Shown: piece after piece, positions 1 to 64,000 of the stretch | How the letters are laid out: every line of letters begins with the position of its first letter | How positions within the stretch are numbered: position 1 is the first letter of the stretch | The notes under the pieces: model-generated | What the model was told of the DNA's origin: nothing | Database searches by the model: none | The model's input: only the letters and a program-made list of their open reading frames with translations | Virus record (IMG/VR): IMGVR_UViG_3300036861_001052 | Coordinates: 74,415 to 138,414 of that record | DNA length: 64,000 nt | Strand: one strand, 5' to 3' | Origin: a virus | Program-made: the position numbers and the translations under genes

Positions 1-2387
1 AGTACACCCGTGGGCTTCGTCACGAAGCGAAGCGCCGCGGCATCGACGACGACGAGTTCGTGAAGATGACCGACGAGGAGCGCGACCGGGTGCGAGAAGA
101 GTACCCGGAGAGGCCGCCCGGAAAGAGAAAGCCGCGGACTGTCGATGAGGTTGCTCAGGCGCACGCCGCGCGCGTTGCGGACGTGGTGGATCAAGATCTC
201 TCGTCGCCGGGCCCCTACTCGCCTGCATCCGAGGTGCCGGCGATCGAGGAAGACCCCGCGCGGCGCGACAGGCCGACGCTCGACGAAGTCGTGCCTGTCG
301 AAAACAAGGATCTGGTCGGATGGGAGACACCGCGGAATCTTCGTGACGTCTTCGCGCGCTACACGATCGGCGACGGCCAGCACTACATCCGGGTCGAGCG
401 CATCGAGCCGCGAGTCTTCCAGCAGATCGCTACCTCGGGCTACCTCGGCGAGATCCGGGAGCCGCTCACGGAGGAAGAGTTTCACGCTTTCTACGGCGGG
501 CGGATCTACGAGCTCAGCGTCTACGGTCCCGACACGCAAGGCAGGCGCGATCCCGTGACGGGGCATCCTCTCATCAAACCGAAGACGAAGCCCTTCCGGT
601 ACACGGTGCCGATGTATCCCCCGAATCTCGCCGTGCTTCCGGGCACGAATCCGACGAAGAAGAAAAACGGAGATCCCATGCATCCCTTCTCCATGTTCCA
701 GTCGCCTGTCCTTCCGACGACGCCGGCGGACGCATCCATGCACAAGTCGAACCTCGACTTCGTAGCGCAGGTCATCGAGCGCTCGGCCGAGGAGAGTCGT
801 GAGCTACGAAAAGAGCTTCAGTCGAAAGGATCGGCCGACGTGGACGTCCTGCGTGTGATTGGTGACCAGAGTAAGAGCGTCGTCGAGCAGGCAAACCGCG
901 CCTCTGAGGCGCGCGAGCGAAGCCTCCTCGACCAGCTCGAAAACGAACGCGAGCAGCGGCGCGAGCTCGCCGCAAAGCTCGACAAGCTCCAGGAGCAGAT
1001 GTCGGCCGAGCCCCGGCAGAGCCCCGTGAAGGACGCGGTCGAGCTCATGAAGGTGACGAACCCCGCGCAGACCGCCGAGCAGCATCTCTCCCGCCAGAAC
1101 GAGTCGCACCGCTCCGAGGTCGCGAGCCTGAAGGAAAGCCACCGGGACGCCATCGAGACCTTGAAGTCGACGCATCGCGACGCGATCGAGACTATGAAGA
1201 GCCGCCAGGAGGAAGAGCTCAAGCGTCTTCGCGAGCGCGCGGACGAAATAGAGCGAAGCTACGGGCGCCGGCTCGAGGACGCGGAAAGGCGCCAGCGAGA
1301 GGTAGCACAAGAGCACAAGGATCAGATGGAGCAGCTCCGGCGGGACGAGCGGGCGGCAGCCGATCAGCGTGTGAAGGACACGGAGAAGCGTTTCGAGGAC
1401 AGGATCAGCGATATCAAGCTCCAGCAGGAGCGCGAGCTACGAATGCAGGAGGAGCAGCACAAGACGCGGGTCGAGACGACCAAGAGCAATCTCGAGCTCC
1501 AGCTCTCGAACCAGAAGGAGCGCGTGAAGCGTCTCGAGGACGAGGTCAGCGAAGCGCGCGCGGAGCTCGCCGAGGCGGGAGATCCAGTGGCGGTCGTCGA
1601 GAAGCAGGAGAAGATCGCAAAGTCTCTCGGCTGGAGGAAAGAAGAGAAGGACGGGCCGCAGACGGCCGGGGAAAGATTTGCGGCGACGGTCGGCATCGGC
1701 CTCGGCAAATCACTCGAGGACATGGGGACGTGGCTCCCGAAGGTTGCTGAGGCGTTTCGAAAGCAGCCGCTCGGGGGCCCGCCGGTTGGCGTGCCGCCGG
1801 GTCTGCCCGGGCGAAGGCCGGGGCCGCCGGGGCAGCGAGGACCGGGACCGGGACAGCGGCGAGCGGTCGCGTGGGCGACGCAGGGATCGATCCCCATCAC
1901 CGATCACCGCCCGAGCATGCCGCCCGAAGCGCCGCCGGCCGCGCCGCCTCCTCAGCCAGAGGCAGCGCCCGCGCCGCAGCAGCAAGCCGCGCCTCCGCCC
2001 GAGGCGCCTCCGCCAGCGGCCGCTCCGGCCGAGCCCGCGCCTTCCAATGGTGCGGCGCCGTACCCGGGAGGGATCCCGGAAATTCCGATGGAGTTCGTGC
2101 AGGCGTTCCGGACGGAAGTGGAGATGTCGATCGACGGCGGACGGAGCCCAGACGAATTCGCACGGCTCTTCGTCGAGCGGTTTCCCGATCCCGCGCGCGA
2201 GCTCGTCACGCTCTACAAGGCCGAAGATCTCATGAAGCTCGTCGAGTCCCTCCCGAACGGCCCCTCGAGCAACATCCTCCGCCGTGACGGAAAGCGCTGG
2301 GTAGAAAAGCTCTGGGCCGCGATCCCGATCGAGTACGCAAAAATGGCGAGCGCTGCAGCGGCGGCTCAGGCATCATCCGGCGTATGA
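1..2387 (+). CDS. Large coiled-coil and Pro-rich protein, 5'-truncated by the window edge
   Basis: The frame of ORF 60..2387 stays open back to position 3. It has a long E/R/K/Q heptad-rich central region, a Pro/Ala-rich linker and a small helical C-terminal domain. Confidence 0.75.
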   Translation, partial: YTRGLRHEAKRRGIDDDEFVKMTDEERDRVREEYPERPPGKRKPRTVDEVAQAHAARVADVVDQDLSSPGPYSPASEVPAIEEDPARRDRPTLDEVVPVENKDLVGWETPRNLRDVFARYTIGDGQHYIRVERIEPRVFQQIATSGYLGEIREPLTEEEFHAFYGGRIYELSVYGPDTQGRRDPVTGHPLIKPKTKPFRYTVPMYPPNLAVLPGTNPTKKKNGDPMHPFSMFQSPVLPTTPADASMHKSNLDFVAQVIERSAEESRELRKELQSKGSADVDVLRVIGDQSKSVVEQANRASEARERSLLDQLENEREQRRELAAKLDKLQEQMSAEPRQSPVKDAVELMKVTNPAQTAEQHLSRQNESHRSEVASLKESHRDAIETLKSTHRDAIETMKSRQEEELKRLRERADEIERSYGRRLEDAERRQREVAQEHKDQMEQLRRDERAAADQRVKDTEKRFEDRISDIKLQQERELRMQEEQHKTRVETTKSNLELQLSNQKERVKRLEDEVSEARAELAEAGDPVAVVEKQEKIAKSLGWRKEEKDGPQTAGERFAATVGIGLGKSLEDMGTWLPKVAEAFRKQPLGGPPVGVPPGLPGRRPGPPGQRGPGPGQRRAVAWATQGSIPITDHRPSMPPEAPPAAPPPQPEAAPAPQQQAAPPPEAPPPAAAPAEPAPSNGAAPYPGGIPEIPMEFVQAFRTEVEMSIDGGRSPDEFARLFVERFPDPARELVTLYKAEDLMKLVESLPNGPSSNILRRDGKRWVEKLWAAIPIEYAKMASAAAAAQASSGV

Positions 2388-3163
2388 CACCGACCATCGC
2401 GATTCTGAACCGGACCACGATCCTCGACGACGCGGCCTTTCATCCGGTCGTCTCCGCGCTTCAAAAGCAGGTCTCGGGAGACTTCGCGCCGCTCTGGAGG
2501 CGAGACGCCTCGCTCGTGCACGTGGCTAAGAGCGAGACGCCGCCTCCGGGAGCCTGGCAGGTCGTCGTCTCAGACACGATCGCGATGGCGGGCGCGCTCG
2601 GGTATCACGATTTCACGCATGCGGGCCTTCCGATCAGCAAGGTCGCGGCCAAGACTCACGGCAAGTGGACGGTGACGTTGTCCCACGAGGTGCTCGAGAT
2701 GCTCGGAGACCCCGACATCGTGAGGGCGGCGTTCATACAGACGAGCCCCTTTCGGGCGCTCGTCTACGCCTACGAGAATTGCGATCCGGTCGAGGACGAT
2801 CGCTTCGGCTACGACATCGACGGCGTGACTCTCTCGGACTTCGTGACCGAGGAGTGGTTCGAGCCGGGCAGGTTTGGTGTGAAGTTTTCGTTTCGAGACA
2901 CGGTCAAGCGTCCGCTGACGCTCGCGCCAGGCGGCTACATTTCTGTCTACAGGACGCCGGGCATCGGGCGCTGGATACAAGTCACGGCACGCGAGGACAC
3001 GTACGCCGTGCACGAGGGCAATGTCAGCGAGATCACGCGCATGTACGCCGGGGAGCAGCACGGCTCCTACACGAATCTCTACCGGAATCTCCCGAACGTC
3101 GGCTCCCGCCGCGAGCGCCGGAACCGGTCGCGCATCGAGTGGATGCGAAGCGACACCCCGTGA
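2384..3163 (+). CDS. Putative zincin-like metallopeptidase (HExxE variant)
   Basis: Motifs ALGYH, TLSHEVLEMLGDP and ENCDPVE; ATGA overlap with the upstream gene. Confidence 0.55.
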   Translation: MTPTIAILNRTTILDDAAFHPVVSALQKQVSGDFAPLWRRDASLVHVAKSETPPPGAWQVVVSDTIAMAGALGYHDFTHAGLPISKVAAKTHGKWTVTLSHEVLEMLGDPDIVRAAFIQTSPFRALVYAYENCDPVEDDRFGYDIDGVTLSDFVTEEWFEPGRFGVKFSFRDTVKRPLTLAPGGYISVYRTPGIGRWIQVTAREDTYAVHEGNVSEITRMYAGEQHGSYTNLYRNLPNVGSRRERRNRSRIEWMRSDTP

Positions 3164-3184
3164 GCTACTCGGCGCGGCCTGCCA

Positions 3185-3396
3185 TGAAGCCCGAGACGCG
3201 GCAGCGTCTCATGCGGGACTACGCCTTCGCGCGAAAGCTCGTCGAGCACGGGCACCGCGCGGGCACGAGTAAGCACGGCGTCGTGGTTTCGTACAATGGC
3301 TACGTCTGGCGGGTCGTGGGTGGTGACGCCGTGCATCCTTCGCTCATGATCCTCCACGGCGTCCGCGAGGAGGACGTGTGCTGGATGAGGCCGTGA
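3185..3396 (+). CDS. Small hypothetical protein (MKPETRQRLMRDY...); start approximate
   Basis: 3' part of ORF 2665..3396; fills the gap after the peptidase gene. Confidence 0.45.
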
Positions 3397-3408
3397 CGGG
3401 CTAGCCCC

Positions 3409-3438
3409 TTGCCAGAGTCTCGGCCTCGGCAGTAAACT
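3409..3438 (+). promoter_or_regulatory. Sigma70-like promoter, probably giving a leaderless or near-leaderless mRNA
   Basis: TTGCCA-18 nt-TAAACT, with the ATG 8 nt downstream and no SD. Confidence 0.5.
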
Positions 3439-3446
3439 CCCGGGAC

Positions 3447-3980
3447 ATGTACCAGAGCACGGGACTTGGTCGCGGCGGCGGAGGTGGTGGGCACGGCGGC
3501 GGCGGTCATGGCGGGGGAGGCCACGGCGGTGGGGGTCATGGTGGCGGAGGCGGTGCTCGCGCGGGCGGTGGAGGCGGAGCGCGTGTCAGCGGAGGCGGCG
3601 GAGCGCGTCACGGCGGCGGCGGCCATCACGGTGGTCACCACGGCGGACGCGGCCGCGGTCCCACGAACGTTTTCGTGACCGACGGCGGCTGGGGACCTGG
3701 ATGGGGCTGGGGGCCCGGCTATGCGGAGACCGTGTACGTCGACTCGTCGTGCGCTGTCGTCGACGACAGCGGCGTCTGTGTTTGTAAGTCTTTGAATCTC
3801 GACGGCAGCTGCGCGCGGCCCATCATCGGCTGGGTCGGCGGTCGCCCGGTCTACGGACTCGGCGCGGACGAAGAGAAGGCATCGGTCGCGCCCTGGATCG
3901 CCGGCGGGATCTTGCTCGCGCTTGCCGTCGGCGCGTACGCCCTCGATAAGAAGGGCCCAGCTCCGCTCCGTAGCTCGTAA
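3447..3980 (+). CDS. Gly/His-rich tail-anchored membrane protein
   Basis: GGGH repeats, Cys cluster, STGLG and VYGLG motifs, C-terminal TM followed by KK. Confidence 0.7.
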   Translation: MYQSTGLGRGGGGGGHGGGGHGGGGHGGGGHGGGGGARAGGGGGARVSGGGGARHGGGGHHGGHHGGRGRGPTNVFVTDGGWGPGWGWGPGYAETVYVDSSCAVVDDSGVCVCKSLNLDGSCARPIIGWVGGRPVYGLGADEEKASVAPWIAGGILLALAVGAYALDKKGPAPLRSS

Positions 3981-3989
3981 TCGCGGACC

Positions 3990-4241
3990 GTGCAGCTCAA
4001 GCGGTGCCGAGGAGTCTGCGGCGAAGAGTGGCCGATCGAGTCCTTCTCTCGCGATCCGGGTAACTCCGACGGTCGCCGGAACGAATGTAACGCTTGCCGG
4101 CAGGAGCGGCGGGCAGCGCTCGCTCTGGGCGCAGCGCGGAAACGGCCGTGGCAGCACAAATTCGAGCGGGGCTATGACTACACGACCGAGCGAGAGCGGC
4201 GGCGGGGCGAGGCTGCGGCGCGGCGGCGCATGATCGCATAG
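3990..4241 (+). CDS. Zn-finger protein of the type found N-terminal to HNH/EndoVII nucleases, without the nuclease domain
   Basis: KRCRGVCGEEWPIESFSRD...DGRRNECNAC pattern. Confidence 0.55.
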   Translation: MQLKRCRGVCGEEWPIESFSRDPGNSDGRRNECNACRQERRAALALGAARKRPWQHKFERGYDYTTERERRRGEAAARRRMIA

Positions 4242-4278
4242 GGGTTCTGGCCGGGAATTGCCCCGCCGGCGCCTCTAC

Positions 4279-4307
4279 TTGAGCTTCGGCCGGTGTCCCG
4301 GTAGAGT
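4279..4307 (+). promoter_or_regulatory. Sigma70-like promoter
   Basis: TTGAGC-17 nt-TAGAGT in the intergenic gap. Confidence 0.4.
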
Positions 4308-4426
4308 GAAGGCTGCAGGGCGCTCCCGACGCCGGCCTCGGGAAAGTTGTGCGCTCGCTCCTCCACCATCAACCGGCGACCTTCACACCAGGCTATCCTG
4401 GTGCTCTCGGTTGGTATGGCGAGCCG

Positions 4427-4969
4427 ATGGCGGGGACGCTCTCGAGAAATCCCCCGAACACGCTCGCGGGCTTTCAGGGGCACCCCGACACGCTTCGAGC
4501 GATGGTCCGCGCAGCGCACGGACCGCGGGGCGAGCAGAGCATCCTCGTCCGTAGCGTGACCGAGGAAGTGGTCGGGGACCTTCAGCCGAAGGACTACCTC
4601 GGTGAGATCTTGGCGATTCGCTACTGGGTGACCGAGCACATCCGGTACGTGAACGATTCTCTCCACGTCGAGATCGTGAAAGACCCGCAGCGAGTCATCG
4701 AAGAGATCCTCGCGCGCGGCCGCGCGGCGGAGGACTGCGACGGCATCGCTCTCATGATTGCCGTCATGTGCTTGCAGGTCGGACGCGTGGCGGAGTTCGT
4801 GGTGGTGGGCTTCGGCGAGCCGGGGCACTACAGCCACGTCTTCGTGAGAGTGAAGGAGCCACGGAGCGGCCAATGGATCGTGTGCGATCCGGTTGCGGGC
4901 TCCGACGAGCGCGGCATGCTCGACCGCGTGACGACGTTTTACACGAAGAGCCTAGACGAGGCGGCCTAA
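4427..4969 (+). CDS. Transglutaminase-like (papain-fold) cysteine protease/transamidase; candidate maturation protease
   Basis: IRYVND...EDCDGIALMIAVM...HYSHVFVRV...WIVCDP gives a Cys-His-Asp triad in transglutaminase-like order. ATG 4427 preferred over GTG 4349. Confidence 0.8.
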   Translation: MAGTLSRNPPNTLAGFQGHPDTLRAMVRAAHGPRGEQSILVRSVTEEVVGDLQPKDYLGEILAIRYWVTEHIRYVNDSLHVEIVKDPQRVIEEILARGRAAEDCDGIALMIAVMCLQVGRVAEFVVVGFGEPGHYSHVFVRVKEPRSGQWIVCDPVAGSDERGMLDRVTTFYTKSLDEAA

Positions 4970-5691
4970 TGTCGAGCAGGTTCCAGAGTCTCAGGCCTCC
5001 GTACCCGGTCTACGAGTCGCAACCGATCTTCGGCGGGGACTTGCCGACGATCGACGAGATCGGTCCGCCCGACGTCCGGGCTTCCGCCACGAACCCCTAC
5101 TACGACATGTATCGTGGTGCGCACGGTCGGAATTTCTCTGGCCTCGGAGTAACCAACATGATGAGTGCAGACCGCGGTCTCCAGGATTACCCGAACGAGC
5201 TAGATCTCCTGGCGGAGATGGACGACGTGCAAGGCAACGGCGTCTTCGATCCGCACGGCTCGCACGGAAACATCCATCCCGACGAGGGCGTCTTCGCCGA
5301 TCACGAAAACCTCCCGGGCTATCTCGTCCGGGACGAGTACTACGCCCCGAGCCAGGTCATCGACGGCACGACGGGCGAGCCCGTGATGTACGTGCCGGGC
5401 GGAGCCGTGGCGATCGATCAGTCGCAGCTCGACACCTACCGCGACCGGCAGCTCCTCTGGGAGATCCCGCCCGGGATGAGCGCTGAGCACCGAGAGGCGC
5501 CGCCGGACGGCGAGACGTGGATCCCACACGAGTACTCGTGGCCCATCTCGGGCATCGGCGAGGAGATTTCCCCGCCGGGGAGCGACACGGCGTCGCTTCC
5601 GGGGCAGAAGAGCAAGGTGCCGCTGATTGCGTCGTTCGCGATCATCGGCGTCGCCGTCGGAGTCTTCGTCGCAACACTGGTGAAGAAATGA
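4969..5691 (+). CDS. Tail-anchored membrane protein
   Basis: TAATG coupling; FSGLG and ISGIG motifs; C-terminal TM + KK. Confidence 0.75.
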   Translation: MSSRFQSLRPPYPVYESQPIFGGDLPTIDEIGPPDVRASATNPYYDMYRGAHGRNFSGLGVTNMMSADRGLQDYPNELDLLAEMDDVQGNGVFDPHGSHGNIHPDEGVFADHENLPGYLVRDEYYAPSQVIDGTTGEPVMYVPGGAVAIDQSQLDTYRDRQLLWEIPPGMSAEHREAPPDGETWIPHEYSWPISGIGEEISPPGSDTASLPGQKSKVPLIASFAIIGVAVGVFVATLVKK

Positions 5692-6098
5692 GCGGAGCCT
5701 ACCAAAGCATTCTGCCGGAGTTCGATGTGTTCAGGTCGCCGGGTCCCGTGAGGGAGCCTCCCGGAGGTCAGATGCTCGGCGGCGTAAAGCCCCATCGCGC
5801 CGCCGCCTTCATCCTGAATCCCGGCGTTGCCGCGATGCGGGGCCTCGGGCAAACCGAGACGCCTGGCGCTCCGCCCGCGCCGGTCATGCCGCCGGAGCCA
5901 AAGAAGCTTCCCGTGTGGGCCGCGGTCGGGATCTTGGGGCTCGTCGGATACCTCGGATACGAGATCGGGAGCGCGATGACGCCTTCCGGATCCAAGAAGA
6001 CGACGTGGGGTCTCATCGGGATCCCCGTGACGCTTTTCACGGGCCCCTTGGGCCTCGGCGTGATGGGGATCGTCTCCAATCACCAGAGGAGAAGCTGA
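5688..6098 (+). CDS. Membrane protein (2-3 TM)
   Basis: ATGA coupling; MRGLG motif before a Pro-rich linker and hydrophobic helices. Confidence 0.7.
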   Translation: MSGAYQSILPEFDVFRSPGPVREPPGGQMLGGVKPHRAAAFILNPGVAAMRGLGQTETPGAPPAPVMPPEPKKLPVWAAVGILGLVGYLGYEIGSAMTPSGSKKTTWGLIGIPVTLFTGPLGLGVMGIVSNHQRRS

Positions 6099-6101
6099 GC
6101 C

Positions 6102-6383
6102 ATGAGAGGCATTGGAGCGTACTCACTAACCACGGCGAGTCATCCAGATCCAACCGGAATGCGGTGCGGAGACGGGAGGACCGCTATCAAGGAGTCGAAC
6201 GGTAGCATCTGGTGCTACTCCGATGCCGAGCTCGCTGCGCTCAGGGCAGCTGGTGCTGGCGTTACGGTGCGCAACGCGACTCCATTCGAGCGGTTTACCC
6301 ATTCGCTCACGGAAGTTCCGTGGTGGGTCTATGCAGGCATTGGCGCTGGTGGACTCTGGTTCTTGTTGGGGAGGAAGCACTAA
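6102..6383 (+). CDS. Small tail-anchored membrane protein with lower-GC codon usage
   Basis: N-terminal MRGIG, Cys pair, TM + RKH. Confidence 0.7.
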   Translation: MRGIGAYSLTTASHPDPTGMRCGDGRTAIKESNGSIWCYSDAELAALRAAGAGVTVRNATPFERFTHSLTEVPWWVYAGIGAGGLWFLLGRKH

Positions 6384-6709
6384 TGGGCTGCGGTTGCTCG
6401 GCGCCTCTCGGTGACTCGATGAACACCTACCAGGGCCCTGTTCCGCCCGGCGTGCCGAATCCGTTCACGCCGATGCTGCACTCGTTTCCGACGCGCTACC
6501 ACGGCCCGATCTACACGCGCCCCATGAACCAATTCCCCTGGCGCGAGCGCCCGAACGACTTCGCGCTCGAAGAGGGCATGCAGGGACTCGGCGCGGACGA
6601 CGACAAGGCAATCCCGCCGGCGTGGAAGATGGCCGTCGCCGCGGGCCTCGTGGGCATCACGATCTGGGCCGTCGTCAAATGGGCGGACGCCCAGCCAAGG
6701 AGGGCGTGA
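6383..6709 (+). CDS. Small tail-anchored membrane protein
   Basis: TAATG coupling; starts MGCGC; MQGLG just before the TM. Confidence 0.7.
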   Translation: MGCGCSAPLGDSMNTYQGPVPPGVPNPFTPMLHSFPTRYHGPIYTRPMNQFPWRERPNDFALEEGMQGLGADDDKAIPPAWKMAVAAGLVGITIWAVVKWADAQPRRA

Positions 6710-7164
6710 TGTACAGGCGCGACGGTCAGCCGATGCCCGAGCACGAAGAGGGCGCCGCCTTCTTCAAGCCGATTGCGGGGCCCGAAGCGGAGACGGGTCA
6801 GATCTGGGGCGTCCAGAAGAATCTCCTCACGCACGGGTTCAATGTGCACGGTCTCGGCGTCCCGGCGATCGATCCCAACACGAGCATGATCTCCGACGAG
6901 GAGGCCGCGCTCCGGAGCGGAGCGGAGACGCTCCCCGAAGTGAGGATCGAGGGCCAGCCCATGGGCGGCGCAGAGTTCTACGAGAGCTCCTTCTGGAGAC
7001 TTCTCGCTGTCGCCGGCATGGCCGTCGGCGCCTACCACGGATACAAGCGGAACAATTCCGTGGGTTGGGGCATCGGCTGGGGACTTCTCGGCGGACTCGT
7101 TCCGATCATCGTGATCCCGATTGCACTCGCACAAGGGATCGGAAAACCCAAAGGCAGGTCGTGA
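6709..7164 (+). CDS. Membrane protein (2 TM)
   Basis: TGATG coupling; VHGLG motif; AYHGYKRNNSVGWGIGW hairpin. Confidence 0.7.
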   Translation: MYRRDGQPMPEHEEGAAFFKPIAGPEAETGQIWGVQKNLLTHGFNVHGLGVPAIDPNTSMISDEEAALRSGAETLPEVRIEGQPMGGAEFYESSFWRLLAVAGMAVGAYHGYKRNNSVGWGIGWGLLGGLVPIIVIPIALAQGIGKPKGRS

Positions 7165-8024
7165 TGGACGTCAATACTCGAGGCGGTCTTTTTGGTCCCG
7201 GCGGCTACGGCGGCGGGATCTTCGACGGATCCCAGATGGGCTTCGGAGGGCTCGGACAGTCCGAGCAGGCCGCGGCCGGCATCGGCCTCGGCGCGACGAC
7301 CGGCGCCTTTCAGTGGTGCAGCAAGACGAGCCCGTGCGCGACCGGCGATCCGAGGGTGAAGTCTCTTCAGACGGCGCTTAACCGCGTGCTCGCGGCGCAC
7401 GGCATGAAGCCGCTCGTCGTCGACGGGAAATTCGGCGCGGCGACGTGCGGCGCCATGGTGTGGCTCGCGGCCGTGCCGGTCGCCGAGTGGCAGAACGACC
7501 CCGTTCTCTCGTCGGCGCACGACTACATGATCGACGCGAGTGGCCACGCCGTGTGCCAGTCGTACACGGCTCCGACCCGGGTCGGATCCACGACGCCGGT
7601 CGACATCAACAAGGAGATCGGGATCCAGCTCCCGAGCGTGTCGGCGCCCTGGATGCAGCCGAATGGAGATCTGCCGGGCCTGCAGCAGGGGATCAATCAC
7701 GATCTCTCCGAGCACGGATTCGATCCGATCTCCGTGACGGGCATGCTCGACGCAGAGACCTGCGGAGCGATGCTCTACGCGAAGGAACACTGGGGGATGA
7801 GCGAGTACCTCCAGCGCTACGGCCAGAACTGCCAGGCGTTCACGGCGCCGCACCAGCACGCCGTGCCGGTAACGCCCGGGCCTGCGCCCACGCACGACGA
7901 GGAAACGCCGCACGCGGCGGTCGGCGCGAAGAAGAGCGGCGTCTCGACGGCGTGGGTTCTCGGCGGCCTTGCTGCCGCGGCGGGCGTCGCGGGTCTGGTC
8001 GCCATGAACAAGAAGAGGCGCTAG
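7164..8024 (+). CDS. Tail-anchored protein with two peptidoglycan-binding-like domains
   Basis: VKSLQTALN...LVVDGKFGAATCGAM and LQQGIN...ISVTGMLDAETCGAM resemble PG_binding_1; FGGLG and GIGLG motifs; TM + KKRR. Confidence 0.7.
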   Translation: MDVNTRGGLFGPGGYGGGIFDGSQMGFGGLGQSEQAAAGIGLGATTGAFQWCSKTSPCATGDPRVKSLQTALNRVLAAHGMKPLVVDGKFGAATCGAMVWLAAVPVAEWQNDPVLSSAHDYMIDASGHAVCQSYTAPTRVGSTTPVDINKEIGIQLPSVSAPWMQPNGDLPGLQQGINHDLSEHGFDPISVTGMLDAETCGAMLYAKEHWGMSEYLQRYGQNCQAFTAPHQHAVPVTPGPAPTHDEETPHAAVGAKKSGVSTAWVLGGLAAAAGVAGLVAMNKKRR

Positions 8025-8635
8025 TGTCGAACTTCGGTCCCATCGCGTACGAAGACTTCTCCCAGCTGAACGCTCGGTGGGGAGAGGCGCGGCCTGCCGT
8101 TGCCGGTCTCGGCGTCGTGTCGGGGCCGCACGACTACGTCGATCTCTCCTACCTGAACGCCCACTACCGGCCGATCCAGCCGGCGGGCGTCGGCATGGGA
8201 AACGGGATCCTCTCCTCGAACTCGCTCGGCATGCTGTCGGGCGGAGGGCTCGGCGAAGATCCGAGCTATCCCTGGCGGGAGTACAGCGCGGACACGAAGG
8301 CGCTCCAGCAAGCGACCAACGAGGCCCTCCAGGCGCACGGCTACGCCCCGATCACGGCCGACGGAAAGCTCGGGCCCGCGACGTGCGGCGCCATCCGCGC
8401 CATGTGCCAGTACGCCGGCGCGGGCTGCGAGGCTCCGGGGACCTGTCAGGACTTCGCGGCGCCTGTGAAGGCTGGCGGCGGCTCGCTCCTCTCGAAGTCG
8501 ACCGGGACGAAGACGACGACCGCGTCGCGCGCGAGCATGTTCGGGGGCGGCGGCACGAACTGGATGCTCATCGGCGGCGCGATCGCTGCGGTCGCGGTCG
8601 GCGGCGCCATCATCTACAAGGCGGCGAAGAAATAG
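8024..8635 (+). CDS. Tail-anchored protein with a peptidoglycan-binding-like domain
   Basis: TAGTG coupling; TKALQQATNEALQAHGY..ITADGKLGPATCGAI; VAGLG and GGGLG; TM + KAAKK. Confidence 0.7.
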   Translation: MSNFGPIAYEDFSQLNARWGEARPAVAGLGVVSGPHDYVDLSYLNAHYRPIQPAGVGMGNGILSSNSLGMLSGGGLGEDPSYPWREYSADTKALQQATNEALQAHGYAPITADGKLGPATCGAIRAMCQYAGAGCEAPGTCQDFAAPVKAGGGSLLSKSTGTKTTTASRASMFGGGGTNWMLIGGAIAAVAVGGAIIYKAAKK

Positions 8636-9007
8636 ATGCCGACTCCGATCGACGTCGTGCAGTCCCGGCTCGGTGTCCCGCGATCGGGACACTGGGATAG
8701 GACCACCGACGGGGCGATCCTCGCCTACCAGTCGAGCGGCAAGGGTCAGTACCCGATGCGGCCGACGGGGCATCCCGATCCGGCGACGCTCGCCAATCTC
8801 GGCTACTTCGATCCCAAAGAGATGCTCCCCGAGCGCTGGGCGAACTACCTCGGGGGCGGGGCTAAACCGGGGACGTTCGGGAGGGACGTCCGGACGGCGA
8901 TCGATCAGGTCCCGCGCTGGGCGTGGGGCACGGTTGCCGCGGCGTTTTCGGTGTTCGCGATCATGGCGTACCGGACCGATCGAAAGCGCGAGAAAGGCGG
9001 CCGCTAG
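8636..9007 (+). CDS. Small peptidoglycan-binding-like tail-anchored protein
   Basis: VQSRLGVPRSGHWDRTTDGAILAYQ...PTGHPDPATLANLG; TM + basic tail. Confidence 0.65.
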   Translation: MPTPIDVVQSRLGVPRSGHWDRTTDGAILAYQSSGKGQYPMRPTGHPDPATLANLGYFDPKEMLPERWANYLGGGAKPGTFGRDVRTAIDQVPRWAWGTVAAAFSVFAIMAYRTDRKREKGGR

Positions 9008-9888
9008 TGCTCGGAGATCTCGCCGACATGTACGACGAGCTCGCCGGAGCTCCGGGGATCCCGTGGGCGGGCCTCACGGCCGACGGCCACGGCATCGAGG
9101 AGAACGGCTACGACCCGACGTACATGGACTACATGCTCAAAGACGGAGCGGAGTTCTTCGGCGTCGTCGGAAGCCTCGGCCCGGACTTCGTAGCGAAGTA
9201 TCGGACGCTCCGTGAAGATGAAGGGCGCGCGAGCGTGACGCGCATCATGGCGATCATCGATCAGATGGGCACCGACGTCTGGCAGGCGGTGAAAGACGGC
9301 GACTGGGACGCCTTCGTGGCCTTGCCGCGAACGACGACCGTCGATGCGTTCGCGGCGCTTGCGGCCGCTGCCGCCAACGGCGCCTTCCTCCACTACGACG
9401 GCATCATGGAAGCGGCGATGCGGGCGAAGAAGCTCAAGCCCGCCGAGGTCGTCTCCCACGCGAACAACGTGACGAAGGTCTTTCAGACGTTCGTGGACCT
9501 CGACAAGAACGGTCACTTCGCCGACTTGAAGAAGAAGCCGCCGCCCGTGGCGGGTCTCGGCCTCGCGCCGGCTCTCATTGCGGCCATCGTCGCCATCGGC
9601 GTCGTGCTGCTCCTCGGGCTCTGCTATCTCATCTACGTCATAAAGCTCGCCGCCCCTGCGCAGCAGAAGGCGCTCGAGTGGTGCGACAAGGTTGCCAAGG
9701 AGGGATCCAAGGAAGACGCGATGGCGTGCGCAAATCTCGCCGCCAGCATGGAGCAAAAGGGAAACCCGCTCCTCGGTAACATCTTCGCCCAGGCGCTCAC
9801 TCCGATTTTCGTGGTGCTCGCCATCGGTGCGGCATTCTGGATCGCGCCGACGGTCATTCAGGGGATTCGCAAAACTCGAGCCGCGTGA
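9007..9888 (+). CDS. Membrane protein (2 TM)
   Basis: TAGTG coupling; VAGLG immediately before the first TM. Confidence 0.7.
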   Translation: MLGDLADMYDELAGAPGIPWAGLTADGHGIEENGYDPTYMDYMLKDGAEFFGVVGSLGPDFVAKYRTLREDEGRASVTRIMAIIDQMGTDVWQAVKDGDWDAFVALPRTTTVDAFAALAAAAANGAFLHYDGIMEAAMRAKKLKPAEVVSHANNVTKVFQTFVDLDKNGHFADLKKKPPPVAGLGLAPALIAAIVAIGVVLLLGLCYLIYVIKLAAPAQQKALEWCDKVAKEGSKEDAMACANLAASMEQKGNPLLGNIFAQALTPIFVVLAIGAAFWIAPTVIQGIRKTRAA

Positions 9889-10238
9889 TGTCGACGCTCA
9901 TCTACTCGAGGTGGCGTCCGGACGAAGGTGGCTACGACTACTTTCAGTCCTCGCTCCGCCAGAACATCAACGACGATCTGCCCGCGCCCGAGCTCGTGGC
10001 CTCGAAGATCGGCGTGCCGTCGATCGAGGCGGGGCGGCCCATTCCGAATGACTCGGTGCCCATCGGAAGCGGCGAGGTGGCAGTGGGCCTCGTCGCCCCG
10101 GTCGACAGCTCGCGCATCGTCCGGAGGACGCGGTCCCTTTCCGGGAGCGATCCCATGAGCGTCTACAAGAGCCCGTGGTTTTATCTCGGCGGCGCGATCG
10201 CCGTCGGCCTCATCTATATGGTCATGAAGGACAAGTGA
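9885..10238 (+). CDS. Small tail-anchored membrane protein
   Basis: Overlapping start; C-terminal TM + KDK. Confidence 0.7.
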   Translation: MMSTLIYSRWRPDEGGYDYFQSSLRQNINDDLPAPELVASKIGVPSIEAGRPIPNDSVPIGSGEVAVGLVAPVDSSRIVRRTRSLSGSDPMSVYKSPWFYLGGAIAVGLIYMVMKDK

Positions 10239-10804
10239 TGACGGTCCGGGTCATAGAAACCAAGGACGTCGCTACGAAAACGTTCGAGACGTTTTACGAT
10301 CGGCCAAGCAAGAGGGAGATCCCGCTCGAGTTCGGGTGGCCGAAGGAGCTCCAGGAGGTCGGCGTCGGCAAAGCGGAGATGTACACCTCGAACAAGTGGA
10401 AAAAGAGCCGCTCGGACTTCGAGGACTACAAGCACGTCGCCGAGGGCCTTCGCACGGTGTACGCCGAGCCCGGCTTTCTGCGAGTTGGCGCGCACCCGGC
10501 GCGCATGATGCCGGTCTACGGACCGATGGCGAGCTTCGAGGAGCCGATGCCGAAGCACTTCGCGAGGCTCGGGCCGCTTCTCGGTGTGCAGGTCAGGCTC
10601 TACGACCGGGACGACAAGGGTGAGCTCTACGTGCCGGGCGGCGACGATCGGGTCTACGAGGTCGAGATTGCGCGCGCCTGGCTCGGCTCGGCCAGGCACC
10701 CAGGCACCAAAGAGACCTTCCTCTTCGTGTACACTCCGGATGGCGTCCACATGATCCTCACGGGAGACAAGCTCTCCATCGAAAAGGACGGCATTGCCGG
10801 GTGA
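10238..10804 (+). CDS. Soluble beta-rich hypothetical protein
   Basis: TGATG coupling; typical codon usage; no TM. Confidence 0.7.
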   Translation: MTVRVIETKDVATKTFETFYDRPSKREIPLEFGWPKELQEVGVGKAEMYTSNKWKKSRSDFEDYKHVAEGLRTVYAEPGFLRVGAHPARMMPVYGPMASFEEPMPKHFARLGPLLGVQVRLYDRDDKGELYVPGGDDRVYEVEIARAWLGSARHPGTKETFLFVYTPDGVHMILTGDKLSIEKDGIAG

Positions 10805-12729
10805 CGTATTCTCTCACGGCGTCTGGCCTTTACGTCCCGGAGAGACTCCGGGGCTTGGGCGTCACTCCGCCTCCGCGGATGCCGCTCCCGCCCGACGCTG
10901 GCACTTCGAATAATCCCGCCGACCAGGCGCGCGGCTTCATCCCGCCGGAGGAAGCCGCTGCGGCCCGCAATGCCTACCCGTCGGGGCAGATGCCGTGGGT
11001 ACCGACGACGCCGACCGAGGTCGGGCCGTGGGCGAAGGAGCAGGCGAAGCTCTTCGCCTCGAAACAGATCCAGGAGGGCATCGAGCGCGGTAAGCGGATC
11101 TTCGAAGACAAGCTCTCGGGCGCGACCCCGGTCACGGTCGAGCCGTTTCCTCCCATGAAAGAGGACGAGATCGAAGCGTGGGTGAAGTTTTTCGTCCTTG
11201 CCCACGGCTACCCTACGAACGCAGCCGACGGCGTCCGGTTTGCGCGAGAGTTCGTGCTCGCAAACTGCGATCAGATCGGGCTTCCACCGGAGTTCATTGC
11301 GGCGAGCGATCTGATTCAAAACTTCCCCGACACGCCCGAAGAGGCCGTGACCTGGGCCATTAACCTCGGCTCCTCGTTCCTCGCGTCGTTCGGCGTGCCG
11401 CTCGTGGACGTGTCGGACGCCTCGAGCTTCATCTCCGCGAGCGCGCGGGCGGCCGTTGCTCAGGTCGCTCCGGGCGTGCCGTTTGACTTGTTCGAGACGA
11501 CGTTCGATGCGCTCTCGGACGGGCGCGTGACCTCGGCAGAGGCGAAGGGCATCGTCATCGGCGCCGCGGGCTTCGTCGGCGCCGTGATTGGGCAAGCGTT
11601 TGGCTTGCCAGCTCCGCTCGGCGCCCTTCTCGGTCAGCTCATCGTCGGAGGCCTGTCCGAGGCATTCGGGTGGGGACCGGACGATTCGGAAAAGCTCAAG
11701 AGCGCGCAGGACGCCGCGGCCGCCGCGGCTGCGACAGCGCACTCGCAGTGCCAAGATCTCTCCATCGCGCTCTGGCTCGAGTACCAGCACTACTGGGATG
11801 CGATCGCAAAGACTCTCGATGCCACCATTCGCCAGAACCAGTCCTGGCTCACGCCAGAAGGCTCCTGCCTCCGAACGAACGGCATCCGCCTCTTCGGCTC
11901 GACGACGCTCGACATCATCCGTGACGGCGCTGGCATGCCCCTCATCACGAACCCCGCCGAAGTGAAGAAGGGCGCGCGGCCGAAGTACCGGACCTATCCT
12001 GTCAAGATGACGAGGTCGTGCGGCGATGCGCGCGGCTGCCCGTACCTCTCCATGCCGATGGAGAAAATGCTCAGTCGGGATAAGTGGCCGCTCGCTCCTG
12101 ACGATCTCCGCCGTGTGCCGTCGATCTCCGCCGGCTCGGCGGGATGCGACGCCACGGGCGCGCTCCTCTTCTGGGGAGCTCGCCGGTACGTTAATCCCAT
12201 GCATGTCTTTTACGCCATGCAAGGGAAAGCCAATCAGTGGGTCGAGCCCGACACGTACCGAGCGACCGAGCTCTCGAGCCGGAACGTCCGCCGCTGGGAA
12301 GAAATCGTGCACTCGGACTACGACTACCTCTCGTCGGTCGTCGGCTACGTCGGCACGATCAACTTCGGCACGGCCGTGAGCGAGTGTCCGGCGCCGGCGT
12401 GGGCGGCGTTCATGTTCAAGTCGCTGGAGCAAGCGGCGGCAGCGGTTGCGCTCGTGCAGCGGGATCTCGCGCGCACGGTCTCCGCGGCGACGACCGAGTA
12501 CGGAATCAAGTACCACATGGAGCAGGCGGCCCAGGTAAACTGGGAAGTCGCGACCACAACGCAAAAGCGCCAAGCCGCGCGCCAGGTTGCCGCGCAGGCA
12601 GCGGGTCTCCGGCACGCGGTCGTGGAAGCGAAGCGGCGCGGTCGCGAAAAGTCCGACCTCTTGAATTACGGCCTCCTCGCTGCGGGCGGCGCGGCCGTCT
12701 TCGGGCTAGCTCTCGGGAGCAAGCGATGA
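10801..12729 (+). CDS. Large membrane protein (642 aa)
   Basis: LRGLG near the N-terminus, internal hydrophobic hairpin, several Cys, C-terminal TM + KR. Confidence 0.75.
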   Translation: MTYSLTASGLYVPERLRGLGVTPPPRMPLPPDAGTSNNPADQARGFIPPEEAAAARNAYPSGQMPWVPTTPTEVGPWAKEQAKLFASKQIQEGIERGKRIFEDKLSGATPVTVEPFPPMKEDEIEAWVKFFVLAHGYPTNAADGVRFAREFVLANCDQIGLPPEFIAASDLIQNFPDTPEEAVTWAINLGSSFLASFGVPLVDVSDASSFISASARAAVAQVAPGVPFDLFETTFDALSDGRVTSAEAKGIVIGAAGFVGAVIGQAFGLPAPLGALLGQLIVGGLSEAFGWGPDDSEKLKSAQDAAAAAAATAHSQCQDLSIALWLEYQHYWDAIAKTLDATIRQNQSWLTPEGSCLRTNGIRLFGSTTLDIIRDGAGMPLITNPAEVKKGARPKYRTYPVKMTRSCGDARGCPYLSMPMEKMLSRDKWPLAPDDLRRVPSISAGSAGCDATGALLFWGARRYVNPMHVFYAMQGKANQWVEPDTYRATELSSRNVRRWEEIVHSDYDYLSSVVGYVGTINFGTAVSECPAPAWAAFMFKSLEQAAAAVALVQRDLARTVSAATTEYGIKYHMEQAAQVNWEVATTTQKRQAARQVAAQAAGLRHAVVEAKRRGREKSDLLNYGLLAAGGAAVFGLALGSKR

Positions 12730-12875
12730 CCGACGCCGACGTGAAGAAGGCCCTCCTGGCGATCGCCGCCGAGCTCAAGCGCCAGGAGCACGCGGAGATC
12801 CGCCTCGGCATCATCGGTCTCATCGGACTCGGTCTCATCGGAACCGCTGGCTACTTCCTCTGGAGGAAGCGGTGA
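12726..12875 (+). CDS. Tiny tail-anchored protein (49 aa)
   Basis: ATGA coupling; TM + RKR. Confidence 0.6.
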   Translation: MTDADVKKALLAIAAELKRQEHAEIRLGIIGLIGLGLIGTAGYFLWRKR

Positions 12876-13921
12876 CCTACAGCGGGCTAGGATTCGGCTT
12901 CTTCACGGAGCCGTGCGGCATCAACGTGGAAGGCACGGATCATTTCGTGGCCGGCCCGACCTATCAGGCGCTCGAGACCGTGGCGCAGGACACCGTCACC
13001 GTGCTCCTTTCGGGGCACGGCAACGTGCAGCTCTGCGGAAATCTCCTCCCCTACGTGGCTCCGGCTCCAGGAGTAGCGGCCGTCTTCGGGGCGCACGAGC
13101 AAACGGCGCGGCTGATTGCAGCGACCGTGCTCGCTTCGCTCATGGAGCAAGAGAGGAGGAAGGCCCACGGGACTCGAGCCTCGACCCGCATGCTCGCCGA
13201 GAGGCTCGTCCCGGAGATCGTGCAGACGCTGACGCACAACGGAGACCCCGCGGCCTGTCAGATCGAGTTCGAGGCGTCGTTTCGGAACTGGTCGGGCCTC
13301 TCGGCGCTGAAAGTGCCGACGACGGTCTCGAAGACCGGCTGGTGCGAGAAGAGCCTCGCTCTGCCGTGGGATAGTGCCGGCCACATCCGGTCGTGCGAGG
13401 CGCAAGCGATCTGCAAATCTGTCATCGGCGCGGGCGGGGCGATCCAGTACGTCACGAGCCCTCCGCCGGCTCCGACCGATCCGCGCGTGGCCGCGAGCGC
13501 GCCCGGGACGACGCCGTCGCCGCCTCCGACGAAAGCGGAGATCGAGGCGGAAGTCCGCCGGAAGATGGTGGCGAGCGGAGAGACCGTAGCGGACCGAGAG
13601 AACAAGCAGGAGTTCACAGAGCTCGCGGCGTACTTGAAGGCGCTCGGAGAGGCGCGGCGCTACCTCACGATGGCGCTCGGGATCCCGGACAAGTCGACCG
13701 ACGCGGCCGTAGCCGCGGCGCTCGGTCACGAGGGGATCGCCACGGCAGAGGTGCTCGACTGGTTTTTGGGCTGTAACTTCGAGCCCGGCTGCTTTCGCGA
13801 GCAGATGAATCTCTCGCTCGGCGAGGCGAGGCGCTACTCGAGAGACACGCGCGCGAAGATCGCTGTCGCCGTGGGAGGAGTCCTCGCCGTGGGATTTCTC
13901 CTCTTTAGGTGGAGACGCTGA
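12872..13921 (+). CDS. Tail-anchored Cys-containing membrane protein
   Basis: Starts MTYSGLG; C-terminal TM + RWRR. Confidence 0.7.
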   Translation: MTYSGLGFGFFTEPCGINVEGTDHFVAGPTYQALETVAQDTVTVLLSGHGNVQLCGNLLPYVAPAPGVAAVFGAHEQTARLIAATVLASLMEQERRKAHGTRASTRMLAERLVPEIVQTLTHNGDPAACQIEFEASFRNWSGLSALKVPTTVSKTGWCEKSLALPWDSAGHIRSCEAQAICKSVIGAGGAIQYVTSPPPAPTDPRVAASAPGTTPSPPPTKAEIEAEVRRKMVASGETVADRENKQEFTELAAYLKALGEARRYLTMALGIPDKSTDAAVAAALGHEGIATAEVLDWFLGCNFEPGCFREQMNLSLGEARRYSRDTRAKIAVAVGGVLAVGFLLFRWRR

Positions 13922-14280
13922 TGCCGCCGCCACCACTCTTGAAGGCGCCGAGCTGGGAGCAGGGGCGCCCCGCGCGAAACCTCGCGTACGTTGCCGTGCT
14001 TTTACAGGAAGCACACATCGACCCGAAGAAGATCCCGAAAGGTCAGGTCATCTTTGCGCTGGCAACGCCGTACGAGCAGCGCGGCGTGACGGGCAGAGAC
14101 ATCGAGCGCTGGGCGCTCGAATGCGATCCGGCTAAAAAGCCCGCCTGGGATCCGGTCGAGTGCTTCCGAAAGAAGGCCCGGGCGGCGATGGCGCCACGGC
14201 CAGGGCTCGGCACCAAGGTCGCGCTCATCGCCGGAGCCTCGTTTGTGGCGGCTTTTGGCCTTGCGCGCTGGCTCCGGTAG
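13921..14280 (+). CDS. Small tail-anchored protein, resembling the C-terminal module of the upstream gene
   Basis: W.L.C...P..CFR motif shared with 12872..13921; TM + RWLR. Confidence 0.65.
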   Translation: MPPPPLLKAPSWEQGRPARNLAYVAVLLQEAHIDPKKIPKGQVIFALATPYEQRGVTGRDIERWALECDPAKKPAWDPVECFRKKARAAMAPRPGLGTKVALIAGASFVAAFGLARWLR

Positions 14281-14296
14281 CCCTTCCGGCCCGAGG

Positions 14297-14337
14297 GAAA
14301 CGCCGGTGTTGACGGCGTTTCGGGCAGAGGCTAGTCT
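14297..14337 (+). promoter_or_regulatory. Sigma70-like promoter with a palindrome over the -35 box
   Basis: TTGACG (14309)-17 nt-TAGTCT (14332); inverted repeat GAAACGCCG/CGGCGTTTC at 14297-14321. Confidence 0.6.
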
Positions 14338-14401
14338 CAGTTCTTAGTTAGCGGGCGCCTTCCCGACGCCTCGCGACCCCTAGTGGTTTGCGAGAAGAGT
14401 C

Positions 14402-16858
14402 GTGAGAGGCAAGCACAAAGCGTACGGTCGAGCGTTTCCAATCCGGGAAGCGGACGTCGGCTCGTACAAGGTAGCGCGTCACCGTCCCTATCGAGCGAAT
14501 CCGATGGGCGTGACGACGCTGTCGAGCGTCAACGGCCCGGGCGCGTATTCCGCGCGTGCGGCCTCGAGTGGGCTTTCCCGCGCCGAGCGTCTGCGGCGCG
14601 CGCGCCGGCTCATGGAGAACCGAAGCATGCAAGGACACAAGGTGCACAGGGCCAAGTTCGTACGGCGCATGAAGGCAAACAGCGGTCGGATGACCTCGAA
14701 CGCTGCCCGACGCCGCGCGGGCAAACGCCTCGCTGCGTTTCAGGCAGCTCGGCGTCGTGGGCTTTCGAAGGAAGCGGCGATGCGGAGCGCGTCCCGGAAG
14801 TTTCCGAAGAGTCGCCGGCGTGGCTACCGCCGAAACGAGGGACCGGCTCAGGTCGCTTCCCCCGCCTACCGGTCGGGCCACGAGCGGATCTACGGGAAAA
14901 AGGCTCAGCGAAGGCGCGCCGCCGCGGCAAAGCGGAAAGCGCATCGCGCCGAGGTCGCCGCGCGTAAGCGCGCTCGTAAGGCTGCCGCTCGCGCGAAGAA
15001 GCGCGCAGCGATGACGCCGGAAAAGCGCGCTTCGCTCCGAAAGCGCCGCCGCAGGGCGAGCTTTCCTAAGCAGTACAAGAAGGTGCGGGGCCGAAGGGGC
15101 AAGATGCACCGAGTGCGAGTGGCGTACGGACCGTACCGCCGCGCGCGCCTTTCCGATCCGAGGTCAGGCCGAAAGCGCCTCTCCTACACCTATCGAGGCA
15201 AACGCGGCAAACGCCGCAAGATTCCGCAGTGGGCCGTTGCCGGAGCAGTCAGTGCGCGCGACTACAAGACGTCGAGCGTGTACGGGCGCGCCCGGGAGCG
15301 GATCGCACGGCGTCGTAAACGTGCTGCCGCTCGCGTAGAGCGCAGCGGAGATGCGTTCGTTCCGAACGCGGGAGCAAGAAAAGTGGCAAGACGAAGAAAG
15401 CGAAAAGGGCACAAGCGTTCCCGCCGGGGACGTCGCAAGGTGAAACGGACGCGCGGTCGCGCGCGGCGCCGATCGGCGGGTCACACCGTCCGCAGGCGCA
15501 AGAGGCGCAAGTCAGCGAGCCGCCGGACAGCCCGGAAGCACCGTGCGAGCCCGCATCGCCGGAAGAAGCGTCGTGCGCACGCGAAGAGGCGTTCCACGCG
15601 CCGCCGGTCCAAGCGCCGGTCGCACCCGCGTCGGATCGGTCGCCGCAAGGTGAGGCGCCTGAGAAAAGGCATCTACCTGGTCGCGAACCGCCGTCGCCGT
15701 CGCTCGCGCCGCCGCTACGAGGAAAACCGCAGGGTCCGCCGGCATCGTCGTCGGAAGCTCGCGGCAAATCCGCGTCGCAGGCGTCGCTCGCGGCGTCACG
15801 TCGCAAACCGCAGGCGCCGAACGCATCGGCGTCGGAGCTACCGTCGTAACCGGAGCTACCGCCGTAACGGCTTCATGGGCGACTTGAAGACGCTCGCGAA
15901 GATGGGCTTCCTGGTCCTCGGCGGCTTCTTCCTCCACAAGGGGATCACGGGCGGAATCATTCGGGCGCTGACGTCTACGGACGCCTCGACCGGAGCGATG
16001 ACGTTCGCCTCGCTGCCGATGATCGGAGCCGACGGCAAACCGACGGTTCTCGCGACTTGGCAGAAGCCGCTCGTCGGAGGCCTGTTCGGCGGTCTCGGCA
16101 TCTTCGGGATCTCCAAGCTCCCGATGAAGTCGGACACCCGGAATGCGCTGTCAGCGGGCGTGGTGACGTCGTTCCTTCAGAGCCTCGTCCACACGATCCT
16201 GACTGTCGCAAACCAGCCGGAGGTCCTCTCCTATCTCGAGGGTTACCAGAACAGCGCAGCGTACTCGCTCCGCGGTACCCGAGGGAAACGGCGCCGTCAC
16301 CCGATGCGAGGCCTCGGCGTCGCACGGAACGCGACGTCGATCATGCCGCACTACGCACCTGTCGGACAGTTCCAGCAGGCCGCAGCCGGCATGGGCGAGT
16401 ACTTCGCGGCTCAGAGCGGCATGGGTGAGTACTTCGCGGGTCCCGGCGTCGAAGGCGTCGGTCACTACGAGAAGGCTGGCCCCTTGGCGCTTCAGCCCTC
16501 GACGAGCCGGATGGGTAACCTTCCGATCGACGACGGCATTCGCCCCGACTCGAACCTCGACCACGTGATGGATCTCGCGGAAAGCGCGGCCGGTCTCGGC
16601 CAAGGTTTCCGTCAGGCCGCCGCGGGAGTCGGGGCGGGCCCGGGTTACCGGCAGGCAGCTGCCGGTATGGGCGAGTACTTCTCGGCTGCCCCGCAAGACG
16701 GCGGCTACAAGGAGTTCTCGGTCCCGACGCAGTCGCAGTGGATCCCCTCGGGGCCCCTCTGGGCCGGCACGATGAGTGCCGACGCTGCGTACACGGAGAG
16801 CGAGCTCCCGGCTGGGATCCTCCAGGGTCCTGGCGGAAACGGAGTGCTCTCGGGCTGA
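14402..16858 (+). CDS. Arg/Lys-rich protamine-like core polyprotein with membrane segments and GMGEYF repeats
   Basis: About 490 aa of extremely basic N-terminus, three hydrophobic segments, C-terminal QAAAGxG and GEYF repeats; lies directly upstream of the capsid candidate. Confidence 0.75.
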   Translation: MRGKHKAYGRAFPIREADVGSYKVARHRPYRANPMGVTTLSSVNGPGAYSARAASSGLSRAERLRRARRLMENRSMQGHKVHRAKFVRRMKANSGRMTSNAARRRAGKRLAAFQAARRRGLSKEAAMRSASRKFPKSRRRGYRRNEGPAQVASPAYRSGHERIYGKKAQRRRAAAAKRKAHRAEVAARKRARKAAARAKKRAAMTPEKRASLRKRRRRASFPKQYKKVRGRRGKMHRVRVAYGPYRRARLSDPRSGRKRLSYTYRGKRGKRRKIPQWAVAGAVSARDYKTSSVYGRARERIARRRKRAAARVERSGDAFVPNAGARKVARRRKRKGHKRSRRGRRKVKRTRGRARRRSAGHTVRRRKRRKSASRRTARKHRASPHRRKKRRAHAKRRSTRRRSKRRSHPRRIGRRKVRRLRKGIYLVANRRRRRSRRRYEENRRVRRHRRRKLAANPRRRRRSRRHVANRRRRTHRRRSYRRNRSYRRNGFMGDLKTLAKMGFLVLGGFFLHKGITGGIIRALTSTDASTGAMTFASLPMIGADGKPTVLATWQKPLVGGLFGGLGIFGISKLPMKSDTRNALSAGVVTSFLQSLVHTILTVANQPEVLSYLEGYQNSAAYSLRGTRGKRRRHPMRGLGVARNATSIMPHYAPVGQFQQAAAGMGEYFAAQSGMGEYFAGPGVEGVGHYEKAGPLALQPSTSRMGNLPIDDGIRPDSNLDHVMDLAESAAGLGQGFRQAAAGVGAGPGYRQAAAGMGEYFSAAPQDGGYKEFSVPTQSQWIPSGPLWAGTMSADAAYTESELPAGILQGPGGNGVLSG

Positions 16859-16874
16859 GCTGTAGCGCTTAACA

Positions 16875-16967
16875 CCGCCGGCCCCGGTAGGACGAGCGCG
16901 CCTCACCGCTCTCGAGCCCCGGGGCAGCGGTGTCAGAACCGACCGGCGGAAAAGCCCCGAAAGGGGC
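16875..16967 (+). other. Structured intergenic RNA or leader upstream of the capsid gene
   Basis: Nested stems CCGCCGG/CCGGCGG and CACCGCT/AGCGGTG, plus GCCCC-GAAA-GGGGC. Confidence 0.45.
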
Positions 16968-17033
16968 CGGGACGACACCCGACCAAAACGGATCTTCCGG
17001 TCACCCACCCGTTTCCAAAGGAAACATACCAAC

Positions 17034-18614
17034 ATGGCAAAACTGACGAACGTCAGAGAGCGTGTGCATCACGCGGACGTTCGGTGAAAGCGAAAGCTGG
17101 TGCCCCTCGGCGGTAACGCCGGGGTGATAACTGGGTGAATCAAACCGTTTCGTGATGAGAATGAGAACTTCAGACACAGACATCGCCTGGCTTGCTGGAA
17201 TCGTGGACGGCGAGGGCTGCTTCTCCGTGAAGCGTCCCATCGTTCGCAAGACCTACAAGAAGGGGCGAGTGACGAGCTACCAAGTGTGGCTGGTCGTCTG
17301 TAATACGTCCGAGCCGATGGTACGTCGGGTCACGGAGATCTTCGGATCTCTCGGGATCGGGCACCAGCCGGTGAGGCGCGTCTGGAAGGGAAAGAAGGCA
17401 ACTCGGTGGCAGTACTGGGTGCACGTCGCGCGAAAGCACGAGCTCTTGCGTCTGACGGAACTCCTCCTGCCTTTCCTCGTGGCCAAAAAAGACGAGGCCG
17501 AGATCGTGCGCTGGTTCCTATCGAGGGCTTGCAGCACGAGGCAATACGTTCCCACTCTTCTCGATCGTACCGCGCTCGAAGCGATGGCCACGATCAAGCG
17601 ACACGGCGGGGAAGCCCCTGCTGAGGTGCGAGAGCTCCTTCGCGAGGTAATCCCGAGCCAAGCCGTTTCTGGGATCCGTGCGGCCCACGGATTGGAGACG
17701 GAAGGCGTAGAGACTAGGTCGGTGACTCCCAAGAATAACCCGACCCACGAGTGCCCGGCGCCCCTCCACTTGGTGGGGTGATGAGATAGCCCGACACTCC
17801 GGGAAACCGGAGAGCCCGCATAAACAGCGGGCATGACAGAAGCAAGCAGCCGTTTTACGACACGCTCATCCGAACCTCCGGTCTCGGCGGTTCCATCCCC
17901 AAGGTGAATCAGCGGACCTCGCTGTTCACGAACCAGGCTCGCCAGGACGACATCAACGCCCTGACGAACCTGCCGAACGGTTCGACGCTCCCGTCCGACC
18001 AGAGCCACGTGACGCTCGCGCTTCGCGTGTTCATCTGGTTCCGCAATCCGCAGATCCGCGCAAGCGGCTTTGCGAACGGTGCGATCAAGAACAACGGCGA
18101 CTTCTCCCAAGCGGGAGCGGCGGCGTTCTTCTCGCAAGGCGGAGTCGACCCGAACGGCGCGACCGCGGGCCCCGGCGCCTTCAACTACCCGGGCTCGATC
18201 GAGGACGTCTACCGCCTGTACTGGCAGTCGGAAGAGCAGCTTCACTGGAGCTACGGCACCGGTGACAAGTTCTCGATCACGAACATGCCGACGAAGTACT
18301 TCCCGGACGGCGGTGGCCTCTGGGGTGACCTCGGTGGCTCTTCGGATCTCATCCACTTCAACAACGGCACGCCGGACCACACGGCAATTCTCCGGCTCGC
18401 GCGCGCGATCCTTCTGCCTCCCCGGCAGAACATCAAGTGCGCCGCCGAGATCGTGCCCTTGCCCGACGGTGGAAACGCCCAGATCGCTGGATCGACCGTG
18501 ACCGGCAACGGCCGGAACATGCTGTCGCTCCAGGACAACCTGAACGCGACCGACGGGATCAACAAGGTGATTCAGTTCACCTTCGACGGTCTCTTCGCCC
18601 GCGACGTTCAGTAG
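17034..18614 (+). CDS. Intron-split candidate major capsid protein (exons 17034-17069 and 17847-18614; 267 aa spliced)
   Basis: SD-like AAGGA then MAKLTNVRERVH joins in frame to QPFYDTLIRTSG...VNQRTSLF. The product is beta-rich and soluble. Capsid identity is inferred from context. Confidence 0.6.
17070..17846 (+). ncRNA. Group I self-splicing intron
   Basis: 5' exon ends in U and intron ends in G. Q-like GGTAATCCCGAGCCAAGC (17646), R-like GTAGAGACTA (17707), S-like GATAGCCC (17785), P9 CTCCGG-GAAA-CCGGAG (17797). Confidence 0.85.
17152..17781 (+). CDS. Intron-encoded single-motif LAGLIDADG homing endonuclease
   Basis: AWLAGIVDGEGCF motif, and LLPFLVAKK near the end; the 3' end overlaps intron core elements. 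Confidence 0.85.
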   Translation: MMRMRTSDTDIAWLAGIVDGEGCFSVKRPIVRKTYKKGRVTSYQVWLVVCNTSEPMVRRVTEIFGSLGIGHQPVRRVWKGKKATRWQYWVHVARKHELLRLTELLLPFLVAKKDEAEIVRWFLSRACSTRQYVPTLLDRTALEAMATIKRHGGEAPAEVRELLREVIPSQAVSGIRAAHGLETEGVETRSVTPKNNPTHECPAPLHLVG

Positions 18615-18661
18615 CTTCGAACGCAGGTTGATCGCGCGCCTGAGCCAAGCGCGGTACGGCA

Positions 18662-18696
18662 CGGACGGCGGTTTCCCTCAAAAGAGCCGCCGTCCG
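18662..18696 (+). other. Intergenic hairpin between capsid candidate genes
   Basis: Perfect 10-bp stem CGGACGGCGG/CCGCCGTCCG with no U-tract. Confidence 0.45.
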
Positions 18697-18725
18697 GTAC
18701 TCCTCACGGAGGCACGAAAAAAGAC

Positions 18726-19718
18726 ATGGCAAGTTGGGAACAGGTCATTCGAGACCTGCAGAACACGGCAGGCTTTGCCGCCGCAAAGGCGAAGGAAGCG
18801 ATCGACAAGGCAGGCCGAAACGAGAGCGCCCTCGCGCTCGTCCGGCAAGAGCTCGAACGCGAGCAGCGCTCCATGCAAGCGCTCGCCGACGCGCTCGAAA
18901 AGGTCCAGGGCCGCGGCGCGGGCTACGGTAACGGTAACGTCGGCGTCGACGAGCGCGTGCGCTACATCGAGTCGATCCCGGGTCGCAGGATCCCGTTCGA
19001 CTTCGTCGTGACGATTCCTATTTCTTCGAACTCGGTCTCGCAGGTCCAGGGCACGAAGACCGTGAGCCAGGACGGGCCGTTCGTGGCGGTTGCGCGCTAC
19101 GCGGCGTTTCAGTCCGCGTTCCAGTTTCAACGGGTAGACCCCGTCACGCAGGAGAAGGCGGTCTTTCAAGGACGCTCCTTCGGCCGTTTTCGTCCGATGC
19201 ACTCCATGTGGGACCTGAACGATGCCTCGACCGGCGTCTTTCAGCCGACGACCGGCATCGCTCAGCCGGGCACGGGCGCGCCGATCGTGGCGGCTCCCTC
19301 GAACATGTCGTCCTTCCGCACGATGGAAGGCGACTTCATCATCCAGATGCTGAATCAAGGCGCTGGCTACCCTCGCGACAATCAGGACGGCGGCATTCCG
19401 AGCGCCTGGTACTCCGAGAGCATCAACAGCCCCTTCCAGCTCGGAGCCTTGGACTTCTTCGAGCGCGGCGAGACGATCCAGTGGAAGGTCACGCCGACGC
19501 ACGTCAATAACCCGCCGGCAGGTAACCTTTCGGGTTACGCTGCGGGTGGCGTGTTCCCGTTCCTCGCGAGCCAGTACGACGTGCACGAGGGCATCAACGA
19601 CCAGCTCGATCCCGAGGCAACGAGCGATCCCATCACGAGGCTCCCCGACGGGATCTTGTGGATAGGGATGCACGGGATCAAGATCGTGCAGCCCCCCGGG
19701 CCGGTGAGGCTCACCTAA
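18726..19718 (+). CDS. Second candidate capsid protein (N-terminal coiled coil + beta-rich domain)
   Basis: GGAGG SD; alternating beta-strand pattern (PFDFVVTIPI, GPFVAVARY, IQWKVTP, LWIGMHGIKI). Confidence 0.55.
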   Translation: MASWEQVIRDLQNTAGFAAAKAKEAIDKAGRNESALALVRQELEREQRSMQALADALEKVQGRGAGYGNGNVGVDERVRYIESIPGRRIPFDFVVTIPISSNSVSQVQGTKTVSQDGPFVAVARYAAFQSAFQFQRVDPVTQEKAVFQGRSFGRFRPMHSMWDLNDASTGVFQPTTGIAQPGTGAPIVAAPSNMSSFRTMEGDFIIQMLNQGAGYPRDNQDGGIPSAWYSESINSPFQLGALDFFERGETIQWKVTPTHVNNPPAGNLSGYAAGGVFPFLASQYDVHEGINDQLDPEATSDPITRLPDGILWIGMHGIKIVQPPGPVRLT

Positions 19719-19726
19719 GGAGAATT

Positions 19727-20632
19727 TTGACCCTCCGATCACATTTGACGCCGCGGCAGGTCAAGGGGCTCGGCCTCGGAGCCCCGTCGCCGCCGGCGGA
19801 GCCCGTACGCGTGCTCGATCCGTGGCGAGGCGATCCGCCTCCTCCTCAGCCCTACGAGGGCGAGGGGATCAGCCACGGCTGCGACGCTTCCCGGGTCCAG
19901 CTCGCCGGAGGGGCGCTGAACACCCTCCTCGTCCATCCCGAGGTGACGCCCTTCGAGCAGCTCTACCGGCGCCTGCCCGAGGAGGGGATGTTTCTCGACT
20001 CGGTCGGCCCGGAGAATCCGTTCACGTTCGAGCTCGGGGCGTTCCGCGTGCCGGACACGTTCACGCTGCTCTTGTTCGATTTGAGGCCAGACATCTATCG
20101 CTTCAGCGGCGTGGATCCGGGAGACACGATCCCGGTCGAGGCGCGGCGCTTCAGCTCGGTTCTCGGCTTTCAGATCACGGTCGACCAGCGCCAGCCCGCC
20201 AATCTCCTCTACCAGCTCGATCCGGCGCCGATTCAGACGTTTCCCGAGGCCTTCACGAATCCGATCGGCGCTCCCGGCGAGCTCCCGCCCGCCATCGCGG
20301 CGGCAATCGGTTTCCAGAACGGATCGCGCTTCAACCTCTCTCAGGCGACGAGCGTCGCGACGGCTTCGGGCGCCGGAGACCAGCTCCAGCCACAGAGGCC
20401 GACCCGGTACGGGCCCTTGTCCGTGCCGTTTACGATGTACATCCGGCCCGGGCAGACGTTTCAAGTCCGCTGCGTGATCTTCAATCCGGTGCCGAGCCCG
20501 ATTGCGTTCATCGAGTACGACATCGCTGGCATGCTCATGCCGGACACGTGGGTGACGACGATGACCGAGTGCATGAAGCCGCTCTCGAACGCTTCGCACG
20601 GTCCAGGCTCTCTCGGGGGAGGTCCACGGTGA
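19727..20632 (+). CDS. Third beta-rich structural protein (minor capsid or vertex candidate)
   Basis: AAGGAG SD then TTG at 19727; VKGLGLG near the N-terminus; strand-rich C-terminal half. Confidence 0.55.
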   Translation: MTLRSHLTPRQVKGLGLGAPSPPAEPVRVLDPWRGDPPPPQPYEGEGISHGCDASRVQLAGGALNTLLVHPEVTPFEQLYRRLPEEGMFLDSVGPENPFTFELGAFRVPDTFTLLLFDLRPDIYRFSGVDPGDTIPVEARRFSSVLGFQITVDQRQPANLLYQLDPAPIQTFPEAFTNPIGAPGELPPAIAAAIGFQNGSRFNLSQATSVATASGAGDQLQPQRPTRYGPLSVPFTMYIRPGQTFQVRCVIFNPVPSPIAFIEYDIAGMLMPDTWVTTMTECMKPLSNASHGPGSLGGGPR

Positions 20633-20634
20633 CT

Positions 20635-20759
20635 TCGGTGAAGGAGGCCAGCCGGCCGCCGTCGCGCTTCCAGCGGGTATGGACGAACGCACCCCTATCG
20701 GACATGGGGGCTGTCGAGTCTTACTCGGGAAACGGCGGACGGCTGGCCTCCTTCACCGA
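20635..20759. repeat. 28-bp inverted repeat (27/28 match) enclosing 69 nt
   Basis: TCGGTGAAGGAGGCCAGCCGGCCGCCGT (20635-20662) versus ACGGCGGACGGCTGGCCTCCTTCACCGA (20732-20759). Confidence 0.85.
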
Positions 20760-20771
20760 GCTCGAGGCGTC

Positions 20772-21539
20772 ATGGTGATGCAGAGCTACGTCGAAGGCGG
20801 CGCCTCCCAGATGGGGACGGCGTGGGACGAGATCGGGATCTTGCCTGCTCCCCCCGGAACGTCGCTCGGCCAGATGGACGCGATGAGTCTCTTCTCGGAG
20901 GTCTCGGACGCGCTCCGCCTGCGGCCCATCGGTGTCGTGACGCCCTGGGCAGCACGCGTCGGTGATCTCGAGTGGGAGGACATTCCCCATCCCGACACGA
21001 ACGTGATGCTCTGGGAGCTCACGGACGCGGCCATCAATGCCGTGCCGGAGGTGACGTTCGGGAGTCCCTTGCCGTTCGTGGGGATCGTGACGTCGCGGCC
21101 GATGAGCGTCGCAGAGACGCGAAAGATGTGGGAGGGGACAGCCTACGCTCCGTACGAGACGCAAGCCGTCTACCGGCAGGACGACGCGAAGGATCCGCCG
21201 ACTGCGCTCTTCTTGCACTGGGGCGAGCGCATCGACATCGCGAAGCTTCCGAAGGAGGTCTTGCTCCTCGGCCCCCGCGCTTCGGCCGCCGCGGGAAGCC
21301 TCGTCTTCGCGGCTCAGATCCCAGCGCAGAATTCGACCACGCGCGCAGCTCCGTCGAGCTCGTTTGCTTCGGTCCTCGCGCGGCAGGCGCCGCTTCCGCC
21401 GGAGCCGCCGCCGAATCCCACGCCGGGCCCGATCCCTCTCGGCCCTGTCAAAGAGGACAAGATGAATCTCGGCGTGCCGATCGCCGTAGGGCTAGGGGCA
21501 GCGGCTCTCGGCTTCTTGCTCTGGAAGAGGAAGAGGTAA
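20772..21539 (+). CDS. Tail-anchored membrane protein
   Basis: SQMG and TSLG motifs, Pro-rich linker, TM + KRKR. Confidence 0.7.
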   Translation: MVMQSYVEGGASQMGTAWDEIGILPAPPGTSLGQMDAMSLFSEVSDALRLRPIGVVTPWAARVGDLEWEDIPHPDTNVMLWELTDAAINAVPEVTFGSPLPFVGIVTSRPMSVAETRKMWEGTAYAPYETQAVYRQDDAKDPPTALFLHWGERIDIAKLPKEVLLLGPRASAAAGSLVFAAQIPAQNSTTRAAPSSSFASVLARQAPLPPEPPPNPTPGPIPLGPVKEDKMNLGVPIAVGLGAAALGFLLWKRKR

Positions 21540-21544
21540 GGCGC

Positions 21545-21919
21545 ATGTATACGGGCGTTGGACAAGACTCTGGCATGGTGTTTCTTCCTGGGAGCATCAC
21601 TCCGCGCCCGACGGCGCCGGCCCCTTCCCAGCCGCCGCGCCTGATCCTTAAGCTCAAGCCGGACGGCGGCACGTGCGACTTCGCCGAGCAGTGCGCCGGT
21701 CACATTTGCCGGAACGGCCTCTGCCGCTCGGGCGTGATACTCAAGCAGCCATCGCGTCCCCCGGCCGAGTCGACACCAGCGCCCGTCCCGTCGCTGGTCG
21801 TCAGCGAAGGCGAGCCCACTACCGAGCCCGGAGCTCCGAAGTCATCGAAGCTCCCGCTCTACATTGCGGCGGGCGGCGTTGCCGTGCTCGGCATCGCCTG
21901 GCTCGTCATGAGAAAGTAG
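21545..21919 (+). CDS. Tail-anchored protein with a small Cys-knot-like module
   Basis: Starts MYTGVG; CDFAEQCAGHICRNGLC; TM + RK. Confidence 0.7.
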   Translation: MYTGVGQDSGMVFLPGSITPRPTAPAPSQPPRLILKLKPDGGTCDFAEQCAGHICRNGLCRSGVILKQPSRPPAESTPAPVPSLVVSEGEPTTEPGAPKSSKLPLYIAAGGVAVLGIAWLVMRK

Positions 21920-21930
21920 GAGATAGAGAG

Positions 21931-22758
21931 ATGTTCGTAGGACAAGGCATGGGCCGGCGCGCACAAGGCGGTCTCGGTCTCTATCAGCCGACGCCTACCG
22001 GCATCAAAGTGACGGCGCTTCCGACGTGCGCATTTCCCGCGGAGAAGGCGGAAGCAGCGAGCAAGTGTCAGACGATGAGTCTTCACGGGCTCGGTCAGAC
22101 GATGACGCGGGTCACGGGGCCGATGACGGGCAGGCTCGCCGGCTACTCGCCCTGCGACATCGTGAACTACCCCGTCTGCCCCGAGCCGAAGTGCATCGAC
22201 GAGCAGACGGTCACCACGATCCTGAAGTGCGCCAACGGCCTACCGGTAGAGGGCGTCGACTGTAACACGCCGAGCACCGCTCTCTATCTCTACTCGCTGT
22301 CGCTTCTGCCCTATTGCGGCAAGCCGAGCTTTTTGGCGCCGCCGCCCTCGTGTCTCTCGAAAGACCAGCAAGCCCTCATCGGGTATTGCGACGCGCATCC
22401 CGACTTCAAGGGCCCGAACAAGTCGTGGAACAACATCTGCTGGGTCAACACGCACGACCCCGTGTACTGGGCGAAGCTTCGAGCGGTGAGGCCGTGCCCG
22501 GTGGCCGCGCCGGCCGCTCCACCTCCGGTGAGGCCCCCGCCGGTCTTGAAGCCTCCGCCCGCGGCGCCGCCGCCGGTTCGTCCTCCTCCATCGGCTCCGC
22601 CGCCCGTCACGGCGCCGCCGTCGGACATGGTCCCGCCGGAAGACATTCCGGACGAGCCGGAGCATCGAGAGTCCGCCATGATGGGGCTCTGGGGGATCCT
22701 CGCGCTCGTGGCCGTGGGAGGCGGGGGATACTACCTCTACAGGCGCTACAAGAGATGA
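21931..22758 (+). CDS. Cys-rich, Pro-stalked tail-anchored protein
   Basis: QGMG, GGLG and LHGLG motifs; many Cys; PPPV repeats; TM + RRYKR. Confidence 0.75.
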   Translation: MFVGQGMGRRAQGGLGLYQPTPTGIKVTALPTCAFPAEKAEAASKCQTMSLHGLGQTMTRVTGPMTGRLAGYSPCDIVNYPVCPEPKCIDEQTVTTILKCANGLPVEGVDCNTPSTALYLYSLSLLPYCGKPSFLAPPPSCLSKDQQALIGYCDAHPDFKGPNKSWNNICWVNTHDPVYWAKLRAVRPCPVAAPAAPPPVRPPPVLKPPPAAPPPVRPPPSAPPPVTAPPSDMVPPEDIPDEPEHRESAMMGLWGILALVAVGGGGYYLYRRYKR

Positions 22759-22952
22759 CCATGAACCTCGTCGCCATCGCCGGAGTGCCCTTCGGGGAGA
22801 GCGTGACGCTGCCCCCGGGCTCGGGCCCCTCACAGCCCTACGTGGCGACGACAGAAGACAAGAAGGCGATGTGGATGGCGCTAGCGGCGCTCGGCGTCGG
22901 CGCAGTCGTGGGCTACGTCTTTCTCGGTGACATGGTGCGGAGGGGCGCGTGA
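22755..22952 (+). CDS. Small tail-anchored protein
   Basis: ATGA coupling; TM + RR. Confidence 0.6.
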   Translation: MTMNLVAIAGVPFGESVTLPPGSGPSQPYVATTEDKKAMWMALAALGVGAVVGYVFLGDMVRRGA

Positions 22953-23173
22953 GAGATCCCGTCCGCACAGCCGCATCGGCTGCCGAGGTCCTCGGGCCCG
23001 CGATGGACGATGTGGGAGGCCCGGTCGGGCTCGTCGGGCGGGCCATGGGGCTCGGAGCCGACGAGATCGACGCCGGCATTCCCGGCTGGGGCTGGTTTGG
23101 CGTCGGCGTCGTAGCCGGCGGGATAGCCATGTACTTTTTGCGTGACCGGCTCCGCGCTTTCGCCGCGGACTGA
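22949..23173 (+). CDS. Small tail-anchored protein
   Basis: AMGLG before the TM; basic tail. Confidence 0.65.
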   Translation: MRDPVRTAASAAEVLGPAMDDVGGPVGLVGRAMGLGADEIDAGIPGWGWFGVGVVAGGIAMYFLRDRLRAFAAD

Positions 23174-23207
23174 GCCACGGTAGGATTGACTCAGAAGGAC
23201 CATCCAC

Positions 23208-24170
23208 ATGAACTCACTCGGCGCCTACTTCGGAAGCACGCGAATCGTTCAAGGGGCAGGTGGGCTCGGCGACGACTACCTCCAGGCCTATGCCGACGGC
23301 GTCGTCGGCGGGAGCGCCCCGAATGCGGAGATGCCGGGTCCGATCACGGCGTACCGCGACGGAAGCCTCGGCCGGATGTCGCACCAGTACGGCGGAGGCG
23401 ACTCGGGCGAGCTAGCCGCTTGGGCTGACGGCGTCGTTGGTGGGAACGCCCCCGACGCGGTCCCGGGCGAGCTCTTCGCCTATCACGACGGAAGCCTCGG
23501 TGCCGAATCGAACCCCGCGACGATCGGCGACGACATCTCGTCCTATCACGACGGCGTCCTCGGCGACCGCAAGAACTTCGTTGTCCCTGGCTTCGGACCG
23601 CTCCAGTCCTTTCACGACGGAAGCCTCGGCGCGTACGCGGCTGCGATCGGAGCGGCGGCGGAAAACGTCCTCGATCTCGGCGACGCCAATGTCTTGAAGG
23701 AACTCAAGGTGGCGATGAGCTTCATCGCTCCCGAGCAGACGCTCACGATGGACGGCCAGAAGGTGTACACGCCCGACTGGTACACGAACGGGATCTGGGA
23801 TCCTCAGGCCTCGCTTCTCTGGCAGTACATCGTCAGTAAGACGAGCGCCTTCAAGGGCAAGAGCGTCTCGGTCGACATCGGCGCGCAGACCTACCCGAAC
23901 GCGACCGGCATCGGCTTCATGGTGGCGGCTCTAGCCGCGCCGCAGTCCGGGACCTACGGCCCCGACTACGTGAAGAAGAACCTCCCCGCGCTCTACGCCT
24001 GGTTTACGGCCGGCGGAGGCACAGTGCTCGCTCCGTACCTGTCCCTCACGGACAAGACGAAGGGCGCGCGCGGCACGCCGAGCTCGGAGATGAAGATGAG
24101 CACCGTCGCGCTCTACGGCCTCGGAGCCGTGGCGCTCTTCGGCGTCGCACTCGTCTTTTGGAAGAAGTGA
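23208..24170 (+). CDS. Tail-anchored protein with six aromatic-x-DG(V/S)(V/L)G repeats
   Basis: YADGVVG, YRDGSLG, WADGVVG, YHDGSLG, YHDGVLG, FHDGSLG; TM + KK. Confidence 0.75.
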   Translation: MNSLGAYFGSTRIVQGAGGLGDDYLQAYADGVVGGSAPNAEMPGPITAYRDGSLGRMSHQYGGGDSGELAAWADGVVGGNAPDAVPGELFAYHDGSLGAESNPATIGDDISSYHDGVLGDRKNFVVPGFGPLQSFHDGSLGAYAAAIGAAAENVLDLGDANVLKELKVAMSFIAPEQTLTMDGQKVYTPDWYTNGIWDPQASLLWQYIVSKTSAFKGKSVSVDIGAQTYPNATGIGFMVAALAAPQSGTYGPDYVKKNLPALYAWFTAGGGTVLAPYLSLTDKTKGARGTPSSEMKMSTVALYGLGAVALFGVALVFWKK

Positions 24171-24173
24171 GCC

Positions 24174-24410
24174 ATGTGGTTAGCATTCACAGGAGCCGAC
24201 AGAATCTGGCCTGCCTGCAATAGCCAGAGGTGCGGATTTGTAAAGGTTCCTGGCACAAACACGAGCCAGCCGGATCTCAATTGTGATCCGGATGCGTGGC
24301 AGCACTGCGTCGACTCGTTGGCTCACGAACAACAGACCCAGCAGCGCATGGTCATAGGCGCCGGACTCGTAGCAGTGGTCGGCATGGCGTGGCTATTTTT
24401 CAGAAAGTGA
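24174..24410 (+). CDS. Small Cys-containing tail-anchored protein with lower-GC codon usage
   Basis: Four Cys; TM + RK. Confidence 0.6.
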   Translation: MWLAFTGADRIWPACNSQRCGFVKVPGTNTSQPDLNCDPDAWQHCVDSLAHEQQTQQRMVIGAGLVAVVGMAWLFFRK

Positions 24411-24420
24411 GTTCGTCATC

Positions 24421-24936
24421 ATGATGAGCGGACTAGGAGCAATGCGGCAAGAGAGCCCGGACGTGGCGCGGCTCAGGCACGCGCTCACGGCATGGGCGGC
24501 GAGCCCGAACGACCGCGCGGCGATCAACGGACTCTACGGCGCCGCGTGGATCTGGACGGCGAAAGTCAGGCCGCGGTTTACGGCGCTCGACAATGCGCTC
24601 GCTTCCGCTCTCGCCCAGTGGGGTAAGAGCCCGAGCGACGTCTCGAGCCAGCGCCTGGTGAGCGCGGCGGCCGCGCGGTGGATGGCGGGCGTGCACGCGC
24701 TCGGTGAATACTTTTCGGGCACTGGCGAATACTTCGCGGCTCAGGGCATGGGAGAGTACTTCTCTGGAACGGGCGAGTACTTCTCGGGTGCGGACGGGCT
24801 CGGAGCGGACATCGCCATGGTCTGCTCCGAAGAGTGCATGAAGTACGTCAAGGCCGACAAGAAGCGCCTCATGCTCATGACGGGATCCATCGCGCTCGGC
24901 CTCGGGCTCTTCGCGGGCATGGTCGTCTTTCGGTGA
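24421..24936 (+). CDS. Tail-anchored protein with four GEYF repeats
   Basis: Starts MMSGLG; ALGEYFSGTGEYFAAQGMGEYFSGTGEYFSGADGLG; C-terminal TM. Confidence 0.75.
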   Translation: MMSGLGAMRQESPDVARLRHALTAWAASPNDRAAINGLYGAAWIWTAKVRPRFTALDNALASALAQWGKSPSDVSSQRLVSAAAARWMAGVHALGEYFSGTGEYFAAQGMGEYFSGTGEYFSGADGLGADIAMVCSEECMKYVKADKKRLMLMTGSIALGLGLFAGMVVFR

Positions 24937-24957
24937 CGGAGAAAGGGCCTCTCCGTT

Positions 24958-25578
24958 TTGAAAGACATCTTCGCAACTTTCGGTCGTAAGGTTTCCCGGA
25001 TCCCCTGGGGGGCCGTTGCGGGCGTTGTCGTCGAGCAGCTCCATGCGCAGGGCGGCGTCGCGGGGCAGGTTCTCGCGCAGCTCCAGGAGTGGGCGGGTCA
25101 TCTCGCCGCGAACGCCGTCCGTGAGTGGCCCGGAACGATCGCGAGTCACGCTCCCTGCGCCTGCCCGAACGTAGCTTCCGGCACACCGAAGAAGTGCCAC
25201 GCCTCGGCCGTCGTCGTCTGCGACATCTGCAATCGCAAATGCTGCCTCGCGCACGCTCGGATCGATTACCTAGCCGGCGCCATCTGCGAGATCTGCATCG
25301 GCGAAGCCAAGGCGCGGGCACGGGCGGCGGGACCAAAAGCTCCGGGTCAGGCGGCTCCGAAAAAGGACGTCGACCGGGCGTTCAGGATCTTGGATCTCGG
25401 TCGCACGGCGACCTGGGAGGAGATCAAGAAGCGCCACCGCGAGCTCGTCTTCAAGCACAACGCCGACCGGCCGCAGACGGACAAGATGCGAGCCCAGAAC
25501 ACGGAGCGCCTGAAGAAGGTGAACTGGGCGCTCGAGGTCCTACGGAAGTTTCATGAGGACAAGAAGGAGGCCGCGTAG
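24958..25578 (+). CDS. Zn-finger plus C-terminal J-like domain protein (HPD replaced by NAD)
   Basis: CDIC..CC..H..CEIC; AFRILDLGRTATWEEIKKRHRELVFKHNADR...VNWALEVL. Confidence 0.7.
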   Translation: MKDIFATFGRKVSRIPWGAVAGVVVEQLHAQGGVAGQVLAQLQEWAGHLAANAVREWPGTIASHAPCACPNVASGTPKKCHASAVVVCDICNRKCCLAHARIDYLAGAICEICIGEAKARARAAGPKAPGQAAPKKDVDRAFRILDLGRTATWEEIKKRHRELVFKHNADRPQTDKMRAQNTERLKKVNWALEVLRKFHEDKKEAA

Positions 25579-25775
25579 TGGCCCTCTACAAGGTGAAGCT
25601 CCGCGTCGACTACGTCCTCGACATCCTCATCGAGAACGCCCCGAGCGCCGATGAGGCGAAGCGCAGAGCGGCATTCGAGGCCACGAAGGCCGTCGAGCGC
25701 GCGTTTCCTGAGAGCACGAGCATGATCGGGCAGGCTCAGCCCCTCTCCGCCGTCTGCGTGAACAGCCTGGAGTAG
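25578..25775 (+). CDS. Small hypothetical protein
   Basis: AAGGAGG SD and TAGTG coupling. Confidence 0.6.
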   Translation: MALYKVKLRVDYVLDILIENAPSADEAKRRAAFEATKAVERAFPESTSMIGQAQPLSAVCVNSLE

Positions 25776-25786
25776 AGCCCGATGAA

Positions 25787-25969
25787 CTACTTCACCCCGA
25801 ACATGCGCTTGACCTCTTCGTGCGAGGTTCTGGTCTCCGGGCCCTCTCTGCGGCCTTGGGCGATCTGCTGCCAGAGCGCTTCGTTCGTCGCCCAGTACCA
25901 GTCTTCGTCGTCCATGTCCGCGACTGCGGTAAAAAGGTTTTGCGCGTCGCTGGGCTCGATTGGTTTCAT
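25787..25969 (-). CDS. Small antisense protein, antitoxin-like
   Basis: Ends ...QIAQGRREGPETRTSHEEVKRMFGVK, a tail reminiscent of RelB/Phd-type antitoxins; fills an otherwise empty gap. Confidence 0.45.
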   Translation of the reverse strand: MKPIEPSDAQNLFTAVADMDDEDWYWATNEALWQQIAQGRREGPETRTSHEEVKRMFGVK

Positions 25970-25999
25970 GGGGTGCCCTGCTGTTTTAGCAGGTGCAGA

Positions 26000-26386
26000 A
26001 TGACGTACCACCCCGTAGGTGCCGGCCCTGGGCCCGTCGAAAAGTACAAGGTCGACGCGCCGTGGCCCTGGGGCGACAACACGGAGATCGCGCTTCCGAT
26101 CCAGGAGCTCGTGAGCGACGCCTGGGCTGCGGCTCGTCCCCGCATCGACGAGCTCGAGGCGAAGCTCATCGACGACATGGAAAACGAGATGTCTCTCTAC
26201 GGGCCACGGCTCGTGAAAGACATCATGGACAACGTCGTCACTCCCGAAATGAACAAGGAGCTCGAGGTCGCGATGGCCGAGCTCGACGTCATGAAAACGG
26301 ACGTCACGAGGACTCTCTTTGCCGTGGGCGCTTCTCTCGTCATCGCTGTCGGGCTCGGCGCCTGGTGGCTGAAGAAGGGTAAGTGA
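26000..26386 (+). CDS. Tail-anchored protein (paralog of 26673..26906)
   Basis: MTYHPVGAGPGPVEKYKVDAPWPWG...; TM + KKGK. Confidence 0.7.
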   Translation: MTYHPVGAGPGPVEKYKVDAPWPWGDNTEIALPIQELVSDAWAAARPRIDELEAKLIDDMENEMSLYGPRLVKDIMDNVVTPEMNKELEVAMAELDVMKTDVTRTLFAVGASLVIAVGLGAWWLKKGK

Positions 26387-26670
26387 TGGGCAAGCGCGGC
26401 CCCGTCTTCTTTCAGATCCCCGTCGAGCTCAGGTTCGTGGTGACGGTGCAGCTCCCGGCCTTGCCGGAGTCGGGGCAGTACATGTCTCGGCCGTACGGTC
26501 TTTCGCCGGCCGAGGGGAAGGAACTGCGGGACGAGGCAGAGGCGATTGCGTGGGAGTTTTTGGAGCGGAAGATCGATGTGGGCGGCGGAGAAGCCATTGC
26601 GGCTCACGTGGAGGAATGGGAGCTCACTCGAGGCGGTCGCTCTGGCGTAAAAAGTCGAAGGGGCAGATAA
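26383..26670 (+). CDS. Hypothetical protein
   Basis: Overlapping start; fills the gap between the paralogs. Confidence 0.55.
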   Translation: MMGKRGPVFFQIPVELRFVVTVQLPALPESGQYMSRPYGLSPAEGKELRDEAEAIAWEFLERKIDVGGGEAIAAHVEEWELTRGGRSGVKSRRGR

Positions 26671-26672
26671 CG

Positions 26673-26906
26673 ATGTACCGAGCCGTCGGCGCTGGACCCG
26701 GAGACGTGACGACCTACCGCGTGGATCTCCCGCTTCCGTGGGGCAGGGACACGGAGGTGACTCTGCCCATGCAGGCGCTCGTCGACGACGCGTACGCCGC
26801 CATGGAGCCTAACCTCACGGCCGCCATCAACAAGGGAGCGATCGTCATCGCTGCGTCCGTGGCCCTCGCCGTAGGCCTCGCAGCGATGTGGATCAAGAAA
26901 GGATGA
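26673..26906 (+). CDS. Tail-anchored protein (paralog of 26000..26386)
   Basis: MYRAVGAGPGDVTTYRVDLPLPWG...; TM + KKG. Confidence 0.7.
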   Translation: MYRAVGAGPGDVTTYRVDLPLPWGRDTEVTLPMQALVDDAYAAMEPNLTAAINKGAIVIAASVALAVGLAAMWIKKG

Positions 26907-26907
26907 C

Positions 26908-27147
26908 GTGGCTTCTCTCTGGCGCTTCGTCGTCGACATCTACGAGCCCGGGACGAGCACGGCGTATCCGGTGCTCCGCCACGTCTTTTTTGGCCTCGAC
27001 GAAGAGGAAGCCTACGGCACCTTCGAGGCGCACATGACGACGGACGAGTTTTTGCGCGGGTGCGTGGAAAAGGGCCGCTGGAACGGCCTCGACTGTATTG
27101 CCAAGGCGCAGTGGCTTGCTCCGGGAGAGCAAATCCCCGAAGATTAG
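26908..27147 (+). CDS. Hypothetical protein
   Basis: AAAGGA SD; compact ORF. Confidence 0.6.
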   Translation: MASLWRFVVDIYEPGTSTAYPVLRHVFFGLDEEEAYGTFEAHMTTDEFLRGCVEKGRWNGLDCIAKAQWLAPGEQIPED

Positions 27148-27156
27148 GAGACCCCG

Positions 27157-27465
27157 ATGTCCTACTGGAACGTTCCGGACCAAGACTACCATGAGCTCCC
27201 CGTGGCGACGCCGTTCTGGCAGTCGGCGCCGGTGCCGGGCTGGGGCAAAAACCCGCTTCGCGCCGGTCCCCGGCGGGTCGGCATCGGCGGCGGGATCTGG
27301 GAAGAGGATGCGTTTCTCCCTCACTACATGTCGATCGGCGAAGATCCGGCGGCGAGCTACCGCGAGACGAGCTACGGCGTCGTGGCGCTGTCTGGCGCGG
27401 GCGGGATCATGCTCGGGATCTTGTTCGGCTACGCCTGGTGGGGGATGAAGAAACGGGCGGCGTAG
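27157..27465 (+). CDS. Tail-anchored protein
   Basis: RVGIG and MSIG motifs; TM + KKR. Confidence 0.7.
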   Translation: MSYWNVPDQDYHELPVATPFWQSAPVPGWGKNPLRAGPRRVGIGGGIWEEDAFLPHYMSIGEDPAASYRETSYGVVALSGAGGIMLGILFGYAWWGMKKRAA

Positions 27466-27755
27466 TGAACGGCTACGGATACGTCTCGTATCCGACGAGC
27501 ACGGGACAAGTCGAGTCTCGGGTCGCCGTCGTCACGTGCCCCGAGTGCTCCTTTCTCAAGAACGGCGACTGCGTCGTCTGCATCGACGGCGAGGATCATC
27601 CAGCCTGCAATGGATGCTCGGACGGTCAGATCGTCTGGTACCGGCGTCCGCTCTTCGTCTCGGTAGCAACGGCAATCGTCGTGTCGATCATCGCGGGCAT
27701 TACCGTGCATCAGATCGAGAAGCATTCCTCGGTGCTTCGAAGGCTAAGGTCATGA
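27465..27755 (+). CDS. Cys-rich tail-anchored protein
   Basis: TAGTG coupling; three CxxC motifs; TM. Confidence 0.65.
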
Positions 27756-27756
27756 T

Positions 27757-30513
<2,757 letters not shown>

Positions 30514-30564
30514 GAATAGCAAGAGAAACGCTTTCTCGTAGAGGCCTCGGCGCGGGGGCTGTAG

Positions 30565-32043
<1,479 letters not shown>

Positions 32044-32050
32044 GGTTACC

Positions 32051-32356
32051 ATGGACGTAGCGATCATCCCCGGCACAGAAGACGACAGGCGCGCCGCTTT
32101 CCTCGCGTTCTCGTCGGTCATCGGCGGCGGCATCATCGCTTACGAAGCTGCGCGCGCGATCCGGGACGGAGAGCTCCTCGGGACCGACGAGGTAGAGAAA
32201 AATCCGAAGGCGGGTTTTTTCGCGATGGCCGGCGGCATCGCCATGCTCGGCGTCGCCATGAACGAGACCGCGAAAGAAGTCGGCTGGAAGCCGCTCCTAC
32301 TCGGCGGCGCCGGCATCACGGCGTTCGTGATGGTGGCTCGGGCCGTGCGTCGGTGA
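32051..32356 (+). CDS. Small 3-TM membrane protein (holin-like size)
   Basis: Three hydrophobic segments and a basic C-terminus; ends the structural block. Confidence 0.6.
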   Translation: MDVAIIPGTEDDRRAAFLAFSSVIGGGIIAYEAARAIRDGELLGTDEVEKNPKAGFFAMAGGIAMLGVAMNETAKEVGWKPLLLGGAGITAFVMVARAVRR

Positions 32357-32403
32357 CCCAGGCGGGCGCATCTCGTACGACATTTCGTCGATGATGTCGC
32401 TCA

Positions 32404-32676
32404 CTAGCCCGCGCTCCGTCTGCGCACGCGCTCGATGGCCTGCTCTCGGGCACTGACCTCGACGGCGCCCTCCAGGATGGCCGCGCGCCTCCGCCGCGGC
32501 GTGAGGTCGTAATGCGGCGCCGACGGGTGCTCCTGAAACCAGGAGCGCTTGAGACCAATCTTCCGCGCGAACGCGTGGAGAGCGTCGAGGGGGCCGTCGG
32601 TCGTGAGGTGACAGGAGCCGCGGTGGAAGGGCGGCGGAGCCCCGGGCCAAAGACGAAGCTCGTCGACCATGATCAT
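32404..32676 (-). CDS. DUF4031-like protein
   Basis: CHLTTD...LHAFARKIGLKRSWFQ...PHYDLT...RRAAI..GA. Confidence 0.8.
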   Translation of the reverse strand: MIMVDELRLWPGAPPPFHRGSCHLTTDGPLDALHAFARKIGLKRSWFQEHPSAPHYDLTPRRRRAAILEGAVEVSAREQAIERVRRRSAG

Positions 32677-32860
32677 TGGCGGTCCAAGATGGCGACCCAC
32701 CAGAGCCACCCGGTTTGCAAGTACCAGCCGCCCAAGCACCGATCGAAACTCAGCCACGGGAGCCACCGAAACCAGCCGTTATCGCCGCGACCGACGGAGA
32801 AGTGCATGGGGACGCTCCTTGACAACTTTAGCAGGACCGGCTAGCAGTGATAGCCACAAA

Positions 32861-33463
32861 ATGTCCGAAGACAAGGGCGAGCGCTCGACGCTCGGTGGCG
32901 CCGGCCCCGAGATCATCGTGAAGGGCGGGACTGTCCCGAGCTCTTACGAAAAGGAGCGAGAGGAGCAGCGGAAGGCCGCTCTACTCGGCCAAGAGCATCA
33001 GGACAAGCAGATGCGGGCGGCTGCGGCGGGCGACCAGCTGACCCCCGACGGCTTCGTGAGCTCGAAGCTTCACTCGCTCCGGATGATGGACAGCGGTTCC
33101 CCTCGCCTGGTCCTCTACTACCTGAACCGCGACAAGACCGTGCGGCAGGAGTGCGTGAGCGAGCTCGTCGTGACTCCCGACGGCGACGAAGTCTTCACGA
33201 TGATCTGCCCCCGCTGCCTCGAGCGAGGCGAGCCAGCGGCGCGCGCGCAGATCATGGTGAGAAAGAGTCATCGGAAGTGGGAGCTCGACACGCGGGAAGA
33301 GGGGAAATTCATCATGCTGGTCGATCCCTACGGCGAGCCCTTCTCGGTCCGGATCTGCGGCACGGTGTCCTGTCAGGACACGCTCCGCTGCGCGAACTTC
33401 AACTGTAACTGGGCCGTGCGCGTCGAGAGCCGTGGCGGTCGCACGGAGGTCGTCGAGGTCTGA
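32861..33463 (+). CDS. Zn-binding hypothetical protein
   Basis: CPRC and CANFNC; TTGACA upstream at 32819. Confidence 0.65.
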   Translation: MSEDKGERSTLGGAGPEIIVKGGTVPSSYEKEREEQRKAALLGQEHQDKQMRAAAAGDQLTPDGFVSSKLHSLRMMDSGSPRLVLYYLNRDKTVRQECVSELVVTPDGDEVFTMICPRCLERGEPAARAQIMVRKSHRKWELDTREEGKFIMLVDPYGEPFSVRICGTVSCQDTLRCANFNCNWAVRVESRGGRTEVVEV

Positions 33464-33660
33464 TGATGCAGAGGATGAGCGACGAGGCGCGCCACAATCG
33501 AAAAGTGATCGATGCGCTCCGGGAGCTCCTCGGCATCGGCCCCCTCTACGGTCGCGAAAGGCCTGTAGATCTCCGGCCGGTATTTTGCGCGCCCATGGAG
33601 GCCTACCGTCACCAGCAAGAGCAGATCCCCGCCACAGGAAAGGACAGAAGCAGACTATGA
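33463..33660 (+). CDS. Small hypothetical protein
   Basis: Coupled to genes on both sides. Confidence 0.5.
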   Translation: MMQRMSDEARHNRKVIDALRELLGIGPLYGRERPVDLRPVFCAPMEAYRHQQEQIPATGKDRSRL

Positions 33661-33956
33661 AGATCATTCCTTTGCAAGACCGCGTGCTCGTCAAGCGTGA
33701 CGACGCCGAGACCAAGATCGGCTCCATCGTCATTCCTGACACCGCCAAGGAGCCCGTCACGCGCGGCGTGGTCCTCGCCGTCGGCCCGGGTCGCATCCTC
33801 GAGAGCGGTAGCCGCCTCGAGCCGAGGCTCAAGGCGGGCGACAAGATCATCTTTGGCAAGTACTCCGGCTCCGAGTTCGAGAACGACGGTGAGAAGCGGA
33901 TCTTCATGAAGGAAGAAGACGTGCTCGCCATCCTCGTCGAAGACGACGCCCCGTGA
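33657..33956 (+). CDS. groES: Co-chaperonin GroES
   Basis: MKIIPLQDRVLVKR...IVIPDTAKE...GVVLAVGPG...GDKIIFGKYSGSE...MKEEDVLAI. Confidence 0.95.
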   Translation: MKIIPLQDRVLVKRDDAETKIGSIVIPDTAKEPVTRGVVLAVGPGRILESGSRLEPRLKAGDKIIFGKYSGSEFENDGEKRIFMKEEDVLAILVEDDAP

Positions 33957-34123
33957 GCCTGAAGAAGCGCATCTCCGATCGCATCGAAGCGAGAGAGGTC
34001 GTGACGAAGTCTCCGGAGGAGGTCCCTCCGACGCACACGGAGAAGATGATGTTCGTGCCGCACCCGGCCCGGGTGCTCAGTCGGAACAAGCGAAAGCAGA
34101 AGCGCCGCGCGGCGCGGAGGTAA
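33953..34123 (+). CDS. Small basic protein (56 aa)
   Basis: GTGA overlap; open frame ending RNKRKQKRRAARR. Confidence 0.5.
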   Translation: MSLKKRISDRIEAREVVTKSPEEVPPTHTEKMMFVPHPARVLSRNKRKQKRRAARR

Positions 34124-34126
34124 AGC

Positions 34127-34396
34127 ATGCCGAGATCACATCACCTCGACTGGGAGACTCGAGCCGAGTGTCTGGTCGCCATTGCCGACTCGTACGGCGA
34201 GTACCCGCCGGTCGGCGAGACGCCCGAGTGGTGGAAGGCGTTCGAGAAGTGGTACCAGGAAAAGAAGAAGGACGCGCGTGACGGCGTCGTCTCGGTCGTC
34301 CTTCGTACCGAAGCGCGTCCCTACGAAGACGAGGCCGAAGAGGAAGAGGACGAAGACGAGGACGAAGACGAGGACCCCGAGGACGAGCCGGAGTGA
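34127..34396 (+). CDS. Small protein with an acidic tail
   Basis: C-terminal EDE-rich run. Confidence 0.6.
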   Translation: MPRSHHLDWETRAECLVAIADSYGEYPPVGETPEWWKAFEKWYQEKKKDARDGVVSVVLRTEARPYEDEAEEEEDEDEDEDEDPEDEPE

Positions 34397-35760
34397 CGCT
34401 CCCCGGCGGATTCGAGGGTCTCGAGCGCTTCCGCGCCCCGAGCTCCATCCTGGAGGGCGACGGTAAGCCTCCGGATCCGACCGAGGCGGAGCTCGAGAGA
34501 GCTCTCGTCGCCCCTGGCGGCGACGCGCTCCTTCCCGCCGGCATCGTCTACCAGGCGGGCTACGAGCAGGCGGGAGACGGTCTCGCGCGCCACGCGCGCG
34601 CGCAGGCGCGCGCCCTCGCGCGCGCGGGGGTGGCCGTCTCTCTTCAGTCCCTTCCCACGTCACGCATGATGCTCGAGGACGAGATCGAGGAGAGCGTCCG
34701 GCGCGAGGTGCAGCACTTGCGCATGACCTCTGTTGGCTCGGCGCCCATCGCGATCCGGCAGATCATTTTACACAGCCACCGGTATCTCGAGAACGTGGTC
34801 GCGCCCGCGGGAGCGCGCCTCGCGGACTTCGACAACGAGATGAAGGTCTACCGATCGACCGTGGTCTACACGTCGTGGGAGCGGAGCACGGTGCATCCAG
34901 AGGTCGTGGAGATCTTGAACCGATGCGGCCGCGTCTGGGTCCCCTGTAACATGAACTACAACGTCTTCCGCAATGCCGGCGTTAGAAACGTGGACGTAAT
35001 CCCCTGCCCGTTCGATCCGGAGACGTCGCTCACGGCCGGCGTCGCCGCGCCGCGCGGCAAGGAGACGGCGCCCTCGGGCAAGCGCTTCTACGCGATCGGA
35101 AAGTGGGAGCCGCGGAAAAACTACCACGCGCTTATCGGAGCGTTCCTGTCGGCCTTCACGATGGAGGACCGGGCGTCGCTCTTTCTGAAGACGCACGAGT
35201 GGGGCGCATGGAAGGACTACCCGTCGATCGGCGAGAGCGTCGAACACTGGCTGTCGGATTTCCTGGTCAGGGATAACGGCTGGACGCGGGACAATTACGG
35301 TAAACGCTTGCGCGTCGTGACGAAGAAGCTCCCGGACGAGAAGATCCTTGCGATTCATAGGGACAACAACATCTACGTCACGTGCTCTCACGGCGAGGCG
35401 TGGGATCTCCCAGCCTTCGATGCGCGGGTCGCCGGTAACCGCTTGGTCTACACGGGCTGGGGCGGAGCCGAGGACTACGCCGCCGCGGAGGACATCAGGA
35501 TCCTCGTCGAGCACGGTAAGGTTTGTGAGCCAGTGCATCCGGGCTACGGGTGGGAGTCTGGCGCGGAGTGGGCGAGGTGCCCGGTTGCGGATATCATGCA
35601 TGCGCTTGTGGAGGCGGAGCCGCCGGCCCGGCGGATGCTCCCTCCTGATCTCTACCGGGACTTCGGAAGCCACGCCGTCGGCCGTCGTATGCTCATGAGC
35701 CTTAATAACGTGTCGGCCGGCACGGTAGAGGATCTTCTCGTGCAGGGAGGGTTCGGGTGA
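34393..35760 (+). CDS. GT-B glycosyltransferase (GT4-like)
   Basis: GLARHAR, YTSWE, VWVPC, FYAIGKWEPRKNY, YVTCSHGEAWDLPAFDA. Confidence 0.85.
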   Translation: MTLPGGFEGLERFRAPSSILEGDGKPPDPTEAELERALVAPGGDALLPAGIVYQAGYEQAGDGLARHARAQARALARAGVAVSLQSLPTSRMMLEDEIEESVRREVQHLRMTSVGSAPIAIRQIILHSHRYLENVVAPAGARLADFDNEMKVYRSTVVYTSWERSTVHPEVVEILNRCGRVWVPCNMNYNVFRNAGVRNVDVIPCPFDPETSLTAGVAAPRGKETAPSGKRFYAIGKWEPRKNYHALIGAFLSAFTMEDRASLFLKTHEWGAWKDYPSIGESVEHWLSDFLVRDNGWTRDNYGKRLRVVTKKLPDEKILAIHRDNNIYVTCSHGEAWDLPAFDARVAGNRLVYTGWGGAEDYAAAEDIRILVEHGKVCEPVHPGYGWESGAEWARCPVADIMHALVEAEPPARRMLPPDLYRDFGSHAVGRRMLMSLNNVSAGTVEDLLVQGGFG

Positions 35761-35861
35761 GGGGCGTGCTCGAGGGGTTCGTGCTACAGCACGTGTTCGG
35801 GCGACAGGCCACCCTGGCATTCATCGCCGATGATCTCGAAGCAGCCATTCAGGAGAACAAC

Positions 35862-36182
35862 ATGAAGCAGAAACTGGAAGAGCACCATAACCTCGACGCA
35901 GCTGGTAACCCGGCTGGAGGCCGCTCGAAGGGCGTCGGCTTCGACATCGAGTGGCAGGACGGCCCGCTCGGTCGAGGCGCCGATCGAAAAGACCCGAACG
36001 GCGCGTTCGTGGAAGGGATCGTCCAGGCAGCGATCGGGCGCCTGCACTTCTACCAGTCGTCGAAGTTTTCCTGCCGGGAGAACGCGATTGCGCTGACGCA
36101 CCTCGAGACCGCGCTTCTTTGGCTCGGCAAGCGCACTGCCGATCGGGAAGAGCGCGAAGTGGAGGGCACGAACGTCAAGTGA
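35862..36182 (+). CDS. tad1: Tad1-like anti-defence nucleotide-signal sponge
   Basis: WQDGP...NG...RLHFYQSSKFSCRENAIALTHLETALLWLGKRTADREEREVEGT matches the Tad1 signature from memory; AGGAG SD. Confidence 0.75.
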   Translation: MKQKLEEHHNLDAAGNPAGGRSKGVGFDIEWQDGPLGRGADRKDPNGAFVEGIVQAAIGRLHFYQSSKFSCRENAIALTHLETALLWLGKRTADREEREVEGTNVK

Positions 36183-36258
36183 ACCGCTGGGCGCTCGGGA
36201 CGGTGGGCTGCGTCGCGCTCGCACGCAGCAATCGCGTACCATGCAGGGAGCATCCCCA

Positions 36259-37640
36259 ATGAATCCTCGCATGAAAAAAGTCTGGCAGTACGTGAAGGAG
36301 CAAAAGGTCGGAGACGTCGTCGACCAGCTCCGTGACTACCTCGACAACGTCCGAGACGGCGCCGATCCGATCGAGGCCATGTCCGGCCACCTCTGTGGGC
36401 CCGACTGCTGGCACTGGGACCACATCGACGAAGAGCGGAAAGCAAAGCTCCGGAAGGCGCCATGGAATCGGAAACGAAAGGATCCGTGAAGGCCCGGGTC
36501 CTGGTCTACGAGGCCCTACGAGCTGCGTCGAGCGTGGCGCACGCTAGGCGCATTCTCGGGGTGACCCCGCTGGAGCTTCGGGCGCTCGTGAGAACGTATC
36601 GGCTGGACGCTGCGTTCGTGCGGCTCGAACGCGGCAAGTACTGGCAGCACCCGTGTTTCGTCAGCATGGACGGCAAGGAGCTCTTCGACGGAGTTCTCAC
36701 CGTGGTCTCGCGCGCTACGAATTCTCCCCACGGAAATGCGCGGTGGGAGGTCAAGTTTCGGGCGTGCGGGCACACGGACGTCTTCGAGGGGATCAGGCTC
36801 CGGGAGAAGCGGGTGGCGCCAAAGTGCCGGGTTTGCGTGGCCCTGGGCCAGCCCGGTGGCGTTTAAGGGTGTTTTACGTGCCGCTGATATTGCAAGCTTC
36901 GAGGCCGATGACCACCGAGCCGCCCGGCGACGAGGAAAAGTCCGAAGAGGAACGGATCTCGGACATTCTCGGCGAAAACCCCTTTTACGACGATCGAGTG
37001 GACGTGCTCTTGAACTGCCTTGCGTTCGAGCTCGACGAGCTCGGCCTGCCGGAAGAAAAGTCGAGGGAGCTCTACCGGGAGCTCCGCGGCGTCATCGACA
37101 AGTACGAGCTCCTCTTGCCCGAGAAAGGCGCCACGAACTGATGCCCGGTTTCTGTGACTCCACAATCGAAGATCTCACGGCCGAGACGCTCGTGGATTGC
37201 CGCCGCTGCGGGCACTCGCTTGCGGTCCACCGAGGGACCGTCCAGGAGTGCGTGCTCTGTCACTGCGTGTCGTTCGTGGGGGAGGACTGCCGGCCTCCGG
37301 TCGAGACGAAGACCGCGAAAGAGCTCGGCATGGTGGAGGCGAGTGGCGATGACGAGGCCGTATGGTGCGCGGTCGAGGACGCGGGGCTCACGGGAAAGCC
37401 GAAGAAGAAATGAGCGAGTGGCACGTCGTTCCCTTCGTTCAGAAGGTCCGGATGTACGCTCTCGCGAAGTTGAGCGGGCACGACCAATATCAGCCGACCG
37501 GAGAATTCGTCTGCACCACATCGGACATTGCTCGCGTCACAGACGATGACTGGCGCTCATCGCGATGCAGGACATATCACCGGTCGCGTGCAGTGGCGGA
37601 AGCGCACGCGCGCAAACTGAATGCGCGGAATCAAAAATGA
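36259..37640 (+). CDS. Run of five small hypothetical genes (36259-36489, 36486-36866, 36908-37141, 37141-37413, 37410-37640)
   Basis: Mostly overlapping start/stop codons; several Cys/His motifs. Confidence 0.55.
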
Positions 37641-38746
37641 CGAAGTCCGTGCGGCTCTACGGCTACCTCCATGGCGAATCGTCCTTCGCGCAGGTAACGC
37701 GCGGTCTCCAGCGGACGCTCGAGGCGATGGGCGAGCTCGCCGGGCTCTATCCGGTCGATATGGACCCGGAGCTCGCACCGAGAGAGCTCCGCGGCGGCGA
37801 GAGCGCGCCTCTCTCCTTGAACTGCGGCTCCCCCGAGGGACTTCTCCGTGCGCACCGCTCCGGCGATCACAAGGAGCACTGGCTGCTTCTCGCCCCGAAC
37901 AGCCAGGGCCTTCCGCATGGCTTCGTGGAGGGGCTCTTGAAGACGTCGGATATCTTGCCGCGCGGGACGCTCTCCGGAGGGATCCTCGCGCCGAGCCGGT
38001 GGGCGGCAAGCGTGTGCCAGGACGCGTTCCCCGAAAAGAAGGTCCTCGTCGCGCCGCACGGCGTCTCCCCCGAGGTCCACTCCGTGAATCCGAAGGATCT
38101 CGCGGCGAGCCGCCGAGACTTCAAGAACGGCCTCTTCGACGTCCTTCACATGGCGAGCACGGAGGCGGACAGGAAAGGCACTCGGCAGCTCATGCGCGCG
38201 TGGGCACACTTGAAAAGCCGACGGGAGCTACCGAGCGTGGCGCGCCTGCACATCATGATGAACCCGACGCACTGCTCGAAAGTGAAGTGGTGGGCAGCGG
38301 ATCTCGGTCTCTCCGAAAACGACTACAGCGTGGCCCCTGGCCTCGTCCACGATCGCTACCAGGTTGCCAATCTCTACCGGGCCATGCACCTCGTCTGTCA
38401 GCCGTCGCGGGCGGAGGGCTTCGGCCTGGTCCCGCTCGAGGCGCTCGCCTGCGGGACTCCCGTGGCGATCACGATCTCGACGGGGCACTCGGAGTACGCG
38501 TCGACGGGCCTTCCGGGCCTCATGGAGGTGCCCCACGGCCCCTTGGGTCCGATGGACGATTACCCCGGGTCGACGGCGCCCACGGTCACGGCGGAGGCGA
38601 TTGTCCATGCCCTTTGGAGTGCGTACGATAGGTGGGAGAGTCTCTCGGCGCAGGCAGCCGACAACGCCGCCCCACTCGCCGAGGAGTGGTCCTGGGAGAA
38701 AAAGAACCGCCCTGCCCTCACGAAAATGATCGCGGAGAGCCCATGA
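37637..38746 (+). CDS. GT-B glycosyltransferase (GT4-like)
   Basis: APSRW, APHGV, DRKG, CQPSRAEGFGLVPLEALACGTPV. Confidence 0.9.
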   Translation: MTKSVRLYGYLHGESSFAQVTRGLQRTLEAMGELAGLYPVDMDPELAPRELRGGESAPLSLNCGSPEGLLRAHRSGDHKEHWLLLAPNSQGLPHGFVEGLLKTSDILPRGTLSGGILAPSRWAASVCQDAFPEKKVLVAPHGVSPEVHSVNPKDLAASRRDFKNGLFDVLHMASTEADRKGTRQLMRAWAHLKSRRELPSVARLHIMMNPTHCSKVKWWAADLGLSENDYSVAPGLVHDRYQVANLYRAMHLVCQPSRAEGFGLVPLEALACGTPVAITISTGHSEYASTGLPGLMEVPHGPLGPMDDYPGSTAPTVTAEAIVHALWSAYDRWESLSAQAADNAAPLAEEWSWEKKNRPALTKMIAESP

Positions 38747-40470
38747 AAATGATTCTCAGCACCGGAGAGTTCGAGCAAGGAAAGAAGTTCTTCGAGGGAC
38801 TGAAGACGGCTTTCATAGGCGCCGGGATCCCCAAAGAGCTCTGGTATGGGTATCTCGTTGGCTTCATCTACGGGCAGTTCCGACAGACGATGAGCAAAGA
38901 AGAGGTCCGCAAGGCCTTCCTGGCGACGATCGCCGAGCTCGAGACCCAGTTCGACGAAAGTGCTCCGGAGGCGTGAAGGTAACGATGGCAGACAACGACC
39001 GAATCATCACGCTCTCGCACCGCCAGTTCCTCGAAGCGATCGGTGACTACCTCGCGAAGCACCGGCTGGCCCCGGACGGGCTCTACCACTTCGCTGTGAC
39101 CGTTGCGGCGGACAATGCCGTAATCGTCAAGATGATCAAGCAACCGGATCTCAGTGCGTTCGGGGACGATATCCCCACTACCGGGTAACGATGGGAACGA
39201 AAGTCATTCGAACGACGCCCGACCGTTGGCATGTATCCGTCACCGTGAACCCGACGACGTTTGCTCCAGATGATCCGGCGCGAGCCATGGCGCTGCATGT
39301 GGGGTGCACTTGCATCGTGCATGCGCAATACGTGCACGGCTCCGTTGTTGAAGTGGTCGAGCGGGCGCTTGAGGCGCTCGCTCTCTCGCCCGCGCTGGAC
39401 AACCTCGGCGTTTACGCGGCCACCCAGGGAATCTCAGTCGAGCCCGAAAGATAAAGGAGAAAACAACACATGTCCGACCCAGAACCCGCGACGGAGTCCC
39501 CCGAGGCAACCCCGGCCCCAGAGAGCGAGAGCGGCTGGCTCATCTATCACGAGCGTCCCGTGATGCTCCAGCTCCGACAGCCGTACATCGGCGTCACCTA
39601 CAACGCCAGGGCAGCGGACGGCGTCTACCGCGCGTCCATGAATGCCGAAGGGCACGTGCGCGCGAGTCCCATCCTGAGCGGAGTGCTCTTCGTGCGTCAG
39701 AGCGGAACGCCGAGCGGCGTCCTCTTGATTCTGAGAGTGCCAATTCCGGAGACGCACGACTTTACCCTCATCGCTCTTCATCCGGACGATGTGCTCTACT
39801 GCACGCACATCCACCAGGCTGATAGCCGCATCGTCACTCCGTGATCCTCGGCCGCACGAATTCGTTCCGGCGCTGGCTCTTCGATCGCGTCTCGAGCACT
39901 CCCTGGGCAACGAAGTCGATGTCGGATGCGGACGTCGAGCGCGCGGCCCACGAGCTCGGACTCGACGCGGAGTTTTTGCTCGAGGTGCGCGCCGAGACGA
40001 GGATCCGCCGGAACAAGCGCGGCTTTGCGGGACAGCTCAATGAAAAGAGGATGCTCTACCAGTACCATCTCTTCATGCCGGAGGTGGTCTGGAACGACTG
40101 GCACCGCGAGTGTGCATTCCGGGGCGTGGGAGGACCGATCCTACTTCGGAGTCTCATCCACGATTACCTTCTCGGCGACAGGGAGCCGCTCCCGGCAGGA
40201 TCCTGGTACTGGAAGGGCAAGCGCTACGAGATGGGCGAGAACAAGAAGAGATGGAAGTTTCTCGAGCGCGCGGCAATGCCCCATGGGGCCAGGCGAGCTC
40301 TGCGCGCGCGTGCGGAGCGGCTCGGCACGATGCCTACGGCGGTTGCCCGCGCGCTCGTCATCGAGGCGATGAGCGGGCTTCACAGGGACGTGCCGCTCGT
40401 CGAGACGGGGATGATGTTCGATGACGAGAGGCGATATTTGGCCCGGGTTCCGGGGGCGCTTGACCGGTAG
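38743..40470 (+). CDS. Run of five hypothetical genes (38743-38976, 38973-39188, 39191-39454, 39470-39844, 39841-40470)
   Basis: Tightly packed ORFs; the last has two ribbon-helix-helix-like segments (tentative). Confidence 0.55.
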
Positions 40471-40489
40471 GGCCCCTGCCGGTTAGCCT
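40460..40489 (+). promoter_or_regulatory. Sigma70-like promoter, leaderless
   Basis: TTGACC-18 nt-TAGCCT, with the ATG 7 nt downstream. Confidence 0.5.
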
Positions 40490-40496
40490 CTAGCGT

Positions 40497-40952
40497 ATGG
40501 CCATCGCCGTGGGCGACCGGGTACGACCGAGGCTGTCGAGCTCAGCGCTCGCCGCCTCCCGCCTGAATCCCCAGCCGCCGATACTCGGGGTCGTGACCAG
40601 GATCGTGGCGGGCGCCCCGAACCTGATCTTCGCGACCATCGCCGATAACGGCATCACGTGGTCGATCAACGCGAGCGCCCTCTCCCCGAACGGAGTCAGC
40701 GAAAGCTCGCTCGACCAGATCACGGCGCCCGATCCGACGATCCGCGACGCCTTCATCGACAAGGTCGTCGTCGGCTTTCGTTCGGCGATCTCAGATCCCC
40801 TCGATCTCTCCGAGCAGTACACGTCCGAGTACATCGGCATCGTCGTCGATGTCTACAACGTGAACGCCGTCGCGACCGTGCTCATCAAAACGCAGACGGG
40901 GGTCTTCTACGAGCTCCCCATCACGCGCGTCGCAATCCTGCCGTTTCGGTGA
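40497..40952 (+). CDS. Beta-rich protein (paralog of 40956..41438)
   Basis: Shared LxPQ, DNG, LD.I, F...VV and E(Y/F).G.V...Y motifs. Confidence 0.7.
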   Translation: MAIAVGDRVRPRLSSSALAASRLNPQPPILGVVTRIVAGAPNLIFATIADNGITWSINASALSPNGVSESSLDQITAPDPTIRDAFIDKVVVGFRSAISDPLDLSEQYTSEYIGIVVDVYNVNAVATVLIKTQTGVFYELPITRVAILPFR

Positions 40953-40955
40953 ACC

Positions 40956-41438
40956 ATGGCAGACGTACAAAAGGTCGTTGCGGCTCGCATTCAGGCGACG
41001 TCGCTTTCCGCCGTCCAGCAACCGAGCCTCCAGCCCCAGGGCCCGCGCTTCGGTAACATCATCGCCGAGGAGTCTAGCGAGCTCCCCCCGAACGAGATCC
41101 GGACCGTCCTCTGGGACAATGGCCTGGTGGACGACGTGGACGCCGACAGCGTCGCGGCGCTCAATCTCGATGTCATCGAAAATCCAGCGGCCGACGTCAT
41201 TTCGACCTTCGAGGGACAGGTCGTCCTTCGTATTGCGCCAGAGGGCGCCGTGCCGGGCGACGCGGCAGGCGGCACGAGCCGGGAGTTTTCCGGGCTCGTC
41301 CTCGCCATCTACAAGCGAACTCCGATCGAAGCGGAGGCGGGAAGCGGCGACGACTTCCTCCTCGTGCTCAATTCGTCGGGCACTTACTTCGAGGACCTCG
41401 CCGGATCTTTCACGGTGCTCCGAAACCAGACGCCCTAA
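40956..41438 (+). CDS. Beta-rich protein (paralog of 40497..40952)
   Basis: Same shared motifs as the upstream paralog. Confidence 0.7.
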   Translation: MADVQKVVAARIQATSLSAVQQPSLQPQGPRFGNIIAEESSELPPNEIRTVLWDNGLVDDVDADSVAALNLDVIENPAADVISTFEGQVVLRIAPEGAVPGDAAGGTSREFSGLVLAIYKRTPIEAEAGSGDDFLLVLNSSGTYFEDLAGSFTVLRNQTP

Positions 41439-44400
41439 AACGGCGCTGTCATCGCCGTCATCATGCGGAGCGGGCTCGGCATGACCTCGCTCGCGCTCCG
41501 GATGGGGCGGAGCCCTGCCTCGAAGGCGTTCCGGGTGAGGAGGCGCCTCGGTGGGGCGTTCGGCAGGAGCTCTTCGTCCTCGTCCTCGCCGCCGACGGAG
41601 AAGTAGGTCTGGGGCGCTTTGGGCGCCTCGAGCACGGCTCTTCGTGGGCCCCCCTCCCGCGAGACGACCACGGTCGGCCGGCGCCGCATGACCTGAATAT
41701 TGCCGCTCTCGACGGCAGATCGAGCGATGGCCTCGGTGACGTCCGGGCTCGGGAGGGCAATTTCTGCCCGGACGGAATCCTGGACGAGCCCTGCCTCGAG
41801 CACTTCGGCCGCTCCTGCCTCGTCGAGGCCCTCCTCGACGGCGATCCGGCGGAGGTCGTCCTCGCGGAGATCTTCGCTACTCCGGAGGATCCTGCGGGAG
41901 GCCTGCCGGAAGCCCGCCAGGTAGCGGAGGCGCGCCTTTTGTCCCGAGAGGCCGAGCTCGGCGGCGAGCCGCTTCTCGACTACCTCGGGGCAGGGAACGA
42001 TCCAGGCGATGTAGGAGAGCATGACCGAGTAGAGAAGGCTGTACTCACTCGAGCGCTCGCCGCCGCGCAGGACGGGGATCCCATGGCGCCGGACGTGCTC
42101 CCACATGCCGCGCGCCGCCCTCCGCATCACGCACTCCGAGTCCCGCCCGTCGTAGCGGCGCCCGAACTCCTCTCGGAACGCCGCCGTGTGCACGATGGTC
42201 CGCTTCTTCGTGTCGATCCGGAAGGAGTCCTTGTCGAAGAGCGTGCTCCGGAGAATGTTGGCGTCGACGAGCTCGACACTAGCCGATGGAAACGCCGCAC
42301 GCAGGAGCGCCTCGATGCGGGCGTCGAGGGGCCTCGGGAGAGACGGCCGCTCCACCTTCGGATCGCCGACGCCGAGTGCGGCGAGCCTTTCCGTGATGAG
42401 CTTGAGGGTCTCGCGCTCCCGCTCGGCCTCGTCTTTTTCTTTGGCGCGCGACGCCTTCCGGAGCGACTCGACGCTCTCGTAGTAGCCCTTGAGGAGCTCG
42501 CGGGCTTCGCTGACTTGGATCTTCATCGCCTCCTCGGCGAAGCCGACTTCGGCGGAGCGCTCTTTCTCGCGCGCCACCGACAGATCCTGCCCCGTGATGG
42601 ATCCGATCCATTTCAGAAACCAGGAAAACTCCTCCGGACTCTTGTCGTAGATGTCGCGCACGGGATCATCTGCGAGAAACCAATCCGGGAGCTCTTCGGC
42701 CGGGCTCACGCCGACGAGAGAGGCCTCGGCAAACTTCTCCATGAAGGCCGTCCACTCTTCGTCGTCCCGCTCGCTCCCACGCGGCCGCTCGATGTGCTCG
42801 AACGCCCGCACCGTCGTCGTGTAGCGCTCGGCGTTCTGCTCGAGCCAGCGGGCGAGGTAGTCGTCGTCGTGGGCGCGGATGTCTTTACCGACCCGCGCTT
42901 CCGCATCGAACGGCACGAACCGAAACTTCCCCTTCGTGCCGCGGGATAGGCCCCGCTGGATCTCCTGGAACGCTCCCCACCACCGGTCGAGCCCGAAGGC
43001 TTTCGTCGGCGAGGTCTTCATCCACTCGGCGCGAAGAGCCTCGACTTTGGCAAACAGCGTGGGCGCTTTGATCTCCGAATAGAGCTGCTCGCCCGCGAAG
43101 ACCGGCAAGGGGGGCACCGTGACCGTCTTCGTCTTCCCCTCCTTGTCCCGTACGGTGACCGTGACTTCTCCGTGCTTGGAGGCAGAGCCGCGCGCAAACC
43201 ACGGAAGGAGCGAGAGCTCGCCGAGGCCGTAGCTCAAGGGCCACGGGTCGTAGTGCTCGCCGAGCCAGTGGTCTGCCTGCACCATGTCCTTGCCACGGCG
43301 CTCGTAGAGCGCGACCGTGCCAGGGCTCTTTCCCTGGCGGGGCTCGACGCGGGTGAAGTGGATCTTTTCTCGCGCTTCGTCGCGGTGCGAGCCCGGTGGG
43401 GCGCCGATGTCCGCGTACGCGTAGAAGGGGGAGCCGCGGGAGATGTCCTTCTTCGGCGGCGCGGGCGGCTCCTCGTCCTCGGCGATCGCGACGAGGCCTC
43501 CCTCTGTCGCGGGCTCGGGCCCCATCTTCGGCGACTCGGCGACGAGAGTCGGATCGGCCTCTTCCCTGGCTTGGACGCCGTAGGTCTCGATGACTCGCGC
43601 GGGGGGAGGCACGGCCGGCGGCGTCCCGGCAGCCGCCCCGCCGGCAATGTACTCGAGGATCTCGTTTTGGCCGGACAGCACATCGAGCTCGCGTTCGTCT
43701 TCGATGTAGCCCTCGGTCACGACCACGCTCGAGTGACCGAGGATGCTCTGGATCTCCCGGATGGGTTTCCCCCGCTTCGACATCGCCGTCGCGGCGAAGT
43801 GCCGGAAGGCGTGGCTGTAGACGAGGCGGCTCTCCTCTGCCGAGAGGCCCGCTTTCTCGGCGATGCGCTTTAGAAGCGCCCGGAGACACCACCTCGACAT
43901 GGGCCGGCTGTGAGCGGGCCGCACGTTGGGTTTCATCTCCTGATACTGCGAGGGGGAGTTCGCTCCCCAGAAAGCGACCGGAGGAAAGAGCGGCGCGTCG
44001 GTCTCTTCGGAGAGCGCCCGGTAGCGCCAGGCTGCGCCCCCGCGCGGGACGTAGAGCTGCCCCTTCGGATCCTCGGACTGAGCGCCGGGGGGCGCCGCGC
44101 GCGCCGCGAGGGCCGACTGAAAGTCGTAGAGCGATCGGAGCGCGTACGGCGGGTAGGGAAGCCTGTGATGGACGCCGCCCTTCCGGACGAGCTCGACCAT
44201 GACGGGAGCTGTGCGCGGCTCGAGCCAGCCGGGCGTCCTCTCGAGCTCGGTCGCCTTCGGCTTCTCGCGAGTGAGCCGGCGGGCCTCGGTGGCTCGGACT
44301 CCCGTGAGGACCAGAAACCAGAAGATGGCGGCGTCGCGCTTTTCGACGAGCGAAGGCCCGCCGGTCGCGGCGAGGAGGCGCTCGACTATCGCCGGGGTGA

Positions 44401-45274
44401 GCCTGGGGCGCCGTGCGCGCGCGGCGCGCTTGTCGGCAGAGAGGCCGCGGGAGACTCGCGCCGAGATCTCGTCGAAGACGTTCGTGCGAACGAGGGGCTC
44501 TACGTCCACGTCGGCGCGGGCGAGCTCGGTCCATAGGCGGGAGAGAGCCGCGAGCCGGAGCGCAATCGCCGAGCGTCCGAGCGGCCGCGGCACGGGCAGG
44601 CTGTAGATGAAGATGTCTTCGAGCGGGACTTCTTTCGTGCCGCCGCCGTCGCGCGGCACGGTCACGGTAAAGACGTCGATGCCGATCTGGGAGTTCTCCT
44701 TACGGAGCTCGGAGAGGGTCGGCGACCGGACGAGGAGATCGTGGAGCACCATGCGGCCGAGCTCGCTCGCGAGCCAGGTCCGGAGGCCGACGCCGCCCTC
44801 GTGGGCGCGCGCGAGCCCCGCCGGAAGGCCGGCGAGGATGCTCTCGAGATCGGCCGAGCCGAGAGACTTCACTAGATCGTAGAGCGCCAGCCGCTCGGGC
44901 TGGTCACCGTCCCTGAGGCGCTCTCCCTCGAGCGTGAAGGATTTGGTCGCGAGCCACTCGACGTAGTCCTCGGCGTCCTTCCGGCTCACCTCCCGCGGCA
45001 GGACCACCCGGCGCTTGACCGTTGCGCTCCACTCGAAAAATTCCGCGATGGCGCGGCCGTACTCCTCCCTGGTCCGGGGTGAGTACCTGCCCACATAGGA
45101 GCTGTAGCGGCCGCCCGGCGCGTCGGGGCCGGCGATGCGGCTCAAGATCTCCGCGTACCTCTCGGTGACCTTGCGGCTCCCCTCGCCAAAGGCCTCGGTC
45201 CACCGCTCGAGAGCCTCCGGGGTGCGCTTGCCCCTCGCGAGCGCAAGCTCCGGACGGTTCCGACCGAGCATCAC
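41435..45274 (-). CDS. Very large tyrosine recombinase/integrase (1279 aa)
   Basis: SAM-like SPRTREEY; catalytic R (LTGVR), K (RKGG), HAFR, LGH and Y (TEGY); C-terminal extension of more than 700 aa. Confidence 0.9.
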   Translation of the reverse strand: MMLGRNRPELALARGKRTPEALERWTEAFGEGSRKVTERYAEILSRIAGPDAPGGRYSSYVGRYSPRTREEYGRAIAEFFEWSATVKRRVVLPREVSRKDAEDYVEWLATKSFTLEGERLRDGDQPERLALYDLVKSLGSADLESILAGLPAGLARAHEGGVGLRTWLASELGRMVLHDLLVRSPTLSELRKENSQIGIDVFTVTVPRDGGGTKEVPLEDIFIYSLPVPRPLGRSAIALRLAALSRLWTELARADVDVEPLVRTNVFDEISARVSRGLSADKRAARARRPRLTPAIVERLLAATGGPSLVEKRDAAIFWFLVLTGVRATEARRLTREKPKATELERTPGWLEPRTAPVMVELVRKGGVHHRLPYPPYALRSLYDFQSALAARAAPPGAQSEDPKGQLYVPRGGAAWRYRALSEETDAPLFPPVAFWGANSPSQYQEMKPNVRPAHSRPMSRWCLRALLKRIAEKAGLSAEESRLVYSHAFRHFAATAMSKRGKPIREIQSILGHSSVVVTEGYIEDERELDVLSGQNEILEYIAGGAAAGTPPAVPPPARVIETYGVQAREEADPTLVAESPKMGPEPATEGGLVAIAEDEEPPAPPKKDISRGSPFYAYADIGAPPGSHRDEAREKIHFTRVEPRQGKSPGTVALYERRGKDMVQADHWLGEHYDPWPLSYGLGELSLLPWFARGSASKHGEVTVTVRDKEGKTKTVTVPPLPVFAGEQLYSEIKAPTLFAKVEALRAEWMKTSPTKAFGLDRWWGAFQEIQRGLSRGTKGKFRFVPFDAEARVGKDIRAHDDDYLARWLEQNAERYTTTVRAFEHIERPRGSERDDEEWTAFMEKFAEASLVGVSPAEELPDWFLADDPVRDIYDKSPEEFSWFLKWIGSITGQDLSVAREKERSAEVGFAEEAMKIQVSEARELLKGYYESVESLRKASRAKEKDEAERERETLKLITERLAALGVGDPKVERPSLPRPLDARIEALLRAAFPSASVELVDANILRSTLFDKDSFRIDTKKRTIVHTAAFREEFGRRYDGRDSECVMRRAARGMWEHVRRHGIPVLRGGERSSEYSLLYSVMLSYIAWIVPCPEVVEKRLAAELGLSGQKARLRYLAGFRQASRRILRSSEDLREDDLRRIAVEEGLDEAGAAEVLEAGLVQDSVRAEIALPSPDVTEAIARSAVESGNIQVMRRRPTVVVSREGGPRRAVLEAPKAPQTYFSVGGEDEDEELLPNAPPRRLLTRNAFEAGLRPIRSASEVMPSPLRMMTAMTAPF

Positions 45275-45331
45275 GTTACCATAATCCTCGAGCCGCTCGA
45301 TTCCTAGCGGCGTTTGGGCTTAGAGTCGGGT

Positions 45332-45766
45332 GTGCTCCATGCCTCCCGTATCACCGACGATCTCTGGGTCGGCTCCGCTCCGCCTCCCGGGCACTACTGG
45401 GGACGCTTCGACGTGCTGGTCCTCGTCTCGAGCGAGTACCAGCCGGCGTCCCGAGGCTTCCCCGGGCTCATCGTCCGGCGCTTCCCCTTCGACGACACGG
45501 AAGCCATGTCGAAGGCCGACGTAGAAGCGGCCTGGCGCGCCGCCGTCGCCGTCGCCGAGGATATCCTCGCTGGCCACCGCGTGCTCGTGACGTGCAACAT
45601 GGGCCGGAACCGCTCCGCGCTCGTCGGCGCGCTCGCCCTTCACATGCTGACGGGCATGTCGGGTGAGAAGGCGGCGAAGATCGTCCGCTCTAAACGGGTC
45701 GACGCCCTCGGCGTCCGTGCCCTCTCGAACCCGACGTTCCGAGCGTTTCTTCGGAAACTGCCTTGA
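45332..45766 (+). CDS. Dual-specificity/PTP-like phosphatase
   Basis: LWVGS, FPFDD and the CX5R loop VTCNMGRNRS; TAGAGT -10 just upstream. Confidence 0.85.
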   Translation: MLHASRITDDLWVGSAPPPGHYWGRFDVLVLVSSEYQPASRGFPGLIVRRFPFDDTEAMSKADVEAAWRAAVAVAEDILAGHRVLVTCNMGRNRSALVGALALHMLTGMSGEKAAKIVRSKRVDALGVRALSNPTFRAFLRKLP

Positions 45767-48542
45767 GGGCGTAGCGGCCGGCCTGGATGTCCGTCGCCCA
45801 GCGATTGTAGAGCGACTGCTCGATGAGCCGGTAGTGCCCGGACCAGGCTTCTTCGAGCCGGAAGGCGAAGAGGTCCCAGTCGATCTTTTCCGTGAGCCTC
45901 GGATCTCCTGGCCACGCGGCCTTGAGGTAGCGGGAGAGATCTTCTTCGTTGACGGCGAGCGGGTAGACGGCGCTCGTCCGGGTCACCTTGTTGATCTTCG
46001 TGCGGTGCTTCGGCGGTCTCATCGCTTCGCCGCCTCCGGCTTCGGGTAGATGCGGCCCGAGTACGTGTACTCGAGCACGGTGACCTTCTGGCCCTTGGCC
46101 CAGACGTCGAAGCCCTCGAGAGGCGCCTTCTCGAGCAGGTAGTGCTCACCGTTTTCGCGGATGATGACCCAGATGTGCTCGTTCATGGGCGGTTCTCCTC
46201 CATGAGGCCGGAGGCGACAAGCGCCGCTTCGGTGGCAGCGAGACGCGCTTCCAGGCGTTTGATGTGCTGGTGAGCGCAGGCAATCTCGTGCCCGCGGGCC
46301 TCTATGTCGCTCAACCCGCGTCCGCCAAAGGCCAACTCGCGTCCGCACAAGGAACACGCGACTACAACGGATGGGGGCGGTGGCGGCGCACGCACTGGCC
46401 CCATCATATCCGGTGGCTGCTTCACGTGGCTCATGGGGTCCTTTCTGGTGCCGCTCACCTAGGCACCGGCTTTATGTCGCAATGCCTCCGCTAGCTCCTG
46501 GTTCTGCGGGGCCAGGAGAGCGGAGCGCAGGCGAAGCTCATCACTCGCGTCCGCCGCGCCAATGGATCGTAGAAAATCGATCATGACGCCGATGACGAGT
46601 GCGTTCGTCGGCTCCGGCGTCTTACGGTAGTCGAACGCGCCCGCCATCAGCGTCACTTCTGCAAACGTTGCGTACGGAGCGAGCCTATCCTCCAGGTCCT
46701 CTGCGCTCGTGTACCCGCGCGGAGAACGCACCTCGCGACCTGTGGCGGCGGCCACAATCGCGACACCAGCGAGAATCTGGCTCGGGTCCAAAGTCTTCCA
46801 CTGCCCCACCGTCCGTTCCTTGGTGGAGGGCTTAGCCTTGCGCCTGATCTGGTGTTTCCGGTTTGCTGGCTTCGACTGCTTCAGTCCCAAATCGGGGTTC
46901 GCTGAACGTGATCCGCTCACCATGACTCATAATCCGACACGTCGGCCTCCTTCCCGCAGCCCTGGCACTTCACGACGATCTTCGTGCCGATGCCCGTCGC
47001 TGTGAAGCGAAGCGTGAAGTCCAGCGCCGGACCGTGGTGCTTCTTCACGAACGCCGCGATGCTCTTGCGCTCGACGTCTGACACACGGAACCAGTCTCGC
47101 TGGTCAGAAACAACCGGCGCGGCCTTCTTACGGCTCCGCTGAGTACCCTGCTTCATCTTCGCGACCCCTTCTTGGTGCTCCTGAGTAGCGATGCCTGTTT
47201 ATAAAAAGCTAATTCCAGGATGCGCAGTGTTTCGTTGATCGACGGCGTGACCGCTCCAAGCGTCAAGACACGGGCCTCGTTCACTGCATGTGCGGCACGC
47301 AATGCCTGAATGGCGGACGTGCACCCGACTTGTCGAACGGCGTTCCGTACTCCGGTAGCGTCCTGCTTCATCATGACTAGTTGAGTCCTCCACCTTCGCG
47401 CGGCGTGTCGTCGAACACGACCGGCTCGACCTTATGCGGACCGCCGGGACACTTCGCGTCGCGCTGTCCCTCGTCCCAGTGCTCGCACCGCGTCGCAGCG
47501 GAATAGACCCCCGCGTCGCATTCGGCATCGCCGAGGTTGTGATACGGCAGGTGGCGACGTGCTCCGTCCGGGCAGACGATCTCCCAACCGCTCGCGAGCT
47601 TGCTCATAGGTGTTCCGTCCTTCCGCGGATCAGGCCGCAACCGTGCTTCATTCTCGCTCACTCGTCCCCTGTGCTGACCCCGCTCACCATCGGACACTCG
47701 TTGTCATGTTTGTTGCCTGGCGGCGACGTGTTGCAGAACAGACAATCCCCGGTGTCGCGCCACCAGTCGTAGCACGCCGCGTACACCCAGCGTGCGCGCT
47801 CATCGCTGGGGATAGGTAGCGGCGCGACCGAAATAAACGCCGACTCCGTACTCTGCTCGTCCGTGTTTGCCATCATCATACCTCCGTAGCGTCCTGCTTC
47901 ATTCGCGCGGCTCCGATCCGTCTTTGATCCCGGCTGCCAAGCGCGCCCATCGCCGACCCTTTTGGGTCAGCGTAATCGTTGGGGGCCATGTCAGATTGTC
48001 TTTCGTTCCGTGCGACTCAATAACCAGTCCGTGCAGCCGCAAAATGCGCAGCGTGCGCTGCTCCTTCCGCGAGACCTGATGACCCGGGCTGAATAGCGTG
48101 GTGAGCAAAAGTCGCCACTGTGGGACCGTGAGCACTTTCCTTCGATCGCGCTCCGTTGAGGCGCGACGGTCGTCAGAATCGACCGGCGCGCCCGCCTCGG
48201 AATTCGACTGAGTCTCGTGCTTCATCTGCGAACTCCTGTTCGCGCTCTCTTGGTTGTCGCCTCTTGGTAGCGGCGAGCGACGTGCCTATCGAGGTCATCA
48301 CTAGGCTTACGGAACGCCCAGATGCCGCGGCCGACATGTACCAACAGCCCTGCCTTTTTCAGGCGCTCAACAGCCCGCAATTCGCTTTTGCTTGGCTTCA
48401 TCTCTTGCCACCGAGCCAGACCGCCAACGTACAGACGAACGTGGCTAACAGTCCGCCGACCAGAATTCCTAGGGCCAGGTCGCTCATCGTCGCGCCTCGT
48501 AGTGCCTGAGGAAGTCGAAGAGCTCTCGGTTCCACCGCGCAT
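45690..48542 (-). CDS. Array of about 10 small hypothetical genes, partly lower GC
   Basis: Consecutive overlapping minus-strand ORFs (e.g. 45690-46022, 46019-46186, 46917-47156, 47153-47374, 47899-48225); starts uncertain. Confidence 0.5.
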
Positions 48543-49014
48543 CCGCGAGCGCGTTGTGCTCGCCCGCCAGCTGGGGCGGGTGCCTCGGATTGCCCAGCAT
48601 GTAGGAAAGCTGCTTCAGATCCAGGCAGTACTTCGGGAAATGGTTCGGGAGGCCCATCATCGTGCCGTAGAGCTGGCAGAGCGCCACCCAGTCGTAGTCG
48701 GCGTAGTAGGCCCAGAGCTCGACGTTCCGGTCGGTCGGGATGAAAGTGGCCAGTCTGTCGCGGATGGCCTCGCGGGGCATCCAGGCGGCGTCGCCGTAAG
48801 GAGGGAGCGAGGGCAGCACGTGATGGCGGACCCAGGACGAGACGAGATGGAGCTTCGCGTTCCGGTTCACGGCGTAAAACTCCTGCCCGTCGGACGAGAC
48901 GACTCCGATCGAGATGAGGTCGATGGTCTCGCCGTCCTCGTAGAACTCCGTGTCGATGAAGAATCGCGTGAAGTCGTCGCGATACTCGATCTGCTGGCCT
49001 AGCGTTACTGTCAT
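48484..49014 (-). CDS. DEDDh 3'-5' exonuclease (Rv2179c/DUF5051-like)
   Basis: FIDTEF, LISIGVV, YADYDWV, CLDLKQ, HNALADARW. Confidence 0.85.
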   Translation of the reverse strand: MTVTLGQQIEYRDDFTRFFIDTEFYEDGETIDLISIGVVSSDGQEFYAVNRNAKLHLVSSWVRHHVLPSLPPYGDAAWMPREAIRDRLATFIPTDRNVELWAYYADYDWVALCQLYGTMMGLPNHFPKYCLDLKQLSYMLGNPRHPPQLAGEHNALADARWNRELFDFLRHYEARR

Positions 49015-49494
49015 GAGAGCCTTTGTCTTATCGCCCGCTGTAGGGTTTGCACGTCGGCCGGGATGGGCTCGTCCTTGGGCCAGGGCTCGCGCTGGAGAGT
49101 CTCTCCTGTGTAGACGGAGACGCCCCCGCACTGGATGCAGACGCTCAGATCTCCGGCGGCCGGGTAGCGCGTGTGGAAGCCGGTGGCCCGGTCTTGTTTG
49201 TCTCCACAGTACGGGCACGCGGCCTCAGGCACGCGCACGCTCGGCTTCAGCTCACGGCGGACGGGGTCGGACATGGTGGGACTCATTGAGAGCCAGATCA
49301 GCGAGGCGGCTTCTGACGCGCACAGCTAGTTTCAGTAGGTCGCTCCGGAGACCGTCCGGGAGCGGGAGCGCTGTCCGCTCGATTTCTTCGATCGCGGCAA
49401 GCAGGCCGAGCCGGTAGCCGGTTCGGAGCGCCTCGTGCATGACGGGCGGGTAGGCGTCCGAGAGGAGGTCGCCGAGGCTCTCCTTCGCGGTCAC
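49011..49494 (-). CDS. Two small genes (49011-49286 with two CxxC; 49252-49494)
   Basis: Overlapping ORFs in the leftward array. Confidence 0.55.
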
Positions 49495-50021
49495 CCTGCC
49501 CTCCGGAGCGGCGTCACGCCGATCGTTTCCTTGCTGATGCCGCCGCGCTGGATTTCCACGATGACCTCTTCCTGCTTGAGCCTCGTAGCGATCTCCTCGC
49601 CGAGCTCGATCATCTGCTGCCGGAACTCCTTCACGGGCGAGCCCGCGAGATTCAGGATGATGATCTGAGAGCCCTGCTCGTCGACGACGGACTGGTCACG
49701 CTTGCTCGTGTAGAGGCCGCGCTGGTAGAGAAACGTCGCGTCGGGGGTGCCGACCTGAGCCTTCCGGACGCGCTTGACGATACGGACGACGTCACCCATC
49801 TTCCACCGCGGCTTCTCACCGACGTTGAAGCCGACGAAGATCCGCGCGGCGTAGATCGGCTGGCGGCTCGACCAGCCGGCGGGGTTTTCGACGTAGGCGT
49901 TGCTCCTGCCCTCGAGCGTCAGGCGGCCGTTCGGGCGAAAGAATCCGACGTCGCCGTTGGGGTTCTGCCAGGAGAACCGGCGCGTGTCGGCGGGGACTGT
50001 CATGTAGGCAGAGCGGGTCAT
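49491..50021 (-). CDS. Hypothetical protein with an Asn-motif-rich N-terminus
   Basis: WQNPNG, FRPN, GRSN and YVENP, followed by a compact alpha/beta domain. Confidence 0.65.
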   Translation of the reverse strand: MTRSAYMTVPADTRRFSWQNPNGDVGFFRPNGRLTLEGRSNAYVENPAGWSSRQPIYAARIFVGFNVGEKPRWKMGDVVRIVKRVRKAQVGTPDATFLYQRGLYTSKRDQSVVDEQGSQIIILNLAGSPVKEFRQQMIELGEEIATRLKQEEVIVEIQRGGISKETIGVTPLRRAG

Positions 50022-51130
50022 TAGGGGACCTTCCAGTAAGGGCCGGCGAGCGCCTTCTCGAACTTGAATACGGCCTCGTCGAGCTCCGCGTCCACATGGC
50101 GTGCGATGGTCGTCGGATACTTCGGCGCGAGCTGAAACGTGATCTTCGCCCCGTGCTCGTCGAGCCAGGCCTGGAGCTCGGCCATGGTGGTTTCCGGTGT
50201 GACCCTCACGAGTCCTCGAGCTCCGGAACGAGGTAACTACTGTGCTGGACGGGGACGCCGTGCGCGGTGCCGAGTCGGTAGACTTCCCTGGCAAGAGGCA
50301 GGTCGCTCGCCACCCAGCGGCATCGCCCGTCGGGCAATCGGTACACCAGGAACGTGTGACCCGGCTCGAGGCTTTCGAGCGCCTCGGTGTACGCCTGGTC
50401 GAACGCGTCGGGGGGCATCTGGTCTTCGAGCTCGGCCTGTTCGGTCATGGATCTTCCGTCTTCTTTTCAGCCGTGTCGAGGTCTTTGCTCGGGATGTCGC
50501 CACGGGGATAGCCTGGCGCTCCGCGGAGCGGCCTGGCGTAGGCAGGGGGCTTGTCGACTTCTCGGAGGAGATAGTTCGGGGGGAAGGCCACGTAGGCGCG
50601 GCTCTCGTGCGGAGCGCCGCCGTCGTCGCGGTACCGGATGAGCCGGACCGCGAGAACAAACCCCTCGGTCCGAGCGCGCTCGAGGGCCCGCAGCGCGAAC
50701 CTGTCTTCCGGCTTCATGAAGCGGGGGCTCTGAGCGCCGAGGCGCTTCTCGAGCCGGCGCTTCGAGGGAGCGTCGCAGATCTTGTAGTAGGTCGTCCCGG
50801 AGTCCCTCGTCAGGCGGTAGATCTTGCCGGGCTCGCACTCTTTCGCTGGTAGGGCCATCACGTGCCCCCTGCTTTTGGGAAGTTTGGGAGCCTCGAGATT
50901 TCTACGTGCTCGCCAATGAACTCCTCGAGCTCTCGTACGCGCCGGAGGGCGTCGCGCCGCGAAGTCACCAGGCGATCGTAGTCCTCTCGCGGCACGCAGC
51001 AGACCCCGGCGACGCTCGTCACGAACTCGTCGGCGATCTCGAGCCAGTCGACCGCGTCCTTGTTCGGGACGGGCATCAGGCGGCAGAGCGCCCGGGCGAT
51101 CGCGTAGTGCATGGGAATCGTTTCAGGCAT
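50021..51130 (-). CDS. Four small hypothetical genes (50021-50209, 50206-50448, 50445-50861, 50858-51130)
   Basis: Coupled start/stop overlaps. Confidence 0.55.
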
Positions 51131-51218
51131 GGCTGTCCTCGTGAAAAAGCCCCCGGCCGAGGCGGCAGCAGGATGAGGGAAGGACCCGCTTTCCTCGCCC
51201 CAGCCGGGAGCAAAAGTA

Positions 51219-51734
51219 CTACTTGAGCCGCACCTCGGGGGCGCTTGCACTGCCCTCGTGGTGCCCCACGAACTCGAAGCGCCGCGTGCCGACGGGCTCG
51301 CTGTCCTCGTCCCGTTCGAAAAAGATGATGTCGTTCCAGCCGTCGGGGTCGCCGCTGTGACCGAAGAGCGACCGCACACTCACGGTGCCGCGCTCGTGCG
51401 ACAGGTAGACCACCATGGGTTGCCTCGACTCGTGGTGAAAGACGACGCCGAGCGCCGTGTACAGGCCGCCCTTGTAGTGGCGGTAGATGCCGAGCGGCAG
51501 GCGGAGTGGCGCGCCCGAGCCAGGCTCCCACGCTGGCCATTTGCGAGCGAGCGCAATGCACTCGTCGAAGGCGGCAACGGCGGCATCGCGAGCGAAGTCA
51601 CCGTCGGTATCGCGAAGCGCCTGGAGCGCGACGCGGAAGGACTCGAACACTGCTTCGGGACGGGTCGAGTCGTCTGGGGGCGCCTCCGGTAGCGGGCCGT
51701 GGTGCTCGCCGATGTAGTCGTAGTCTTCGGACAT
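51219..51734 (-). CDS. DUF1653-domain protein
   Basis: GIYRHYKGGLY...HHES...MVVY...VR...F...RF. Confidence 0.8.
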   Translation of the reverse strand: MSEDYDYIGEHHGPLPEAPPDDSTRPEAVFESFRVALQALRDTDGDFARDAAVAAFDECIALARKWPAWEPGSGAPLRLPLGIYRHYKGGLYTALGVVFHHESRQPMVVYLSHERGTVSVRSLFGHSGDPDGWNDIIFFERDEDSEPVGTRRFEFVGHHEGSASAPEVRLK

Positions 51735-51821
51735 TTGGATCTCACTTTCTGAACATCAGTCGGTACACCAGGGTCGCCACCACGAACGCAATCCAGAACC
51801 CCACCCAGTCCCAGCCGATCG

Positions 51822-52295
51822 TCATGGCTCGTCCCCCAGCCAGTCGACGTATTCGTCTTGGACCGTGAGGAGCCTGCGCTCCTCCTCGCCGAGGCGGCGA
51901 CGAAGAAAGGCGATCTCCCGATGGATCTGGGCGGTCTTCGCTGCGAGCGGCGTTGGCGTTTCCGGGTAGTGTTTCTTCCTCCATCGGTAGAGGAGGAAGC
52001 GCCGTCCATCCGGGTGCTCGAGACCTTCGATCTCGCCGGTGCGGAACGCCCGGAGCGCGTAGCACTTCTCTCCTACGAGGGCGTCGAACTGCCGGCAGAA
52101 GAAGGCCGCTAACGTTTCTTTGAAGTCGGGGCCCGTGCTCTCGCTGAGAGCGAGCCCCCCGAAACTCTGTACAGAGCTGCCGGTCTCGCCGAGGGCGAGC
52201 GTGAGCGTGCACGTCAGGATCCCGTGGTCCTCGACACCGTAGAAAAAGTCACGGACCCAGGCCGGCTCCCGCGTCATGTCGTCTGGCTTTGCCAT
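51822..52295 (-). CDS. Hypothetical protein
   Basis: EDHGILT...QSFGG motif; coupled to the upstream gene. Confidence 0.6.
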   Translation of the reverse strand: MAKPDDMTREPAWVRDFFYGVEDHGILTCTLTLALGETGSSVQSFGGLALSESTGPDFKETLAAFFCRQFDALVGEKCYALRAFRTGEIEGLEHPDGRRFLLYRWRKKHYPETPTPLAAKTAQIHREIAFLRRRLGEEERRLLTVQDEYVDWLGDEP

Positions 52296-52627
52296 CAGTG
52301 TTTGCTCCAGGTCTGTCCGCCGTCGTGGCTGTGGAAGCCCGCGGCGACGGCGGTGGGGTTCACCTTGCGGCCACTCATCTGCTCGGCGCGCATGACGGCT
52401 TGCTTGAGCGCCCAGGAATTCTCCGCGGCGAGCGTCCGGTACGCGCAGACGTCCGTCACGCTGTCGCGGTCGTTCCAGCCCATGAAGGCCACGGCGCCGT
52501 TCTGGGAGATGGCCACCTTCACGGTGCCCATTCGGAGCGACGCCTCGAGCCTCTGGAGCGCGGCCTTGACCTCGGCCATGCGCTCCTTCAGGGACTGGTT
52601 TACGCGGAGCTTCGTGTCGCAGGGCAT
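52295..52627 (-). CDS. Hypothetical protein associated with the AAA ATPase
   Basis: Starts MPC; TGATG coupling. Confidence 0.65.
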   Translation of the reverse strand: MPCDTKLRVNQSLKERMAEVKAALQRLEASLRMGTVKVAISQNGAVAFMGWNDRDSVTDVCAYRTLAAENSWALKQAVMRAEQMSGRKVNPTAVAAGFHSHDGGQTWSKH

Positions 52628-53367
52628 CAGTGCACCTCGATATCGACGCGGCCCGCGGGGGCCACGGCCGGCGGAGCCGAGGGGATGCTCTCCTCGAGCT
52701 CGAGGAAGGCGAAGCGCGCCTGCTCGATCGGCCCGCTCATGCTCTCGGCGACGGCCCGTACGGCCTCTGCGCCGTCGAGCTCGAGATTCTTGACGATCTG
52801 CTTGGCGGCGTCCCTGGCGGCCTCGACGGCGCGGTTCACCTTAGCGGCCTGGTCGGCGTCGAGGATCTGACCGAGCTTCTTCGCCCGGCTCGCAGCGTCA
52901 CGGATGGCCGTGACGTCGACCCGGCGAATGCCGGCCGTCATCTCGTCGAGGAGCTCCCGGACTTCCGAGGAGAGCGCCTTCACGGCCTCCTCGTCGGTCG
53001 AGGCGATGCGGCCGCGGAGGACGTAGATCCGGACCGAGGAGAAGTGCGCGGTCTCGTTGTGGGCGTCGATGAGCTGTCCGGCCTGACGGATGGCGTCCTC
53101 GAGCTCGGCGCTCTTCGACTCCGGGCAGAGGAGGCCAAAGGCGGTGTTCACGCAGACGGAGCGGATGAGGGAGCCCGCGGCGGAGCGGACCTTGGTCGCC
53201 CGCTTGTGTTCGTCGGGGTCTTCGATCTTGCGGATCGTTTCCCAGCGCGCGATCTCCGCGGCGCCTTCCGGCCGCTCTGCGTCGAGGTCGATTCGACTGT
53301 ACGAAACGCCCCCCGTTAGGCTCGTCTTCAGCGAGACTAGAAACCCTGGTTTCAAGAGTGTGGTCAT
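52627..53367 (-). CDS. Helical hypothetical protein associated with the AAA ATPase
   Basis: 246-aa ORF directly downstream of the ATPase. Confidence 0.7.
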   Translation of the reverse strand: MTTLLKPGFLVSLKTSLTGGVSYSRIDLDAERPEGAAEIARWETIRKIEDPDEHKRATKVRSAAGSLIRSVCVNTAFGLLCPESKSAELEDAIRQAGQLIDAHNETAHFSSVRIYVLRGRIASTDEEAVKALSSEVRELLDEMTAGIRRVDVTAIRDAASRAKKLGQILDADQAAKVNRAVEAARDAAKQIVKNLELDGAEAVRAVAESMSGPIEQARFAFLELEESIPSAPPAVAPAGRVDIEVH

Positions 53368-53391
53368 CTTCTTTCCCTTTCAATAGAGAGC

Positions 53392-54939
53392 TCAGATGTC
53401 GAGCTCACGAGGCTTGCGGGGCGACTCGGCGACGGGCTTGGATGCGAAGCGCGCGCGGCCCTTTGCCCACTGGCGGAGCGCGAGGATCTGCTCGCTGGCG
53501 GTCTCCGACAGCGGCACGACGTTCTTGGCGGAGGCGATGAGGTCGGCGGTCGTGATGGGCCGCTCGCCGTCGGCGAAGGCGAGGAACAACGCGTCGGGCA
53601 CGATGGCCGCGATCTCGGCCCCCGTGAACCCCTTGGTCTCGCTCGCGACGAGGGTGAGGTCGATCTGTATGGGCATCCGGCTGCAGTACTGGGTGAGCGT
53701 CGCCGACAGCACCTGCTCGCGCTCCCGCGGGGTTGGAAGGTCCACGAAGAAGATCTCATCGAACCGGCCCTTCCGGAGGAGCTCTGGCGGAAGGCCCGTC
53801 ACCTTGTTCGCGGTCGCTACCACGAAGACCGGCTCCGTCCGCTCCTGCATCCAGGAGAGCACGGCGCCGAGTGCATCCGCCGCCACGCCGCCGTCACCCT
53901 GCTCACCGGTCGAGCCAGCGAGCTCTTTCTCGATCTCGTCGATCCAGAGCACGCACGGGGCGACCGTGCCGGCGACGGCAAGCGCCTTCCGAATGTTACC
54001 CTCGCTCTCGCCCACGTACTTCGAGCGGAGCGCTCCGAGGTCGAGGCGTAGGAGCGGCATGCCCCACGCCGCAGCGATGGCTTTCGCCATGAGGCTCTTT
54101 CCGCAGCCGGGGACGCCGAGGAACAAGCTCCCTTTCGGCGTCGGGAGGCCGAAGTCCCTCGCCCGCTGCGAGAACGCCGCCCGGCGCGAGACGAGCCACT
54201 CTTTCAGAAACTCGAGCCCGCCGACCGCGTCGAGCCCGCGGGGCTCGGGGTCGTACCAGGTGAGGACCTTCTCCCGCGCGATGACCCGGCGCTTCTCGCT
54301 CGCGATCTGTGCCGGATCGATCGTCTTGGTCGTAACGAGGCTCTTCGCGTAGCAGTTGGCGGCTTCCTCTGCCGTGAGGCCCACGGCTGCGTCGATGGCC
54401 TGGTCGCGGGCGCCGTTCGTGGGGGCGGCAGAAACCCGGATGTCTTCGGGCAAGGCGGCGATCACGGAGTCGAGGATTTCCGCGATCTCCGGCCGCGCCG
54501 GCAGGGGGTAGTCGATGACGGTCGCGTGGCCGGCGAGCTCGGGGGGCACCTCGCTCGAGGGCGTGAGCACGATGACCGCGCGCGCTTCGGCGCGGGGCGA
54601 CTGCTGGAGATTTCGCGCGAGCGAGCGCAGGGACCGGAGCGTCATCGGATCGAACCACCGGTGGAAGTCCCGGAGCACGTAGACCACCCGGCGCTTGTCG
54701 TCGCGGATGCGGTCTAGCATCATGTCCGGCTGGCGCAGGTTCGCGTTCTCGTTCGCGCCCGTGGCCGTGGTGAGCCCGGTAGCGCAGTCCCAGAAGAGCG
54801 TCTCGAACTTCGCCGCGCCGGCGGCCTCGGTGATCGCTCGTTCGACCCTGACCTCCTCGCGCGTCACGATCCAGAAGAACGTGTTTCGCGCACGGAGCAA
54901 GGCCGTAAGGTCGGCGCTGGTCTTTTGGCTTGGTGTCAT
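53392..54939 (-). CDS. Ycf46-type AAA+ ATPase
   Basis: Degenerate N-terminal domain (TREEVR, LRDFH); Walker A GVPGCGKS; Walker B WIDEIEK; ATAN; ELLRKGRFD. Confidence 0.9.
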   Translation of the reverse strand: MTPSQKTSADLTALLRARNTFFWIVTREEVRVERAITEAAGAAKFETLFWDCATGLTTATGANENANLRQPDMMLDRIRDDKRRVVYVLRDFHRWFDPMTLRSLRSLARNLQQSPRAEARAVIVLTPSSEVPPELAGHATVIDYPLPARPEIAEILDSVIAALPEDIRVSAAPTNGARDQAIDAAVGLTAEEAANCYAKSLVTTKTIDPAQIASEKRRVIAREKVLTWYDPEPRGLDAVGGLEFLKEWLVSRRAAFSQRARDFGLPTPKGSLFLGVPGCGKSLMAKAIAAAWGMPLLRLDLGALRSKYVGESEGNIRKALAVAGTVAPCVLWIDEIEKELAGSTGEQGDGGVAADALGAVLSWMQERTEPVFVVATANKVTGLPPELLRKGRFDEIFFVDLPTPREREQVLSATLTQYCSRMPIQIDLTLVASETKGFTGAEIAAIVPDALFLAFADGERPITTADLIASAKNVVPLSETASEQILALRQWAKGRARFASKPVAESPRKPRELDI

Positions 54940-57541
54940 CGGTGTCTCCACGTTCGCAGGATCCTGGCGGCCTCAGCCGGTTTCGCCTTCCGAGCCAGGT
55001 AGTACAGGTCGCCGGCAATGTGCTGGTAGGCCATCGCCATCGCGCGCGCCTCTGCCCGTAAAAGCAGTCCGTGCTGTCCGCGGCGGAAGATATGTATGTG
55101 CTCCACTGCGTCGGTCTGACGGGCCTCCGCGTTACACGCGATGCACTCGAGGATGTACCGCCACTTCATCTTGCCTGGTGTCATTGAGCTGTCCCTCGCT
55201 AGTCCGTGTTCGGGTCTTGCTTGAAGTGAAACCACCAGAGCGGGTCCGGCGGCTCTTCGGGCTGGACGGCGTGCGAGCTCGCGCGGAGCACGCGGAGCCG
55301 GCCGACGTCTTCGATGTCGTGGTCGTTCAGGAAGTCTTGGAGGATCCCCTCGTCGAGGGCCTGGTCGACCGCCGTCACGGCGTCGTCAGCGCTTCCCGCG
55401 ATCTCGAGCGCCACGAGGATCGTGTGGTGCCCCGTGAGCCGTTCGTCGGAGTCGCAGTTGGGGCATGCCGCGGTGCCGGCGGCGTATCTGTCTCCGCAGT
55501 CCGCGCAGACCACAGTGGGGTGAGACTCGGTCATGGGAGCCTTTCGACCGTGATCCGGTCGGCTTCGGCGATCTTCTCGGCGAGGGCTTCGTACTTGTCG
55601 GCGCTCTCCGTCGACGCCGCCGCGAGCACGGGGAACGCTTCGGCGTCCTCCCGGCACTGCTTGGCCGCGTTCAGGAGCGCGTTCTCGATCGTCGCGAGGT
55701 CGCTCTCGGTCAGGGTGAGGCGGTTCATGGGGAGGTCTCCACGGCCAGGCCGTCGTCCAGCATGCCTTCCACGATGGGCGCGGCGTACCGCTTGTCGATG
55801 GCGAGGCTCGTGCCGAGCCATTGCCAGGAGTCGGCCTGTACGTGTTCGTCGATCCACTGGCGTCCGAGGTAGGACACCGGCGTAATCACGACCATGGACG
55901 AGTCGCTCTCTACGCGCACGTCGCAGCTCATGGGGGATCCTTTCGTTCGAAGAGTGTGGGGCACCGGCCGCTCGCTTGGAGCTCCGGAGTGGGGGAGAGG
56001 TGACGAAGGGCGTGGCAGACGGCCCGGGCGAGGCGTTCGTCGAGCGTGAGGCCCGAACAGCCGCAGATCTCGAGTGAGCCGTGGTCCCGCGGCGTACCGC
56101 CGTGGCCGATGGCTCCCGTGCCGTTACACCGGCAGTGCGTTTCGGTGACGTTCATCGTCGGCCCTTTCGCGGCTTGGGCATCGACTCGGCCCCGTCCGTC
56201 ACGCCGCGGAGGTACGCCTTGAGCTAGCCGAGGCTGAAAGCCTCGTGGCGGCCGTTCAGGGAGCCGTGCCCCGTCGTGTCCTCGGTCAAGACTACCAAGT
56301 GGTAGTGCACTGCGACGGACGGCACTTCGACCTGATCCACGTAGAGGCACCGGCCCGACGGGGGGCGCCACGCGGAGTACGGCGTGTAGTAGCCCGACGT
56401 GCGCGCTTTCTTGGAGTGGCCGGGAATCGTGGCGCCCTCGCGCACGAACACGCCCAGCGGCACGCCCCAATCGCGAGCGCGCTCGGCCTTCACGCCCACG
56501 ACTCCGTAATCGAGCGCTTTCGCGGCCGACAGAAGTAGCGCTTCGAGTTCCTTGTTCATGGGTGCTGTCTCCAGTCGTCCGGCTCGTCGCCGTTCGCGTG
56601 AAAGAAGAGACAATCGCTGCAGACCCGGACGTGAATGATCGCCCGGTCCGTGTCGAGGTAGTGCGCGGGGTGCCGGTCGCCCCCGAAGGTGCTTCCGCAG
56701 GAGTCGCACGCTCGCCACGAGAAGTGTGGCTCGTTCGCGAGGTCGTACTCGTGTTCCGAGGGCTCCTCGCCCAGCCCGCACTCCGAGCAGCCGGGACACG
56801 CGCCGACGCTGAACGCCTCGCGGCCGACCATCCGAAGGCTCGCAGCCCGAATAAAAGGGGTCCACGCGCTCATTGGGGCCTCACGTACACCGCGAACCGC
56901 AGTGCGCCGTTCGAGAAGTTGGGGTGCGGCCAGCGGCCGCGAGCGACGCCGCTGAGGTAGATCTCTGCCGCGGCGCGGAGGAGCGGGTCGTCGACGTCCG
57001 CACCGTAGGATAGGCGCGTGGCCGCGTGGCGCACGTCGTCGCGGAACGTGTCGAAGGTGTCGAGAAAGTCGGTCATGTCAGGATCCGAAGGAGTACGGGG
57101 TCTCGTTGCCGTTCTGAGTGAAGCCCGCGCGGAAGCCCGCCGCGGTGTAGAGGTAGCGCTGGCCCCCTTTGGCGCCGCGCGAGAAGTAGAGCGTGCGACC
57201 CCACTGGTAGCCCGCGCCGCGTCCGAAACCGAACGTCAGGGTCCAGCCGAGCGGCCCGCGGTACGGGCGCCAGAAGTGAAACGCGACGACTAGGAGAGGA
57301 TAGAACCCGAACCGGACGCCGCGTTGGTCGTGGCGGCTCGTGCGAATGAAGACTGTTTTCATCGGCTCCCCCGCGAGACGTTGGCGTGCGAGTGGAGCTC
57401 AGCCAGAAACCACGCGGGCCGTAGTCCCCTGGCGACCGTCGCTAGCGCGTGGCTCGCCCACTCCTCTATCGTGGCCTCCGCGGCCCACGCTGGCCTGGCG
57501 TCGTAAGAGCGCCAGATCCACTCCGGATACGTTTTCCGCAT
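54936..57541 (-). CDS. Leftward array of about 10 small early-type genes
   Basis: Overlapping ORFs 54936-55235, 55199-55534, 55531-55728, 55725-55931, 55928-56155, 56224-56559, 56556-56873, 56870-57076, 57078-57362, 57359-57541. Confidence 0.55.
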
Positions 57542-57649
57542 CGTTCTTCCCTTTGCTCGGCCCGGCCGTCCTTCCCGACGGTCGCCGTTTGCGCCCTAGG
57601 AGCCCAGGAACGGCCCCCATGAGTTTCCGGGCTGCTCGAGCCCGGCGCC

Positions 57650-57723
57650 CACGTTACCACAAGTACAGTTTGGGTAGCGTATCATGATAGGACGTTACCG
57701 CAAGATGTCGCTTGGGTAACGTG
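57650..57723. promoter_or_regulatory. Palindromic AT-rich control site at the divergence point
   Basis: Two imperfect palindromes, ACGTTACC..14..GGTAGCGT and ACGTTACC..15..GGTAACGT, flanking the perfect palindrome TATCATGATA. Confidence 0.7.
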
Positions 57724-57816
57724 GTATCTAGGCTCGAGAGAGCCCCCTGGGGGCCGTTCCTGGCGTCGTTGGCCACGAAACCCCGGCGTAGCGGGGGCGA
57801 CGAAAGGGAAGCAGGC

Positions 57817-60800
57817 ATGGCTAACAAATTCGACACGGAGCAAGCGCGGGCGATCCGCGTTGCCCTCGAGAACGGACGACAGATCGCGGCATGGTCCGCT
57901 ACCGTGACCGACGGATCGGGCGGCCGGCGCATCGCGATCGTACTCGCAGTCACGGCCCGGGCCGCAACGAGTCTCGCGGTTTCGCTCGGAGGCGTCGTAC
58001 GCGTCGGCCCGGCACATGTCCGCGACCTACAAGGAGCAATCGACCGGGCGCTTGCACGCCGCCCTGAACCCCAGGGCCCGTTGCCCGTCGTTCCTTCGGA
58101 ACGCGAGCGCGCTCGAGTCTACTTGAAAGGCCTCGGCGAACGGCCGAGCGACCCGGCTGTCAACGCGGTACTCGGCCGGCCCGTGATCCGCCGCGCGAAA
58201 GGCGAGCCCCGGCGCGCGCCGACGGTGGGCGTGACGCGCCAGCCGGGCGCGCCGTTCGTGGGCGAGTACACTCTGACGGGTGGTAGGAGGGCAGCATGAG
58301 CACCTTCGAACCCGGTTCCCGCGTCGGCGCGCAGCGCTGGCCGTACCACGCCGCGCACCCGGATGCTTGGGGCGCGCCCCACGGGGGGACCGTCCTTCGG
58401 GCGGACGATCCGCAAGCTTGGGCCGGAACGCTCGCATTCCCGTCGCACGATCCCGATCCAGTCGCGGTCCGGGCGCACGTTGAGAAAAGCGGCTCGCACC
58501 TTGACGGGCTCGTGCCCGTCATGTGGGATTTTGGGCGCGTCTACTGGGAAGATGTCGCTCGCGTCGTGCCCTACGAGGTCGACCGAGCCGCGTGGCTTGC
58601 AGCGCGCCAAGCGAGGGTCGCATGAACCCGAAGTGCCAGATCCAATGGATCGACTGTGACGGCAAGCCCACACCAGACCAGAACGAGGCGATCGGCGTGG
58701 CCGCGATAACGATCCGCGGCGAGACCCAACGCTTTCCGATCTGCGCCGCTCACCTCGCCAGCATGGGGCAAGTCCACACCGGACGCTGCACACACGCGCA
58801 CACCCATGCTCCCACTGCGCACTGGGCCTTCGAACGGTTCGAGGAGCGCCCGGGGGCAGAAGGGGACGCTACCCCATGAGCGGCCGACACATCGGCGAGC
58901 GGTTTCCGAGTAACGAGGCGTACCTCGAGACGCTCACCCGAGACGTTCTTGAGGCGGCCGACCGAAACCCGAACCGCTCACTGCGCGAGGTCGCGCGCGA
59001 AGCGCTCGGCGTGATCTCCGACTACACATTCGAGGACATCATTCGTCGCGTCCACGCGGCCCGCAAGGCGGGAGCCCTATGAACCCGAAGAAGATCAAGG
59101 CTGCGCTTGCGTTCGTCCACTACTGGGAGGACCGAGAGCGCGGGCCCGACCGTCGCCCCTACATCGACGCATTCCACGACGCCGTGCGTGCGTTCGTGCT
59201 CACGGACGACGAGACCCAGGTCTTGCGCAACGCTCTCAACATTGCCGCGCCGCATAGCGACGCTGGCTGCACTTGCGGCATGCCGGGCTGTCCGAACGGG
59301 GAAGGTGTCGCATGAGCACGCTTGAACGTCGAGTCCTCGGAAGGGATGGGCGATGCTTCGTGCGTCAGGGCGGTGGCACCACGTACAAGGTCACACGCCG
59401 CAAGCTCCGCCGGCTCCGCATCAAAGCGAACCGGGGCTACTTCACGATCCTGCTTCCGTACTCGGATCTGCCGACCGCGTGGCATCCGACGGAGAAGACG
59501 GGGCCGTTCTCGGTCCTGTCACGAGGAGCGTTCGCTACGCGCGCGCTCGCCCGCGAGTGGGCCCGAGAACACTTGCGGCCGTTCCACCAGTACCGCCTCA
59601 AGCACTTCAAGGGAGGCTACTAGCCCATGGCCGCTCCCAAGAAACCCCTGTACAAGGCGCTCGCCTCCCTCTGCGAGGCCCGGGACAACTGTCTTCGGCG
59701 CGACAACCAAGAGTGGGCAAAGCGTCACCTCGAGCGCATTCGCGAGCTCGTGTACGAGTACATGCCGAGCGGCGCGGGCTTCGACAGCGGGGTCACGTTC
59801 GATGCGGACCGGAGCACGGGGGAAAAGCTCGTGTTTCACACCGCGTTTCACCACATGAACGAGTCCGGCGTCTACGACGGCTGGACAAACCACGACGTCA
59901 TCGTCTTGCCGTCTCTCGGCCATGGGCTCTACCTGAGGGTCTCGGGCCGAGACCGAAACCAGATCAAGGACTACATCCACGAGCTTTTCGACGCCGTGCT
60001 CCGGCAAGACGTCGACGAATTCGCGGAGGAGAAGTCGGCGTGAACACCATGCCCAAGCCCGACCAGTACCGCCAGATCGGCGGCGACATGAACCCCTCCC
60101 AGCATGGGGCGATCGTCGCCAGGTTCGACGGCGACGCCGTGGACATCTTCGAGATCGAGCCCGTCCGAGCCTATGTGGGCGACCGAGACGCACTCCAGGT
60201 AGGTTTTCCGTTCTGGTCGCGAGAGGCGTACTACGACCCGGAAGATCTCGACCCTGCGAGGACCGAAGTGCAGCGCGCTCTCGAGTCGCATGGGCTCAAC
60301 CTTGACGACATCCCGAAGGAGCACCGCGCGCTCACGATTGCCGAGTGTTTGCTCCGCTACGGGAGTGGCGTCGACCAGGGGCCCGGCGGCTGGGCAAAGG
60401 ACGTGCTCGGCGACAAGCGAGTGCTCTGGTGGGGAACGAAGCGCCCGCGCGGCTGGCGCTACCTCGCCGACGAAGACCGTGAGTTTCGAGCCCTACAACG
60501 GGAGGCCCGCTCATGAACAGATACTCATTGGGCGACTGCCCGGACGACGTCATTCGCAAGGCGTGCGCCGAGCAGTGCCCGACCGGCTACCACATGACCA
60601 TCCGCTCCAAGGACGAGTGGGCCGCGATCGCGGCCGCATGGAACCAGGGCATCGACTCGCACCTCGAAGCGCTCACGACCCGCTCGACGGCCGACCACAC
60701 AACCGGCGAGGTCAACGTGCACCCCGATGAGCTTCACGTGCTCCTCCGCCGGCTCGACGAGGACGGCAGCGACGAGGCGTGGTCACTGCGTTCGGCCATC

Positions 60801-63258
60801 TTGCAAACCCTGGACATCGAGGAGCTCTGACCGTGCCCGACGCCGTACGCATCGACATCGCAGAGGAGCTCCGGGCCGCCGCGCGCGGCGAATGCCTTGC
60901 CTGCCGCATCGGTGCGCGCCACGCGGTCAGCTCCCTTTGCCCACGCGCCAAGCACTGGGCCGACCATCACTGCGCGAGAGGGCGCCACGACGTGCCGCTC
61001 ATCATGCGTGGCGGAACTCTCGTGCGCAGGGGAACCTGCGCGCACTGCGGAACTGTGGTGCTCTAATGTCGGCCTGGAACATCACGAAAGCCGACATCGC
61101 GCGGGAGCTTGAGAAGGTCTCCGCTGGTGTCTACCGTGCGAAGAGCGATCCGCTCTTCCAAGCAGAGCTCGAGACCGGGCGCAGCGTTCGCCGCTGGCGC
61201 GTCACCTACGCCGGATCGTCGTCGCACGACGACCGCGCCGACCACGATCTCGCGTGGGTGGTCTGGCGTCTTCGTCAGATCGGGGTCTGCACCGAGTGCG
61301 GACGCCATACCGGAACGCGCATCCTGCGCGAGTGGCGAGGCCGCCTCGGCGTGCGTCGCGTCTGCCAGAAGTGCCAGGGCGAGCTCCAGTCGGCCGGGAT
61401 GGTCTACTGCGACGCGAAGCGCGCCGCGCTCGCCGCCGCTGACAAGTACGCCATGATCGTTGCGATCCGAGGCGCTCCGGACGTGCGTTCGGCGCTAGCG
61501 ATCGTCGGACTCTCAACAGGAGGAGACCCGTAAGATGACCAAGACCCAAGAGGCCCGCGCCGAGCACACGGTGGCGTTCATTCGGAGCGTACGCGAGGGG
61601 GAAGGCTGGCCCGTCGAAGCCGACCAGAACCTGAACGACTCGTGCCGCGCGCTCATCAGCGCGATGGCCGAAGACTTCGGCGAATGCTGGCTCGGCCACA
61701 TCAACCTGTACGGCGCAGACCGGCACGGGGCCAAGCCCTACATCTGGAGGTGGGACGAGTCCTTCGTGTACAACTTCGGCTGCGCCTTCGTCATCCCTCA
61801 CTACGACGCCGAGCTCGACCGCCTCATCCGGGAGCGCGACGATGCACCCTACACGGGCGCGGGAGCCGACGCCGTGCGCATCGAGACCATCATGGAGCGC
61901 ATCGCCGCTGTCGGTGGGACGCACCTCTTCTGGACGTAGCCATGAGCCGAGGTATCATAACCGCGCCGTGCGTCGACTGCGGCGCCGAGCCCCACGAACC
62001 GTGTCACTCGCGGATCCGACGGGGGCGCGCCTCGACGTCCTTTCACCCGGCCCGGAAGCGGGGTGCCACCATGCCGGCGCTCTCTCGCCTCCTATCCGTG
62101 CTGACGTTCGGGGACAGGCGCACGGCCGTTCCTGGCGACGTGTGCTTGAGACTCCTCGAGCGCGGCGGCGAGCCCGAAGACGTCCGGCCCGCGTGCAGCG
62201 ACAAGACGACCGGCTTCTGGCACTGCCTCTCTTGCATCGTAGACTTCGAGCACAACCTCGCGAAAGACCTCCACTGCTCTCACGAGGCCGGTAAGCCCCA
62301 CGTGCTCGCGTGGATCTGCCGACAGCACGGCCCAGAGGTTCCATGAGCTCTCCCCCATCAGATCCCGCGGCGCGCGTCGCAGCGCTCAATGCCGTGGCGA
62401 CTGCGTCCGACATGCTCGCCTCGCTCCGCGAGGACATCTCGGCGCTCCGCGTGGTCGCGTCGCGCCAGTCCGTAAGGGCCGACGATGAGCGCGACATCCG
62501 AGACGTCGCCGCGCACCTCGATACGATAGCTCTCTGGCTCTCCACTCGCGCCATCACGGAAGCCGTCGCTCGAAAACGCAAGCAGCATCCATGAAAAAGC
62601 AAACCTGGCAGCAATGGGCGCGTGCCGTGACGCGGGACCCGGACAGCCCATCGGGGATCCGTAAGGGCTCCCTCGGACCGCTGACGGGGCAGGACGCACT
62701 CGCGCTCACGGCGATCGTCGCGTGCTACGAGCTCTACGCCTCGAGCGACGGTGACGGCCAGCGCGGGGCCCGGGCGTCCATCCGGGCGCTTCTCCCCGCG
62801 ATGCAGCCTGGTACTCGCTGGATCGCCCAGGAGCTCATCGCCTTCGTGTTCGAGTGGGACGACCGCGATCGGCTCTGGCCGATCTTGACGGAAGGTACCG
62901 AATGACCCGCATCGACGCCGCGCTCGTTGCTCTAACGGAAGCCCAGGACGCCGTCCGAGAGGCCTCTGCCGCGCTCAGACAGGCCGAGGTTCTAGAGATC
63001 GAGTGCCAAGCCCAGTACGCCAAAGCGCGGCCCCTCACGGACGCAGAGCGTGAAGAGCTCGCCGTACGCGTGGCCGCCGGTGACGGGCTCTGCTGCGGCG
63101 ATGGGCTCGCATGGCTTCGCGAGCGGCTCCCTGATCCCTGGGCTTTCGCCATAAACGCCTGGGCGTATTCTGCCCTCGGCTGTAGGGGTCAGGCCCCATG
63201 GCTCGAGGAGAACGCGGCCCGCGTTCGTGGGCTCGAGCTCGATCGGTTTCCGCCATGA
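57817..63258 (+). CDS. Rightward array of about 16 small early-type genes
   Basis: Coupled ORFs 57817-58299, 58296-58625, 58622-58879, 58876-59082, 59079-59315, 59312-59623, 59627-60043, 60040-60516, 60513-60830, 61066-61533, 61535-61939, 61942-62346, 62343-62594, 62591-62905, 62902-63258; no recognisable domains. Confidence 0.6.
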
Positions 63259-63269
63259 AGGCGCCCGCT

Positions 63270-63503
63270 TCACCGGTGGCGTACCGTCGCCCCGTGCCAC
63301 GGCACCGGGATCCCGAAGAACGATGCGATCAGCAAGAGAAACCAGATCGCCACGACGACGATCGCGACAATCTTGATCCCCCGCTTGATCCGAGCGTCAC
63401 CCGGAAAGAGCGCGAACAAACCGTCGGCTCCCCACAAGAGGATCGCCAGAATCAGTGCCAGAATTAGGATGCCTAGGATCTCGGGCACGGGGCCTCCTTT
63501 CAC
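63270..63503 (-). CDS. Small two-TM membrane protein
   Basis: Two hydrophobic helices with a basic loop; AAAGGAGG SD just before an internal GTG. Confidence 0.65.
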   Translation of the reverse strand: MKGGPVPEILGILILALILAILLWGADGLFALFPGDARIKRGIKIVAIVVVAIWFLLLIASFFGIPVPWHGATVRHR

Positions 63504-63612
63504 GCGGGCCGAAGGGCCCGGACAGACAAGACATAAGGCTACCGTAGAAGCCCGCCTACTGCATCACCGTTCTCGGTCGAGAGACAAACTGCCCCACCAC
63601 GGAGTCCCGTCC

Positions 63613-64000
63613 ATGACACACCGATTCATTTTTGCGCTCGTCCTCACGGTTTCGTGCGGCGGCGACTTCTCTACGGGCTTTCACCCGGCGGGCGAGCCCA
63701 CGGGCGGCGGAGCCGGCGAGCCCGCGGACGCCGGCATGAACGCTACGGGCGGCGCACGTGCGACCGGTGGAACCGGCGGCGTCACGCCTGCCGTCACCGG
63801 CGGCGCCGACAATACGGGTGGCCTCATGGACACCGGAGGTGCGGGCCCGGGCACTGGAGGCACCGCCCCGACAGGCGGTGCGCCGACGGTCGACGCGGGC
63901 GCGACGGGCGGGACTCTGGGCTCCGGCGGAAGCGGCGGAACCGGTGGCGTCACGCCGACGGGCGGGACGGGCGGAGAAGATCCGTGCTTGTTTGGACTCT
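63613..64000 (+). CDS. Gly/Thr-rich lipoprotein, 3'-truncated
   Basis: MTHRFIFALVLTVSCGG lipobox-like signal followed by a TGG-rich linker; runs off the window. Confidence 0.65.
   Translation, partial: MTHRFIFALVLTVSCGGDFSTGFHPAGEPTGGGAGEPADAGMNATGGARATGGTGGVTPAVTGGADNTGGLMDTGGAGPGTGGTAPTGGAPTVDAGATGGTLGSGGSGGTGGVTPTGGTGGEDPCLFGL

Follow-up and report, generated by a model that had tools for sequence, protein, structure and literature searches.

A short linear signal, G-[LMIV]-G, often preceded by a hydrophobic residue plus any one residue and then followed by a small or acidic residue, recurs across the late particle proteins, most of them tail-anchored, of a bacterial virus that is large, undescribed and apparently tailless. 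Its enrichment is real, order-specific and restricted to a single block of genes, at whose head lies a core gene of this virus group encoding a transglutaminase-like cysteine enzyme. We tentatively propose that this soluble enzyme is a maturation protease that cuts the particle proteins at G-[LMIV]-G, a reading that we consider possible but somewhat short of probable, and in which we infer the cutting, the position of the cut and the enzyme as cutter.

Enrichment and form of the motif

The source is a 138,414-bp IMG/VR virus record with terminal repeats, and the window analyzed here is its last 64 kb (64,000 nucleotides), to which all coordinates refer unless stated otherwise. The block (3400-27760) contains 39 called proteins with a total of 6937 aa. 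Compared with within-protein shuffles, GLG is present 27 times in the block (6.2 expected) and G[LIVM]G 47 times (18.8 expected), whereas GLG occurs 7 times (14.9 expected) in positions 1-74 kb of the genome and 3 times (4.5 expected) in window positions 32-64 kb, bearing out the impression of an earlier note that the motif is rarer in the right half. When TM segments are masked and all tripeptides seen at least five times are ranked, GLG is the most over-represented tripeptide in the block (23 versus 5.26 expected, Poisson P ~1e-8), followed by EYF (7 versus 0.35), and is depleted in the rest of the 138-kb genome (10 versus 18.65 expected, with TM segments likewise masked). Permutations of the same composition fall well below these counts, with GGL at 9 and LGG at 6 against 23 for GLG, and GGM at 0 and MGG at 1 against 6 for GMG. 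Local shuffles in blocks of 10, 15 or 30 residues give GLG means of 5.6-6.6 with a maximum of 17, and none of 1000 reaches 23.

Twenty of the 39 block proteins carry at least one G[LIVM]G outside TM segments, for a total of 42 sites. By a strict hydropathy threshold 15 of the 20 carriers are tail-anchored, as are 23 of the 39 block proteins overall. All 20 pentapeptides quoted in the earlier note are located in the genes that it named, and its count of about 20 otherwise unrelated proteins stands, the carriers being mostly unrelated in sequence. The note had placed the motif at the extreme N-terminus or just before the linker to the TM helix; of the 42 sites, 25 are within the first 60 residues, 5 are no more than 30 residues before a TM helix, and 12 are internal, eight of these being C-terminal repeats of one protein. 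The longer form that it gave, Phi-x-G-(L/I/V/M)-G, holds in part. A hydrophobic residue stands two places ahead of the first Gly at only 20 of 42 sites (30 counting Ala, and 8 for strict M/I/L), so the firm core is G-[LMIV]-G, and it is chiefly the best-conserved single sites that have the Phi-x prefix.

It is very improbable that the motif is an artefact of Gly-rich linkers, paralogy or wrong gene frames. The block is indeed Gly-rich, it includes two paralogous gene pairs (w7161/w8024 and w26000/w26673), and eight of the 42 sites are the repeats of one protein. Composition is nevertheless excluded because the local-block shuffles and the GGL/LGG permutations fall short of GLG, such that the enrichment exceeds what Gly content and TM segments would give; moreover, the gene frames are backed by orthologues in up to five genomes, and conservation of the motif is far above background.

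Conservation and the carrier proteins

The motif is kept in 89 of 136 orthologue cells, compared with 25.6% for background tripeptides, and at least one site is kept by 54 of 62 orthologues in motif-carrying families versus 8 of 49 in families without it. Of 13 further related viral records, 11 show the same enrichment, and conservation in homologues, which the earlier note had left to be checked, is borne out; the carriers belong to a large uncultured group of bacterial viruses with genomes of roughly 95-180 kb. The motif is under purifying selection within diverging linkers. A conserved/variable boundary at the motif is clear in some families and is not general.

All of the genes described here are on the forward (+) strand. 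At the left end of the block, w3447 (3447-3980) encodes a Gly/His-rich tail-anchored protein with STGLG at residue 6 and VYGLG at residue 137, the latter seven residues ahead of the TM helix, and has a homologue in the related genome G001 (E 4e-23). The tail-anchored w4969 product (4969-5691) has FSGLG at residue 58 and ISGIG at residue 195, which bracket a central domain ahead of the TM helix (residues 214-240); four of five orthologues keep each site, the most distant (G003) having neither. MRGLG at residue 52 of the tail-anchored w5688 product (5688-6098) has its G-L-G identical in 4/4 orthologues at a flank identity of 0.42, and the small w6102 product (6102-6383), which starts MRGIG and has a C-terminal hydrophobic segment, has no orthologue in five relatives.

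The tail-anchored w6383 product (6383-6709) has a conserved core of ~55 aa with an N-terminal site on one side (PLG in this virus, G-[LI]-G in most relatives) and MQGLG at residue 68 on the other, and is hypervariable throughout beyond residue 70. A central G-[LIV]-G is present in 40 of 43 homologue clusters, and in an alignment of 27 sequences G68 and G70 are invariant and L69 at least 90% conserved. Leaders in this family vary in length and sequence (MA-, MQ-, MGCGCxx-, MSCAPCMA-) and end in G-L-G immediately before the core, and a second G-L-G closes the core ahead of the hypervariable anchor; tandem copies are present in some members. This layout is the one expected of processing sites at domain borders.

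Further to the right, the tail-anchored w6709 product (6709-7164) has VHGLG at residue 48, kept in one of three orthologues, which suggests turnover of sites. Two paralogous tail-anchored proteins follow: w7161 (7161-8024), with weak peptidoglycan-binding repeats, FGGLG at residue 30 and GIGLG at 40-44; and w8024 (8024-8635), with a weak peptidoglycan-binding domain, VAGLG at residue 28 (identical in 5/5 orthologues) and GGGLG at residue 75. The two-TM protein w9007 (9007-9888) has VAGLG at residue 183, bordering its first TM helix, with G-[LM]-G kept in 4/4 orthologues; the 642-aa membrane protein w10801 (10801-12729) has LRGLG at residue 18, kept in three of four; and the tail-anchored w12872 product (12872-13921) starts M-T-Y-S-G-L-G, its start column being common to the orthologues and its site kept in two of three. 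The 818-aa w14402 product (14402-16858) is protamine-like in residues 1-495 (40% Arg+Lys), followed by hydrophobic segments, then MRGLG at residue 637 and six G-[MLV]-G repeats, three of which are G-M-G-E-Y-F; the residue-637 site and most repeats are kept in 4/4 orthologues.

The best candidate for the capsid protein is a predicted jelly-roll protein encoded by a split gene (17034-18614), with TSGLG at nucleotide 17880. The gene, uninterrupted in relatives, is broken here by an insert of ~770 nt with a LAGLIDADG ORF (17203-17781), exon 1 ending near 17075 and the frame resuming at 17847. It is the most conserved protein, and its model (pLDDT 78, pTM 0.78) best matches the SPV1 capsid protein 6oj0_T, at only Z 6.8. 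Its motif is embedded in an almost invariant 26-residue N-terminus, with G24 in 110 of 110 sequences and G26 in 81 of 110. A second conserved beta-rich protein (18726-19718), without the motif, is possibly a second capsid protein, and a third, w19727 (19727-20632), has VKGLG at residue 14, with G-L-G in two of four orthologues and S-L-G in one. That the virus is tailless and membrane-containing, as the earlier note had it, is plausible, though the indications are weak: the jelly-roll match, the lack of any terminase, portal, HK97 capsid or tail family in a Pfam scan of 202 proteins, and a relative of the enzyme among the virion proteins of phage SSIP-1 (see below).

Among the remaining carriers, the tail-anchored w21545 product (21545-21919) starts MYTGVG and has no orthologue in the relatives compared. 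The tail-anchored, Cys/Pro-rich w21931 product (21931-22758) has GGLG at residue 14 and LHGLG at residue 53, both kept in 3/3 orthologues at flank identities of 0.22-0.25, and AMGLG at residue 34 of the small membrane protein w22949 (22949-23173) is likewise kept in 3/3. Three more are tail-anchored: w23208 (23208-24170), with GGGLG at residue 19 and six [YFW]-x-D-G-[SV]-[LV]-G repeats; w24421 (24421-24936), which starts MMSGLG and has four G-x-G-E-Y-F repeats and DGLG at residue 126; and w27157 (27157-27465), with RVGIG at residue 42, kept in 3/3 orthologues with indels after the site.

The transglutaminase-like enzyme and its possible roles

The enzyme (4427-4969, + strand) was characterized by Pfam, homologues, an AF2 model and Foldseek. 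Its ORF is open from 4349; P0001, a homologue with 99% identity, has 180 aa, and in the 180-aa form of the enzyme the candidate catalytic residues are Cys104, His137 and Asp154. D103-C104-D105, H137 and D154 are invariant in 44/44 sequences, and in one homologue an intein is inserted exactly at the catalytic Cys. The score against Pfam PF01841 is 22.6 bits (cut-off 23), and there is no match to DUF920 at E <= 0.05. The top Foldseek matches of the AF2 model (pLDDT 90.5) are putative proteases and LapG (3kd4, 7.8e-5; 3isr, 8.7e-5; LapG 4u65_E, 4.5e-4), and others include 4fgq (LapG/BTLCP, 9.8e-3), PeiP, PeiW, the TGase 4xz7 and TgpA. We are confident in the predicted transglutaminase-like cysteine-protease fold with a Cys-His-Asp triad, in agreement with the earlier note, which had also called the enzyme papain-order rather than adenain-order; no adenain-order enzyme is detected, six-frame searches giving no match to C5, C48 or S78 peptidases and Pfam scans of 202 proteins no other non-cell-wall peptidase family. 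The protein shows no evident TM helix or signal peptide, and it has no wall-binding domain. The enzyme is found in 18/18 related records at the head of the same block, and because it is present in all of them its co-occurrence with the motif, proposed earlier as a check, cannot discriminate.

In the reading that we favor, the enzyme would recognize G-[LMIV]-G where it lies in flexible leaders and linkers of the viral membrane proteins, on their cytoplasmic side, which faces the capsid. The cut would probably fall just ahead of the second Gly, after the middle residue, by analogy with the adenovirus protease at IVGL|G. Short N-terminal leaders would thereby be lost and domains freed from their C-terminal membrane anchors, and both the C-terminal part of the protamine-like core protein (w14402) and the N-terminal arm of the capsid protein would be trimmed. 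Against this, many members of the w6383 family keep a two-residue leader (MAGLG...), a length that makes little sense for a propeptide to be removed and agrees better with a binding motif, and the near-invariant N-terminus of the capsid candidate is not typical of a discarded peptide.

A serious rival, though on balance an unlikely one, is that G-[LMIV]-G is a docking or assembly signal without cleavage and that the enzyme has another job. A common viral partner, such as the capsid protein, a scaffold or a membrane-organizing factor, would bind the motif and recruit unrelated proteins into the particle, with repeats such as G-M-G-E-Y-F giving multivalent binding. The sites at extreme N-termini behind leaders as short as MA-, the tandem repeats in w14402, w24421 and w23208, and the capsid candidate's site inside an invariant arm all fit docking, as does the way sites turn over within linkers while each protein keeps one copy or more, a pattern typical of linear motifs; SSIP-1, moreover, has the enzyme yet shows no enrichment of the motif. 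Docking accounts less well for the paired sites bracketing conserved cores in w6383 and w4969, for leaders of very different length that stop at the same G-L-G, and for a protease-fold enzyme with an intact triad heading the same block throughout. Targeting and cutting are also compatible: the capsid-targeting leaders of phage T4 are both bound and cut off.

Alternatively, and doubtfully, the motif is a processing site that a host protease or an unrecognized viral protein cuts, while the enzyme would be carried in the virion as a cell-wall peptidase that serves entry or lysis, or would cross-link Gln and Lys residues of the particle. A hidden protease could exist because the majority of block proteins belong to no Pfam or PHROGs family, and the enzyme could serve entry or lysis because PeiP and PeiW, transglutaminase-fold pseudomurein endoisopeptidases of archaeal phages, are cell-wall enzymes; these, 4xz7 and TgpA are among its fold matches. 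The SSIP-1 relative is a structural protein with a membrane anchor, and lytic enzymes carried in the virions of membrane phages can be of this kind, the lytic proteins of PRD1 offering a comparison. Conserved Gln residues ahead of several repeats (F-[QR]-Q-A-A-A-G-x-G) might suit a Gln-directed enzyme, but most sites lack Gln. SLT, Amidase_2 and VanY-type wall enzymes are already encoded in other parts of the genome, this enzyme has none of the wall-binding, export or membrane features noted above, and structurally it is closest to putative proteases and LapG, not to wall enzymes.

Comparison with known systems

A literature search found no published description of such a Gly-Leu-Gly/enzyme system. 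Known C-terminal sorting systems include LPXTG/sortase, PEP-CTERM/exosortase and GlyGly-CTERM/rhombosortase, and in w3447, w4969, w6383, w13921 and w24421 the C-terminus similarly has the motif, then a TM helix, then a basic tail. Unlike in these systems, only 5 of 42 sites here are within 30 residues of a TM helix while 25 are N-terminal, and the carriers lack N-terminal signal peptides; Pfam scans of the 202 proteins contain no sortase or exosortase family. In tailed phages, prohead proteases such as T4 gp21, which cuts at L/I-x-E, and those of giant phages (e.g. SPN3US gp245) likewise use one protease and one short site to trim leaders from many head proteins, but they are serine proteases of the herpesvirus-assemblin type in HK97-fold phages; PF04586 (Peptidase_S78), the sole prohead-protease family sought in six frames, has no match.

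LapG shares the fold class and Cys-His-Asp triad of the viral enzyme and, as described in PMC3032545, is a transglutaminase-like protease that cuts LapA at a short site of small residues, A108|A109, freeing it from its anchor. It differs in being periplasmic and regulated by LapD/c-di-GMP, with one adhesin substrate and an Ala-Ala site, whereas the viral enzyme lacks a signal peptide and would act on about 20 substrates at a G-L-G site. The only relative of the enzyme among 50,697 phage records is gp34 of SSIP-1 (27% identity over 135 aa, E 2e-8), a tailless phage with an internal membrane and two capsid protein types (PMC6356626). Annotated in its record as a structural protein, gp34 keeps the triad and has G-M-G in the linker ahead of its own C-terminal TM anchor; at 304 aa it is longer than the enzyme here. 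The 44-kb SSIP-1 genome has no other BLAST-detectable protein in common with this one, and its late genes are not significantly enriched in the motif (G[LIVM]G 16 versus 10.6 expected, GLG 4 versus 4.0).

The adenovirus protease acts on capsid, cement, scaffold and Arg-rich core precursors. Its sites are given in PMC4246237 as (M/I/L)XGG|X and (M/I/L)XGX|G for this enzyme (adenain, MEROPS C5), including IVGL|G in pVI. The earlier note had seen exact matches to this consensus; many sites do fit the (M/I/L)XGX|G form, but strict M/I/L at the P4-equivalent position is limited to 8 of 42. The enzyme here has the Cys-His-Asp order and another fold, with C5 and C48 undetectable, the host is bacterial, the carriers are mostly tail-anchored membrane proteins, and the cutting here is a proposal. 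The two systems are nonetheless alike in placing one short Gly-based code on many unrelated virion proteins, in its hydrophobic-x-G-x-G form, the pVI site reported in PMC4246237 fitting the motif here exactly, and in including an Arg-rich protein of DNA-condensing type with sites, alongside a capsid candidate with a predicted jelly-roll fold.

Distribution and conservation of the G-[LMIV]-G motif

Proteins encoded in the block at window positions 3447-27755 share a short motif, G-[LMIV]-G and often GLG, and all 20 pentapeptides quoted for it in the earlier note are present in the genes named there. Genes were called with a codon-usage model trained on the long ORFs of the genome, with frames checked against orthologues. 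Within-protein shuffles of window 3400-27760 predict 6.2 copies of GLG and 18.8 of G[LIVM]G, and the observed numbers are 27 and 47. Outside the block GLG stays at or below expectation, with 7 observed against 14.9 across the genome's first 74 kb and 3 against 4.5 in window 32-64 kb, bearing out the impression that the motif is rarer in the right half of the window. With transmembrane (TM) helices masked, using crude hydropathy-based calls, GLG is the most over-represented tripeptide of the block (23 against 5.26, P 1e-8), followed by EYF (7 against 0.35), and it is depleted in the rest of the genome (10 against 18.65). Permutations of the same composition are far scarcer (GGL 9, LGG 6), and none of 1000 shuffles confined to blocks of 10, 15 or 30 residues reaches 23, the maximum being 17. 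The GLG signal is thus not accounted for by glycine content or by TM helices, and the enrichment survives control for both.

The 42 non-TM sites are carried by 20 of the 39 block proteins, and 15 of these carriers are tail-anchored at a strict threshold; a TM helix with a basic tail forms the C-terminus of about 23-27 of the 39. The first 60 residues hold 25 of the sites, five precede a TM helix by no more than 30 residues, and the other 12 are internal. The motif had been written with a hydrophobic residue two places upstream; this prefix is seen at 20 of the 42 sites (M, I or L at eight) and amounts to a trend, most marked where sites are best conserved, rather than a rule. Two otherwise unrelated proteins contain G-[MLT]-G-E-Y-F repeats (16388-16690 and 24700-24800), several of them preceded by [FY]-[RQ]-Q-A-A-A, and a tail-anchored protein (23208-23700) has six [YFW]-x-D-G-[SV]-[LV]-G repeats, a second, related Gly-x-Leu-Gly pattern that falls outside the G-x-G search count.

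Five contigs of related viruses (55-85% identity), of which three measure 130-140 kb, have a syntenic block. The motif is kept at aligned positions in 89 of 136 orthologue cells, compared with 25.6% for arbitrary tripeptides taken from the same proteins and scored identically, which confirms its conservation in homologues. Among block proteins named by gene start, w5688, w6383, w8024, w14402 (aa 637), w22949 and w23208 have a G-L-G identical in every orthologue, within flanks that are 40-50% identical and contain indels. At least one site is kept in 54 of 62 orthologues of motif-carrying families, against 8 of 49 in families lacking the motif in the window. Several secondary sites are unconserved (w8024 aa 55/57/75, w7161, w6709), both w4969 sites are lost in G003, the relative furthest removed, and a general boundary between conserved and variable sequence at the sites gives a mixed outcome, clear in some families only. 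We consider it very probable that a shared factor reads G-[LMIV]-G as a functional short linear signal.

The clearest case is the w6383 family (43 clusters; window copy 6383-6709), in which G-[LI]-G terminates leaders of various lengths and sequences just ahead of a conserved SLNTY core, and [ML]-x-G-L-G closes the core in 40 of the 43 clusters. The window's own copy has P-L-G in place of the first G-[LI]-G. The part after the core varies, from a TM helix and nothing else to an additional domain, and some members have two tandem copies. In many members (P0241-P0266; compare window 6383-6400) the first G-L-G is preceded by a Cys-rich leader that starts M-G-C-G-C or M-[SA]-C-A-P-C and raises the questions of acylation and of metal binding.

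The enzyme encoded at 4427-4969 and its relatives

The 180-aa product of the rightwards gene at 4427-4969 (+) scores 22.6 bits against PF01841 (Transglut_core), for which the gathering cut-off is 23, and many close homologues have a precomputed PF01841 match; a search of its profile against PDB sequences gives a chance-level match only (E 0.42). An AF2 model from 44 homologues (pLDDT 90.5, pTM 0.88) contains the core fold, a Cys-bearing alpha-helix packed on a beta-sheet. Foldseek assigns the model a probability of 1.00 against transglutaminase-like cysteine proteases, with 3kd4 (E 7.8e-5), 3isr (E 8.7e-5) and LapG (E 4.5e-4) at the top, and against PNGase and TgpA, the latter two standing among the lower matches with Rad4, N-acetyltransferases and PeiP/PeiW. 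The candidate catalytic residues Cys104, His137 and Asp154 are invariant in all 44 aligned homologues; the model and this triad uphold the earlier description of a neighboring transglutaminase-fold enzyme with the papain order C-H-D.

The enzyme is present in all five relatives and in all 13 further related records, forms 360 clusters in a large protein collection, and is a core gene of this virus group. Because it occurs in 18 of 18 records, phylogenetic profiling of enzyme against motif is uninformative. GLG is enriched (P<0.05) within 10 kb of the capsid-candidate gene in 11 of the 13 further records, L035 and L038 being the two that fail. Within this clade the enzyme does not carry the motif itself (1 of 97 N-termini). 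A complex prediction joining the enzyme alignment to residues 48-82 of the w6383 family, run without controls, scores 0.00 against a mark of 0.32 and gives no verdict.

One enzyme homologue, P0077 (324 aa), has an intein-like insert exactly between the GD and CDD of the catalytic motif, with the host-protein flanks intact. The six-frame match to the enzyme gene contains an in-match stop in nine of 13 distant relatives (G006, G009-G016), TGA in eight (two of them in G015) and TAA in G006, which could reflect an edge effect of the match or the use of a different genetic code.

Among 50,697 phage records the sole relative of the enzyme is gp34 of SSIP-1 (Salisaeta icosahedral phage 1; 27% identity, E 2e-8), annotated as a structural protein in its record. 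This protein keeps the triad and has a G-M-G in the linker preceding its own C-terminal TM helix. SSIP-1 is described as a membrane-containing phage of PRD1-adenovirus-type architecture with two capsid protein types (PMC6356626). The motif is not significantly enriched in SSIP-1 (16 against 10.6; GLG 4 against 4.0), and an all-against-all BLAST of its ORFs with this genome finds nothing in common but the enzyme, both of which count against a simple link between enzyme and motif.

The virus and its candidate virion proteins

The IMG/VR record is 138,414 bp long with direct terminal repeats and ~66% G+C, and the window is its final 64 kb. A nucleotide search of the block against the 50,697 phage records returns no match. 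Pfam scans of 202 proteins (E <= 1e-3 to 0.05) contain none of the families that mark tailed phages with the HK97 fold (terminase large subunit, portal, HK97-type capsid, tail); the only peptidase families among the 202 are those of cell-wall enzymes (SLT, Amidase_2 and VanY). No Pfam family of FtsK/HerA-type packaging ATPases appears in the scans and SSIP-1 gp40 has no BLAST match; the Walker A motifs found are confined to DnaB, an AAA protein and two further proteins at a distance from the block. PHROGs returns no families for ten soluble or conserved block proteins, and w18726 meets only unnamed viral clusters in the ESM Atlas, with no structure model. Taken together, the lack of tailed-phage families, a jelly-roll match, the TM proteins and an Arg+Lys-rich protein fit a large tailless, membrane-containing virus, as we infer this one to be.

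A family of collagen-repeat proteins (window 27757-32043 and genome 34836-42641) has G-P-T/G-A-T triplets, Pfam Collagen matches up to E 9e-37 and, in several members, a common N-terminus MSRYGSV.I.S. These proteins are probably fibers and the source of spurious PHROGs matches; judged by equal member counts, the 'tail fiber' rows among the matches listed most likely stem from them. A chaperone set that may serve assembly comprises a DnaJ-domain protein inside the block (24958-25578), GroES (Cpn10, E 1e-27; 33657-33956, placed by its sequence) and an AAA ATPase (E 4e-31; 53392-54939, placed by its Walker A motif). The largest ORF of the window encodes 1279 aa (41435-45274, -); for the 62-protein batch that includes it no polymerase-like Pfam family is listed, and an unnamed PHROG is matched at batch level at E 1.5e-157 among the matches listed.

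The capsid candidate (17034-18614) is the most conserved block protein, with 613 clusters. Among 110 homologues the N-terminal sequence MAKLTNVRERVHQPFYDTLIRT[SA]G[LIM]G hardly varies (G24 in 110, G26 in 81), and a variable stretch comes after it. The model is a beta-sandwich (pTM 0.78), and its best Foldseek matches are jelly-roll capsid proteins, SPV1 first at E 5e-3 and none at E <= 1e-3. The best structural match, SPV1 6oj0_T (Z 6.8, rmsd 3.2, 129 residues aligned; VIA), is followed by generic jelly rolls, and since a Z below 8 may reflect merely a common arrangement, it points to a jelly roll and not to kinship. Against the phage records the protein has no match.

The capsid-candidate gene is split at 17034-17904: the first exon (...MAKLTNVRERVH) runs to about 17075, the reading frame picks up again at 17847 (QPFYDT...), and a LAGLIDADG-type ORF (17203-17781) lies within the ~770-nt insert. 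The gene is uninterrupted in all four relatives examined. For this putative intron an Rfam search of 16700-18000 gives no match, to an intron family or any other, at E <= 0.01. Close by, the 818-aa w14402 has an N-terminal portion of 495 residues (14402-15886) that is protamine-like, with 40% Arg+Lys and 3% Asp+Glu. The protein is conserved in four relatives at 28-70% identity and is a candidate DNA-condensing core protein with a membrane and repeat domain attached.

Reading of the signal and comparison with known systems

Tentatively, we favor as the best single mechanism that the transglutaminase-fold enzyme cuts at G-[LMIV]-G, which would strip leaders and free domains from their membrane anchors. 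The motif brackets conserved cores, and variable leaders end at the same motif; the enzyme combines a protease fold with an invariant triad, no other protease candidate appears in the Pfam and six-frame searches, its SSIP-1 relative is by annotation located in the virion, and LapG (PMC3032545) and the adenovirus protease (PMC4246237) offer precedents. Leaders of two residues (MAGLG...) and the invariant capsid N-terminus are better suited to a binding motif, and a docking signal that is read without cleavage is a somewhat doubtful alternative, set against those same bracketed cores and leader ends. The enzyme could also be an entry or lysis peptidase, as its fold relatives PeiP/PeiW illustrate; some other protease would then process proteins at the motif, and the enzyme would have a different job, a reading that we think unlikely. 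These features of the leaders and the capsid N-terminus, and the possible role in entry or lysis, leave docking, another protease and transpeptidation standing as rivals to cleavage by the enzyme. That the motif is an artefact is practically excluded.

Transpeptidation, in which the enzyme would act in a sortase-like manner and not as a plain protease, is quite improbable. The enzyme would cut at hydrophobic-x-G-L|G and keep the upstream fragment bound to Cys104 as a thioester, for transfer to the N-terminal Gly that the same kind of cut has freed on a second protein, or to a Lys. A single motif would thereby act as donor as well as acceptor, and membrane, core and capsid proteins by the dozen would be stitched into a covalent network, a sortase-like chainmail made with a transglutaminase fold. 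Such a reaction would explain the retained M-A leaders before G-L-G, the sites at both ends of domains and the tandem repeats.

If the signal is cut, as in the favored reading, a bacterial virus of the jelly-roll, membrane-containing kind would possess a maturation-protease system, a case that we did not find in the literature; a search mostly at abstract level found no paper on this virus group, the motif or a transglutaminase-fold maturation enzyme in phages. To our knowledge, proteolytic ripening of particles has so far been described for adenovirus, large eukaryotic DNA viruses and tailed phages. The system would use an unrelated enzyme fold and a site code convergent on that of adenovirus, alongside a protamine-like core protein, and would bear on the age of proteolytic maturation and of DNA-condensing core proteins in this structural lineage. 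It would also supply a simple sequence rule predicting mature virion proteins in a widespread, wholly uncharacterized virus group, for which many of the capsid-candidate and enzyme clusters lie on contigs of 100-180 kb, and there would be practical interest, too, in a cysteine protease or ligase that is small, soluble and motif-specific.

Sorting by sortase or exosortase differs from what is seen here: only 5 of the 42 sites are juxta-membrane, no signal peptides are seen, and Pfam scans contain no sortase or exosortase families. LapG, a C-H-D transglutaminase-like protease, is described as releasing LapA by cutting it between Ala108 and Ala109 (PMC3032545). The structural likeness of the modeled enzyme to LapG is real but modest; the Pfam scan of the enzyme (E <= 0.05) gives PF01841 and PF13369 only, without the LapG/BTLCP profile (DUF920), and whereas the LapG family is periplasmic with a signal peptide, the enzyme has no visible N-terminal hydrophobic signal. 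Adenain and clan CE have the order His-Glu/Asp-Cys, in contrast to C-H-D here, and six-frame searches with PF00770 and PF02902 (Peptidase_C5/C48) are empty at E <= 1, in agreement with the earlier view that the enzyme is not of adenain order; a six-frame search for Peptidase_S78 is likewise empty. Sites reported for the adenovirus protease include (M/I/L)XGX|G, among them IVGL|G in pVI (PMC4246237). As for the proposed match to its full code, (M/I/L)-X-G-X|G or (M/I/L)-X-G-G|X, many sites resemble that form; over the set the P4-equivalent residue is M, I or L at 8 of 42 sites and hydrophobic of any kind at 20. Among known systems, we would place the finding with virion maturation by site-specific viral proteases, within which its enzyme fold, host range and set of substrates are unusual.

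Follow-up and report, generated by a model that had tools for sequence, protein, structure and literature searches.

The window analysed here, a 64,000-nt stretch of the uncultured virus genome IMGVR_UViG_3300036861_001052, contains a conserved, probably shell-forming gene that, with high confidence, is interrupted by a group I intron after codon 12. The virus record carries direct terminal repeats, with a completeness rating of 100%; it is the complete 138-kb genome of an uncultured bacterial virus, with a bacterial host pointed to by the peptidoglycan hydrolases in the genome. Only one copy of the intron is present in these 138 kb. The features of the locus, numbered by window position, are as follows:

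~17018–17023, plus strand: SD-like site of AGGA type upstream of the start codon, read from the sequence
17034–17069, plus strand: exon 1, 12 codons (MAKLTNVRERVH) from ATG 17034 to T 17069, ending in U
17070–17846, plus strand: group I intron, 777 nt, ending in a terminal G (17846)
17085–17087, plus strand: in-frame TGA of the exon-1 frame, five codons inside the intron, read from the sequence
17096–17103, plus strand: internal guide sequence, pairing with both exon ends
17152–17781, plus strand: LAGLIDADG homing endonuclease ORF, 209 codons from GTG 17152, stop TGA 17779–17781
17602–17781, plus strand: dual-coding stretch of 180 nt, the last 60 endonuclease codons including the stop
17847–18614, plus strand: exon 2, 255 codons plus stop, encoding a conserved, capsid-like protein with a predicted jelly roll

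The split gene and its product

Exon 1 had been missed by the ORF track, as the first-pass annotation noticed, and the SD-like site proposed upstream of it was confirmed, with the 5' leader kept in relatives and AAGGAG mostly found at the SD position. Exon 1 corresponds to the N-terminus of 25 of the 26 fetched homologues and also agrees with intron-less DNA; the exception, P0016, has an unrelated N-terminus. Removal of 17070–17846 joins GTGCAT to CAGCCG to give 267 codons (12 + 255), as first proposed, and the restored RVH-QPFYDTLIR is uninterrupted in 25 of the 26 fetched proteins and in all 12 loci fetched together with their protein, the junction being contiguous at the DNA level in seven viral contigs and five genome contigs. 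The intron-less homologues (266–271 aa) start with MAKLTNVRERVHQPFYDTLIR in 25/26 fetched proteins and thus carry the RVHQP N-terminus that the annotation had suggested looking for, rather than beginning at the GTG at 17904. Because CA is common to both ends, the intron boundary can be slid by up to 2 nt, and among these placements only 17070–17846 yields both a U at -1 and a terminal G.

Translation of unspliced RNA from the start codon would end after 17 residues, and production of the full protein would therefore require splicing. The exon 2 reading frame is open from 17790, following a stop at 17787–17789, and no in-frame ATG, GTG or TTG lies between this stop and GTG 17904; the stretch before GTG 17904 codes for residues that are invariant in the family (Q13, P14, F15, D17, R21 and G24). 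An intein was ruled out, as the exon-1 frame stops at 17085–17087, and a group II or archaeal bulge-helix-bulge intron was ruled out by the group I architecture. No sigma-70-like promoter was found near the gene, and the sole terminator-like match was on the minus strand within the intron, with a score under the shuffle mean. An apparent hairpin in exon 1 (17043–17056; 13 loci compared) is a palindrome largely dictated by codons and was not counted as covarying.

The split gene is the second best-conserved gene type of the virus family, with 573 homologues of the exon-2 protein and 59 invariant columns in 53 sequences. The exon-2 protein had no sequence match in Pfam, PHROG or PDB, a profile search of 1.84 billion representatives returned 117 clusters of which none was tied to a named family, and no homologue was found in 50,697 GenBank phage records. 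The earlier designation as probable major capsid gene was upheld in part. It is favoured by the AlphaFold model of the exon-2 protein, a jelly-roll beta sandwich (pLDDT 76, pTM 0.77) whose best structural match is the capsid chain 6oj0_T of Sulfolobus polyhedral virus 1 (SPV1; Z 5.9, rmsd 4.0, 135 residues aligned), and weakened by the low Z of that match, with TNF-family ligands (Z 5.3–5.7; 4-1BB ligand, Z 5.7) at most 1 Z unit away. Further jelly-roll matches were a protrusion domain from a virus (Z 5.4), P5, the vertex protein of PRD1 (Z 4.9), and carbohydrate-binding modules. There was no structural match with Z ≥ 8 and no Foldseek match at E ≤ 0.001 in PDB or BFVD (best E 0.4 and 0.15, respectively), and the protein atlas gave sub-threshold leads only (0.77), to PRD1 P2/P3 families.

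This spread of matches within 1 Z unit of SPV1, together with the lack of a Pfam, PHROG or PDB sequence match, would also suit some other jelly-roll virion or surface protein (penton, spike or receptor-binding), a reading of the model that we consider unlikely. The chain matched best comes from a capsid, the beta portion of the adjacent 330-residue protein has the same best match (Z 6.0, albeit from a poor model with pLDDT 54 and a lead only), and few proteins of the lineage are conserved as well as the split-gene product. Moreover, its gene directly follows that for an 818-residue arginine-rich protein, and the 138 ORFs yielded no capsid of HK97 type, portal or terminase. Judging by the model and this context, the split-gene product is probably shell-forming.

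Ribozyme architecture and covariation

Covariation was assessed across 18 distinct related introns, covering 81 pairs in 13 helices (1437 cells). Pairing was found in 96.5% of cells, compared with 81.2% in shuffles and 35–46% in slid controls, and compensatory changes occurred at 47 of the 81 pairs compared with 28.9 in shuffles, a level that none of 500 shuffles reached. All 13 core helices were supported, including the P3/P7 pseudoknot, and they follow the canonical P3–P9 order. The group I class proposed at first reading was thereby borne out, and by its covarying architecture the insert at 17070–17846 is a group I intron, comprising:

17105–17124, plus strand: P2 hairpin, 8 bp, GUAA loop; compensatory changes in 8/8 pairs
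17131–17136, plus strand: P3 5' strand, partner 17753–17758; 100% of cells paired, 2 compensatory pairs
17145–17149, plus strand: PX 5' strand, partner 17602–17606; 96.7% of cells paired, 3/5 pairs compensatory
17607–17706, plus strand: P4-P5-P6 domain, from the covariation alignment
17607–17611/17651–17655, plus strand: P4; invariant, hence uninformative
17617–17626/17637–17647, plus strand: P5; one compensatory pair; the window intron carries a single U x C mismatch
17657–17659/17704–17706, plus strand: P6; covaries
17663–17669/17695–17701, plus strand: P6a; covaries
17674–17680/17686–17692, plus strand: P6b; covaries
17710–17716, plus strand: P7 5' strand with bulged A17711, partner 17787–17792, from the covariation alignment
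17717–17745, plus strand: P7.1-like extra hairpin between P7 and P3', 6 bp; 6/6 pairs compensatory
17753–17792, plus strand: P3 3' strand (17753–17758), P8 (17759–17764/17775–17780), J8/7 and P7 3' strand (17787–17792)
17797–17832, plus strand: P9 (17797–17802/17807–17812, GAAA loop) and P9.1 (17814–17819/17827–17832), from the covariation alignment

The insertion that bears the ORF, between J3/4 and P4, is closed by helix PX; in a relative (L090) the same gene has an intron with no ORF, where the order is P3-GAAU-P4 with nothing in between. The covariance-model search suggested by the annotation did produce a match to Rfam RF00028, albeit a weak one for the window intron (18.4 bits, E 0.051, against a gathering score of 50), with an alignment covering the consensus P4, P6, J6/7-P7 and P7' elements. 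At the gathering threshold there was no Rfam match on the window or elsewhere in the genome. In L090, two introns of this gene that lack an ORF exceed the threshold (77.4 and 76.8 bits), and the ORF-bearing relatives that cleared the 0.1 E-value limit score 24–36 bits, all below 50; the 450-nt insertion separating P3 from P4 is more than the RF00028 model can bridge.

The A-C mismatch already noticed in P7 was confirmed as A17713 x C17790, and is peculiar to the window intron. Relatives have A-U (13) or G.U (4) at this position, and the adjoining pair switches from U-A to C-G in four relatives. The G17712-C17791 pair and the bulged A17711 on its other side are invariant (18/18), and this G-C pair and bulge are the presumed guanosine-binding site, as known from the Tetrahymena intron. 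The A x C mismatch next to it, along with the U x C mismatch in P5, might lower the activity of the window intron, and a hairpin spanning the 5' splice site, predicted by local folding, would compete with P1.

Uniqueness of the P7 mismatch and the low Rfam score could be taken as signs of a decayed, non-splicing element, in which case the genome copy would be defective or would use GTG 17904. We regard this as very improbable. The two exons are undamaged and share 93% identity with intron-less proteins, the guide is matched to the ends of both, nothing disrupts the endonuclease ORF, and the complete genome was encountered twice; moreover, a start at 17904 would drop 43 residues, eight invariant positions among them. 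The A.C pair may itself stand in for the G.U found at the same P7 pair in four relatives.

Guide sequences, the embedded endonuclease and probable mobility

Within the guide of the window intron, GUGC (17100–17103) pairs with the last four nucleotides of exon 1 (17066–17069) to form P1, which consists of a U17069.G17100 wobble at the 5' splice site and three Watson-Crick pairs, and GCUG (17096–17099) pairs with the first four nucleotides of exon 2 (CAGC) to form P10, each helix thus being 4 bp long. A U at -1 paired to G and a terminal G were present in 22/22 introns, and across these introns P10 comprises 3–6 bp and covaries with the exon-2 codon (UCUGG/CCAGG, UCUAC/GUAGG, UCUUC/GAAGG and UUUGG/CCAAG). 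Insertion in 21 relatives is 7 nt downstream of the site occupied by the window intron, and their guides occupy the same alignment columns as the window guide with other letters that match their own site. Read from this alignment, the guide of the window intron is rewritten for its own site, and the combination of site offset and rewritten guide is new here. In the intron tree the window intron lies within a 99/99 clade of common-site introns, and its place within that clade gives no direction for the 7-nt shift. Complementarity to the end of exon 1 extends over most of the intron's first 13 nt (17070–17082), possibly as a scar of aberrant break repair. A 14-nt guide pattern returned at least 118 unrelated matches in viral contigs, with the intron core in none among the matches listed.

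The LAGLIDADG family given in the annotation was verified for the endonuclease, in which A12, W13, L14, A15, G16, D19, G20, E21 and G22 of the motif are invariant in 31/31 sequences and whose family profile matches I-CvuI (6.3e-8), I-CreI (9e-4) and also I-MsoI in PDB. It further matches PHROG 5046 (2e-14), with Pfam PF14528 (18.7 bits, cut-off 22.5) and PF00961 (17.3 bits, cut-off 23.1) both remaining sub-cut-off. By motif and profile it is placed with the I-CreI-type, single-motif LAGLIDADG enzymes and is, from its single motif and size, probably homodimeric. A 206-aa form starting at ATG 17161 is on record as P0121, and an identical endonuclease is encoded on a second contig of 138,462 bp; the enzymes P0122 and P0123 share 76% identity with it. 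LAGLIDADG relatives are common in viral contigs (204 stretches in IMG/VR); they were found with the alignment as query, although the single endonuclease protein as query detected no relative there.

The intron is missing from the closest relatives, L001 and L002 (92% identical protein), and was found in distant relatives (28–57% identity), a distribution that we count as support for mobility. The contigs fetched with the split gene are 63–140 kb in length (111–140 kb for all but one), plus one of 298 kb, and the gene occurs in bins assigned to Pseudomonadota, Pirellulales (2), Pseudomonadales and Methanomicrobiales, mixed labels that name no host. No tRNAs were found in genome positions 1–76000.

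That the endonuclease ORF runs through the ribozyme core, from P4 to P8, was also correct as first described. The dual-coding 180 nt include the 3' strand of PX, P4, P5, P6/6a/6b, the 5' strand of P7, P7.1, the 3' strand of P3, and P8, such that endonuclease translation and ribozyme folding should exclude each other. The genome has a G+C content of 65%, and the overlap may be likened to 'core creep'. The 60-codon tail has kept its length across ~100 homologues, and sequence identity in it is 92–96% in core helices and joints and 59–64% in loops and peripheral stems.

Length conservation of the tail, the mismatches in P7 and P5, and the short P1 and P10 would all be expected of an intron that is real but not self-sufficient, needing help to fold from a host factor or from its LAGLIDADG protein acting as maturase, so that capsid-like output would be coupled to prior endonuclease translation. 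A bacterial LAGLIDADG protein that acts in the manner of a maturase is on record, as described for the Thermotoga neapolitana 23S intron (PMC3984707). We nonetheless judge such dependence improbable from the sequence patterns, since RNA constraint explains the conservation of the tail: identity is concentrated in the core helices and joints, and third codon positions rise from 0.60 to 0.75 inside the overlap.

We favour, with high confidence, a mobile group I intron in this gene. In the mechanism proposed for it, the pre-mRNA would fold into P1–P10, and the guide would first bind the exon 1 end (U17069.G17100) and afterwards the beginning of exon 2. Attack by an external guanosine after U17069 would free exon 1, which would then attack after G17846, producing the GUGCAU-CAGCCG junction and an mRNA for the full protein. 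A bolder reading, with a probability of about 0.45, is a re-targeted intron of an undescribed family that occupies at least six sites in one shell-like gene of a lineage of large, apparently tailless bacterial viruses, has moved to 7 nt upstream of the site of the 21 relatives with its P1/P10 guide rewritten and possibly a break-repair scar, and holds its ORF between J3/4 and P4 with the 180-nt core overlap. The endonuclease, its gene lying inside the hairpin inserted between J3/4 and P4 and reading on into the core, presumably cleaves alleles that lack the intron in co-infecting relatives, after which repair would copy the intron into the cut allele.

Implications and comparison with known systems

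The intron is a known kind of selfish element from an apparently undescribed family, and the known workings of group I introns are unchanged by the finding. Gene callers miss exon 1 and report a truncated 236-residue protein or nothing for a hallmark gene of an undescribed virus lineage, and the same miscall is to be expected in every intron-bearing relative. The family also offers unusually clean natural covariation for P1 and P10, two insertion sites 7 nt apart with matched guides that bear on how introns change sites, and, in a very long stretch that is both protein code and ribozyme core, a test case for 'core creep'. If the re-targeted reading is true, it would provide a natural system in which endonuclease translation and splicing of the capsid mRNA are mutually exclusive.

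A LAGLIDADG intron in a phage capsid gene was initially considered less usual. This holds less well given the 204 LAGLIDADG stretches in IMG/VR and the precedent of mycobacteriophage LittleE, for which RT-PCR together with sequencing of the N-terminus is reported to have shown splicing of a LAGLIDADG-bearing intron in the major capsid gene (Pope et al. 2013, PMC3706429). As far as that account goes, both cases concern a phage genome of high G+C content whose capsid gene carries a probable group I intron of ~0.8 kb, with U ending exon 1, G ending the intron, a LAGLIDADG-type endonuclease (I-CreI-like in LittleE), and presence in only some members of the phage group. The likeness is one of description: the LittleE endonuclease gene lies on the opposite strand and the capsid is of tailed-phage type (PMC3706429), whereas in the window the endonuclease gene is on the sense strand and shares 180 nt with the core, the insertion sits 36 nt past the start codon, and splicing is inferred.

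The window intron also resembles T4 td/I-TevI and other 'core creep' introns as phage group I introns in which an ORF enters the core helices, with an early in-frame stop (stops just past the 5' splice site being usual for group I introns) and an expected conflict between ribosome and ribozyme folding (PMC3073962). In the published table of 'core creep' cases, ORF/core overlaps range from 0 to 81 nt and ORFs enter from P1, P6a or P8 loops (Edgell, Chalamcharla and Belfort 2011, PMC3073962). The overlap of 180 nt in the window is more than twice the largest in that table (81 nt), and unlike the entries there it has a helix, lying between J3/4 and P4, that closes off the ORF loop. The td enzyme I-TevI is a GIY-YIG enzyme, whereas that of the window is LAGLIDADG. 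Like I-CreI, I-CvuI and I-MsoI (PDB 5a74, 3fd2 and 1u0d), the window enzyme has one LAGLIDADG motif near the N-terminus and is encoded in a group I intron, with a distant profile match (best E 6.3e-8) covering about residues 6–121. Those enzymes are homodimers from chloroplast 23S rRNA introns, whereas that of the window belongs to a bacterial virus and a protein-coding gene, and carries an extra tail of ~60 residues encoded by the ribozyme core.

An interrupted gene and its contiguous homologues

The virus record (138,414 bp, 65% G+C) carries direct terminal repeats and is rated 100% complete, and the window is its right-hand 64 kb. The first-pass annotation had claimed that a group I intron with a LAGLIDADG endonuclease splits a probable major capsid gene after codon 12. 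The features concerned are as follows.

17034-17069, + strand: exon 1, a start codon plus 11 codons (MAKLTNVRERVH), with an SD-like site 5' of the start
17152-17781, + strand: endonuclease ORF of 209 codons with a LAGLIDADG motif, between the two gene frames

Read through the sequence, the exon-1 frame meets a TGA at 17085-17087, and a second frame is open from 17790 to 18614, in which the GTG at 17904 is the earliest ATG, GTG or TTG. A protein search with the exon-2 product (exon 2, 17847-18614) found 573 homologues. Of the 26 fetched, 25 have 252-271 residues and the N-terminus M[A/S]K...RER[V/I]HQPF, in which exon 1 runs straight into exon 2, the contiguous form expected of intron-less homologues; the sole exception (protein record P0016) has an unrelated N-terminus. 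The 12 contigs retrieved by the protein, seven viral and five from genome bins, have uninterrupted DNA, and nhmmer found the intron core in none of them. The gene is thus split exactly as claimed. Because positions 17847-17903 have no start codon of their own yet code for residues invariant across 53 aligned homologues, the full protein needs 777 nt to be removed at the RNA level.

Intron structure and a shifted insertion site

The single Rfam group I model scored 18.4 bits (E = 0.051, in a 1.15-kb stretch) against a gathering score of 50, with the window intron aligned over the consensus P4, P6, J6/7-P7 and P7'. About 100 endonuclease homologues of the same length were found, and an alignment of 31 was used to find relatives. 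We fetched 24 loci with close endonuclease relatives, of which L009 and L098 represent a single 297,749-bp contig, roughly double the length of the window's genome; in every one of the 24, the relative is located within a homologue of the same gene (protein identity 28-57%). Nineteen introns (18 distinct) were aligned, and a structure was written from the window sequence; it has 13 helices and 81 pairs, P7 forming a pseudoknot with P3. Standard pairs occupied 96.5% of 1437 cells, compared with 81.2% in shuffles and 35-46% when partners were slid by 1-3 columns, the latter comparison favouring the structure because one of the aligned introns was its source. Compensatory double changes occurred in 47 pairs versus 28.9 in shuffles, a large number even though the aligned introns are kin to one another, and none of 500 shuffles attained any of five measures. 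P2, P3, P6, P6a, P6b, P7, P7.1, P8, P9 and P9.1 covary, P4 is invariant and so uninformative, and variation in P5 is nearly all wobble. Judged by sequence comparison, this evidence is decisive that the insert is a group I intron, as first proposed.

In 22 of 22 introns the 5' splice site is preceded by a U that pairs with a guide G, and the last intron base is G. In 21 relatives the intron follows CA(R)CCGU, and the guide GCGG pairs with CCGU while the five nucleotides 5' of GCGG pair with the first five of exon 2; the latter pairing varies in step with the exon codon, which specifies Trp, Tyr or Phe, as UCUGG/CCAGG, UCUAC/GUAGG, UCUUC/GAAGG and UUUGG/CCAAG. The window intron instead follows GCAU, 7 nt upstream of the relatives' site, and carries the guide GCUG-GUGC in the same alignment columns: GUGC pairs with GCAU (U.G at the splice site) and GCUG with CAGC, with which its own exon 2 begins. 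Read at the relatives' site, the window intron would end in U and give the product HHAVYD rather than the invariant HQPFYD, which indicates that the upstream site is the real one. This shifted site with its rewritten guide is worth recording. An intron tree places the window intron within the common-site clade (99/99 versus two introns from other sites), where its position may be basal or nested.

The 5' end of the window intron carries some 20 additional nucleotides. Bases 17070-17082, the first 13 of the intron, can for the most part pair with the last stretch of exon 1 (17051-17064), and local folding puts the splice site in the loop of a predicted hairpin, which may, speculatively, be a P1 competitor or the scar of an intron-moving event. 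Separately, in spliced or intron-less sequence both insertion sites lie between the arms of an 8-bp inverted repeat (GAGCGTGT / ACACGCTC, 17058-17065 and 17860-17867), which is centred 2 nt from the relatives' site. Two intron-less loci, L001 and L002, retain the repeat and other relatives have a degraded form, so it may be a codon by-product rather than a pseudo-palindromic endonuclease site.

A mobile intron whose endonuclease ORF overlaps the ribozyme core

The 5' strand of P3 (17131-36) lies upstream of the ORF, with GAAU next in sequence. On metagenome contig L090, a group I intron of the same gene that lacks an ORF has P3-GAAU-P4 uninterrupted; members of the ORF-bearing family have a loop of ~450 nt between GAAU and P4, closed by a helix (17145-49 with 17602-06; three of five pairs compensatory). 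This ORF-bearing hairpin inserted between J3/4 and P4 also merits record. The ORF starts 3-12 nt past the 5' strand of the closing helix and spans its 3' strand, P4, P5, P6, P7 5', P7.1, P3 3' and P8 before stopping at 17779-17781, overlapping the core by 180 nt (60 codons). The C-terminal peptide blocks conserved even in enzymes 33-40% identical coincide with core helices and joints. DNA identity is 92-96% in core helix and joint segments versus 59-64% in L5, P6a/b and P8, and third-codon-position identity rises from 0.60 to 0.75 inside the overlap.

The profile of the enzyme family has matches to I-CvuI (E 6.3e-8), I-MsoI and I-CreI that span roughly residues 6-121, and the LAGLIDADG motif with D19-G20-E21-G22 is invariant in the 31-sequence alignment, which supports the proposed enzyme class; Pfam scores fall just under the curated cut-offs. 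One motif and a domain of about 150 residues suggest a homodimer.

The window's closest relatives (L001 and L002, protein 92% identical) lack the intron and distant ones have it; the window's genome holds a single copy of the core. Related ORF-bearing introns occupy two other sites of the same gene, at locus L109 (1425-2210, after ...SDQT) and locus L107 (about 290-1110, after ...QAP plus 1 nt; L108 likewise), with Rfam scores of 35.6 and 29.6 bits, respectively; their guides each match their own exon (in L109, GCGUCU with AGACGU). The L090 homologue holds three group I introns, one endonuclease-bearing and two ORF-less, the latter of about 240 nt each and inserted past approximately residues 144 and 205:

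L090:2506-2747: ORF-less intron, Rfam 77.4 bits, above threshold
L090:2930-3173: ORF-less intron, Rfam 76.8 bits, above threshold

With these sites added, insertion sites in this gene number at least six over the lineage. Five cluster representatives (P0228, P0230, P0236, P0243 and P0254; 361-512 residues) match, at the N-terminus, only part of the family profile, and may be gene calls reading from an exon into further introns.

The interrupted gene and comparison with known introns

The interrupted gene had no match in Pfam, PHROG, PDB sequences or GenBank phages. An AlphaFold model from 53 sequences is beta-rich (pLDDT 76, pTM 0.77), and with it Foldseek found nothing at E <= 0.001 in PDB or BFVD. 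The top hit of an alignment-independent search of 48,161 chains was a capsid chain of Sulfolobus polyhedral virus 1 (6oj0_T; Z 5.9, rmsd 4.0, 135 residues), but TNF-like ligands and other jelly rolls lie within 1 Z unit of it and no chain reached Z 8. For the product of the next gene (18726-19718), the beta part likewise has 6oj0_T as its best match (Z 6.0), in a poor model. Among 138 genome ORFs, PHROGs detected no terminase, portal, HK97-type capsid or tail tube, and found peptidoglycan hydrolases, DnaB, RNase H and collagen-like proteins. Given the weak capsid match and these PHROGs results, the likeliest reading, at roughly two chances in three, is that the gene encodes a shell protein with a jelly-roll fold and that the bacterial virus is tailless. 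Other genes observed in this genome are listed below.

14402-16858, + strand: 818-residue protein directly upstream, its first two thirds extremely arginine- and lysine-rich, its C-terminal part hydrophobic and glycine-rich; no family match
27757-30513 and 30577-32043, + strand, and genome 34836-42641, - strand: six collagen-repeat proteins (Pfam Collagen), labelled 'tail fiber' by PHROGs due to the repeats, in a genome without detectable tail genes
41438-45274, - strand: protein of 1279 residues, large parts of which have no match, with a tyrosine-recombinase (phage integrase) domain spanning roughly residues 230-530

The open-access literature on capsid-gene introns, ORF/core overlap and large tailless jelly-roll phages yielded no paper on the present intron family or viral lineage. 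Overlap of endonuclease ORFs with intron core sequences is a described phenomenon, according to PMC3984707 and PMC3073962; a table in the latter gives overlaps of 0-81 nt, with ORFs entering from P1, P6a or P8, and its 'core creep' idea expects longer read-through where stop codons are scarce, a condition matched by the G+C-rich genome here. The 180-nt dual-coding stretch is worth recording. Capsid-gene introns in phages are already on record in PMC3706429: in LittleE, a probable group I intron holds an I-CreI-like LAGLIDADG gene, which lies on the opposite strand, and splicing was seen by RT-PCR; Tuc2009 is cited in the same paper. For the present intron, splicing, DNA cleavage and the capsid role are predicted. 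Its identity as a genuine mobile group I intron is well supported, and it adds a new member to a kind already known.
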